NCBI RefSeq assembly: GCF_033153115.1
Contig: NW_026889753.1
Location: 1-64,000 of the forward strand
Source: Saccostrea echinata
Lineage: Eukaryota
Direction: 5' to 3'
DNA length: 64,000 bases
Positions 1-64,000 of this stretch are shown here, in pieces. The number at the start of each line of letters is the position of its first letter. Positions within the stretch are counted from its first letter, which is position 1. Made by a program: the position numbers and the translations under genes. The notes beneath the pieces are model-generated. The model had not been told where the DNA came from, made no database searches, and saw only the letters and a program-made list of their open reading frames with translations.

Positions 1-1565
1 ATTTGATAAAAACTTCAAATGGGATCCCAAGACATTTTGAAAAAAATGATTTTGTCCACGTTTTGCCTCAGATTTGTTTGCGGTAGCCGCTGTTTTGTAC
101 AAATATAACCTAGGATACAGTGTATCTAATGATCAGGTGCTTGGGATGTATAAAGCGCTCTACATTAAGAAAGCTCATAAACTTTATAAATGCATGTGTT
201 TGGTTATTTCAATTTTAATCCATTTTGTCTCGAGTTAACTCCATTCCAATTCTTAAGATAGGATCCTCTTTGAATCATGTCGGCGACTGTGACAACATTC
301 TGTGCAGTTTTATGCCCTTTTATTTCGTATTACTTAATACTTTTTATCTGGTCGCATAAAAAAATACGGGAAACATGGCTAACTTCTAAAATTGCATGCG
401 CCATGAATTGCAAATTGAAAGAGATATCAGCTCCAAAATGAAATATTTTATCGTTTTTCATCAGAACTTTCCTGAAAGACTCGTCATGAAAAAAAAATCT
501 CGGTGAATCATTTAATTTTTTTTGGTGCTGCATCACACCAGTATTCAATTGGGTTCTACATTCATAGCAAGATTACGCAAAAGTTACTCAAAGAAAGTTC
601 CGCTGATTTCTATTTTCAAATTCTGTAAATTAATGCTTCCTAAGCAAACCACATCGCAATTCAAAAAGGCGCTCAGCTTCATGGTCATCAAAGTCAATCA
701 AGTGCTTTAAAGTCAAGCGCAGAACCTAGCAACTCCCCTTCTTAAAAGAAAAAAAAATCATTTTGTCTCGTGTTTTAGTAAATCAAGTAGAAATCTGAAA
801 GGTGCACGTGGTTTTTATACGTCAATCTTCTCTCCTTCTCTCTCTTTAAATGTATATATATATTAAGTATATATGTAATCTTGGTGACATCTTGATCCGA
901 ATGGGGAGGGGGGGGGGTGTTAAGGAATTTGTCACCTCTTTCCTGAACCTCGAAAAAAAATAATAGAAATGCTTGAAAATCAAAAGAAAATTATTTTTTG
1001 TAACGAAGCATTTAAAAGTCGTACAAATTTGAATTTTCTTGTCCTAAGCAAGGATAAACCAATCAAAATGAACTTAGTCAATTGTAGTTCTAAATACAGA
1101 GATACCCTCTTTCCTTTTTATCTCTTTTGGTATCTTATTTTAGGCCTATATTATATTAATTTTGGAATCAATTATTAGGAATATCATAGCTTTAGAGGAA
1201 TTATCCAACTGGATAAAATGGAACTTTTTTTAGTGCGGCGCATGATGCAGCTTTTTGGGTGATGTGTAGACTACCTGTCAACATGTGAAACTGTGAATGT
1301 TTACGCTCAGTGTTCTGTCTTAAAAGCCGCATTTTTCCTCTCTCATTTGTTGGGGTCAATTTTTGTTTTAGTAATTAGCGGCCGAGAGTTCACTTAATTA
1401 ATGTAATCAAGTGTGCGAGAGCATTGGGGAAGCGCTAGTCTATGTTCGATCGTAAGTCTTGAAAATATCTACTTTTCGTTTCACTATTCACAACCAAAGG
1501 AATTGCAAGTCTGCATACAATAGAAAGTCTACTTATTCAATCGTAAGTCTTTGCCACCAGAAGCA

Positions 1566-1602
1566 TATAAAAGGAGGATTGAAACTGAGAAACAATCATA
1601 CT
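1566..1602 (+). promoter_or_regulatory. TATA box with initiator-like element of the array gene (present in every unit)
   Basis: TATAAAA at 1566-1572 and TCATACT at 1596-1602, about 30 bp downstream. The TATA box lies 89 bp before the ATG. Confidence 0.7.
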
Positions 1603-1654
1603 TTGTACAACGCTCTACACAAGTACTTCACACAACGTTAGTAGACACTATAGC

Positions 1655-3335
1655 ATGGCTGTACCACCAGGCGGTCCCATAGAGATTTGTTTCTCGTTTG
1701 ATACAACTGGCTCAATGTCAAGTTCTATCAATGCGGTTAAACAGAATGTCCAGGAAATGATTCAACGACTGCAAACGGATATCCCCGGTATTAGAATCGC
1801 TGTATTTGCTCACGGAGATTACTGTGACAGAGACTCATCTTATGTCACCAAGTATGTAGATTTTTCCACGGATCTGAACGAACTGTGTAACTGGGTCAAA
1901 AGCGTTGGGTCCACTGGAGGCGGGGATTCCGATGAGTGTTATGAGCTGGTCTTGCACCAGGTACAAACTTTGTCTTGGACACCTGGCACACAGAGGGCGC
2001 TGGTGATGATAGGAGATGCCCATCCTCATGACGTGAACTACCCAGACAACAAACTGAAATTGGACTGGAAGGAGGAAGTGGAAAAATTAGCAGTCATGGT
2101 AAGAAAATCATTTTAGTTTAAAGGTGAAAACTTAATGCCGTTTCTTTATTTCAAACCTTCACTGTTTTAGATTCCTGTCTTTCTTATTCAAGAGTATAAG
2201 TATATGTCGTCTGTATTTCAGGGTGTGCGAGTGTACGGTGTACAATGTAGAGCTTCTAGTGACAAAAGAACGAACGACTTCTACCAAACACTGGCCGATA
2301 AGACAGCTGGCAGACGAGTAGAACTGGAGCAGTTCTCCAATCTCTTTGACTTCATTATGGCCATCTGCTACAGAGAGCAAGGAGCAGAGTTCCTGGATAT
2401 CTATGAACAGGAAGTACGCGCCAGAGACGCTGGAATAGGTGTTCATAAGGATTTGAATGCTATGTTCGGAGCACTCAAAGACGATGAACCTTCCACATCT
2501 TCATCCAGCGTGGAGACTTCATCTTCCAAGTCCAGAACACTTCCCTACAAGCCGGCCCTGAAAAAGCTGCCATCTCTGACAAAAGCAGCCTCCATCACAA
2601 AGCTGAAGAAAAAGAGTACCTCCATTCACGCAGTGAGGAAAACAATCGTCAAAAAGACCGTTCCTTCTGCAATGGATAGAAAGAGAGCTAAACATCTAGC
2701 CATTTCATGCCAAAAGGTATTCAATCTCAAATACGTATCATTTTTCTTTCAATTCATGATATTCATATCTTGCATGTATATATAGTATTCAATATTAGAC
2801 TTTCATATAATAGGTACATAATTTATTTCAGCTAAACACACTAAGAAAGCTGAAGAGAGAAAATGTTGCAGAGACAAATTTTTCGATGAATAGAATTCAT
2901 TGGTCCCCGTGGGAACTAGTTATTTCTCCCATTAAACCAGAGGATGACTCGGTGTGGACAGAAAGACATCGAGGAAGAAAGGGTTTCAGAAAATCCACCG
3001 TCTGCGGAGGAAAGACATTCCCTGCCGCTGTGTACGAGTTCTCTGTGAGGAAACCATCTGATTCTAAACGTTATGTTACCTACTGTAAACTTTCCTCGGG
3101 ATTCACCAGTACACGATGCTGGGAATCTAGACTCTTGTCCGATTCTGACGTTCGATCTCAAGTGAACAAAGTGGTGTCTTTGGGATATTCTGTCTTTGTT
3201 CGTAGATGTTTGGTAACTGACTCTAACAAAAACACCATTAAGAAATCCCTTCTCAGATATGACTATGCATGGAGAAAAGTGCGAAATGTAAGAGACTCTC
3301 ACAGAAATATTCAGTTGATGGCAGCCTCAAATTAA
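1655..3335 (+). CDS. vWA domain + basic linker + ET/GIY-YIG-like domain protein, copy 1 (480 aa; exons 1655-2098, 2222-2716, 2832-3335)
   Basis: Three ORF-track fragments join in frame through two phase-0 introns: ATG|gtaaga...tttcag|GGT (123 bp) and AAG|gtattc...tttcag|CTA (115 bp). vWA motifs: FSFDTTGSM, FAHGDYCD, GGGDSDECYE, LVMIGDAHPH. C-terminal motifs: WSPW, AVYEF, GYSVFVR, YDYAW. Confidence 0.93.
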
Positions 3336-3424
3336 CATTGTATTCAAAATGTCTATTCTGTTGACATTTATTTTCACTTATACTGTTTTAGCGTTGACAA
3401 TTATTTGATTTTAATGTAAATGTA

Positions 3425-3430
3425 AATAAA
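3425..3430 (+). terminator. Polyadenylation signal of the array gene (present in every unit)
   Basis: AATAAA 90 bp after the stop codon, followed by a T/GT-rich downstream element (gattttatttgtgtg). Confidence 0.7.
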
Positions 3431-5410
3431 AGAAACAAAAAACATGAACTGATTTTATTTGTGTGAAAACTATGAAGGTTGAAGTATTTAAAAACGAAAG
3501 TGAGCGCAGTTAATACTTAGCTTTGAAAAAAAAAAATCATGATGGCGATAATGAAAAGAAAGAGATCGGGAGGAAGAAATGAGCAAGAAGTGTTTTACAA
3601 AGAGTAGTGTACAAACAGATATTATTTTGTTTGATTTCAATGTCTAAGGTTTGTTCTGAAACAAAATGATTTACATCAATCAAATAAATTTTATTCCTCA
3701 GTGTTAAACCATATCCATATTTAAAGCATTTATGCTAGCTATATATTTGATAAAAACTTCAAATGGGATCCCAAGACATTTTGAAAAAAATGATTTTGTC
3801 CACGTTTTGCCTCAGATTTGTTTGCGGTAGCCGCTGTTTTGTACAAATATAACCTAGGATACAGTGTATCTAATGATCAGGTGCTTGGGATATATAAAGC
3901 GCTCTACATTAAGAAAGCTCATAAACTTTATAAATGCATGTGTTTGGTTATTTCAATTTTAATCCATTTTGTCTCGAGTTAACTCCATTCCAATTCTTAA
4001 GATAGGATCCTCTTTGAATCATGTCGGCGACTGTGACAACATTCTGTGCAGTTTTATGCCCTTTTATTTCGTATTACTTAATACTTTTTATCTGGTCGCA
4101 TAAAAAAATACGGGAAACATGGCTAACTTCTAAAATTGCATGCGCCATGAATTGCAAATTGAAAGAGATATCAGCTCCAAAATGAAATATTTTATCGTTT
4201 TTCATCAGAACTTTCCTGAAAGACTCGTCATGAAAAAAAAATCTCGGTGAATCATTTAATTTTTTTTGGTGCTGCATCACACCAGTATTCAATTGGGTTC
4301 TACATTCATAGCAAGATTACGCCGCCTTTCAGGTAGATGTTACTCAAAGAAAGTTCCGCTGATTTCTATTTTCAAATTCTGTAAATTAATGCTTCCTAAG
4401 CAAACCACATCGCAATTCAAAAAGGCGCTCAGCTTCATGGTCATCAAAGTCAATCAAGTGCTTTAAAGTCAAGCGCAGAACCTAGCAACTCCCCTTCTTA
4501 AAAGAAAAAAAAATCATTTTGTCTCGTGTTTTAGTAAATCAAGTAGAAATCTGAAAGGTGCACGTGGTTTTTATACGTCAATCTTCTCTCCTTCTCTCTC
4601 TTTAAATGTATATATATATTAAGTATATATGTAATCTTGGTGACATCTTGATCCGAATGGGGAGGGGGGGGGGTTTTAAGGAATTTGTCACCTCTTTCCT
4701 GAACCTCGAAAAAAAATAATAGAAATGCTTGAAAATCAAAAGAAAATTATTTTTTGTAACGAAGCATTTAAAAGTCGTACAAATTTGAATTTTCTTGTCC
4801 TAAGCAAGGATAAACCAATCAAAATGAACTTAGTCAATTGTAGTTCTAAATACAGAGATACCCTCTTTCCTTTTTATCTCTTTTGGTATCTTATTTTAGG
4901 CCTATATTATATTAATTTTGGAATCAATTATTAGGAATATCATAGCTTTAGAGGAATTATCCAACTGGATAAAATGGAACTTTTTTTAGTGCGGCGCATG
5001 ATGCAGCTTTTTGGGTGATGTGTAGACTACCTGTCAACATGTGAAACTGTGAATGTTTACGCTCAGTGTTCTGTCTTAAAAGCCGCATTTTTCCTCTCTC
5101 ATTTGTTGGGGTCAATTTTTGTTTTAGTAATTAGCGGCCGAGAGTTCACTTAATTAATGTAATCAAGTGTGCGAGAGCATTGGGGAAGCGCTAGTCTATG
5201 TTCGATCGTAAGTCTTGAAAATATCTACTTTTCGTTTCACTATTCACAACCAAAGGAATTGCAAGTCTGCATACAATAGAAAGTCTACTTATTCAATCGT
5301 AAGTCTTTGCCACCAGAAGCATATAAAAGGAGGATTGAAACTGAGAAACAATCATACTTTGTACAACGCTCTACACAAGTACTTCACACAACGTTAGTAG
5401 ACACTATAGC

Positions 5411-7091
5411 ATGGCTGTACCACCAGGCGGTCCCATAGAGATTTGTTTCTCGTTTGATACAACTGGCTCAATGTCAAGTTCTATCAATGCGGTTAAACAG
5501 AATGTCCAGGAAATGATTCAACGACTGCAAACGGATATCCCCGGTATTAGAATCGCTGTATTTGCTCACGGAGATTACTGTGACAGAGACTCATCTTATG
5601 TCACCAAGTATGTAGATTTTTCCACGGATCTGAACGAACTGTGTAACTGGGTCAAAAGCGTTGGGTCCACTGGAGGCGGGGATTCCGATGAGTGTTATGA
5701 GCTGGTCTTGCACCAGGTACAAACTTTGTCTTGGACACCTGGCACACAGAGGGCGCTGGTGATGATAGGAGATGCCCATCCTCATGACGTGAACTACCCA
5801 GACAACAAACTGAAATTGGACTGGAAGGAGGAAGTGGAAAAATTAGCAGTCATGGTAAGAAAATCATTTTAGTTTAAAGGTGAAAACTTAATGCCGTTTC
5901 TTTATTTCAAACCTTCACTGTTTTAGATTCCTGTCTTTCTTATTCAAGAGTATAAGTATATGTCGTCTGTATTTCAGGGTGTGCGAGTGTACGGTGTACA
6001 ATGTAGAGCTTCTAGTGACAAAAGAACGAACGACTTCTACCAAACACTGGCCGATAAGACAGCTGGCAGACGAGTAGAACTGGAGCAGTTCTCCAATCTC
6101 TTTGACTTCATTATGGCCATCTGCTACAGAGAGCAAGGAGCAGAGTTCCTGGATATCTATGAACAGGAAGTACGCGCCAGAGACGCTGGAATAGGTGTTC
6201 ATAAGGATTTGAATGCTATGTTCGGAGCACTCAAAGACGATGAACCTTCCACATCTTCATCCAGCGTGGAGACTTCATCTTCCAAGTCCAGAACACTTCC
6301 CTACAAGCCGGCCCTGAAAAAGCTGCCATCTCTGACAAAAGCAGCCTCCATCACAAAGCTGAAGAAAAAGAGTACCTCCATTCACGCAGTGAGGAAAACA
6401 ATCGTCAAAAAGACCGTTCCTTCTGCAATGGATAGAAAGAGAGCTAAACATCTAGCCATTTCATGCCAAAAGGTATTCAATCTCAAATACGTATCATTTT
6501 TCTTTCAATTCATGATATTCATATCTTGCATGTATATATAGTATTCAATATTAGACTTTCATATAATAGGTACATAATTTATTTCAGCTAAACACACTAA
6601 GAAAGCTGAAGAGAGAAAATGTTGCAGAGACAAATTTTTCGATGAATAGAATTCATTGGTCCCCGTGGGAACTAGTTATTTCTCCCATTAAACCAGAGGA
6701 TGACTCGGTGTGGACAGAAAGACATCGAGGAAGAAAGGGTTTCAGAAAATCCACCGTCTGCGGAGGAAAGACATTCCCTGCCGCTGTGTACGAGTTCTCT
6801 GTGAGGAAACCATCTGATTCTAAACGTTATGTTACCTACTGTAAACTTTCCTCGGGATTCACCAGTACACGATGCTGGGAATCTAGACTCTTGTCCGATT
6901 CTGACGTTCGATCTCAAGTGAACAAAGTGGTGTCTTTGGGATATTCTGTCTTTGTTCGTAGATGTTTGGTAACTGACTCTAACAAAAACACCATTAAGAA
7001 ATCCCTTCTCAGATATGACTATGCATGGAGAAAAGTGCGAAATGTAAGAGACTCTCACAGAAATATTCAGTTGATGGCAGCCTCAAATTAA
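5411..7091 (+). CDS. vWA/ET-like protein copy 2 (exons 5411-5854, 5978-6472, 6588-7091)
   Basis: Translation and splice sites match copy 1. Confidence 0.92.
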
Positions 7092-9166
7092 CATTGTATT
7101 CAAAATGTCTATTCTGTTGACATTTATTTTCACTTATACTGTTTTAGCGTTGACAATTATTTGATTTTAATGTAAATGTAAATAAAAGAAACAAAAAACA
7201 TGAACTGATTTTATTTGTGTGAAAACTATGAAGGTTGAAGTATTTAAAAACGAAAGTGAGCGCAGTTAATACTTAGCTTTGAAAAAAAAAAATCATGATG
7301 GCGATAATGAAAAGAAAGAGATCGGGAGGAAGAAATGAGCAAGAAGTGTTTTACAAAGAGTAGTGTACAAACAGATATTATTTTGTTTGATTTCAATGTC
7401 TAAGGTTTGTTCTGAAACAAAATGATTTACATCAATCAAATAAATTTTATTCCTCAGTGTTAAACCATATCCATATTTAAAGCATTTATGCTAGCTATAT
7501 ATTTGATAAAAACTTCAAATGGGATCCCAAGACATTTTGAAAAAAATGATTTTGTCCACGTTTTGCCTCAGATTTGTTTGCGGTAGCCGCTGTTTTGTAC
7601 AAATATAACCTAGGATACAGTGTATCTAATGATCAGGTGCTTGGGATGTATAAAGCGCTCTACATTAAGAAAGCTCATAAACTTTATAAATGCATGTGTT
7701 TGGTTATTTCAATTTTAATCCATTTTGTCTCGAGTTAACTCCATTCCAATTCTTAAGATAGGATCCTCTTTGAATCATGTCGGCGACTGTGACAACATTC
7801 TGTGCAGTTTTATGCCCTTTTATTTCGTATTACTTAATACTTTTTATCTGGTCGCATAAAAAAATACGGGAAACATGGCTAACTTCTAAAATTGCATGCG
7901 CCATGAATTGCAAATTGAAAGAGATATCAGCTCCAAAATGAAATATTTTATCGTTTTTCATCAGAACTTTCCTGAAAGACTCGTCATGAAAAAAAAATCT
8001 CGGTGAATCATTTAATTTTTTTTGGTGCTGCATCACACCAGTATTCAATTGGGTTCTACATTCATAGCAAGATTACGCCGCCTTTCAGGTAGATGTTACT
8101 CAAAGAAAGTTCCGCTGATTTCTATTTTCAAATTCTGTAAATTAATGCTTCCTAAGCAAACCACATCGCAATTCAAAAAGGCGCTCAGCTTCATGGTCAT
8201 CAAAGTCAATCAAGTGCTTTAAAGTCAAGCGCAGAACCTAGCAACTCCCCTTCTTAAAAGAAAAAAAAATCATTTTGTCTCGTGTTTTAGTAAATCAAGT
8301 AGAAATCTGAAAGGTGCACGTGGTTTTTATACGTCAATCTTCTCTCCTTCTCTCTCTTTAAATGTATATATATATTAAGTATATATGTAATCTTGGTGAC
8401 ATCTTGATCCGAATGGGGAGGGGGGGGGGTGTTAAGGAATTTGTCACCTCTTTCCTGAACCTCGAAAAAAAATAATAGAAATGCTTGAAAATCAAAAGAA
8501 AATTATTTTTTGTAACGAAGCATTTAAAAGTCGTACAAATTTGAATTTTCTTGTCCTAAGCAAGGATAAACCAATCAAAATGAACTTAGTCAATTGTAGT
8601 TCTAAATACAGAGATACCCTCTTTCCTTTTTATCTCTTTTGGTATCTTATTTTAGGCCTATATTATATTAATTTTGGAATCAATTATTAGGAATATCATA
8701 GCTTTAGAGGAATTATCCAACTGGATAAAATGGAACTTTTTTTAGTGCGGCGCATGATGCAGCTTTTTGGGTGATGTGTAGACTACCTGTCAACATGTGA
8801 AACTGTGAATGTTTACGCTCAGTGTTCTGTCTTAAAAGCCGCATTTTTCCTCTCTCATTTGTTGGGGTCAATTTTTGTTTTAGTAATTAGCGGCCGAGAG
8901 TTCACTTAATTAATGTAATCAAGTGTGCGAGAGCATTGGGGAAGCGCTAGTCTATGTTCGATCGTAAGTCTTGAAAATATCTACTTTTCGTTTCACTATT
9001 CACAACCAAAGGAATTGCAAGTCTGCATACAATAGAAAGTCTACTTATTCAATCGTAAGTCTTTGCCACCAGAAGCATATAAAAGGAGGATTGAAACTGA
9101 GAAACAATCATACTTTGTACAACGCTCTACACAAGTACTTCACACAACGTTAGTAGACACTATAGC

Positions 9167-10847
9167 ATGGCTGTACCACCAGGCGGTCCCATAGAGATTT
9201 GTTTCTCGTTTGATACAACTGGCTCAATGTCAAGTTCTATCAATGCGGTTAAACAGAATGTCCAGGAAATGATTCAACGACTGCAAACGGATATCCCCGG
9301 TATTAGAATCGCTGTATTTGCTCACGGAGATTACTGTGACAGAGACTCATCTTATGTCACCAAGTATGTAGATTTTTCCACGGATCTGAACGAACTGTGT
9401 AACTGGGTCAAAAGCGTTGGGTCCACTGGAGGCGGGGATTCCGATGAGTGTTATGAGCTGGTCTTGCACCAGGTACAAACTTTGTCTTGGACACCTGGCA
9501 CACAGAGGGCGCTGGTGATGATAGGAGATGCCCATCCTCATGACGTGAACTACCCAGACAACAAACTGAAATTGGACTGGAAGGAGGAAGTGGAAAAATT
9601 AGCAGTCATGGTAAGAAAATCATTTTAGTTTAAAGGTGAAAACTTAATGCCGTTTCTTTATTTCAAACCTTCACTGTTTTAGATTCCTGTCTTTCTTATT
9701 CAAGAGTATAAGTATATGTCGTCTGTATTTCAGGGTGTGCGAGTGTACGGTGTACAATGTAGAGCTTCTAGTGACAAAAGAACGAACGACTTCTACCAAA
9801 CACTGGCCGATAAGACAGCTGGCAGACGAGTAGAACTGGAGCAGTTCTCCAATCTCTTTGACTTCATTATGGCCATCTGCTACAGAGAGCAAGGAGCAGA
9901 GTTCCTGGATATCTATGAACAGGAAGTACGCGCCAGAGACGCTGGAATAGGTGTTCATAAGGATTTGAATGCTATGTTCGGAGCACTCAAAGACGATGAA
10001 CCTTCCACATCTTCATCCAGCGTGGAGACTTCATCTTCCAAGTCCAGAACACTTCCCTACAAGCCGGCCCTGAAAAAGCTGCCATCTCTGACAAAAGCAG
10101 CCTCCATCACAAAGCTGAAGAAAAAGAGTACCTCCATTCACGCAGTGAGGAAAACAATCGTCAAAAAGACCGTTCCTTCTGCAATGGATAGAAAGAGAGC
10201 TAAACATCTAGCCATTTCATGCCAAAAGGTATTCAATCTCAAATACGTATCATTTTTCTTTCAATTCATGATATTCATATCTTGCATGTATATATAGTAT
10301 TCAATATTAGACTTTCATATAATAGGTACATAATTTATTTCAGCTAAACACACTAAGAAAGCTGAAGAGAGAAAATGTTGCAGAGACAAATTTTTCGATG
10401 AATAGAATTCATTGGTCCCCGTGGGAACTAGTTATTTCTCCCATTAAACCAGAGGATGACTCGGTGTGGACAGAAAGACATCGAGGAAGAAAGGGTTTCA
10501 GAAAATCCACCGTCTGCGGAGGAAAGACATTCCCTGCCGCTGTGTACGAGTTCTCTGTGAGGAAACCATCTGATTCTAAACGTTATGTTACCTACTGTAA
10601 ACTTTCCTCGGGATTCACCAGTACACGATGCTGGGAATCTAGACTCTTGTCCGATTCTGACGTTCGATCTCAAGTGAACAAAGTGGTGTCTTTGGGATAT
10701 TCTGTCTTTGTTCGTAGATGTTTGGTAACTGACTCTAACAAAAACACCATTAAGAAATCCCTTCTCAGATATGACTATGCATGGAGAAAAGTGCGAAATG
10801 TAAGAGACTCTCACAGAAATATTCAGTTGATGGCAGCCTCAAATTAA
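9167..10847 (+). CDS. vWA/ET-like protein copy 3 (exons 9167-9610, 9734-10228, 10344-10847)
   Basis: Translation and splice sites match copy 1. Confidence 0.92.
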
Positions 10848-12922
10848 CATTGTATTCAAAATGTCTATTCTGTTGACATTTATTTTCACTTATACTGTTT
10901 TAGCGTTGACAATTATTTGATTTTAATGTAAATGTAAATAAAAGAAACAAAAAACATGAACTGATTTTATTTGTGTGAAAACTATGAAGGTTGAAGTATT
11001 TAAAAACGAAAGTGAGCGCAGTTAATACTTAGCTTTGAAAAAAAAAAATCATGATGGCGATAATGAAAAGAAAGAGATCGGGAGGAAGAAATGAGCAAGA
11101 AGTGTTTTACAAAGAGTAGTGTACAAACAGATATTATTTTGTTTGATTTCAATGTCTAAGGTTTGTTCTGAAACAAAATGATTTACATCAATCAAATAAA
11201 TTTTATTCCTCAGTGTTAAACCATATCCATATTTAAAGCATTTATGCTAGCTATATATTTGATAAAAACTTCAAATGGGATCCCAAGACATTTTGAAAAA
11301 AATGATTTTGTCCACGTTTTGCCTCAGATTTGTTTGCGGTAGCCGCTGTTTTGTACAAATATAACCTAGGATACAGTGTATCTAATGATCAGGTGCTTGG
11401 GATATATAAAGCGCTCTACATTAAGAAAGCTCATAAACTTTATAAATGCATGTGTTTGGTTATTTCAATTTTAATCCATTTTGTCTCGAGTTAACTCCAT
11501 TCCAATTCTTAAGATAGGATCCTCTTTGAATCATGTCGGCGACTGTGACAACATTCTGTGCAGTTTTATGCCCTTTTATTTCGTATTACTTAATACTTTT
11601 TATCTGGTCGCATAAAAAAATACGGGAAACATGGCTAACTTCTAAAATTGCATGCGCCATGAATTGCAAATTGAAAGAGATATCAGCTCCAAAATGAAAT
11701 ATTTTATCGTTTTTCATCAGAACTTTCCTGAAAGACTCGTCATGAAAAAAAAATCTCGGTGAATCATTTAATTTTTTTTGGTGCTGCATCACACCAGTAT
11801 TCAATTGGGTTCTACATTCATAGCAAGATTACGCCGCCTTTCAGGTAGATGTTACTCAAAGAAAGTTCCGCTGATTTCTATTTTCAAATTCTGTAAATTA
11901 ATGCTTCCTAAGCAAACCACATCGCAATTCAAAAAGGCGCTCAGCTTCATGGTCATCAAAGTCAATCAAGTGCTTTAAAGTCAAGCGCAGAACCTAGCAA
12001 CTCCCCTTCTTAAAAGAAAAAAAAATCATTTTGTCTCGTGTTTTAGTAAATCAAGTAGAAATCTGAAAGGTGCACGTGGTTTTTATACGTCAATCTTCTC
12101 TCCTTCTCTCTCTTTAAATGTATATATATATTAAGTATATATGTAATCTTGGTGACATCTTGATCCGAATGGGGAGGGGGGGGGGTTTTAAGGAATTTGT
12201 CACCTCTTTCCTGAACCTCGAAAAAAAATAATAGAAATGCTTGAAAATCAAAAGAAAATTATTTTTTGTAACGAAGCATTTAAAAGTCGTACAAATTTGA
12301 ATTTTCTTGTCCTAAGCAAGGATAAACCAATCAAAATGAACTTAGTCAATTGTAGTTCTAAATACAGAGATACCCTCTTTCCTTTTTATCTCTTTTGGTA
12401 TCTTATTTTAGGCCTATATTATATTAATTTTGGAATCAATTATTAGGAATATCATAGCTTTAGAGGAATTATCCAACTGGATAAAATGGAACTTTTTTTA
12501 GTGCGGCGCATGATGCAGCTTTTTGGGTGATGTGTAGACTACCTGTCAACATGTGAAACTGTGAATGTTTACGCTCAGTGTTCTGTCTTAAAAGCCGCAT
12601 TTTTCCTCTCTCATTTGTTGGGGTCAATTTTTGTTTTAGTAATTAGCGGCCGAGAGTTCACTTAATTAATGTAATCAAGTGTGCGAGAGCATTGGGGAAG
12701 CGCTAGTCTATGTTCGATCGTAAGTCTTGAAAATATCTACTTTTCGTTTCACTATTCACAACCAAAGGAATTGCAAGTCTGCATACAATAGAAAGTCTAC
12801 TTATTCAATCGTAAGTCTTTGCCACCAGAAGCATATAAAAGGAGGATTGAAACTGAGAAACAATCATACTTTGTACAACGCTCTACACAAGTACTTCACA
12901 CAACGTTAGTAGACACTATAGC

Positions 12923-14603
12923 ATGGCTGTACCACCAGGCGGTCCCATAGAGATTTGTTTCTCGTTTGATACAACTGGCTCAATGTCAAGTTCTATCAAT
13001 GCGGTTAAACAGAATGTCCAGGAAATGATTCAACGACTGCAAACGGATATCCCCGGTATTAGAATCGCTGTATTTGCTCACGGAGATTACTGTGACAGAG
13101 ACTCATCTTATGTCACCAAGTATGTAGATTTTTCCACGGATCTGAACGAACTGTGTAACTGGGTCAAAAGCGTTGGGTCCACTGGAGGCGGGGATTCCGA
13201 TGAGTGTTATGAGCTGGTCTTGCACCAGGTACAAACTTTGTCTTGGACACCTGGCACACAGAGGGCGCTGGTGATGATAGGAGATGCCCATCCTCATGAC
13301 GTGAACTACCCAGACAACAAACTGAAATTGGACTGGAAGGAGGAAGTGGAAAAATTAGCAGTCATGGTAAGAAAATCATTTTAGTTTAAAGGTGAAAACT
13401 TAATGCCGTTTCTTTATTTCAAACCTTCACTGTTTTAGATTCCTGTCTTTCTTATTCAAGAGTATAAGTATATGTCGTCTGTATTTCAGGGTGTGCGAGT
13501 GTACGGTGTACAATGTAGAGCTTCTAGTGACAAAAGAACGAACGACTTCTACCAAACACTGGCCGATAAGACAGCTGGCAGACGAGTAGAACTGGAGCAG
13601 TTCTCCAATCTCTTTGACTTCATTATGGCCATCTGCTACAGAGAGCAAGGAGCAGAGTTCCTGGATATCTATGAACAGGAAGTACGCGCCAGAGACGCTG
13701 GAATAGGTGTTCATAAGGATTTGAATGCTATGTTCGGAGCACTCAAAGACGATGAACCTTCCACATCTTCATCCAGCGTGGAGACTTCATCTTCCAAGTC
13801 CAGAACACTTCCCTACAAGCCGGCCCTGAAAAAGCTGCCATCTCTGACAAAAGCAGCCTCCATCACAAAGCTGAAGAAAAAGAGTACCTCCATTCACGCA
13901 GTGAGGAAAACAATCGTCAAAAAGACCGTTCCTTCTGCAATGGATAGAAAGAGAGCTAAACATCTAGCCATTTCATGCCAAAAGGTATTCAATCTCAAAT
14001 ACGTATCATTTTTCTTTCAATTCATGATATTCATATCTTGCATGTATATATAGTATTCAATATTAGACTTTCATATAATAGGTACATAATTTATTTCAGC
14101 TAAACACACTAAGAAAGCTGAAGAGAGAAAATGTTGCAGAGACAAATTTTTCGATGAATAGAATTCATTGGTCCCCGTGGGAACTAGTTATTTCTCCCAT
14201 TAAACCAGAGGATGACTCGGTGTGGACAGAAAGACATCGAGGAAGAAAGGGTTTCAGAAAATCCACCGTCTGCGGAGGAAAGACATTCCCTGCCGCTGTG
14301 TACGAGTTCTCTGTGAGGAAACCATCTGATTCTAAACGTTATGTTACCTACTGTAAACTTTCCTCGGGATTCACCAGTACACGATGCTGGGAATCTAGAC
14401 TCTTGTCCGATTCTGACGTTCGATCTCAAGTGAACAAAGTGGTGTCTTTGGGATATTCTGTCTTTGTTCGTAGATGTTTGGTAACTGACTCTAACAAAAA
14501 CACCATTAAGAAATCCCTTCTCAGATATGACTATGCATGGAGAAAAGTGCGAAATGTAAGAGACTCTCACAGAAATATTCAGTTGATGGCAGCCTCAAAT
14601 TAA
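12923..14603 (+). CDS. vWA/ET-like protein copy 4 (exons 12923-13366, 13490-13984, 14100-14603)
   Basis: Translation and splice sites match copy 1. Confidence 0.92.
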
Positions 14604-16678
14604 CATTGTATTCAAAATGTCTATTCTGTTGACATTTATTTTCACTTATACTGTTTTAGCGTTGACAATTATTTGATTTTAATGTAAATGTAAATAAAAG
14701 AAACAAAAAACATGAACTGATTTTATTTGTGTGAAAACTATGAAGGTTGAAGTATTTAAAAACGAAAGTGAGCGCAGTTAATACTTAGCTTTGAAAAAAA
14801 AAAATCATGATGGCGATAATGAAAAGAAAGAGATCGGGAGGAAGAAATGAGCAAGAAGTGTTTTACAAAGAGTAGTGTACAAACAGATATTATTTTGTTT
14901 GATTTCAATGTCTAAGGTTTGTTCTGAAACAAAATGATTTACATCAATCAAATAAATTTTATTCCTCAGTGTTAAACCATATCCATATTTAAAGCATTTA
15001 TGCTAGCTATATATTTGATAAAAACTTCAAATGGGATCCCAAGACATTTTGAAAAAAATGATTTTGTCCACGTTTTGCCTCAGATTTGTTTGCGGTAGCC
15101 GCTGTTTTGTACAAATATAACCTAGGATACAGTGTATCTAATGATCAGGTGCTTGGGATGTATAAAGCGCTCTACATTAAGAAAGCTCATAAACTTTATA
15201 AATGCATGTGTTTGGTTATTTCAATTTTAATCCATTTTGTCTCGAGTTAACTCCATTCCAATTCTTAAGATAGGATCCTCTTTGAATCATGTCGGCGACT
15301 GTGACAACATTCTGTGCAGTTTTATGCCCTTTTATTTCGTATTACTTAATACTTTTTATCTGGTCGCATAAAAAAATACGGGAAACATGGCTAACTTCTA
15401 AAATTGCATGCGCCATGAATTGCAAATTGAAAGAGATATCAGCTCCAAAATGAAATATTTTATCGTTTTTCATCAGAACTTTCCTGAAAGACTCGTCATG
15501 AAAAAAAAATCTCGGTGAATCATTTAATTTTTTTTGGTGCTGCATCACACCAGTATTCAATTGGGTTCTACATTCATAGCAAGATTACGCCGCCTTTCAG
15601 GTAGATGTTACTCAAAGAAAGTTCCGCTGATTTCTATTTTCAAATTCTGTAAATTAATGCTTCCTAAGCAAACCACATCGCAATTCAAAAAGGCGCTCAG
15701 CTTCATGGTCATCAAAGTCAATCAAGTGCTTTAAAGTCAAGCGCAGAACCTAGCAACTCCCCTTCTTAAAAGAAAAAAAAATCATTTTGTCTCGTGTTTT
15801 AGTAAATCAAGTAGAAATCTGAAAGGTGCACGTGGTTTTTATACGTCAATCTTCTCTCCTTCTCTCTCTTTAAATGTATATATATATTAAGTATATATGT
15901 AATCTTGGTGACATCTTGATCCGAATGGGGAGGGGGGGGGGTGTTAAGGAATTTGTCACCTCTTTCCTGAACCTCGAAAAAAAATAATAGAAATGCTTGA
16001 AAATCAAAAGAAAATTATTTTTTGTAACGAAGCATTTAAAAGTCGTACAAATTTGAATTTTCTTGTCCTAAGCAAGGATAAACCAATCAAAATGAACTTA
16101 GTCAATTGTAGTTCTAAATACAGAGATACCCTCTTTCCTTTTTATCTCTTTTGGTATCTTATTTTAGGCCTATATTATATTAATTTTGGAATCAATTATT
16201 AGGAATATCATAGCTTTAGAGGAATTATCCAACTGGATAAAATGGAACTTTTTTTAGTGCGGCGCATGATGCAGCTTTTTGGGTGATGTGTAGACTACCT
16301 GTCAACATGTGAAACTGTGAATGTTTACGCTCAGTGTTCTGTCTTAAAAGCCGCATTTTTCCTCTCTCATTTGTTGGGGTCAATTTTTGTTTTAGTAATT
16401 AGCGGCCGAGAGTTCACTTAATTAATGTAATCAAGTGTGCGAGAGCATTGGGGAAGCGCTAGTCTATGTTCGATCGTAAGTCTTGAAAATATCTACTTTT
16501 CGTTTCACTATTCACAACCAAAGGAATTGCAAGTCTGCATACAATAGAAAGTCTACTTATTCAATCGTAAGTCTTTGCCACCAGAAGCATATAAAAGGAG
16601 GATTGAAACTGAGAAACAATCATACTTTGTACAACGCTCTACACAAGTACTTCACACAACGTTAGTAGACACTATAGC

Positions 16679-18359
16679 ATGGCTGTACCACCAGGCGGTC
16701 CCATAGAGATTTGTTTCTCGTTTGATACAACTGGCTCAATGTCAAGTTCTATCAATGCGGTTAAACAGAATGTCCAGGAAATGATTCAACGACTGCAAAC
16801 GGATATCCCCGGTATTAGAATCGCTGTATTTGCTCACGGAGATTACTGTGACAGAGACTCATCTTATGTCACCAAGTATGTAGATTTTTCCACGGATCTG
16901 AACGAACTGTGTAACTGGGTCAAAAGCGTTGGGTCCACTGGAGGCGGGGATTCCGATGAGTGTTATGAGCTGGTCTTGCACCAGGTACAAACTTTGTCTT
17001 GGACACCTGGCACACAGAGGGCGCTGGTGATGATAGGAGATGCCCATCCTCATGACGTGAACTACCCAGACAACAAACTGAAATTGGACTGGAAGGAGGA
17101 AGTGGAAAAATTAGCAGTCATGGTAAGAAAATCATTTTAGTTTAAAGGTGAAAACTTAATGCCGTTTCTTTATTTCAAACCTTCACTGTTTTAGATTCCT
17201 GTCTTTCTTATTCAAGAGTATAAGTATATGTCGTCTGTATTTCAGGGTGTGCGAGTGTACGGTGTACAATGTAGAGCTTCTAGTGACAAAAGAACGAACG
17301 ACTTCTACCAAACACTGGCCGATAAGACAGCTGGCAGACGAGTAGAACTGGAGCAGTTCTCCAATCTCTTTGACTTCATTATGGCCATCTGCTACAGAGA
17401 GCAAGGAGCAGAGTTCCTGGATATCTATGAACAGGAAGTACGCGCCAGAGACGCTGGAATAGGTGTTCATAAGGATTTGAATGCTATGTTCGGAGCACTC
17501 AAAGACGATGAACCTTCCACATCTTCATCCAGCGTGGAGACTTCATCTTCCAAGTCCAGAACACTTCCCTACAAGCCGGCCCTGAAAAAGCTGCCATCTC
17601 TGACAAAAGCAGCCTCCATCACAAAGCTGAAGAAAAAGAGTACCTCCATTCACGCAGTGAGGAAAACAATCGTCAAAAAGACCGTTCCTTCTGCAATGGA
17701 TAGAAAGAGAGCTAAACATCTAGCCATTTCATGCCAAAAGGTATTCAATCTCAAATACGTATCATTTTTCTTTCAATTCATGATATTCATATCTTGCATG
17801 TATATATAGTATTCAATATTAGACTTTCATATAATAGGTACATAATTTATTTCAGCTAAACACACTAAGAAAGCTGAAGAGAGAAAATGTTGCAGAGACA
17901 AATTTTTCGATGAATAGAATTCATTGGTCCCCGTGGGAACTAGTTATTTCTCCCATTAAACCAGAGGATGACTCGGTGTGGACAGAAAGACATCGAGGAA
18001 GAAAGGGTTTCAGAAAATCCACCGTCTGCGGAGGAAAGACATTCCCTGCCGCTGTGTACGAGTTCTCTGTGAGGAAACCATCTGATTCTAAACGTTATGT
18101 TACCTACTGTAAACTTTCCTCGGGATTCACCAGTACACGATGCTGGGAATCTAGACTCTTGTCCGATTCTGACGTTCGATCTCAAGTGAACAAAGTGGTG
18201 TCTTTGGGATATTCTGTCTTTGTTCGTAGATGTTTGGTAACTGACTCTAACAAAAACACCATTAAGAAATCCCTTCTCAGATATGACTATGCATGGAGAA
18301 AAGTGCGAAATGTAAGAGACTCTCACAGAAATATTCAGTTGATGGCAGCCTCAAATTAA
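16679..18359 (+). CDS. vWA/ET-like protein copy 5 (exons 16679-17122, 17246-17740, 17856-18359)
   Basis: Translation and splice sites match copy 1. Confidence 0.92.
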
Positions 18360-20434
18360 CATTGTATTCAAAATGTCTATTCTGTTGACATTTATTTTCA
18401 CTTATACTGTTTTAGCGTTGACAATTATTTGATTTTAATGTAAATGTAAATAAAAGAAACAAAAAACATGAACTGATTTTATTTGTGTGAAAACTATGAA
18501 GGTTGAAGTATTTAAAAACGAAAGTGAGCGCAGTTAATACTTAGCTTTGAAAAAAAAAAATCATGATGGCGATAATGAAAAGAAAGAGATCGGGAGGAAG
18601 AAATGAGCAAGAAGTGTTTTACAAAGAGTAGTGTACAAACAGATATTATTTTGTTTGATTTCAATGTCTAAGGTTTGTTCTGAAACAAAATGATTTACAT
18701 CAATCAAATAAATTTTATTCCTCAGTGTTAAACCATATCCATATTTAAAGCATTTATGCTAGCTATATATTTGATAAAAACTTCAAATGGGATCCCAAGA
18801 CATTTTGAAAAAAATGATTTTGTCCACGTTTTGCCTCAGATTTGTTTGCGGTAGCCGCTGTTTTGTACAAATATAACCTAGGATACAGTGTATCTAATGA
18901 TCAGGTGCTTGGGATATATAAAGCGCTCTACATTAAGAAAGCTCATAAACTTTATAAATGCATGTGTTTGGTTATTTCAATTTTAATCCATTTTGTCTCG
19001 AGTTAACTCCATTCCAATTCTTAAGATAGGATCCTCTTTGAATCATGTCGGCGACTGTGACAACATTCTGTGCAGTTTTATGCCCTTTTATTTCGTATTA
19101 CTTAATACTTTTTATCTGGTCGCATAAAAAAATACGGGAAACATGGCTAACTTCTAAAATTGCATGCGCCATGAATTGCAAATTGAAAGAGATATCAGCT
19201 CCAAAATGAAATATTTTATCGTTTTTCATCAGAACTTTCCTGAAAGACTCGTCATGAAAAAAAAATCTCGGTGAATCATTTAATTTTTTTTGGTGCTGCA
19301 TCACACCAGTATTCAATTGGGTTCTACATTCATAGCAAGATTACGCCGCCTTTCAGGTAGATGTTACTCAAAGAAAGTTCCGCTGATTTCTATTTTCAAA
19401 TTCTGTAAATTAATGCTTCCTAAGCAAACCACATCGCAATTCAAAAAGGCGCTCAGCTTCATGGTCATCAAAGTCAATCAAGTGCTTTAAAGTCAAGCGC
19501 AGAACCTAGCAACTCCCCTTCTTAAAAGAAAAAAAAATCATTTTGTCTCGTGTTTTAGTAAATCAAGTAGAAATCTGAAAGGTGCACGTGGTTTTTATAC
19601 GTCAATCTTCTCTCCTTCTCTCTCTTTAAATGTATATATATATTAAGTATATATGTAATCTTGGTGACATCTTGATCCGAATGGGGAGGGGGGGGGGTTT
19701 TAAGGAATTTGTCACCTCTTTCCTGAACCTCGAAAAAAAATAATAGAAATGCTTGAAAATCAAAAGAAAATTATTTTTTGTAACGAAGCATTTAAAAGTC
19801 GTACAAATTTGAATTTTCTTGTCCTAAGCAAGGATAAACCAATCAAAATGAACTTAGTCAATTGTAGTTCTAAATACAGAGATACCCTCTTTCCTTTTTA
19901 TCTCTTTTGGTATCTTATTTTAGGCCTATATTATATTAATTTTGGAATCAATTATTAGGAATATCATAGCTTTAGAGGAATTATCCAACTGGATAAAATG
20001 GAACTTTTTCTAGTGCGGCGCATGATGCAGCTTTTTGGGTGATGTGTAGACTACCTGTCAACATGTGAAACTGTGAATGTTTACGCTCAGTGTTCTGTCT
20101 TAAAAGCCGCATTTTTCCTCTCTCATTTGTTGGGGTCAATTTTTGTTTTAGTAATTAGCGGCCGAGAGTTCACTTAATTAATGTAATCAAGTGTGCGAGA
20201 GCATTGTGGAAGCGCTAGTCTATGTTCGATCGTAAGTCTTGAAAATATCTACTTTTCGTTTCACTATTCACAACCAAAGGAATTGCAAGTCTGCATACAA
20301 TAGAAAGTCTACTTATTCAATCGTAAGTCTTTGCCACCAGAAGCATATAAAAGGAGGATTGAAACTGAGAAACAATCATACTTTGTACAACGCTCTACAC
20401 AAGTACTTCACACAACGTTAGTAGACACTATAGC

Positions 20435-22115
20435 ATGGCTGTACCACCAGGCGGTCCCATAGAGATTTGTTTCTCGTTTGATACAACTGGCTCAATGTCA
20501 AGTTCTATCAATGCGGTTAAACAGAATGTCCAGGAAATGATTCAACGACTGCAAACGGATATCCCCGGTATTAGAATCGCTGTATTTGCTCACGGAGATT
20601 ACTGTGACAGAGACTCATCTTATGTCACCAAGTATGTAGATTTTTCCACGGATCTGAACGAACTGTGTAACTGGGTCAAAAGCGTTGGGTCCACTGGAGG
20701 CGGGGATTCCGATGAGTGTTATGAGCTGGTCTTGCACCAGGTACAAACTTTGTCTTGGACACCTGGCACACAGAGGGCGCTGGTGATGATAGGAGATGCC
20801 CATCCTCATGACGTGAACTACCCAGACAACAAACTGAAATTGGACTGGAAGGAGGAAGTGGAAAAATTAGCAGTCATGGTAAGAAAATCATTTTAGTTTA
20901 AAGGTGAAAACTTAATGCCGTTTCTTTATTTCAAACCTTCACTGTTTTAGATTCCTGTCTTTCTTATTCAAGAGTATAAGTATATGTCGTCTGTATTTCA
21001 GGGTGTGCGAGTGTACGGTGTACAATGTAGAGCTTCTAGTGACAAAAGAACGAACGACTTCTACCAAACACTGGCCGATAAGACAGCTGGCAGACGAGTA
21101 GAACTGGAGCAGTTCTCCAATCTCTTTGACTTCATTATGGCCATCTGCTACAGAGAGCAAGGAGCAGAGTTCCTGGATATCTATGAACAGGAAGTACGCG
21201 CCAGAGACGCTGGAATAGGTGTTCATAAGGATTTGAATGCTATGTTCGGAGCACTCAAAGACGATGAACCTTCCACATCTTCATCCAGCGTGGAGACTTC
21301 ATCTTCCAAGTCCAGAACACTTCCCTACAAGCCGGCCCTGAAAAAGCTGCCATCTCTGACAAAAGCAGCCTCCATCACAAAGCTGAAGAAAAAGAGTACC
21401 TCCATTCACGCAGTGAGGAAAACAATCGTCAAAAAGACCGTTCCTTCTGCAATGGATAGAAAGAGAGCTAAACATCTAGCCATTTCATGCCAAAAGGTAT
21501 TCAATCTCAAATACGTATCATTTTTCTTTCAATTCATGATATTCATATCTTGCATGTATATATAGTATTCAATATTAGACTTTCATATAATAGGTACATA
21601 ATTTATTTCAGCTAAACACACTAAGAAAGCTGAAGAGAGAAAATGTTGCAGAGACAAATTTTTCGATGAATAGAATTCATTGGTCCCCGTGGGAACTAGT
21701 TATTTCTCCCATTAAACCAGAGGATGACTCGGTGTGGACAGAAAGACATCGAGGAAGAAAGGGTTTCAGAAAATCCACCGTCTGCGGAGGAAAGACATTC
21801 CCTGCCGCTGTGTACGAGTTCTCTGTGAGGAAACCATCTGATTCTAAACGTTATGTTACCTACTGTAAACTTTCCTCGGGATTCACCAGTACACGATGCT
21901 GGGAATCTAGACTCTTGTCCGATTCTGACGTTCGATCTCAAGTGAACAAAGTGGTGTCTTTGGGATATTCTGTCTTTGTTCGTAGATGTTTGGTAACTGA
22001 CTCTAACAAAAACACCATTAAGAAATCCCTTCTCAGATATGACTATGCATGGAGAAAAGTGCGAAATGTAAGAGACTCTCACAGAAATATTCAGTTGATG
22101 GCAGCCTCAAATTAA
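20435..22115 (+). CDS. vWA/ET-like protein copy 6 (exons 20435-20878, 21002-21496, 21612-22115)
   Basis: Translation and splice sites match copy 1. Confidence 0.92.
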
Positions 22116-24196
22116 CATTGTATTCAAAATGTCTATTCTGTTGACATTTATTTTCACTTATACTGTTTTAGCGTTGACAATTATTTGATTTTAATGTAAA
22201 TGTAAATAAAAGAAACAAAAAACATGAACTGATTTTATTTGTGTGAAAACTATGAAGGTTGAAGTATTTAAAAACGAAAGTGAGCGCAGTTAATACTTAG
22301 CTTTGAAAAAAAAAAATCATGATGGCGATAATGAAAAGAAAGAGATCGGGAGGAAGAAATGAGCAAGAAGTGTTTTACAAAGAGTAGTGTACAAACAGAT
22401 ATTATTTTGTTTGATTTCAATGTCTAAGGTTTGTTCTGAAACAAAATGATTTACATCAATCAAATAAATTTTATTCCTCAGTGTTAAACCATATCCATAT
22501 TTAAAGCATTTATGCTAGCTATATATTTGATAAAAACTTCAAATGGGATCCCAAGACATTTTGAAAAAAATGATTTTGTCCACGTTTTGCCTCAGATTTG
22601 TTTGCGGTAGCCGCTGTTTTGTACAAATATAACCTAGGATACAGTGTATCTAATGATCAGGTGCTTGGGATGTATAAAGCGCTCTACATTAAGAAAGCTC
22701 ATAAACTTTATAAATGCATGTGTTTGGTTATTTCAATTTTAATCCATTTTGTCTCGAGTTAACTCCATTCCAATTCTTAAGATAGGATCCTCTTTGAATC
22801 ATGTCGGCGACTGTGACAACATTCTGTGCAGTTTTATGCCCTTTTATTTCGTATTACTTAATACTTTTTATCTGGTCGCATAAAAAAATACGGGAAACAT
22901 GGCTAACTTCTAAAATTGCATGCGCCATGAATTGCAAATTGAAAGAGATATCAGCTCCAAAATGAAATATTTTATCGTTTTTCATCAGAACTTTCCTGAA
23001 AGACTCGTCATGAAAAAAAAATCTCGGTGAATCATTTAATTTTTTTTGGTGCTGCATCACACCAGTATTCAATTGGGTTCTACATTCATAGCAAGATTAC
23101 GCCGCCTTTCAGGTAGATGTTACTCAAAGAAAGTTCCGCTGATTTCTATTTTCAAATTCTGTAAATTAATGCTTCCTAAGCAAACCACATCGCAATTCAA
23201 AAAGGCGCTCAGCTTCATGGTCATCAAAGTCAATCAAGTGCTTTAAAGTCAAGCGCAGAACCTAGCAACTCCCCTTCTTAAAAGAAAAAAAAATCATTTT
23301 GTCTCGTGTTTTAGTAAATCAAGTAGAAATCTGAAAGGTGCACGTGGTTTTTATACGTCAATCTTCTCTCCTTCTCTCTCTTTAAATGTATATATATATT
23401 AAGTATATATGTAATCTTGGTGACATCTTGATCCGAATGGGGAGGGGGGGGGGGGGGGTTTTAAGGAATTTGTCACCTCTTTCCTGAACCTCGAAAAAAA
23501 ATAATAGAAATGCTTGAAAATCAAAAGAAAATTATTTTTTGTAACGAAGCATTTAAAAGTCGTACAAATTTGAATTTTCTTGTCCTAAGCAAGGATAAAC
23601 CAATCAAAATGAACTTAGTCAATTGTAGTTCTAAATACAGAGATACCCTCTTTCCTTTTTATCTCTTTTGGTATCTTATTTTAGGCCTATATTATATTAA
23701 TTTTGGAATCAATTATTAGGAATATCATAGCTTTAGAGGAATTATCCAACTGGATAAAATGGAACTTTTTTTTAGTGCGGCGCATGATGCAGCTTTTTGG
23801 GTGATGTGTAGACTACCTGTCAACATGTGAAACTGTGAATGTTTACGCTCAGTGTTCTGTCTTAAAAGCCGCATTTTTCCTCTCTCATTTGTTGGGGTCA
23901 ATTTTTGTTTTAGTAATTAGCGGCCGAGAGTTCACTTAATTAATGTAATCAAGTGTGCGAGAGCATTGGGGAAGCGCTAGTCTATGTTCGATCGTAAGTC
24001 TTGAAAATATCTACTTTTCGTTTCACTATTCACAACCAAAGGAATTGCAAGTCTGCATACAATAGAAAGTCTACTTATTCAATCGTAAGTCTTTGCCACC
24101 AGAAGCATATAAAAGGAGGATTGAAACTGAGAAACAATCATACTTTGTACAACGCTCTACACAAGTACTTCACACAACGTTAGTAGACACTATAGC

Positions 24197-25877
24197 ATGG
24201 CTGTACCACCAGGCGGTCCCATAGAGATTTGTTTCTCGTTTGATACAACTGGCTCAATGTCAAGTTCTATCAATGCGGTTAAACAGAATGTCCAGGAAAT
24301 GATTCAACGACTGCAAACGGATATCCCCGGTATTAGAATCGCTGTATTTGCTCACGGAGATTACTGTGACAGAGACTCATCTTATGTCACCAAGTATGTA
24401 GATTTTTCCACGGATCTGAACGAACTGTGTAACTGGGTCAAAAGCGTTGGGTCCACTGGAGGCGGGGATTCCGATGAGTGTTATGAGCTGGTCTTGCACC
24501 AGGTACAAACTTTGTCTTGGACACCTGGCACACAGAGGGCGCTGGTGATGATAGGAGATGCCCATCCTCATGACGTGAACTACCCAGACAACAAACTGAA
24601 ATTGGACTGGAAGGAGGAAGTGGAAAAATTAGCAGTCATGGTAAGAAAATCATTTTAGTTTAAAGGTGAAAACTTAATGCCGTTTCTTTATTTCAAACCT
24701 TCACTGTTTTAGATTCCTGTCTTTCTTATTCAAGAGTATAAGTATATGTCGTCTGTATTTCAGGGTGTGCGAGTGTACGGTGTACAATGTAGAGCTTCTA
24801 GTGACAAAAGAACGAACGACTTCTACCAAACACTGGCCGATAAGACAGCTGGCAGACGAGTAGAACTGGAGCAGTTCTCCAATCTCTTTGACTTCATTAT
24901 GGCCATCTGCTACAGAGAGCAAGGAGCAGAGTTCCTGGATATCTATGAACAGGAAGTACGCGCCAGAGACGCTGGAATAGGTGTTCATAAGGATTTGAAT
25001 GCTATGTTCGGAGCACTCAAAGACGATGAACCTTCCACATCTTCATCCAGCGTGGAGACTTCATCTTCCAAGTCCAGAACACTTCCCTACAAGCCGGCCC
25101 TGAAAAAGCTGCCATCTCTGACAAAAGCAGCCTCCATCACAAAGCTGAAGAAAAAGAGTACCTCCATTCACGCAGTGAGGAAAACAATCGTCAAAAAGAC
25201 CGTTCCTTCTGCAATGGATAGAAAGAGAGCTAAACATCTAGCCATTTCATGCCAAAAGGTATTCAATCTCAAATACGTATCATTTTTCTTTCAATTCATG
25301 ATATTCATATCTTGCATGTATATATAGTATTCAATATTAGACTTTCATATAATAGGTACATAATTTATTTCAGCTAAACACACTAAGAAAGCTGAAGAGA
25401 GAAAATGTTGCAGAGACAAATTTTTCGATGAATAGAATTCATTGGTCCCCGTGGGAACTAGTTATTTCTCCCATTAAACCAGAGGATGACTCGGTGTGGA
25501 CAGAAAGACATCGAGGAAGAAAGGGTTTCAGAAAATCCACCGTCTGCGGAGGAAAGACATTCCCTGCCGCTGTGTACGAGTTCTCTGTGAGGAAACCATC
25601 TGATTCTAAACGTTATGTTACCTACTGTAAACTTTCCTCGGGATTCACCAGTACACGATGCTGGGAATCTAGACTCTTGTCCGATTCTGACGTTCGATCT
25701 CAAGTGAACAAAGTGGTGTCTTTGGGATATTCTGTCTTTGTTCGTAGATGTTTGGTAACTGACTCTAACAAAAACACCATTAAGAAATCCCTTCTCAGAT
25801 ATGACTATGCATGGAGAAAAGTGCGAAATGTAAGAGACTCTCACAGAAATATTCAGTTGATGGCAGCCTCAAATTAA
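24197..25877 (+). CDS. vWA/ET-like protein copy 7 (exons 24197-24640, 24764-25258, 25374-25877)
   Basis: Translation matches copy 1. The upstream poly-G is 5 nt longer and one T-run is 1 nt longer. Confidence 0.92.
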
Positions 25878-27954
25878 CATTGTATTCAAAATGTCTATTC
25901 TGTTGACATTTATTTTCACTTATACTGTTTTAGCGTTGACAATTATTTGATTTTAATGTAAATGTAAATAAAAGAAACAAAAAACATGAACTGATTTTAT
26001 TTGTGTGAAAACTATGAAGGTTGAAGTATTTAAAAACGAAAGTGAGCGCAGTTAATACTTAGCTTTGAAAAAAAAAAATCATGATGGCGATAATGAAAAG
26101 AAAGAGATCGGGAGGAAGAAATGAGCAAGAAGTGTTTTACAAAGAGTAGTGTACAAACAGATATTATTTTGTTTGATTTCAATGTCTAAGGTTTGTTCTG
26201 AAACAAAATGATTTACATCAATCAAATAAATTTTATTCCTCAGTGTTAAACCATATCCATATTTAAAGCATTTATGCTAGCTATATATTTGATAAAAACT
26301 TCAAATGGGATCCCAAGACATTTTGAAAAAAATGATTTTGTCCACGTTTTGCCTCAGATTTGTTTGCGGTAGCCGCTGTTTTGTACAAATATAACCTAGG
26401 ATACAGTGTATCTAATGATCAGGTGCTTGGGATGTATAAAGCGCTCTACATTAAGAAAGCTCATAAACTTTATAAATGCATGTGTTTGGTTATTTCAATT
26501 TTAATCCATTTTGTCTCGAGTTAACTCCATTCCAATTCTTAAGATAGGATCCTCTTTGAATCATGTCGGCGACTGTGACAACATTCTGTGCAGTTTTATG
26601 CCCTTTTATTTCGTATTACTTAATACTTTTTATCTGGTCGCATAAAAAAATACGGGAAACATGGCTAACTTCTAAAATTGCATGCGCCATGAATTGCAAA
26701 TTGAAAGAGATATCAGCTCCAAAATGAAATATTTTATCGTTTTTCATCAGAACTTTCCTGAAAGACTCGTCATGAAAAAAAAATCTCGGTGAATCATTTA
26801 ATTTTTTTTGGTGCTGCATCACACCAGTATTCAATTGGGTTCTACATTCATAGCAAGATTACGCCGCCTTTCAGGTAGATGTTACTCAAAGAAAGTTCCG
26901 CTGATTTCTATTTTCAAATTCTGTAAATTAATGCTTCCTAAGCAAACCACATCGCAATTCAAAAAGGCGCACAGCTTCATGGTCATCAAAGTCAATCAAG
27001 TGCTTTAAAGTCAAGCGCAGAACCTAGCAACTCCCCTTCTTAAAAGAAAAAAAAATCATTTTGTCTCGTGTTTTAGTAAATCAAGTAGAAATCTGAAAGG
27101 TGCACGTGGTTTTTATACGTCAATCTTCTCTCCTTCTCTCTCTTTAAATGTATATATATATTAAGTATATATGTAATCTTGGTGACATCTTGATCCGAAT
27201 GGGGAGGGGGGGGGGGGTTTTAAGGAATTTGTCACCTCTTTCCTGAACCTCGAAAAAAAATAATAGAAATGCTTGAAAATCAAAAGAAAATTATTTTTTG
27301 TAACGAAGCATTTAAAAGTCGTACAAATTTGAATTTTCTTGTCCTAAGCAAGGATAAACCAATCAAAATGAACTTAGTCAATTGTAGTTCTAAATACAGA
27401 GATACCCTCTTTCCTTTTTATCTCTTTTGGTATCTTATTTTAGGCCTATATTATATTAATTTTGGAATCAATTATTAGGAATATCATAGCTTTAGAGGAA
27501 TTATCCAACTGGATAAAATGGAACTTTTTTTAGTGCGGCGCATGATGCAGCTTTTTGGGTGATGTGTAGACTACCTGTCAACATGTGAAACTGTGAATGT
27601 TTACGCTCAGTGTTCTGTCTTAAAAGCCGCATTTTTCCTCTCTCATTTGTTGGGGTCAATTTTTGTTTTAGTAATTAGCGGCCGAGAGTTCACTTAATTA
27701 ATGTAATCAAGTGTGCGAGAGCATTGGGGAAGCGCTAGTCTATGTTCGATCGTAAGTCTTGAAAATATCTACTTTTCGTTTCACTATTCACAACCAAAGG
27801 AATTGCAAGTCTGCATACAATAGAAAGTCTACTTATTCAATCGTAAGTCTTTGCCACCAGAAGCATATAAAAGGAGGATTGAAACTGAGAAACAATCATA
27901 CTTTGTACAACGCTCTACACAAGTACTTCACACAACGTTAGTAGACACTATAGC

Positions 27955-29635
27955 ATGGCTGTACCACCAGGCGGTCCCATAGAGATTTGTTTCTCGTTTG
28001 ATACAACTGGCTCAATGTCAAGTTCTATCAATGCGGTTAAACAGAATGTCCAGGAAATGATTCAACGACTGCAAACGGATATCCCCGGTATTAGAATCGC
28101 TGTATTTGCTCACGGAGATTACTGTGACAGAGACTCATCTTATGTCACCAAGTATGTAGATTTTTCCACGGATCTGAACGAACTGTGTAACTGGGTCAAA
28201 AGCGTTGGGTCCACTGGAGGCGGGGATTCCGATGAGTGTTATGAGCTGGTCTTGCACCAGGTACAAACTTTGTCTTGGACACCTGGCACACAGAGGGCGC
28301 TGGTGATGATAGGAGATGCCCATCCTCATGACGTGAACTACCCAGACAACAAACAGAAATTGGACTGGAAGGAGGAAGTGGAAAAATTAGCAGTCATGGT
28401 AAGAAAATCATTTTAGTTTAAAGGTGAAAACTTAATGCCGTTTCTTTATTTCAAACCTTCACTGTTTTAGATTCCTGTCTTTCTTATTCAAGAGTATAAG
28501 TATATGTCGTCTGTATTTCAGGGTGTGCGAGTGTACGGTGTACAATGTAGAGCTTCTAGTGACAAAAGAACGAACGACTTCTACCAAACACTGGCCGATA
28601 AGACAGCTGGCAGACGAGTAGAACTGGAGCAGTTCTCCAATCTCTTTGACTTCATTATGGCCATCTGCTACAGAGAGCAAGGAGCAGAGTTCCTGGATAT
28701 CTATGAACAGGAAGTACGCGCCAGAGACGCTGGAATAGGTGTTCATAAGGATTTGAATGCTATGTTCGGAGCACTCAAAGACGATGAACCTTCCACATCT
28801 TCATCCAGCGTGGAGACTTCATCTTCCAAGTCCAGAACACTTCCCTACAAGCCGGCCCTGAAAAAGCTGCCATCTCTGACAAAAGCAGCCTCCATCACAA
28901 AGCTGAAGAAAAAGAGTACCTCCATTCACGCAGTGAGGAAAACAATCGTCAAAAAGACCGTTCCTTCTGCAATGGATAGAAAGAGAGCTAAACATCTAGC
29001 CATTTCATGCCAAAAGGTATTCAATCTCAAATACGTATCATTTTTCTTTCAATTCATGATATTCATATCTTGCATGTATATATAGTATTCAATATTAGAC
29101 TTTCATATAATAGGTACATAATTTATTTCAGCTAAACACACTAAGAAAGCTGAAGAGAGAAAATGTTGCAGAGACAAATTTTTCGATGAATAGAATTCAT
29201 TGGTCCCCGTGGGAACTAGTTATTTCTCCCATTAAACCAGAGGATGACTCGGTGTGGACAGAAAGACATCGAGGAAGAAAGGGTTTCAGAAAATCCACCG
29301 TCTGCGGAGGAAAGACATTCCCTGCCGCTGTGTACGAGTTCTCTGTGAGGAAACCATCTGATTCTAAACGTTATGTTACCTACTGTAAACTTTCCTCGGG
29401 ATTCACCAGTACACGATGCTGGGAATCTAGACTCTTGTCCGATTCTGACGTTCGATCTCAAGTGAACAAAGTGGTGTCTTTGGGATATTCTGTCTTTGTT
29501 CGTAGATGTTTGGTAACTGACTCTAACAAAAACACCATTAAGAAATCCCTTCTCAGATATGACTATGCATGGAGAAAAGTGCGAAATGTAAGAGACTCTC
29601 ACAGAAATATTCAGTTGATGGCAGCCTCAAATTAA
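27955..29635 (+). CDS. vWA/ET-like protein copy 8, L134Q variant (exons 27955-28398, 28522-29016, 29132-29635)
   Basis: CTG>CAG at 28354-28356 (DNKQKLDW); otherwise matches copy 1. Confidence 0.91.
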
Positions 29636-31710
29636 CATTGTATTCAAAATGTCTATTCTGTTGACATTTATTTTCACTTATACTGTTTTAGCGTTGACAA
29701 TTATTTGATTTTAATGTAAATGTAAATAAAAGAAACAAAAAACATGAACTGATTTTATTTGTGTGAAAACTATGAAGGTTGAAGTATTTAAAAACGAAAG
29801 TGAGCGCAGTTAATACTTAGCTTTGAAAAAAAAAAATCATGATGGCGATAATGAAAAGAAAGAGATCGGGAGGAAGAAATGAGCAAGAAGTGTTTTACAA
29901 AGAGTAGTGTACAAACAGATATTATTTTGTTTGATTTCAATGTCTAAGGTTTGTTCTGAAACAAAATGATTTACATCAATCAAATAAATTTTATTCCTCA
30001 GTGTTAAACCATATCCATATTTAAAGCATTTATGCTAGCTATATATTTGATAAAAACTTCAAATGGGATCCCAAGACATTTTGAAAAAAATGATTTTGTC
30101 CACGTTTTGCCTCAGATTTGTTTGCGGTAGCCGCTGTTTTGTACAAATATAACCTAGGATACAGTGTATCTAATGATCAGGTGCTTGGGATGTATAAAGC
30201 GCTCTACATTAAGAAAGCTCATAAACTTTATAAATGCATGTGTTTGGTTATTTCAATTTTAATCCATTTTGTCTCGAGTTAACTCCATTCCAATTCTTAA
30301 GATAGGATCCTCTTTGAATCATGTCGGCGACTGTGACAACATTCTGTGCAGTTTTATGCCCTTTTATTTCGTATTACTTAATACTTTTTATCTGGTCGCA
30401 TAAAAAAATACGGGAAACATGGCTAACTTCTAAAATTGCATGCGCCATGAATTGCAAATTGAAAGAGATATCAGCTCCAAAATGAAATATTTTATCGTTT
30501 TTCATCAGAACTTTCCTGAAAGACTCGTCATGAAAAAAAAATCTCGGTGAATCATTTAATTTTTTTTGGTGCTGCATCACACCAGTATTCAATTGGGTTC
30601 TACATTCATAGCAAGATTACGCCGCCTTTCAGGTAGATGTTACTCAAAGAAAGTTCCGCTGATTTCTATTTTCAAATTCTGTAAATTAATGCTTCCTAAG
30701 CAAACCACATCGCAATTCAAAAAGGCGCACAGCTTCATGGTCATCAAAGTCAATCAAGTGCTTTAAAGTCAAGCGCAGAACCTAGCAACTCCCCTTCTTA
30801 AAAGAAAAAAAAATCATTTTGTCTCGTGTTTTAGTAAATCAAGTAGAAATCTGAAAGGTGCACGTGGTTTTTATACGTCAATCTTCTCTCCTTCTCTCTC
30901 TTTAAATGTATATATATATTAAGTATATATGTAATCTTGGTGACATCTTGATCCGAATGGGGAGGGGGGGGGGTTTTAAGGAATTTGTCACCTCTTTCCT
31001 GAACCTCGAAAAAAAATAATAGAAATGCTTGAAAATCAAAAGAAAATTATTTTTTGTAACGAAGCATTTAAAAGTCGTACAAATTTGAATTTTCTTGTCC
31101 TAAGCAAGGATAAACCAATCAAAATGAACTTAGTCAATTGTAGTTCTAAATACAGAGATACCCTCTTTCCTTTTTATCTCTTTTGGTATCTTATTTTAGG
31201 CCTATATTATATTAATTTTGGAATCAATTATTAGGAATATCATAGCTTTAGAGGAATTATCCAACTGGATAAAATGGAACTTTTTTTAGTGCGGCGCATG
31301 ATGCAGCTTTTTGGGTGATGTGTAGACTACCTGTCAACATGTGAAACTGTGAATGTTTACGCTCAGTGTTCTGTCTTAAAAGCCGCATTTTTCCTCTCTC
31401 ATTTGTTGGGGTCAATTTTTGTTTTAGTAATTAGCGGCCGAGAGTTCACTTAATTAATGTAATCAAGTGTGCGAGAGCATTGGGAAAGCGCTAGTCTATG
31501 TTCGATCGTAAGTCTTGAAAATATCTACTTTTCGTTTCACTATTCACAACCAAAGGAATTGCAAGTCTGCATACAATAGAAAGTCTACTTATTCAATCGT
31601 AAGTCTTTGCCACCAGAAGCATATAAAAGGAGGATTGAAACTGAGAAACAATCATACTTTGTACAACGCTCTACACAAGTACTTCACACAACGTTAGTAG
31701 ACACTATAGC

Positions 31711-33391
31711 ATGGCTGTACCACCAGGCGGTCCCATAGAGATTTGTTTCTCGTTTGATACAACTGGCTCAATGTCAAGTTCTATCAATGCGGTTAAACAG
31801 AATGTCCAGGAAATGATTCAACGACTGCAAACGGATATCCCCGGTATTAGAATCGCTGTATTTGCTCACGGAGATTACTGTGACAGAGACTCATCTTATG
31901 TCACCAAGTATGTAGATTTTTCCACGGATCTGAACGAACTGTGTAACTGGGTCAAAAGCGTTGGGTCCACTGGAGGCGGGGATTCCGATGAGTGTTATGA
32001 GCTGGTCTTGCACCAGGTACAAACTTTGTCTTGGACACCTGGCACACAGAGGGCGCTGGTGATGATAGGAGATGCCCATCCTCATGACGTGAACTACCCA
32101 GACAACAAACTGAAATTGGACTGGAAGGAGGAAGTGGAAAAATTAGCAGTCATGGTAAGAAAATCATTTTAGTTTAAAGGTGAAAACTTAATGCCGTTTC
32201 TTTATTTCAAACCTTCACTGTTTTAGATTCCTGTCTTTCTTATTCAAGAGTATAAGTATATGTCGTCTGTATTTCAGGGTGTGCGAGTGTACGGTGTACA
32301 ATGTAGAGCTTCTAGTGACAAAAGAACGAACGACTTCTACCAAACACTGGCCGATAAGACAGCTGGCAGACGAGTAGAACTGGAGCAGTTCTCCAATCTC
32401 TTTGACTTCATTATGGCCATCTGCTACAGAGAGCAAGGAGCAGAGTTCCTGGATATCTATGAACAGGAAGTACGCGCCAGAGACGCTGGAATAGGTGTTC
32501 ATAAGGATTTGAATGCTATGTTCGGAGCACTCAAAGACGATGAACCTTCCACATCTTCATCCAGCGTGGAGACTTCATCTTCCAAGTCCAGAACACTTCC
32601 CTACAAGCCGGCCCTGAAAAAGCTGCCATCTCTGACAAAAGCAGCCTCCATCACAAAGCTGAAGAAAAAGAGTACCTCCATTCACGCAGTGAGGAAAACA
32701 ATCGTCAAAAAGACCGTTCCTTCTGCAATGGATAGAAAGAGAGCTAAACATCTAGCCATTTCATGCCAAAAGGTATTCAATCTCAAATACGTATCATTTT
32801 TCTTTCAATTCATGATATTCATATCTTGCATGTATATATAGTATTCAATATTAGACTTTCATATAATAGGTACATAATTTATTTCAGCTAAACACACTAA
32901 GAAAGCTGAAGAGAGAAAATGTTGCAGAGACAAATTTTTCGATGAATAGAATTCATTGGTCCCCGTGGGAACTAGTTATTTCTCCCATTAAACCAGAGGA
33001 TGACTCGGTGTGGACAGAAAGACATCGAGGAAGAAAGGGTTTCAGAAAATCCACCGTCTGCGGAGGAAAGACATTCCCTGCCGCTGTGTACGAGTTCTCT
33101 GTGAGGAAACCATCTGATTCTAAACGTTATGTTACCTACTGTAAACTTTCCTCGGGATTCACCAGTACACGATGCTGGGAATCTAGACTCTTGTCCGATT
33201 CTGACGTTCGATCTCAAGTGAACAAAGTGGTGTCTTTGGGATATTCTGTCTTTGTTCGTAGATGTTTGGTAACTGACTCTAACAAAAACACCATTAAGAA
33301 ATCCCTTCTCAGATAAGACTATGCATGGAGAAAAGTGCGAAATGTAAGAGACTCTCACAGAAATATTCAGTTGATGGCAGCCTCAAATTAA
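31711..33391 (+). pseudogene. vWA/ET-like copy 9 with premature stop Y456* (exons 31711-32154, 32278-32772, 32888-33316)
   Basis: TAT>TAA at 33314-33316 removes the last 25 aa, including the YDYAW motif. It could yield a truncated protein rather than a null, or be a sequence error. Confidence 0.75.
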
Positions 33392-35465
33392 CATTGTATT
33401 CAAAATGTCTATTCTGTTGACATTTATTTTCACTTATACTGTTTTAGCGTTGACAATTATTTGATTTTAATGTAAATGTAAATAAAAGAAACAAAAAACA
33501 TGAACTGATTTTATTTGTGTGAAAACTATGAAGGTTGAAGTATTTAAAAACGAAAGTGAGCGCAGTTAATACTTAGCTTTGAAAAAAAAAATCATGATGG
33601 CGATAATGAAAAGAAAGAGATCGGGAGGAAGAAATGAGCAAGAAGTGTTTTACAAAGAGTAGTGTACAAACAGATATTATTTTGTTTGATTTCAATGTCT
33701 AAGGTTTGTTCTGAAACAAAATGATTTACATCAATCAAATAAATTTTATTCCTCAGTGTTAAACCATATCCATATTTAAAGCATTTATGCTAGCTATATA
33801 TTTGATAAAAACTTCAAATGGGATCCCAAGACATTTTGAAAAAAATGATTTTGTCCACGTTTTGCCTCAGATTTGTTTGCGGTAGCCGCTGTTTTGTACA
33901 AATATAACCTAGGATACAGTGTATCTAATGATCAGGTGCTTGGGATGTATAAAGCGCTCTACATTAAGAAAGCTCATAAACTTTATAAATGCATGTGTTT
34001 GGTTATTTCAATTTTAATCCATTTTGTCTCGAGTTAACTCCATTCCAATTCTTAAGATAGGATCCTCTTTGAATCATGTCGGCGACTGTGACAACATTCT
34101 GTGCAGTTTTATGCCCTTTTATTTCGTATTACTTAATACTTTTTATCTGGTCGCATAAAAAAATACGGGAAACATGGCTAACTTCTAAAATTGCATGCGC
34201 CATGAATTGCAAATTGAAAGAGATATCAGCTCCAAAATGAAATATTTTATCGTTTTTCATCAGAACTTTCCTGAAAGACTCGTCATGAAAAAAAAATCTC
34301 GGTGAATCATTTAATTTTTTTTGGTGCTGCATCACACCAGTATTCAATTGGGTTCTACATTCATAGCAAGATTACGCCGCCTTTCAGGTAGATGTTACTC
34401 AAAGAAAGTTCCGCTGATTTCTATTTTCAAATTCTGTAAATTAATGCTTCCTAAGCAAACCACATCGCAATTCAAAAAGGCGCTCAGCTTCATGGTCATC
34501 AAAGTCAATCAAGTGCTTTAAAGTCAAGCGCAGAACCTAGCAACTCCCCTTCTTAAAAGAAAAAAAAATCATTTTGTCTCGTGTTTTAGTAAATCAAGTA
34601 GAAATCTGAAAGGTGCACGTGGTTTTTATACGTCAATCTTCTCTCCTTCTCTCTCTTTAAATGTATATATATATTAAGTATATATGTAATCTTGGTGACA
34701 TCTTGATCCGAATGGGGAGGGGGGGGGGTGTTAAGGAATTTGTCACCTCTTTCCTGAACCTCGAAAAAAAATAATAGAAATGCTTGTAAATCAAAAGAAA
34801 ATTATTTTTTGTAACGAAGCATTTAAAAGTCGTACAAATTTGAATTTTCTTGTCCTAAGCAAGGATAAACCAATCAAAATGAACTTAGTCAATTGTAGTT
34901 CTAAATACAGAGATACCCTCTTTCCTTTTTATCTCTTTTGGTATCTTATTTTAGGCCTATATTATATTAATTTTGGAATCAATTATTAGGAATATCATAG
35001 CTTTAGAGGAATTATCCAACTGGATAAAATGGAACTTTTTTTAGTGCGGCGCATGATGCAGCTTTTTGGGTGATGTGTAGACTACCTGTCAACATGTGAA
35101 ACTGTGAATGTTTACGCTCAGTGTTCTGTCTTAAAAGCCGCATTTTTCCTCTCTCATTTGTTGGGGTCAATTTTTGTTTTAGTAATTAGCGGCCGAGAGT
35201 TCACTTAATTAATGTAATCAAGTGTGCGAGAGCATTGGGGAAGCGCTAGTCTATGTTCGATCGTAAGTCTTGAAAATATCTACTTTTCGTTTCACTATTC
35301 ACAACCAAAGGAATTGCAAGTCTGCATACAATAGAAAGTCTACTTATTCAATCGTAAGTCTTTGCCACCAGAAGCATATAAAAGGAGGATTGAAACTGAG
35401 AAACAATCATACTTTGTACAACGCTCTACACAAGTACTTCACACAACGTTAGTAGACACTATAGC

Positions 35466-37146
35466 ATGGCTGTACCACCAGGCGGTCCCATAGAGATTTG
35501 TTTCTCGTTTGATACAACTGGCTCAATGTCAAGTTCTATCAATGCGGTTAAACAGAATGTCCAGGAAATGATTCAACGACTGCAAACGGATATCCCCGGT
35601 ATTAGAATCGCTGTATTTGCTCACGGAGATTACTGTGACAGAGACTCATCTTATGTCACCAAGTATGTAGATTTTTCCACGGATCTGAACGAACTGTGTA
35701 ACTGGGTCAAAAGCGTTGGGTCCACTGGAGGCGGGGATTCCGATGAGTGTTATGAGCTGGTCTTGCACCAGGTACAAACTTTGTCTTGGACACCTGGCAC
35801 ACAGAGGGCGCTGGTGATGATAGGAGATGCCCATCCTCATGACGTGAACTACCCAGACAACAAACTGAAATTGGACTGGAAGGAGGAAGTGGAAAAATTA
35901 GCAGTCATGGTAAGAAAATCATTTTAGTTTAAAGGTGAAAACTTAATGCCGTTTCTTTATTTCAAACCTTCACTGTTTTAGATTCCTGTCTTTCTTATTC
36001 AAGAGTATAAGTATATGTCGTCTGTATTTCAGGGTGTGCGAGTGTACGGTGTACAATGTAGAGCTTCTAGTGACAAAAGAACGAACGACTTCTACCAAAC
36101 ACTGGCCGATAAGACAGCTGGCAGACGAGTAGAACTGGAGCAGTTCTCCAATCTCTTTGACTTCATTATGGCCATCTGCTACAGAGAGCAAGGAGCAGAG
36201 TTCCTGGATATCTATGAACAGGAAGTACGCGCCAGAGACGCTGGAATAGGTGTTCATAAGGATTTGAATGCTATGTTCGGAGCACTCAAAGACGATGAAC
36301 CTTCCACATCTTCATCCAGCGTGGAGACTTCATCTTCCAAGTCCAGAACACTTCCCTACAAGCCGGCCCTGAAAAAGCTGCCATCTCTGACAAAAGCAGC
36401 CTCCATCACAAAGCTGAAGAAAAAGAGTACCTCCATTCACGCAGTGAGGAAAACAATCGTCAAAAAGACCGTTCCTTCTGCAATGGATAGAAAGAGAGCT
36501 AAACATCTAGCCATTTCATGCCAAAAGGTATTCAATCTCAAATACGTATCATTTTTCTTTCAATTCATGATATTCATATCTTGCATGTATATATAGTATT
36601 CAATATTAGACTTTCATATAATAGGTACATAATTTATTTCAGCTAAACACACTAAGAAAGCTGAAGAGAGAAAATGTTGCAGAGACAAATTTTTCGATGA
36701 ATAGAATTCATTGGTCCCCGTGGGAACTAGTTATTTCTCCCATTAAACCAGAGGATGACTCGGTGTGGACAGAAAGACATCGAGGAAGAAAGGGTTTCAG
36801 AAAATCCACCGTCTGCGGAGGAAAGACATTCCCTGCCGCTGTGTACGAGTTCTCTGTGAGGAAACCATCTGATTCTAAACGTTATGTTACCTACTGTAAA
36901 CTTTCCTCGGGATTCACCAGTACACGATGCTGGGAATCTAGACTCTTGTCCGATTCTGACGTTCGATCTCAAGTGAACAAAGTGGTGTCTTTGGGATATT
37001 CTGTCTTTGTTCGTAGATGTTTGGTAACTGACTCTAACAAAAACACCATTAAGAAATCCCTTCTCAGATATGACTATGCATGGAGAAAAGTGCGAAATGT
37101 AAGAGACTCTCACAGAAATATTCAGTTGATGGCAGCCTCAAATTAA
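35466..37146 (+). CDS. vWA/ET-like protein copy 10 (exons 35466-35909, 36033-36527, 36643-37146)
   Basis: Translation matches copy 1. Confidence 0.92.
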
Positions 37147-39221
37147 CATTGTATTCAAAATGTCTATTCTGTTGACATTTATTTTCACTTATACTGTTTT
37201 AGCGTTGACAATTATTTGATTTTAATGTAAATGTAAATAAAAGAAACAAAAAACATGAACTGATTTTATTTGTGTGAAAACTATGAAGGTTGAAGTATTT
37301 AAAAACGAAAGTGAGCGCAGTTAATACTTAGCTTTGAAAAAAAAAAATCATGATGGCGATAATGAAAAGAAAGAGATCGGGAGGAAGAAATGAGCAAGAA
37401 GTGTTTTACAAAGAGTAGTGTACAAACAGATATTATTTTGTTTGATTTCAATGTCTAAGGTTTGTTCTGAAACAAAATGATTTACATCAATCAAATAAAT
37501 TTTATTCCTCAGTGTTAAACCATATCCATATTTAAAGCATTTATGCTAGCTATATATTTGATAAAAACTTCAAATGGGATCCCAAGACATTTTGAAAAAA
37601 ATGATTTTGTCCACGTTTTGCCTCAGATTTGTTTGCGGTAGCCGCTGTTTTGTACAAATATAACCTAGGATACAGTGTATCTAATGATCAGGTGCTTGGG
37701 ATGTATAAAGCGCTCTACATTAAGAAAGCTCATAAACTTTATAAATGCATGTGTTTGGTTATTTCAATTTTAATCCATTTTGTCTCGAGTTAACTCCATT
37801 CCAATTCTTAAGATAGGATCCTCTTTGAATCATGTCGGCGACTGTGACAACATTCTGTGCAGTTTTATGCCCTTTTATTTCGTATTACTTAATACTTTTT
37901 ATCTGGTCGCATAAAAAAATACGGGAAACATGGCTAACTTCTAAAATTGCATGCGCCATGAATTGCAAATTGAAAGAGATATCAGCTCCAAAATGAAATA
38001 TTTTATCGTTTTTCATCAGAACTTTCCTGAAAGACTCGTCATGAAAAAAAAATCTCGGTGAATCATTTAATTTTTTTTGGCGCTGCATCACACCAGTATT
38101 CAATTGGGTTCTACATTCATAGCAAGATTACGCCGCCTTTCAGGTAGATATTACTCAAAGAAAGTTCCGCTGATTTCTATTTTCAAATTCTGTAAATTAA
38201 TGCTTCCTAAGCAAACCACATCGCAATTCAAAAAGGCGCACAGCTTCATGGTCATCAAAGTCAATCAAGTGCTTTAAAGTCAAGCGCAGAACCTAGCAAC
38301 TCCCCTTCTTAAAAGAAAAAAAAATCATTTTGTCTCGTGTTTTAGTAAATCAAGTAGAAATCTGAAAGGTGCACGTGGTTTTTATACGTCAATCTTCTCT
38401 CCTTCTCTCTCTTTAAATGTATATATATATTAAGTATATATGTAATCTTGGTGACATCTTGATCCGAATGGGGAGGGGGGGGGGGTGTTAAGGAATTTGT
38501 CACCTCTTTTCTGAACCTCGAAAAAAATAATAGAAATGCTTGAAAATCAAAAGAAAATTATTTTTTGTAACGAAGCATTTAAAAGTCGTACAAATTTGCA
38601 TTTTCTTGTCCTAAGCAAGGATAAACCAATCAAAATGAACTTAGTCAATTGTAGTTCTAAATACAGAGATACCCTCTTTCCTTTTTATCTCTTTTGGTAT
38701 CTTATTTTAGGCCTATATTATATTAATTTTGGAATCAATTATTAGGAATATCATAGCTTTAGAGGAATTATCCAACTGGATAAAATGGGACTTTTTTTAG
38801 TGCGGCGCATGATGCAGCTTTTTGGGTGATGTGTAGACTACCTGTCAACATGTGAAACTGTGAATGTTTACGCTCAGTGTTCTGTCTTAAAAGCCGCATT
38901 TTTCCTCTCTCATTTGTTGGGGTCAATTTTTGTTTCATTAATTAGCGGCCGAGAGTTCACTTAATTAATGTAATCAAGTGTGCGAGAGCATTGGGGAAGC
39001 GCTAGTCTATGTTCGATCGTAAGTCTTGAAAATATCTACTTTTCGTTTCACTATTCACAACCAAAGGAATTGCAAGTCTGCATACAATAGAAAGTCTACT
39101 TATTCAATCGTAAGTCTTTGCCACCAGAAGCATATAAAAGGAGGATTGAAACTGAGAAACAATCATACTTTGTACAACGCTCTACACAAGTACTTCACAC
39201 AACGTTAGTAGACACTATAGC

Positions 39222-40902
39222 ATGGCTGTACCACCAGGCGGTCCCATAGAGATTTGTTTCTCGTTTGATACAACTGGCTCAATGTCAAGTTCTATCAATG
39301 CGGTTAAACAGAATGTCCAGGAAATGATTCAACGACTGCAAACGGATATCCCCGGTATTAGAATCGCTGTATTTGCTCACGGAGATTACTGTGACAGAGA
39401 CTCATCTTATGTCACCAAGTATGTAGATTTTTCCACGGATCTGAACGAACTGTGTAACTGGGTCAAAAGCGTTGGGTCCACTGGAGGCGGGGATTCCGAT
39501 GAGTGTTATGAGCTGGTCTTGCACCAGGTACAAACTTTGTCTTGGACACCTGGCACACAGAGGGCGCTGGTGATGATAGGAGATGCCCATCCTCATGACG
39601 TGAACTACCCAGACAACAAACTGAAATTGGACTGGAAGGAGGAAGTGGAAAAATTAGCAGTCATGGTAAGAAAATCATTTTAGTTTAAAGGTGAAAACTT
39701 AATGCCGTTTCTTTATTTCAAACCTTCACTGTTTTAGATTCCTGTCTTTCTTATTCAAGAGTATAAGTATATGTCGTCTGTATTTCAGGGTGTGCGAGTG
39801 TACGGTGTACAATGTAGAGCTTCTAGTGACAAAAGAACGAACGACTTCTACCAAACACTGGCCGATAAGACAGCTGGCAGACGAGTAGAACTGGAGCAGT
39901 TCTCCAATCTCTTTGACTTCATTATGGCCATCTGCTACAGAGAGCAAGGAGCAGAGTTCCTGGATATCTATGAACAGGAAGTACGCGCCAGAGACGCTGG
40001 AATAGGTGTTCATAAGGATTTGAATGCTATGTTCGGAGCACTCAAAGACGATGAACCTTCCACATCTTCATCCAGCGTGGAGGCTTCATCTTCCAAGTCC
40101 AGAACACTTCCCTACAAGCCGGCCCTGAAAAAGCTGTCATCTCTGACAAAAGCAGCCTCCATCACAAAGCTGAAGAAAAAGAGTACCTCCATTCACGCAG
40201 TGAGGAAAACAATCGTCAAAAAGACCGTTCCTTCTGCAATGGATAGAAAGAGAGCTAAACATCTAGCCATTTCATGCCAAAAGGTATTCAATCTCAAATA
40301 CGTATCATTTTTCTTTCAATTCATGATATTCATATCTTGCATGTATATATAGTATTCAATATTAGACTTTCATATAATAGGTACATAATTTATTTCAGCT
40401 AAACATACTAAGAAAGCTGAAGAGAGAAAATGTTGCAGAGACAAATTTTTCGATGAATAGAATTCATTGGTCCCCGTGGGAACTAGTTATTTCTCCCATT
40501 AAACCAGAGGATGACTCGGTGTGGACAGAAAGACATCGAGGAAGAAAGGGTTTCAGAAAATCCACCGTCTGCGGAGGAAAGACATTCCCTGCCGCTGTGT
40601 ACGAGTTCTCTGTGAGGAAACCATCTGATTCTAAACGTTATGTTACCTACTGTAAACTTTCCTCGGGATTCACCAGTACACGATGCTGGGAATCTAGACT
40701 CTTGTCCGATTCTGACGTTCGATCTCAAGTGAACAAAGTGGTGTCTTTGGGATATTCTGTCTTTGTTCGTAGATGTTTGGTAACTGACTCTAACAAAAAC
40801 ACCATTAAGAAATCCCTTCTCAGATATGACTATGCATGGAGAAAAGTGCGAAATGTAAGAGACTCTCACAGAAATATTCAGTTGATGGCAGCCTCAAATT
40901 AA
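39222..40902 (+). CDS. vWA/ET-like protein copy 11, terminal copy with T247A, P265S and T316I (exons 39222-39665, 39789-40283, 40399-40902)
   Basis: VETSS>VEASS, KLPSL>KLSSL, and ACA>ATA at 40405-40407. Splice sites are intact. Confidence 0.91.
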
Positions 40903-41271
40903 CATTGTATTCAAAATGTCTATTCTGTTGACATTTATTTTCACTTATACTGTTTTAGCGTTGACAATTATTTTGTTTTAATGTAAAATGTAAATAAAAG
41001 AAACAAAAAACATGAACTGATTTTATTTGTGTGAAAACTATGAAGGTTGAAGTATTTAAAAACGAAAGTGAGCGCACTTAATACTTAGCTTTGAAAAAAA
41101 AACTTATGATATTGATATGGCGATAATGAAAAGAAAGAGATCGGGGGAAAGAAATAAGCAGAGTGTTTTACAAAGAGTAGTATACAAACAGATATTATTT
41201 TGTTTGATTTCAATGTTTAAACATGTCTGAAACAAAGTGATTTACATCAATCAAATAAATTTTATTCTTCT

Positions 41272-42335
41272 ATGGTGGCCTCAAATTAATTGTATTCATG
41301 TTTGTTGAAACATATTTTTACTTATTTTGTTTCAGTTTTGACAATTTTTTGGGGTTATAATGAAAAATGTAAATAAAAAATATTTCTATAGTGGATAACG
41401 GCCTCAAATTAACATTTTATTCATGTCTATTCTTTATAATTTTTTTTTTATATACTTTTCGACAAATGAGACAATTTTTGCTGTTTCGGAAAAAAATGTA
41501 AATGAATGAGAAAAAAAACACAATTGATTTTTATTCGTGTTAAATTGTAAAGGTTCTAATTTTTAAAAGGTGAAAAAGAGCGATTAATTAACCCTCCTTC
41601 CATTTTATAATCATGATATTGAAATCGATAGATCAGCAGGAGTTGAACAATTAAACAAACCGCTTTTTTCTAACAAAGTATAGTATTACTTTTTGGTGTA
41701 ATTTCGTTGGAGTTTAATGTCTTAACATTCTGAGATACTTTATGAATTTTTAATTAAAAGTAATAAACCATATCAATATTACATTTATTCCATTAAGTTA
41801 GTCATTGATTTGATAAAGAACTTTAAATCGGGTTTCATAACCTTAAGAAAAAAAATTGTCAACATTTTGTCACAGGTGACCCCTGGTTGTACAAATATGA
41901 CCAAAATAATCAGACTTTATCACACGGTGACGGTTTCAGTGCTGTTTTATGCCTTTTTATTTCCTATTACTTAATACCTCATTTCCCGTCGCTTTAAATG
42001 AATTCACAGGAAACATGTCGAACTTTTAAATTTGCATGAGACATGAAATGCAAAGTGAAAGACTTAGAGCCCTTAGAACCAAATGAAATGTATTTTTTGC
42101 TTCATGCATAAGCTACTGATAGTTCTCCTAGCTCAGATAATTTATTATCATGCCCTTGCAGTACAGAATATTTATTTCAGCCAAAGAAGACCAGAGCAGA
42201 TTATTTATTTTCAAGGACAGATTATTTATTTCTAAAATTTTACAACCCCCTCCCCTCAGAATCGAATGGACGCCCCCCAAGTGTGCTGGGCCATTGGGGA
42301 AGCGTTAGTCTGTCTTCGATCGTAAGTTTTGAAAT
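41272..42335 (+). repeat. Decayed relics of array units: two extra stop/3'UTR copies, then a diverged spacer and upstream-promoter segment, with no CDS
   Basis: gcctcaaattaa...tattca...gacaatt...atgtaaat recurs at ~41278 and ~41402. Spacer landmarks follow in order (aaaccatatc, tttgataaa, ttgtacaaatat, ttttatgcc...tattacttaatac, ggaaacatg). cattggggaagcgttagtctgtcttcgatcgtaagttttgaaa at ~42292-42334 matches unit 1423-1464. Confidence 0.85.
42135..42280. mobile_element. Probable MITE/DNA transposon end fragment within the relic spacer
   Basis: Short internal repeats (cagattatttatttt) followed by ccccctcccctcagaatcgaatggacgccccc. The segment is absent from intact units. From memory it resembles termini of bivalve non-autonomous DNA transposons. 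Confidence 0.4.
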
Positions 42336-43086
42336 TTTACGTTCTTCCAGTCTACTTTTTCAGCGACGTCTGGTTTCTGAAGATTAAATTGCAGAAAAAT
42401 GTACATGTATGTTTTCCGAGTTGCAGGAGGGGATATATCACATTTTGTGGGTGGATATGCATATGGTAATGCATACTAATAAATAAATAAACAACATAAG
42501 TCTATCTATAAACTTTGATTTTATTTTTATTTATTTTTAATCACTGTACGTTGCAGTGGTCTACTTGTTTTCAGCGGATAAATATTTTCTAGACTTACTG
42601 AAAGACATTGCATTCTGATATTTTTAGTACACCTTTGCCAATGACTTTGGACATGATCACTATTGGTTCTTCAACGCAAGGTTAAAAGGTTATCTTTAAT
42701 CACTTATTCTTGTTCCCGAGAACTTGGTAAGAACTTTAGTGTCTTGTTTTCTGACTTCAAAAAGAAGTGTTAGACCAATAGTTCAAAGGAAATTTTAAGA
42801 AAGTGGAATCCACACAAGTCATGCCTGTATATATATTTTAGATAAATCTTGTGGATTTCTCTTAATTATGAAAGCCTTTGATATTTTTGAATCGTTTTCT
42901 TTTACATATAATTTTTTTAATCAACAGTAATGTTATATTATAACTTTTTCTTGAGGATTTAATGACGTATAGAACGTTTTCAATATTGTAGGAGTAAGGA
43001 TGCATTTCAATATAGAAACATAAGGACGATAAACAAAACTGTTCACCGTCTGAAACATTTTGTCCTGTTTTGATAAATAATAGTGA

Positions 43087-43089
<3 letters not shown>

Positions 43090-43133
<44 letters not shown>
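43090..43133. repeat. (CT)n microsatellite
   Basis: About 22 perfect CT units just upstream of the acceptor at 43176. Confidence 0.97.
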
Positions 43134-43135
<2 letters not shown>

Positions 43136-43198
43136 GAGGTTGTGTGTGCGTGTGCATTTTTGTTCTTTTTTTTCAGAGTTTGACCTAATTGTTACGTC

Positions 43199-44974
43199 AT
43201 GATTGGCATTTGTCTAGTTCTCTTTTTGACCGGTACTTTGGCTGCTCCCACTAAGTATGTGACCCTTAAAAAGATCTTTTATTATCAGCAATTATGTATT
43301 AATATTGTATGTTTTTTTTTTGCTTCAAAAATCTTTTTAAGATATTTGATTTTATGAGTCATCGACACGCAAATGTGTCAATGATAAACATACTGGGATA
43401 GTAGATAATGAAGATGACCTTTGTATTATTATGTGATAAAAGATTGATAGAATAGGCGTACCTAATGGTTATTTTACACATTAAATATAACATAAATGAA
43501 ATTTCTGAGCTGGAGACGCATCTGTTTCACTTTCTAGCCATACCCAATCACCATTACAACACTTTAAGAGCATCGTAAGACAGCAGGTCACAACCTTATG
43601 GCCGACAGTGGACACTGATGGAGACGGCCATTTTGAAGTGAACGACATGCATAATATCTTAGACGATTACGATGCCAATCGTAAGATTTTTTGGTAAACA
43701 TTTGATCAGTAGGCTTTGTTTGTAAAAGCGTCAACATCCAAAAAAAGATCAAGGTCAATGGGCTGCAATATGTTAAACTATAATACAAATTATATCAAAT
43801 CAAGAACTTTGAACATTTATCCACATATGTTGATGACTATTGGATAAGACACATTTCTATATTGATTTTAAAAAGAATGTTGCGGTGTCGTCAAATTGGT
43901 ATAAACAGTGGAGGACGAGGATACACTGTGTATTTGCGAAGAAGGGAGACATCCGTTTTTGCACTAAAAACTATATTATTGTACAACGAGAACATATTGT
44001 TTGTTCTATTGTTATGTTTTAATGGATGACGTTTCTGTGGTTTCACCTTAGTCAGCATTTATGGTCTTAACAATCCTGAGATTACAAAATCTCAGTTAAA
44101 AGAATTAGAGGTGAATTAACCAAACTGTCAAAATGTCGAATGATTAAGTCTTATTGCACTAAGGTTGAAACAAGATAATACAAGCCTATGAGCAATTTTT
44201 CATTAAAACATGTTTATGAGAGATTCTGGATTTTTGATTACTAAAGCATTTTGTATTGATTTATTTCTCGGGTCAGATTCTCATCATTGCCTTATAATCC
44301 GCCATGATTTTTTTAAAGCGCCAAAAGAATTCATTCATATTCCTTGATGTTCCTCCGTTGTAGATGACCACAAAGTGTCCCAACATGAATTCATCACCAG
44401 ATTTGCTCCTCAATGTTATTGCACAGGGACTTTTCTTTGAGTTTGACATGAATAGGGACGGCTTCATTACTGTGTCAGACCTAGATCTCTACTACCAGAA
44501 AATTGATACCAATGGTGATTAAGAAAACATGTTTTTAAAAAAAATTATGAAAGAATCTACTGCTATAACTAATTCTAAAAGAAAATAAATATGTTTAAAT
44601 TAACATAAAGAAGAGGGTAATTTCTTGTCGTGTACATACACACGTTTACCTGAAAATATTGCAAAGATCCAGTATTATAACTTTATTTTCGATAATATTT
44701 GACAGATAATGGGCATGTAGAAAAGGAAGAATTTGTACATTACTTTACAGAGGTATGTATACAAAGAATGAATGATAAATGTTTTAATATACAGTAATGT
44801 ATCTTGTAAGTTTAAAGCGGCTCTCTCTTACTCACTCTCTCTCTCTCTTTCTCAGAAATATTTAGTGCATCTCAGCCTTTTTCTACTGTATTTCAGATCT
44901 TCACTATTCTGTACGTCATACAACTTAATCAAACAACGACCCCCTCCTCAGCAGCAGCACCTGGGGGTCGCTAG
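43199..44974 (+). pseudogene. Secreted four-EF-hand calcium-binding protein gene (mollusc shell-matrix-like), frameshifted in coding exon 3; exons 43199-43254, 43538-43680, 44364-44514, 44706-44752, 44897-44974
   Basis: Signal peptide MIGICLVLFLTGTLA-AP. EF loops DTDGDGHFEVND, DANHDHKVSQHE, DMNRDGFITVSD and DTNDNGHVEKEE. All introns are GT-AG with compatible phases (2,1,1,0). AATAAA at 45035-45040. The frame entering exon 3 hits TGA at 44438-44440, while EF3 lies in the +1 frame. Confidence 0.85.
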
Positions 44975-46037
44975 AAATGGAGAGAAGCAGATAATTTGTG
45001 CGACATTATTCTTTGTTCACTAATGTGCATATGGAATAAAGCAATTATTTATGTTTACCATTTTAAATATATTATCAATAAGTTGATAATTAATCAATAA
45101 TGTTATTCTCTTCCTTTCAATAATAATTATTTTAAATGGCTTCTCTTTGGAAGGTAACTCTAATGAATTTAAAGATATTTTCGTGAACATATTAAGCTAC
45201 CATGCAAGACAATTTTCAAAAAAATGTTTAGAGTTACTTCCCTTATAATGAGATTTCATGAAAGAAACGAAAAAAAAACTTTATATATATATATAGACAT
45301 TTATTTTTAGTTTTCAAAGAAAAAGGTAACATTAAGGAAGCTCTAAACACTAAGGAAAAATATTTTTGGACTTTGAGAAATATCATAGAAAGATATGCAT
45401 ATTGCGTTTATCTAGTTTAGTTTGTAGGCAGGCAAAAGTGGCTCACATGAATTTCATATGAAATTTGCATGAGTATTTTGCAGATTCTTCGCATTACAAG
45501 GAGGTGAAAAACAACGAAGAAGGCTCATTGAGATTCAAGATTTAATATCTAAATTAACAAATTACAAGATTCGATTACTCCCCTTTGCTAAGATTTGCTA
45601 ATCAAGAAATCGTTGTACAATGATTAAATGTATCAAAACGAAATAAAAGTAAATGATGGGTTTTGTTAAGCAAACAATGTATATTGTCAATATAACCTGA
45701 TAAATGGTATGATATATTTCTATAAAGACTATCACGGAATGCCTACTTATTTACTGTTTTCAATTTATACCTGTGGGCAGGCGGTGTGATCATTAGAAAT
45801 CTTTTTAGTGGAATTCTTTGAAAGCTGTTTTGCAGAAAGACAGATAAGGGTCGAATTATATTGTAGTTGATGATATTTGCCACTTGTAGATTATAAGCCT
45901 GCAATATATCAAGTGGCTGGCAACTTACAGTAAAAAAAGGTTAAGAAGTGGATAATGTTAGTATCAATGGTTACAAAGTGGCCAGTGACCAAGTTTTTGA
46001 AGCCTAGAGAAAGACCCTTAGGCACGTACTGCCATTT

Positions 46038-46192
46038 AGTGATATCAGCTATTCACGTAAGTGATATCACCTATTCGAATAAGTGATATCACTCAAAATG
46101 AATAAGTGATATCACATATTTGAATAGGTAATATCACTTACTCGATTAGGTGATATCCAACTTTTTTTAAATTGGTGATATCACCTATTCGA
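46038..46192. repeat. 22-bp palindromic minisatellite, ~7 units (consensus ~GTGATATCACCTATTCGAATAR)
   Basis: GTGATATC-like cores start at 46039, 46061, 46083, 46106, 46128, 46150 and 46175. Confidence 0.9.
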
Positions 46193-49100
46193 AATAAATA
46201 GCTTTATCTCTCTATTGGGGAAAGATGTTCAAAGACAATGAAGTATGATAAACAGAAATCCCCCCCTTTTTTTAAAGATATTTGCTTGATAAATTAAATA
46301 GAACTTGTGCATATATTTTTTAAACATGCACATATGTGTATGCATACTTTTATATACTGCAGATGAAAATTGCCGACAAAGGTTATATTTCAGCACATTG
46401 TAGCAAAACTGTTCTCTTTGTATACAGCAAAAATACGCTTTGCATTCCTTAAACTTGATTTTCAATGGAAAAGATAAACCAGTAATTCAATATTCTAAGA
46501 GTGGGGATAAGAAAATGTCATGTTTACAAAAGATATGCTTCTTGAAATATACACCTGACAACATTGGAAATGTTTTCTCCAGTCATCCGAATCCACGAAT
46601 CCTACCGTTATGGACTGTCTAATCCAAACTGTACACACCTTGCTTTCTTGCTTCAGTGAATATTATTTTTGCTTGAATAATTCCAAGTGTAATTGAACTT
46701 CATGTCTCAACCGTCTCGACATAAAAGCGGAAGTATGGATGAAAATGCCATGTTCAATACAGTTTATCACCAGATATATAAAAAAGGATAAAGCAAGCAA
46801 AACAATTAGACATATATTGCTGGCTTTCAGTTCAAACATATTTCAACAAATAGCTATTTTCTTTGAACTCAATGACTTTAACTAATCCAAAATTTTATTT
46901 CGAAGTAATTAATTATAAAATGTTTTCTTTCTTATATTATTTAACTTTTCTTGGTTCCGTCATGTAGGTTGTTTTAAATCAGTGTTTCCTCAATTTGGTA
47001 TGTCGCCAAATGACTGATGCAAAACATGCTAAGTTGACGTGTTAAATTGAAACTACAGGAACACGTGATTGCGTTCCCACTATCCAAACTCTGATTGTGT
47101 GTGATTTGATGGAATTAAATTTTCCTGTGGTTAAAAATGCTATAAATCTTTAAGCTGTTACATAATCGAAATTTTAAGGGATTTAACCATTGGTAAAATA
47201 TTTATCTTGATAATAGTGAGAAAAAACTTTTCATTCACCTTTGAATAATTAGAAGGGAAAAAGGTAAAAACTCAGCAATTCTACTGATTTTATTCCATAG
47301 AAAATGTCCTTGGCTAATATGTAAATCGAACATCAGTATACTATATATATTCATGTATATTTCATATATAAAAACAGAAATAAGTACACTTTTGTTACTG
47401 CCAGTAGCAGAAACCATATTGTTCAGTGTAAGACGAGAATTTTTTTTTGGTCAGAATCAGAAATTACTTTTGAGGACATTTTTCTTTTTTTTTCAATTTA
47501 AATCATTTCATTTAATTTTACTAATTAATCCCCTTCATAAATTGTTTGAATAGTGTGACCATTTCCCCAACAGGAGAGCAGATCAAGAAACTTGTTTTGG
47601 ATGAAAGTGGACTCAAACATATGTATGCATAAAAATCATACTCAAAATTGATTAGACCTCTTTTTCACATTTTTAAGTACATGCATTACAATAAAACACA
47701 AACACATGATATTTTGAAAGCACAAGAGAACCTTTCATAGTTACTATTGTAGTATAGATGTAAGTATCTAATATAACATGTTTCCTTTTTCAAATCTTAG
47801 AATATTTCTTCTTGTTCTAAAAATATTTTGAGAAAACTTAGTTTTGATTTCTACGTTTTATTGTGCAAGCAAAATATCGACAATCAACAAAAACTACATT
47901 CAAAACAATTGTAGTGCAAATAACTTCTATATAATGAAAAATGGTTTGCATTTCGAAGCAGATTTTGTTTTGTAATGAATCCTTGCAACTGAAAAGTATA
48001 TTTAAAAATGGGTTTTTTCTGTCAAAGAAAAATACTTGACAAGTGCAAATAAGATATTTAAAGATTAACAAATTTCCTTATACTTTTTTGTATAATAATT
48101 TGGTTCTAAAGATGAAGACAAATAAAAGAAATGAAATCTAAGATATTAATATGGTTTTAAGGGAACTTATAAAGAAAATAAAAGAAATACTTCTGAAACT
48201 TTCACTTAATTGTTTTTCTTCAATATATCAAAAACTGTATAGTTTATGCAATAGAAAATTGCTTTAAGCTTGTTAAAAGCATTAGCTGACCGGACATTTT
48301 TTGTCAGGGAATTGGCCCTGGTTTGTGCGAACATTATACTAAATCTTTGATACAAAGACCTCTAACTTCCTGACATGAAACAGAATGCTTGTCCATCTAC
48401 ACTAAAAAAACAGAAAAAAACTACAGAAAACATGATCTGACAAAGCAACAAAAGGATATGTGACAACTTGTCACTGCTAAGCATTACACAAACATTAAGA
48501 GAATTCAAATTAATTGAAGCAAACCAACCTTTTCCTTATGATGTGATAATAAGCAATCATTTCTTTGGGATCTAGGAAGAAAGAAATTCACGCGGCACAA
48601 AATCGTCTGTTTTCCGCAGAACATATAATTAATTGTTTTAGGTAGAATTAATATTTTGTTTTCTTGAAACAATTTGAACTTTGATAAATAATGAACATTT
48701 GCAAAATACTTTTACACCAATTAAAGATTACAATTTTAAGAAATTCAAAATGACACATTCACTAAAATTTATGCAAATCGTCATTTCTTTCCTTTTTTTT
48801 TACTTTGTGCAGTAATAAAAATTGATTTCGCTAAACAACTTTTTAAAGTCTGGCTATTCTGCGTTTTAACCAAAATGAAATTTCTTGTAAGGGCTGATAT
48901 AACATAAAAAGATTTATCATACATCAATCTAAAAATTAGCATATGTTTACTAGGGTCGCTAAGCGACGATGCAGGTGAAAGTGAAATATGCAAACTTTTG
49001 CATTTTAATAGAACCCCTTGGCCATGTGGAAAGGATACACTGCAACAAAATATGGAAGTCGAGAAATATATCATTTTAAATAGTTTCCTAGCTTTTCCCG

Positions 49101-51217
49101 TAATTATAAGTGATAATTATCAAAAACGGGACATATTTTTATCGGACTATTTTATGTCAAAGCAATATCTTTTTTGTGCAGGGAGCACAGCAGTTCTGGA
49201 GTATTTTTAGGCGGGCATCCGTAACTCCGCCCACTGCGCAAATTAATAAAGATATTACAACTGACAAAGGCTTTGACAATTCAAAAAATTGAAACATTTC
49301 GTAATCAAATTTAATTTAACATCACCATTGGAGAGTGATATGCACCTTAAAAATTCAGGATTGCCTTTAATATTGGATCCATTTTGGTGAATTAGAACTA
49401 CATCCTTTTGGTAAGTTTAGTTTGAATATCATCAGATAACACAAACAAAAGTATCCCTCAATCCGATTTCAAAGTAAATTAAAATTCATTTTAATGTTTA
49501 TTTTCCAGTTCGAAAGAAAATTAACATTCGATATGCAACATATACCGTAGTGTAGCCCAGGGCAAAATCTTGTTTATATTTGTCGAATCCAGAAAACGAA
49601 ATAGGCCCGGCTAAAATCGAAGAACCGTGAACAATGTGCTGTACATTCTCAAAAAAAGAAAGAAAAACTGTTTTCTTAACATTGGATGAAATCTGATAGA
49701 CCCTTGTCCATGTCACTGAATGATAAGGGGGACAGAATAGATGGTTGTATTTAAATGTTGTGTATCAGATGTGATGACCGTCTCTCGTCACGGTGTTATT
49801 TTGACCTGAACTTGTGTTATGCATGGGAAAAATGGATACATATTGTAATGGCGGATGCTTTCAGAATGAGGTTTCACTTGTATGTATATGGGATTATTTT
49901 GAACGGTAACACTAAAGTAAATCCATATAAATTTTCGTTAAACTAAGGACATTTTAAGTGTAATTTATTCGAAATATATATCACACATTTTTGTAGACGA
50001 TGTCATTTGCATATTTTAAGTTAACTGTTATATAAGGCACTTAAACAATATAAAATATTTTTCCAAGCACATGTATAATTCCTTAATGTCTAATTTGAAA
50101 TATTAATTAGGTATCCCTTTTCCCTCCTTTTCCATTAATTGAATCAGTTATTGAGGCCATTTGTTTATCAAAAGGCGAGGGATTCTTTGTTTTCAGACAA
50201 GGTTAATATCTTTAAACATTTATCATAAAAATTGCCTAGAATATGGTCTGCTTGTCCACAAAAAATGAATTGATCATGCGACAAGTACAGGCATTTGTAT
50301 GTAAACTTACCTTACCTAGGATTTATCTATTACAATCACCAGAACGTTTCTTACAATGGCCGGTCACTGGTCGAATAAATATAAATGGTACGTTTGGGCT
50401 ATCATTGGAAATACTACATAATGTACATACATCACTGAAATGCTCTTGCCTTTGCAAGATAAGAAATATATTTCAAGCACCTCTTCCCAAATCTTCATTA
50501 AAAATTCTTGCTTTCGATAATTTTTAAACAAATATTATAGATTGATTTTTTTTCTAATTTTATACATGAGAGAAATTGTTACAGTCAAACGTTTATTATA
50601 AGCATCCAGTCTTGTTAAAGAGTAAAACATTTTCCCGGAATGTAGAAAACAAAATTAAAGAATTTTAAAAAAAACGCTCAATATTGGCCGGGATATTGAA
50701 ATGTTTAATCATAAATATCATCCCGTCTTGATATACTTTATCGCGGTCATTGAGAGTATTGAAAGAGTTAGCCCATAAAGACACACCCCATGGGCAGAAG
50801 ACGTTTATATGTCCCGTCATGTCGGTCCTAACAAGATAGTGGTCAATGGCCCGAGGTCGTTATAAGGTGAGGGGTCATTTCGGGACAGGTGTCATCTAGT
50901 CTGCACTTTTGGTTTCATCTATTATGAATGCCTTTTTGCAGATGTCATCCTTAAACTGTTTATAAATAGCTTAGAAGTCGCGAAGTCATCATAATTGCAA
51001 AAAAGGTGCATGGATTATAAGAGTTAATTACATTAAGAAGGATTATTTGTTGTTTTTCTTAATTCAGAATAAGAGCAGTAATGATAATGATGTTAAGGTA
51101 TATGTAACAGAACTTGTCTTCTTAAGGTAAGTCAATTCTTTAATGCAGATTTTCAGCAAGAATTAATGAAATCATTTGAGTATTAAGACTAAAAATAACT
51201 TGGTCAACAAATATATG

Positions 51218-51330
51218 TACAGTTGAACTTCGGTATCTCGAACTCTGATATCTCGAATATTATGGATATGTTGAAATTATTAAGAAGTCCAAATCCCTTA
51301 TTGTTTAAGTACTTCACCCTGGATAATGTG
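51218..51330 (+). mobile_element. Tc1/mariner (pogo-like) MITE terminal fragment
   Basis: TA followed by CAGTTGAACTTCGGTATCTCGAACTC, with an internal repeat of atctcgaa. TA|CAGT termini are typical of pogo/Tigger-type elements. No matching second terminus was seen. Confidence 0.55.
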
Positions 51331-51703
51331 TAGCGCCCATATTCAGAGATTCTTTCTTCTCTTCTTATACTTGCCTAAACATTTAATTTGTTACAATATC
51401 CTGGATAACAATTCTCAAAATACTTCTTTCTGTCTGTAAAAAGTGTATTAAGCTTGATTTAGCTGAAAAAAAAATGAATTCATTAGACAAATATTTTTTG
51501 TTACATGGATGAATTGAATAATTCATCTTGTTTACGAATGAGATATTCAATGAAATACATGTGCAATGGCTGAAAACAGGAATCTCATTTACAATCTGTT
51601 GCTCTCAGTTAAAGGTAAATTAATGGAATAGGAAATTTGAATTTTAAAAAATCATGAATTATTGGTTGTCATATGGTCTTAACATTTATGTGAAAGCAGA
51701 AGT

Positions 51704-51730
51704 CGGGGGGGGGAGGGGGGGGGGGGGGGG
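51704..51730 (+). repeat. Poly-G tract
   Basis: G10-A-G16 run. Confidence 0.9.

Positions 51731-64000: not shown

What the first reader, a model, noticed from the sequence alone, without database searches (positions are those of the whole stretch)
1..41270. rDNA/histone-style homogenised array of a complete intron-containing protein gene
Seen: at least 11 units, each with TATA box, two introns and a poly(A) signal. Spacer and introns are as conserved as exons, with only a few differences per 3.7 kb. I saw no transposase, RT or terminal repeats. Inference: very recent amplification or ongoing concerted evolution. This pattern is known for dosage-selected or conflict genes, for example DUX4/D4Z4-type macrosatellites and ampliconic germline genes. 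Copy number probably varies between individuals and may be under-represented in the assembly.
Basis: partly seen in the sequence, partly recalled or inferred. Interest (0 to 1): 0.75.

Follow-up and report, generated by a model that had tools for sequence, protein, structure and literature searches.

The report
Near-identical tandem gene array in oyster
A rock-oyster contig begins with at least eleven almost identical head-to-tail copies of a complete, transcribed gene for an uncharacterised two-domain protein, and related oysters also carry many near-identical copies of this gene.

Summary
Window 1-41323 holds 11 head-to-tail units of about 3756 bp. Ten of them differ by about 3 substitutions per unit, and introns and spacer are as uniform as exons. 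The eleventh, edge unit is more diverged. All 11 units keep the TATA box, ATG, both GT/AG introns, the stop codon and AATAAA.

The array starts at base 1 of a 12.4-Mb contig of Saccostrea echinata, so the assembly cuts it and 11 is a minimum. RefSeq already annotates the genes as "uncharacterized protein" (LOC133179332 and others, 480 aa).

Contigs from four public runs (three studies) lie only on the exons. They skip both introns exactly, so the gene is transcribed and spliced as modelled.

The protein has an N-terminal VWA domain with an intact MIDAS motif, a disordered linker and a C-terminal GIY-YIG-fold domain. It belongs to a family found across lophotrochozoans.

The orthologue is also multi-copy in Ostrea edulis and Magallana gigas. 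Copies cluster by species (98-99.6% identical within a species, 77-84% between genera), the signature of concerted evolution or of repeated amplification.

Copy number and variation between individuals could not be tested, because no raw DNA reads were served. The D4Z4 analogy fails. This is a new member of a known kind, of moderate interest.

The parts
1..41323 (+). Tandem array of 11 units (U1-U11), period 3755-3762 bp, cut on the left by the contig end
1655..3335 (+). U1 gene: exons 1655-2098, 2222-2716 and 2832-3335 (with stop); TATA at 1566-1573; AATAAA at 3425. It encodes the 480-aa protein P0255
   Evidence: introns confirmed on U11 by spliced contigs
5411..7091 (+). U2 gene (= P0255)
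9167..10847 (+). U3 gene (= P0255)
12923..14603 (+). U4 gene (= P0255)
16679..18359 (+). U5 gene (= P0255)
20435..22115 (+). U6 gene (= P0255)
24197..25877 (+). U7 gene (= P0255)
27955..29635 (+). U8 gene, one Leu>Gln change in exon 1 (= P0253)
31711..33391 (+). U9 gene, with an in-frame TAA in exon 3 that shortens the product to 455 aa (= P0254)
35466..37146 (+). U10 gene (= P0255)
39222..40902 (+). U11 (edge) gene, three amino-acid changes (= P0199). Spliced contigs of four runs were laid here
40903..42334 (+). Decaying right edge: 3' spacer at 90-92% identity (to 41270), two degenerate copies of the 3'UTR region, then 5'-spacer pieces 41935-42062 (80%) and 42278-42334 (86%). No gene follows
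1041..1332 (.). Interspersed repeat of about 300 bp inside every spacer (coordinates for U1), about 74-78% identical to copies on many contigs

Best explanation
This is a genuine, transcribed tandem array of a whole protein-coding gene in the oyster Saccostrea echinata. Each 3.76-kb unit carries promoter, three exons, two introns, poly(A) signal and about 2.1 kb of spacer. The assembly breaks inside the array, so the 11 units are a minimum. The units are kept nearly identical by unequal crossing-over and gene conversion between units. The interior is homogenised, sometimes in two-unit steps, while the edge unit and an old partial unit beyond it escape and decay. The same orthologue is multi-copy and homogeneous within species in Ostrea and Magallana. 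The multi-copy state is therefore most likely old and maintained, which points to selection for high dose or fast turnover of the product (inferred). The product is an intracellular protein of a lophotrochozoan-wide family. It has an N-terminal VWA domain with an intact metal-ion (MIDAS) site for binding a partner, a disordered Ser/Lys-rich linker, and a C-terminal GIY-YIG-fold domain. My best guess is that it binds or cuts nucleic acid in defence or genome surveillance. That last step is inference only.
For: Array and uniformity. Contig end: the window is C4:1-64000 and no other contig holds the unit (13 of 13 candidates scored: 11 in the array, one paralogue 2.28 Mb away, one weak match on C20). 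Units are individually marked: a 12-bp deletion in U1, poly-G length differences in U6-U8 and U11, private SNPs in U8 and U9, and an alternating G/A and G/T pattern in U1-U6. This argues against a looped assembly path. Unequal exchange: U2=U4 and U3=U5 have 0 differences, an exact 7.5-kb dimer duplication. Edge effect: U11 differs at 51-55 sites and keeps the paralogue's base at sites where U1-U10 share a derived base (40083, 40974-5). Older spacer pieces (80-86%) lie beyond it. Transcription: in 4 of 4 runs laid (3 studies, 2 organism labels), contigs cover only exons and skip 39664>39788 and 40281>40397 with GT..AG. Depth is 0 on the spacer. Homogenisation faster than allele divergence: transcripts in X4, X8 and X6 differ from the assembled U1-U10 consensus at 12 listed sites in about 1.6 kb, 6 of them the paralogue's base. 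Units within the array differ by about 0.08%. Functional constraint: array versus paralogue dS 0.245, dN 0.044, ratio 0.18. Other oysters: 7 distinct 476-aa proteins from at least 8 LOC ids on one O. edulis chromosome, and at least 10 accessions of 478 aa on one M. gigas chromosome. In the tree, copies cluster by species (M. gigas 98/91, O. edulis 100/100, S. echinata array 100/99). Identity is 98-99.6% within a species and 77-84% between genera. Domains: VWA_4 at 42.1 bits (cut-off 27) and PF19239 at 21.8 bits (cut-off 21.4). 28 of 56 family members match PF19239 and 2 of 56 match PF01541. The C-terminal model has pLDDT 93, and its four best structural matches are all GIY-YIG nucleases (T4 EndoII Z 7.7, 109 residues, 3.2 A). 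D16, T18, S20 and D121 are invariant in 60 sequences.
Against: No raw DNA reads were available, so copy number rests on the assembly alone. Tandem arrangement in Ostrea and Magallana is inferred only from many distinct, near-consecutive accessions on one chromosome, not seen in DNA. Species-wise clustering is equally produced by independent recent amplifications. The congener S. cucullata shows only one array-type protein, though on a 19.8-kb contig. All 5 coding differences among the 11 units are non-synonymous or nonsense (4 + 1, 0 synonymous), so there is no sign of purifying selection among copies, although the number is small. Foldseek gave no PDB match at E<=0.001 for the C-terminal domain. 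The helix that carries the catalytic Glu in canonical GIY-YIG enzymes shows no conserved acidic residue; the placement of that helix is recalled, not tested. Nuclease activity is therefore doubtful. No paper or experiment links the family to any function.
Confidence: 0.62

Rival explanations
1. A young, haplotype-specific copy-number expansion. One recent burst of tandem duplication occurred in S. echinata, with independent bursts in other oysters, and there is no long-term concerted evolution or selection for dose.
For: Units differ by only about 0.08%. There are 0 synonymous and 5 non-synonymous or nonsense differences, and one unit is truncated, which fits relaxed constraint on redundant copies. 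S. cucullata shows only one array-type protein. Transcript unitigs of other individuals are long and unbroken (760-1128 nt), which would also fit a single copy in those animals.
Against: The diverged edge unit and the 80-86% spacer relics show older duplicates at the same locus. Three genera all show many near-identical copies, which would need repeated independent bursts of the same gene.
Confidence: 0.28
2. Assembly artefact. A one- or two-copy gene was over-expanded at a contig end by the assembler.
For: The array lies at the very start of a contig, where assemblies are least reliable. U2=U4 and U3=U5 are exactly identical. No DNA reads could be laid.
Against: Units carry distinct private variants in a fixed order, including indels. 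The edge unit grades into unique flank. Unitigs of run X1 break at positions where the assembled units differ, for example next to 40083, as expected if several variants are expressed. The orthologues are multi-copy in independently assembled genomes.
Confidence: 0.06
3. A mobile or selfish unit. The array was built by a transposon or rolling-circle element, or by the encoded GIY-YIG-fold protein cutting its own locus.
For: The C-terminal domain has the fold of homing and restriction nucleases. One distant relative (P0017) combines five such domains with a transposase-type HTH. The spacer holds an interspersed repeat.
Against: There is no transposase, RT or Rep ORF (largest spacer ORF 72 aa) and no terminal repeats. 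Complete units occur only at this locus. The paralogue shares the gene and a promoter piece but not the spacer. Gene-level dN/dS is 0.18, as for a host gene.
Confidence: 0.04

Closest known systems
Tandemly repeated gene arrays under concerted evolution (histone gene repeats, the U2 snRNA RNU2 array, rDNA)
   Same: Head-to-tail units of a few kb each carry a complete transcription unit plus spacer. The spacer is as uniform as the gene. Edge units are diverged, there are multi-unit duplications, and copies cluster by species.
   Different: The gene has introns and a poly(A) signal and encodes an ordinary cytoplasmic-type protein of unknown function. Known copy number is 11 or more, not hundreds. 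Tandem order in other species has not been seen in DNA.
Coding macrosatellites and ampliconic genes (D4Z4/DUX4, TSPY, CT47, recalled from general knowledge)
   Same: A kb-scale unit with an ORF, high identity between units, and likely copy-number polymorphism.
   Different: D4Z4 carries an intronless retrogene that is normally silenced, and only the last unit has a poly(A) site. Here every unit has two introns and its own AATAAA, and spliced transcripts were found in 4 of 4 runs laid.
[quoted passage not shown]
   Same: Same length and architecture. 1746 proteins reach E<=0.001 with a family member as query. The S. echinata copies are RefSeq LOC133179332 to LOC133179344.
   Different: Most listed species show one to a few diverged paralogues. 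The oyster orthologue stands out by many near-identical copies. None of the scanned members carried a RING domain.
GIY-YIG nucleases (T4 EndoII, Hpy188I, UvrC N-terminal domain, I-TevI)
   Same: Same fold: the four best matches out of 48,161 chains are all GIY-YIG nucleases. The Pfam family is PF19239.
   Different: There is no sequence-level match to any solved GIY-YIG chain. The family's invariant residues are Y68, E69, R124 and Y145-A146-W147 (exon-3 numbering), not the canonical Tyr/Tyr/Arg/Glu/Asn set as I recall it. Activity has not been tested.
VWA proteins of large DNA viruses and jumbo phages
   Same: The VWA module (residues ~9-243) is 30-49% identical to ORFs on 153 viral contigs, with shared motifs FDTTGSM and AHGDYCD.
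   Different: The viral proteins have another C-terminal domain (hhalign probability 0.5%) and sometimes SWIM and RING domains. No GIY-YIG-like domain was seen in the three I read.

Membership tests
Concertedly evolving tandem gene array | Head-to-tail units of constant period, each with a complete gene | tested here: met
   11 units, 3755-3762 bp. All signals are present in 11 of 11 units and the ORF is intact in 10 of 11.
Concertedly evolving tandem gene array | Non-coding parts as uniform as coding parts, and far more alike than paralogues | tested here: met
   U1-U10 differ by 0.08% overall, with 0 variable intron sites. Against the paralogue, introns are 65-69% and exons 90-95.5% identical.
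Concertedly evolving tandem gene array | Edge units escape homogenisation | tested here: met
   U11 differs at 51-55 sites against at most 6 among the others. Decayed spacer relics lie beyond it.
Concertedly evolving tandem gene array | Copies cluster by species, not by position, across species | tested here: met
   Protein tree of 29 rows: M. gigas 98/91, O. edulis 100/100, S. echinata array 100/99. Proteins only; independent amplification is not excluded.
Concertedly evolving tandem gene array | Tandem arrangement and homologous spacer in the other species | not testable with these tools
   No eukaryote genome other than G000 can be read. Only accession order and a shared chromosome are known.
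Concertedly evolving tandem gene array | Copy number confirmed by read depth and variable between individuals | not testable with these tools
   All 14 runs listed are kept as contigs, and the 4 laid proved to be spliced RNA.
D4Z4/DUX4-type macrosatellite | Intronless ORF in each unit, with a poly(A) site only distal to the last unit | tested here: not met
   Two introns and an AATAAA in 11 of 11 units. Introns are confirmed by spliced contigs.
Transposable element or TE-borne array | Transposase, RT or Rep ORF, terminal repeats, dispersed full copies | tested here: not met
   Spacer ORFs are at most 72 aa. Only 15-19 nt inverted matches were found. Full units occur only at this locus.
VWA domain with MIDAS site | Pfam VWA match above cut-off and the D-x-T/S-x-S ... 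D metal-site residues | tested here: met
   VWA_4 at 42.1 bits (cut-off 27) and VWA at 25.8 (23.8). D16, T18, S20 and D121 are invariant in 60 sequences. Foldseek matches integrin beta I-like domains at E 1e-9.
GIY-YIG nuclease superfamily | GIY-YIG fold | tested here: met
   Model pLDDT 93. VIA-align: T4 EndoII Z 7.7, Hpy188I 4.2, UvrC N-terminal domain 3.9, I-TevI 3.8. Foldseek is weak (best E 0.14).
GIY-YIG nuclease superfamily | Catalytic Tyr, Tyr, Arg, Glu and Asn residues | tested here: inconclusive
   Y68, a Tyr on the second strand and R124 are conserved, and E69 is invariant. No conserved acid lies in the helix after strand 3. No residue-level alignment to a solved enzyme could be obtained.

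The most novel reading that the evidence does not exclude
The array is a long-lived locus that predates the split of Saccostrea, Ostrea and Magallana and evolves in concert. That would make it a protein-coding, intron-containing 'macrosatellite' kept multi-copy for tens of millions of years. Its copy number would then set the dose of a VWA plus GIY-YIG-fold protein that acts on foreign or mobile nucleic acid, and could be a variable resistance locus in oysters.
Probability: 0.15. Interest if true: 0.7.

Novelty: new member of a known kind. Interest (0 to 1): 0.45.

Why it matters
Whole-gene arrays kept near-identical in spacer and introns are textbook for rRNA, histone and snRNA genes. They are rare for ordinary intron-containing protein genes. 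This one appears in three oyster genera, so it offers a tractable case of concerted evolution or recurrent amplification of a protein gene. It also marks an unstudied VWA plus GIY-YIG-fold family as one whose dose seems to matter in oysters. In practical terms it flags an assembly break and a probable copy-number-variable locus in an aquaculture species.

Tried and rejected
TRF found nothing because its longest period is 500; k-mer spacing replaced it.

Sequence searches of the PDB gave nothing usable. Exon 1 gave at best collagen VI VWA at E 0.023. The A1 profile gave 0 matches. The A2 profile gave one chance match. NCBIfam gave no meaningful match. The protein atlas returned only the protein's own mollusc cluster at 0.98 and generic VWA clusters at 0.80 or below.

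The literature gave no direct link.
- No paper holds any of six LOC or UniProt ids. Supplementary tables are closed, and expression tables there may list these genes.
- 'finger protein R811' plus 'oyster' found one paper (PMC6401078). I saw only a passage: a table row with negative fold changes for a mussel contig of that name, whose membership in this family I cannot check.
- 'GIY-YIG' + 'vWA' + 'mollusc' found 3 papers. I read passages of PMC6215123, on a mussel 'GIY-YIG DC' transcript with no link shown to this family.
- 'concerted evolution' + oyster + tandem + protein-coding gave 24 papers. From their listing (15 shown), none is on this gene.
- 'PF19239' gave one paper, but the term is not in its main text.
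- The S. echinata genome search gave a listing only.

I looked for an RNA gene in the spacer, since 5S, snRNA or tRNA genes are linked to such arrays in bivalves (recalled). There was no Rfam match at E<=0.1 and no tRNA.

A 114-bp, 97-98% match of unit 31-144 on C14 is isolated, with nothing else of the unit around it. The C15 relative shares no DNA similarity with the unit. No decayed twelfth gene lies downstream: tblastn of P0255 on 41001-64000 gave only one chance hit at E 4.3. The viral VWA proteins' C-terminal domain is not related to the oyster one.

The read-depth test was not possible. All runs are kept as contigs, and the four laid are spliced RNA.

Rows left out of the tree: the fragmentary O. 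edulis members P0264-P0270, the M. gigas members P0279 and P0282-P0284, and the 11 of 26 members of the M. gigas cluster that one search did not list.

All searches with window sequence were made exon by exon. For full-length work I used the RefSeq proteins that the tools returned (P0255 and others). I checked their identity with the exon translations piece by piece. dN/dS was computed per exon, and only the counts were summed.

Full report
WHAT IS THERE

The window is the first 64 kb of a 12,378,987-bp contig (G000:C4:1-64000) of a 923-Mb assembly in 425 pieces. The RefSeq protein names returned for its products identify the species as Saccostrea echinata. The length of the longest contig holding those proteins equals the length of C4.

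Distances between repeated 25-mers peak sharply at 3756 bp. Repeated words occur about 10-11 times up to about 41 kb and then stop. The window has no N. A unique 30-mer anchor occurs 11 times at spacings of 3755-3762 bp. TRF was blind to this because of its 500-bp period limit.

ANATOMY OF A UNIT (U1 coordinates)

- TATA-like CATATAAAAGG at 1564-1574 and ATG at 1655.
- Exon 1 at 1655-2098, then an intron GTAAGA...TTTCAG.
- Exon 2 at 2222-2716, then an intron GTATTC...TTTCAG.
- Exon 3 at 2832-3335 (TAA), with AATAAA at 3425.
- About 2.1 kb of spacer.

All these signals are present in 11 of 11 units. Their separate translations (148 + 165 + 167 aa) are each contained, in full and adding to the right length, in RefSeq proteins that the tools returned:
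- 8 of 11 units (U1-U7, U10) encode P0255 (480 aa).
- U8 encodes P0253 (one Leu>Gln change).
- U9 encodes P0254 (455 aa, because of an in-frame TAA in exon 3).
- U11 encodes P0199 (three substitutions).

So the genes are already annotated as 'uncharacterized protein LOC133179332 / 179340 / 179342 / 179343 / 179344'.

UNIFORMITY

Among U1-U10 the mean pairwise difference is 2.96 substitutions per 3.75 kb (0.08%, maximum 6). U2 and U4 are identical, and so are U3 and U5. That is an exact duplication of a two-unit, 7.5-kb block.

Variable substitution sites among U1-U10 number 9 in the 5' spacer, 2 in exons and none in the 238 intron bases. U11, at the edge, differs from every other unit at 51-55 sites. 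Of these, 38 lie in its last 309 bp, where the array grades into the flank.

Beyond U11 the order is as follows:
- the 3' spacer at 90-92% identity, to 41270;
- two degenerate copies of the 3'UTR region;
- pieces of 5' spacer in the right order (41935-42062 at 80%; 42278-42334 at 86%).

No gene follows them. The locus therefore carries older, decaying duplicates next to a homogenised core.

The five coding differences among the 11 copies are four non-synonymous changes and one nonsense change. None is synonymous.

IS IT AN ARTEFACT OR A MOBILE ELEMENT?

Complete units exist nowhere else in the assembly. The gene probe found 13 candidates and all 13 were scored: 11 in the array, one paralogue at C4:2,279,018-2,280,693, and one weak match on C20.

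The units carry private markers in a fixed order: a 12-bp deletion in U1, poly-G length differences, SNPs private to U6, U8, U9 and U10, and an alternating two-state pattern over U1-U6. A looped assembly path would not produce these markers.

The spacer has no ORF above 72 aa, no terminal repeats, and no Rfam family or tRNA. It does contain an interspersed repeat of about 300 bp with 975 first-look candidates in the genome.

Because the array runs into base 1 of the contig, 11 is a lower bound. I could not measure depth, because every run offered is kept as contigs.

EXPRESSION

I laid four runs (three studies, two organism labels) on window 38800-44799. In all four:
- contigs lie on the three exons only;
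- they skip 39664>39788 and 40281>40397 with GT..AG;
- they begin at 39187-39190 at the earliest and end by about 40996-41009;
- the spacer has zero depth.

The runs are therefore RNA, and the gene is transcribed and spliced exactly as modelled.

The transcript contigs of X4, X8 and X6 are unbroken over 760-1128 nt. They differ from the assembled U1-U10 consensus at 12 listed sites, about 0.8%. At 6 of these 12 sites they carry the paralogue's base. For example, at 40506 all 11 assembled units have A, while the paralogue and the transcripts of all four runs have G.

Derived bases have therefore spread through every unit of the assembled haplotype. Units within it are about ten times more alike than array haplotypes are between animals.

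In X1, unitigs break next to 40083, where U11 and U1-U10 differ. One contig carries the paralogue's bases at 11 sites of exon 1.

HISTORY

The paralogue 2.28 Mb away (P0256, 476 aa) shares the gene with its introns and an 86-bp promoter piece, but not the spacer. Exons are 90-95.5% identical and introns 65-69%. Per-exon Nei-Gojobori counts sum to dS 0.245, dN 0.044 and a ratio of 0.18, so the gene is under purifying selection. More distant relatives lie on C20, C15 and C9.

The 90%-identity clusters of the orthologues show many distinct full-length proteins on a single chromosome in other oysters:
- O. edulis has 7 sequences of 476 aa from at least 8 LOC ids on one chromosome of 109,476,225 bp.
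- M. gigas has at least 10 accessions of 478 aa on one chromosome of 61,469,542 bp.

A maximum-likelihood tree of 29 proteins groups the copies by species, with support of 98/91, 100/100 and 100/99. Identity is 98-99.6% within a species and 77-84% between genera. The S. echinata paralogue pairs with one S. cucullata protein at 93/97. The rows I left out are named under Tried and rejected.

This is the pattern of concerted evolution. Repeated independent amplification would give the same tree, and I could not see the DNA arrangement in the other species.

THE PROTEIN

Exon 1 matches VWA_4 (42.1 bits, cut-off 27). Exon 3 matches PF19239 'GIY_YIG_domain', just above its cut-off (21.8 against 21.4). 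Exon 2 matches nothing.

An exhaustive HMMER search with exon 3 found 140 representative clusters. Of 10 longer hits scanned, 5 have an N-terminal VWA domain and 4 match PF19239.

With one of those hits as query, 1746 proteins reach E<=0.001. Among the 120 listed, those that carry a species name come mostly from molluscs, with a nemertean, a brachiopod and an annelid as well. Most are named only 'uncharacterized' or 'VWFA domain-containing'.

In a 60-sequence alignment the MIDAS residues D16, T18, S20 and D121 are invariant. So are E382, R437 and W460 in the C-terminal domain.

The full-length model shows three parts:
- a confident VWA fold at residues 1-235, whose nearest solved folds are integrin beta I-like domains at E 1e-9;
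- a disordered stretch at 239-312;
- a compact C-terminal domain.

Modelled alone, the C-terminal domain reaches pLDDT 93. Its four best matches among 48,161 chains are all GIY-YIG nucleases: T4 EndoII (Z 7.7, 109 residues, 3.2 A), Hpy188I (4.2), UvrC N-terminal domain (3.9) and I-TevI (3.8). Foldseek alone gave nothing at E<=0.001.

28 of 56 family members match PF19239 and 2 match the canonical PF01541. I could not align the catalytic residues to a solved enzyme. The helix that carries the catalytic Glu in canonical enzymes (recalled) shows no conserved acid here. Whether the domain cuts nucleic acid is open.

The VWA module alone is 30-49% identical to ORFs on 153 large viral contigs, but these have a different C-terminal domain.

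VERDICT

The D4Z4 comparison is not supported, because the gene has introns, each unit has its own poly(A) signal, and the gene is expressed.

This is a new example of a known kind of locus, a concertedly evolving or recurrently amplified tandem gene array. The gene family is uncharacterised, and the genes themselves are already in RefSeq. No paper in the searched library mentions them, and supplementary tables could not be seen.

Copy number, its variation between animals and the protein's function remain to be measured.

Noticed in passing
window 43197-44799 (+): A neighbouring spliced gene has exons 43197-43254, 43538-43680, 44364-44514 and 44708 onwards. The first two introns read GT..AG; the third joint reads GT..AT with two extra letters. 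It was seen only in run X6. The exon translations show a signal-peptide-like start and EF-hand loops. Pfam EF-hand matches are below cut-off, as expected for single exons.
   Followed up: partly
window 1041-1332 and the same place in every unit: An interspersed repeat of about 300 bp lies about 230 bp upstream of the TATA box. It is 73-78% identical to copies on many contigs (975 first-look candidates). Its type (SINE or MITE) was not determined.
   Followed up: no
L005-L084 (viral contigs); read: L006 2986-4047, L009 2992-4077, L033 2398-4140: The VWA module of this animal family is 30-49% identical to ORFs on 153 large viral contigs (jumbo-phage or giant-virus size). These ORFs carry a different conserved C-terminal domain, and in a giant-virus MAG also SWIM and RING domains. 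A virus-host exchange of this module is possible.
   Followed up: partly
window 42194-42238: A motif of about 35-45 nt is shared by several unrelated transcript contigs in all four runs, with loose ends on both sides. It is probably a small repeat carried in many transcripts.
   Followed up: no
G000:C14:1540123-1540236 (L003 5124-5237, minus strand): An isolated 114-bp piece is 97-98% identical to unit positions 31-144. Nothing else of the unit lies around it, and its origin is unexplained.
   Followed up: partly
window 39305-39664 (run X1, record 2): One transcript contig carries the paralogue's bases at 11 sites of exon 1 (39335-39446) and array bases elsewhere. It could be a chimeric unitig, or an unassembled or gene-converted copy.
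   Followed up: partly
P0017 (991 aa): A distant relative has five PF19239 domains in tandem plus a transposase-type HTH (HTH_Tnp_1). This hints that the domain also occurs in a mobile-element context.
   Followed up: no

Follow-up and report, generated by a model that had tools for sequence, protein, structure and literature searches.

A tandemly repeated oyster gene for a predicted vWA/GIY-YIG-like adaptor of a lophotrochozoan protein family

At the start of a 12.4-Mb contig in the 923-Mb assembly of the oyster Saccostrea echinata, a gene of three exons is repeated in tandem, and its product joins an N-terminal vWA domain, through a basic linker, to a C-terminal domain that we assign to the GIY-YIG fold. 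With slightly better than even confidence, we favor the view that this protein is an intracellular two-module vWA/GIY-YIG-like adaptor of a lophotrochozoan family, and that it binds nucleic acid rather than cutting it. The window analyzed here is the first 64 kb of the contig; all positions given below refer to it unless otherwise stated, and all features lie on its forward strand.

Gene structure and the tandem array

Inspection of the sequence from 1400 to 3600 showed three ORF pieces joined through GT..AG introns, beginning with an ATG at 1655. The exons are 444, 495 and 504 nt long and give 480 codons plus a stop, in phase 0 throughout and with no internal stops. Exon 1 (1655–2098, 148 codons) encodes the N-terminal two thirds of the vWA domain, including the MIDAS motif D-T-T-G-S at 1700–1714. 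After intron 1 (2099–2221), the first 88 codons of exon 2 (2222–2485) complete the vWA domain and add conserved trailing helices (MAICYRE...YEQEVRAR), and the remaining 77 codons (2486–2716) encode a basic linker rich in Ser/Thr and Lys. Intron 2 (2717–2831) is followed by exon 3 (2832–3335, 167 codons plus the stop), which encodes the GIY-YIG-fold domain of the PF19239/ET type. A TATAAA box lies at 1566–1571, 89 nt 5′ of the ATG, and an AATAAA polyadenylation signal lies at 3425–3430, ~90 nt 3′ of the stop codon. Farther upstream, a cluster of four AAGTCT motifs (1451–1552, from 204 to 113 nt 5′ of the ATG) is a candidate promoter element; three of the four motifs are kept upstream of a paralogue, in a region that is otherwise unalignable, and the background density of the motif is 0.26 per kb. 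The initial annotation had proposed that splicing of three fragments yields a 480-residue protein, and the boundaries that this entails (2098|2099, 2221|2222, 2716|2717 and 2831|2832) are all present as GT/AG sites around an open frame; the peptides that it quoted were likewise all found in the sequence.

The paralogue lies on the same contig at contig positions 2279018–2280651, 2.28 Mb from the first gene of the window, and its divergence follows the proposed gene model. Identity is 95.5%, 89% and 90% in exons 1, 2 and 3, as compared with 57% in both introns (to the nearest percent, 57% for intron 1 versus 96% for exon 1) and ~45% in the flanks; the indels within exons are of 3 nt, and the GT and AG sites are conserved. 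The two genes are separated by a dS of 0.245 and a dN of 0.044, for a dN/dS of 0.18; taken exon by exon, from first to last, the ratio is 0.06, 0.17 and 0.27. Annotated mollusc proteins run without a gap across junction 1, as in P0158, where the exon 1 match extends to residue 157 and the exon 2 match starts at residue 158, and junction 2 is spanned in Magallana (C.) gigas K1QP63 (...AISCQK|INNLRKLKRENV), which matches our model exactly. Both junctions are therefore supported, by the comparison with the paralogue and by the continuity of annotated orthologues. As judged from these sequence comparisons, we regard it as confirmed that the three-exon gene is real, protein-coding and selectively maintained.

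This gene is the first of 11 complete copies in a tandem array with a 3,756-bp unit, which extends from position 1 to approximately 41267 and bears out the at least 11-fold amplification claimed earlier as real in the assembly. The copies start at 1655, 5411, 9167, 12923, 16679, 20435, 24197, 27955, 31711, 35466 and 39222, and each differs from the first by 0–3 nt over 1,681 nt, seven copies being identical. Full units differ at 0–10 positions and have lengths of 3,755, 3,756, 3,758 or 3,762 bp; unit 2 matches unit 4 exactly, and unit 3 matches unit 5. The last unit shares 98.9% identity with its predecessor, and degenerate short remnants of the unit occur 3′ of the array at 41935–42062 and 42278–42334. 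Copy 8 carries the substitution L134Q and copy 11 carries three substitutions; variants private to single copies lie at 28355, 33316, 40083, 40137 and 40406. In copy 9 (start 31711) a T>A change at 33316 turns codon 456 from TAT into TAA, a premature stop with which the conserved YDYAW motif is lost. The frame, promoter and poly(A) signal are intact in 10 of the 11 copies. The spacer of each unit contains a ~300-bp interspersed repeat resembling a SINE or MITE (for example at 4797–5088), ~74% identical copies of which are found on many contigs, with 975 first-look candidates. A non-coding RNA gene as the driver of the array was also considered and set aside, as Rfam gave no matches in the units.

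Because the array is truncated by the contig end it may be longer than what was assembled, and the assembled copy number may be wrong, with the contig starting inside the array. The amplification would be biologically meaningless if the assembler had inflated or created the array, or if the array were a silent, decaying block, and the identity of seven copies and of two pairs of units, the position at a contig end and the premature stop in one copy could all be cited for such an origin. We nonetheless find it very doubtful, in view of the intact frame, promoter and poly(A) signal in nearly every copy and the presence of several adjacent loci of the same family in Babylonia areolata. A more diverged edge unit with degenerate remnants beyond it is, moreover, the usual picture of an array homogenized by conversion, and together with the private substitutions and distinct unit lengths it makes a real array of this kind a better fit than an assembler loop. 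On the preferred reading, in which the array is genuine, the 11 or more near-identical copies would reflect either a recent amplification of dosage or gene conversion that keeps the array uniform; a TATA promoter and a poly(A) signal are present in each 3.76-kb unit.

The vWA domain, the linker and the C-terminal domain

To characterize the protein, the exons were searched one by one, with P0130 (471 aa), a full-length orthologue that occurs naturally, representing the whole. Exon 1 matches two Pfam families, VWA_4 (PF25106; E 8.9e-11, 42.1 bits against a cut-off of 27) and VWA (PF00092; E 1.5e-5, 25.8 bits against a cut-off of 23.8). Its MIDAS motif, D16-T-T18-G-S20, is a DxTxS variant of DxSxS, and the downstream Thr and Asp ligand positions (T87/GGGD91 and D121) are invariant in 21 relatives. 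More broadly, the segments SFDTTGSM, AHGDY, T-GGGD..ECYE and IGD..PH are invariant in the orthologues and in the bacterial relatives discussed below. In a model of P0130, built from an alignment containing 16 family members, the vWA domain spans residues 5–230 at a pLDDT of ~90, and this part matches integrin beta I-like domains with an E-value of 7.5e-11 and a probability of 1.0; the fold was in this case assessed on the orthologue in place of the joined window protein. These profile and model matches, which agree with the MIDAS-vWA module called in the initial annotation, support the assignment of exon 1 and the start of exon 2 to a vWA domain of the integrin-beta/hemicentin type with an intact predicted MIDAS. 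The domain is acidic (pI 4.6), and no signal peptide–like sequence was seen at the N terminus. Although the protein has the fold and the MIDAS-type motifs in common with integrin beta I-like and hemicentin-type (PF25106) domains, it differs from those proteins in lacking a signal peptide and extracellular modules, and its nearest relatives in sequence are stand-alone vWA proteins of bacteria and phages rather than animal matrix proteins.

Exon 1 shares 50–55% identity with vWA proteins, each encoded by a single gene, from 293 species of bacteria (for the most part filamentous cyanobacteria, myxobacteria, planctomycetes and CPR bacteria) and 37–47% with those of crAss-like and jumbo phages. The 50–55% identity between oysters and cyanobacteria or myxobacteria suggests a conserved ligand. 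The bacterial proteins (~355–377 aa) have a different C-terminal domain of ~130 residues that carries no annotation, and none of 80 bacterial loci showed a fusion of the vWA domain to an ET-type domain. No conserved neighbors of the bacterial vWA genes were found when we looked for them; in two phages the vWA gene adjoins thymidylate synthase genes. The tree that we built groups the bacterial sequences in a single clade and leaves the animal sequences outside it, unresolved, a topology that speaks neither for nor against a recent acquisition of the vWA domain from bacteria by horizontal transfer.

The linker encoded by the end of exon 2 is strongly basic (pI 10.8) and is predicted to be disordered; in the P0130 model the corresponding residues (232–300) have a pLDDT of 20–37, and a separate C-terminal domain follows them. 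In a divergent paralogue, located on contig C15, the linker is long and rich in Lys and contains many SPKK-like motifs. With the basic charge of exon 3 (pI 10.2), these properties would be compatible with an association of the linker and the C-terminal domain with nucleic acid or chromatin, and by extension with a nuclear location.

Exon 3 matches the Pfam family PF19239 (GIY_YIG_domain) at 21.8 bits, marginally above the gathering cut-off of 21.4 (E 1.7e-4), and the match is limited to the last 57 residues (model positions 104–162). An exhaustive phmmer search with exon 3 recovered 140 clusters at 50% identity. One member of these clusters, P0258, matches PF19239 over its full length (2.8e-12) and PF01541, the Pfam family of classic GIY-YIG catalytic domains, above the cut-off (3e-6); a homologous-protein search with P0258 returned only itself. 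When 26 mollusc-type domains were aligned with three canonical PF19239/PF01541 proteins using hhalign, the match had a probability of 99.3% and an E-value of 1.4e-20 over 147 columns. The AlphaFold2 model of exon 3 has a pLDDT of 92.7, and its best VIA-align match among 48,161 representative chains was T4 EndoII (110 residues aligned, 3.3 Å) at a Z-score of 7.3. Ranks 2–4 were held by Hpy188I (Z 4.3), the UvrC GIY-YIG domain (4.0) and I-TevI (3.6), with further GIY-YIG structures, AtGRXS16 (3.2) and Eco29kI (2.7), lower in the list; Foldseek, although its matches were weak, also placed Hpy188I and EndoII near the top. These structural Z-scores are moderate, and for some models a best Z of 7–8 can arise by chance. 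Neither the profile of exon 3 nor that of the full-length family had a meaningful match among PDB sequences, Pfam found no other domain in any exon, and NCBIfam, PHROGs and PADLOC gave no matches to exons 2 and 3 and none to a defense system. Because the Pfam match, the hhalign comparison and the first four structural ranks, all GIY-YIG nucleases, agree, the fold and the ET-type subfamily are supported for exon 3. An ET-type GIY-YIG domain in exon 3 had been claimed beforehand, and profile and structure comparisons alike returned it.

The likeness to plant ET/HRT proteins that had also been proposed holds for the subfamily and fails for the family. The subfamily resemblance includes the N-terminal WSxW extension, the xYE strand, the VRR strand and the YDYAW motif. 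However, the oyster protein ends 19 residues past YDYAW and has no C-terminal Cys-rich ET repeats, and it is therefore not a member of the plant ET family. Proteins of that family, described as plant-specific, lack a vWA domain, and their Cys-rich repeats at the C terminus bind both zinc and DNA (PMC6585611). Unlike them, the oyster protein has its GIY-YIG-like domain at the C terminus, fused to a vWA domain and devoid of two residues of the catalytic set, Glu and Asn.

Binding versus cutting

Two tyrosines of the C-terminal domain, Y68 (Y68-E69 at 3033–3038) and Y84 (3081–3083), correspond in the alignments to the tyrosines of the GIY and VYIG motifs in P0258; Y68 is kept in 120 of the 142 domains of the family, and position 84 is Tyr or Phe in 105 of them. 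The position of the catalytic Arg depends on the alignment, MAFFT placing it at C96 and hhalign at R100 (3129–3131), a column that is Arg in only 31 of the 142 domains. The column of the metal-binding Glu falls on I136 (hhalign) or K137 (MAFFT) (3237–3242), and the stretch from D130 to D144 contains no further acidic residue, although in 54 of 142 domains (~38%) a column adjacent to the Glu site is acidic. At the Asn position (YAWN) the oyster protein has R148 (YDYAW-R148 at 3258–3275); Asn itself is found there in 30 of 142 domains, and all 16 full-length orthologues that we examined lack it. The same pattern separates exon 3 from T4 endonuclease II, Hpy188I, the UvrC N-terminal domain and I-TevI, with which it has the fold and both tyrosines in common but only 8–11% identity, with Glu and Asn absent and Arg ambiguous. 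Since neither the Glu that would bind metal nor the Asn is in place, we propose with moderate confidence, based on these alignments, that the C-terminal domain encoded in the window binds rather than cleaves. That its ligand would be a nucleic acid is suggested by the fold, the charge and analogy.

Two other functions of the C-terminal domain were weighed against this proposal. It could be an active nuclease that nicks single strands, as reported for plant ET2, with the vWA domain targeting or regulating it and with a rearranged active site made up of Y68, Y84, R100 or R124 (3201–3203) and another acidic residue. The retention of both tyrosines, the placement of R100 on the canonical Arg by hhalign, the invariance of E69 and the presence of R124 in 138 of 142 domains are in keeping with such an enzyme, and the GIY-YIG domain of ET2 is itself reported to nick DNA (PMC6585611). 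The invariant residues of the family (W24, S25 and W27 of WSPW at 2901–2912, E69, W97, R124 and YDYAW) look structural, however, because they are also conserved in canonical proteins that retain Arg, Glu and Asn. The helix that should supply the metal-binding Glu has no acidic residue, Arg has replaced the Asn, and a Mercenaria protein contains six tandem copies of the exon 3–type domain, an arrangement typical of binding modules and not of nucleases. We consider an active nuclease unlikely for the oyster protein; some other members of the family may still be enzymes, given the Asn in 30 domains and the acidic neighbor of the Glu column in 54.

Quite unlikely, in our estimate, is a re-use of the GIY-YIG-like domain to bind protein or another ligand, with the whole acting purely as a scaffold, for example in stress or immune signaling. 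In favor of this reading, catalytic residues have been lost, the conserved surface is mostly aromatic (W24, W27, W97, Y143, Y145 and W147), and many vWA proteins serve as scaffolds; in bivalves, furthermore, genes expanded in tandem are often immune or stress genes. What argues against a pure scaffold is the strongly basic character of both the domain and the linker, the abundance of SPKK-like motifs in the linker of the C15 paralogue and the fact that all characterized relatives of the fold act on DNA.

On the favored reading, that of a nucleic acid–binding adaptor, the acidic N-terminal vWA domain would, as such domains do, grip an acidic residue of a partner protein by way of a bridging metal, the Ser/Lys-rich linker would form a disordered, strongly basic middle, and the basic C-terminal domain of the ET/PF19239 type, with its fold residues and both tyrosines kept and its Glu and Asn lost, would most likely bind nucleic acid. 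Ku70/Ku80, Ro60 and TFIIH p44 join a vWA domain to a nucleic acid–binding or zinc module. By analogy, the oyster protein may follow a similar design logic, in which a vWA interaction domain is tethered to a nucleic-acid module, although its partner domain is unrelated to theirs and no sequence relationship was detected.

A mollusc and nemertean family

Segments of the exon 1, 2 and 3 types occur in this order in at least 25 of the 140 clusters recovered with exon 3 (50% identity), and the named members come only from molluscs and the nemertean Tubulanus. The mollusc genera are Magallana, Haliotis, Lottia, Lymnaea, Pecten, Mya, Mytilus, Mercenaria, Mactra, Potamilus, Patella, Littorina, Batillaria, Babylonia and Gigantopelta. 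In the ESM Atlas, the Lottia orthologue falls into a cluster of 123 proteins, of which 121 are from Mollusca, with VWA as the sole annotation. Within the S. echinata genome the architecture is represented by three old lineages, C4 (the array and one paralogue), C20 and C15. Among named relatives, an M. gigas protein comes nearest to exon 3 (80% identity), and the C20 copy groups with Crassostrea in the tree. In Babylonia, four adjacently numbered loci fall into one 90% cluster, which hints at an independent tandem duplication.

The architecture had been put forward as undescribed. In the sense that our searches of the literature for vWA and GIY-YIG in molluscs, and for the accessions and locus names of the family, found no paper on it, this stands; as proteins, the members are already in the databases, where they are labeled 'uncharacterized' or 'VWFA domain-containing'. 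We regard the protein as a taxon-restricted new fusion of two known domains, which in S. echinata is found in a young array.

A broader and decidedly speculative scheme, to which we give little credence for now, would have the vWA clade, which animals share with bacteria, phages and giant viruses, recognize a conserved target, with the lophotrochozoan fusion to a catalytically dead ET-type reader giving rise to a new class of nucleic-acid or chromatin sensors. Such sensors might be used in defense against viruses or transposons, or on germline or embryonic chromatin, and recurrent tandem amplification would then serve dosage. The role as a chromatin, germline or defense effector that the initial annotation suggested is likewise speculative.

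The protein is a well-defined candidate, although we infer its function in its entirety. The analysis extends the ET-type GIY-YIG subfamily to animals, where a vWA domain is its new fusion partner, and it defines a family of at least 25 clusters with three old paralogue lineages in this genome alone. For bivalves, the near-identical 11-copy array provides a testable case of recent gene amplification or concerted evolution, and it hints at a need for a high dosage of the protein.

Units of the array and the region beyond it

Among the tandem units of the array, units 2 to 5 (window 3745-18768) are identical in alternation, with unit 2 matching unit 4 and unit 3 matching unit 5 over the full unit length, and this pattern of pairwise identity suggests that units were duplicated in blocks of two. 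An interspersed repeat roughly 300 bp long (window 4797-5088 and the equivalent position in each unit) lies in the spacer of every unit, about 570 nt 5′ of the gene copy that follows; it has hundreds of copies genome-wide that are about 74% identical and is probably a SINE or MITE. Directly beyond the array lie three degenerate fragments of the unit spacer (window 41018-41270, 41935-42062 and 42278-42334; 80–89% identical), which look like remnants of older units on the array's margin. Farther 3′ of the array, in AT-rich sequence with few ORFs, is a mir-219 microRNA precursor on the forward strand (window 54737-54809; Rfam RF00251, 72.8 bits versus a gathering score of 54.5).

AAGTCT motifs upstream of the gene

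On the 5′ side of the TATA box, each array unit carries a forward-strand cluster of four AAGTCT motifs that spans only about 100 nt (window 1451-1552 in the first unit), comprising two occurrences of CGTAAGTCTT and one each of TGCAAGTCTG and AGAAAGTCTA; the background frequency is 0.26 per kb. Three of the four motifs are retained (L011, about 4898-4945) in the promoter of the paralogue 2.28 Mb away on the same contig, which is otherwise unalignable with that of the array gene. The motifs are absent upstream of the paralogues on contigs C20 and C15.

Other arrangements of the two domains

The C15 paralogue (G000:C15:1520000-1529500, locus L033; also L026:39-971) has a first exon of 481 codons, in which a basic N-terminal extension precedes the vWA domain, and a separate lysine-rich ORF of 310 amino acids with SPKK-like motifs is placed between its vWA and ET-type domains. 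A 991-amino-acid protein of Mercenaria mercenaria (XP_053393955.1; P0137) contains six ET-type GIY-YIG-like domains in tandem and lacks a vWA domain.

vWA relatives in phages and bacteria

vWA-related genes were found in a crAss-like Bacteroides phage (L031:2938-3705) and a Rhizobium jumbo phage (L032:2986-4089), in both cases amid nucleotide-metabolism genes that include thymidylate synthase, joined in the Rhizobium phage by DHFR and a deoxyribonucleotidase. The bacterial relatives (80 loci, including L061:4962-6047 and L075:4407-6068, both on the forward strand) belong to a single uniform family whose proteins are about 360 amino acids long, each with a conserved, unannotated C-terminal domain of about 130 residues; gene neighbours are not conserved across the 80 loci. 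Their vWA domains are 50–55% identical to that of the array gene, and the conservation between bacteria and bivalves is unusually high for a vWA domain.
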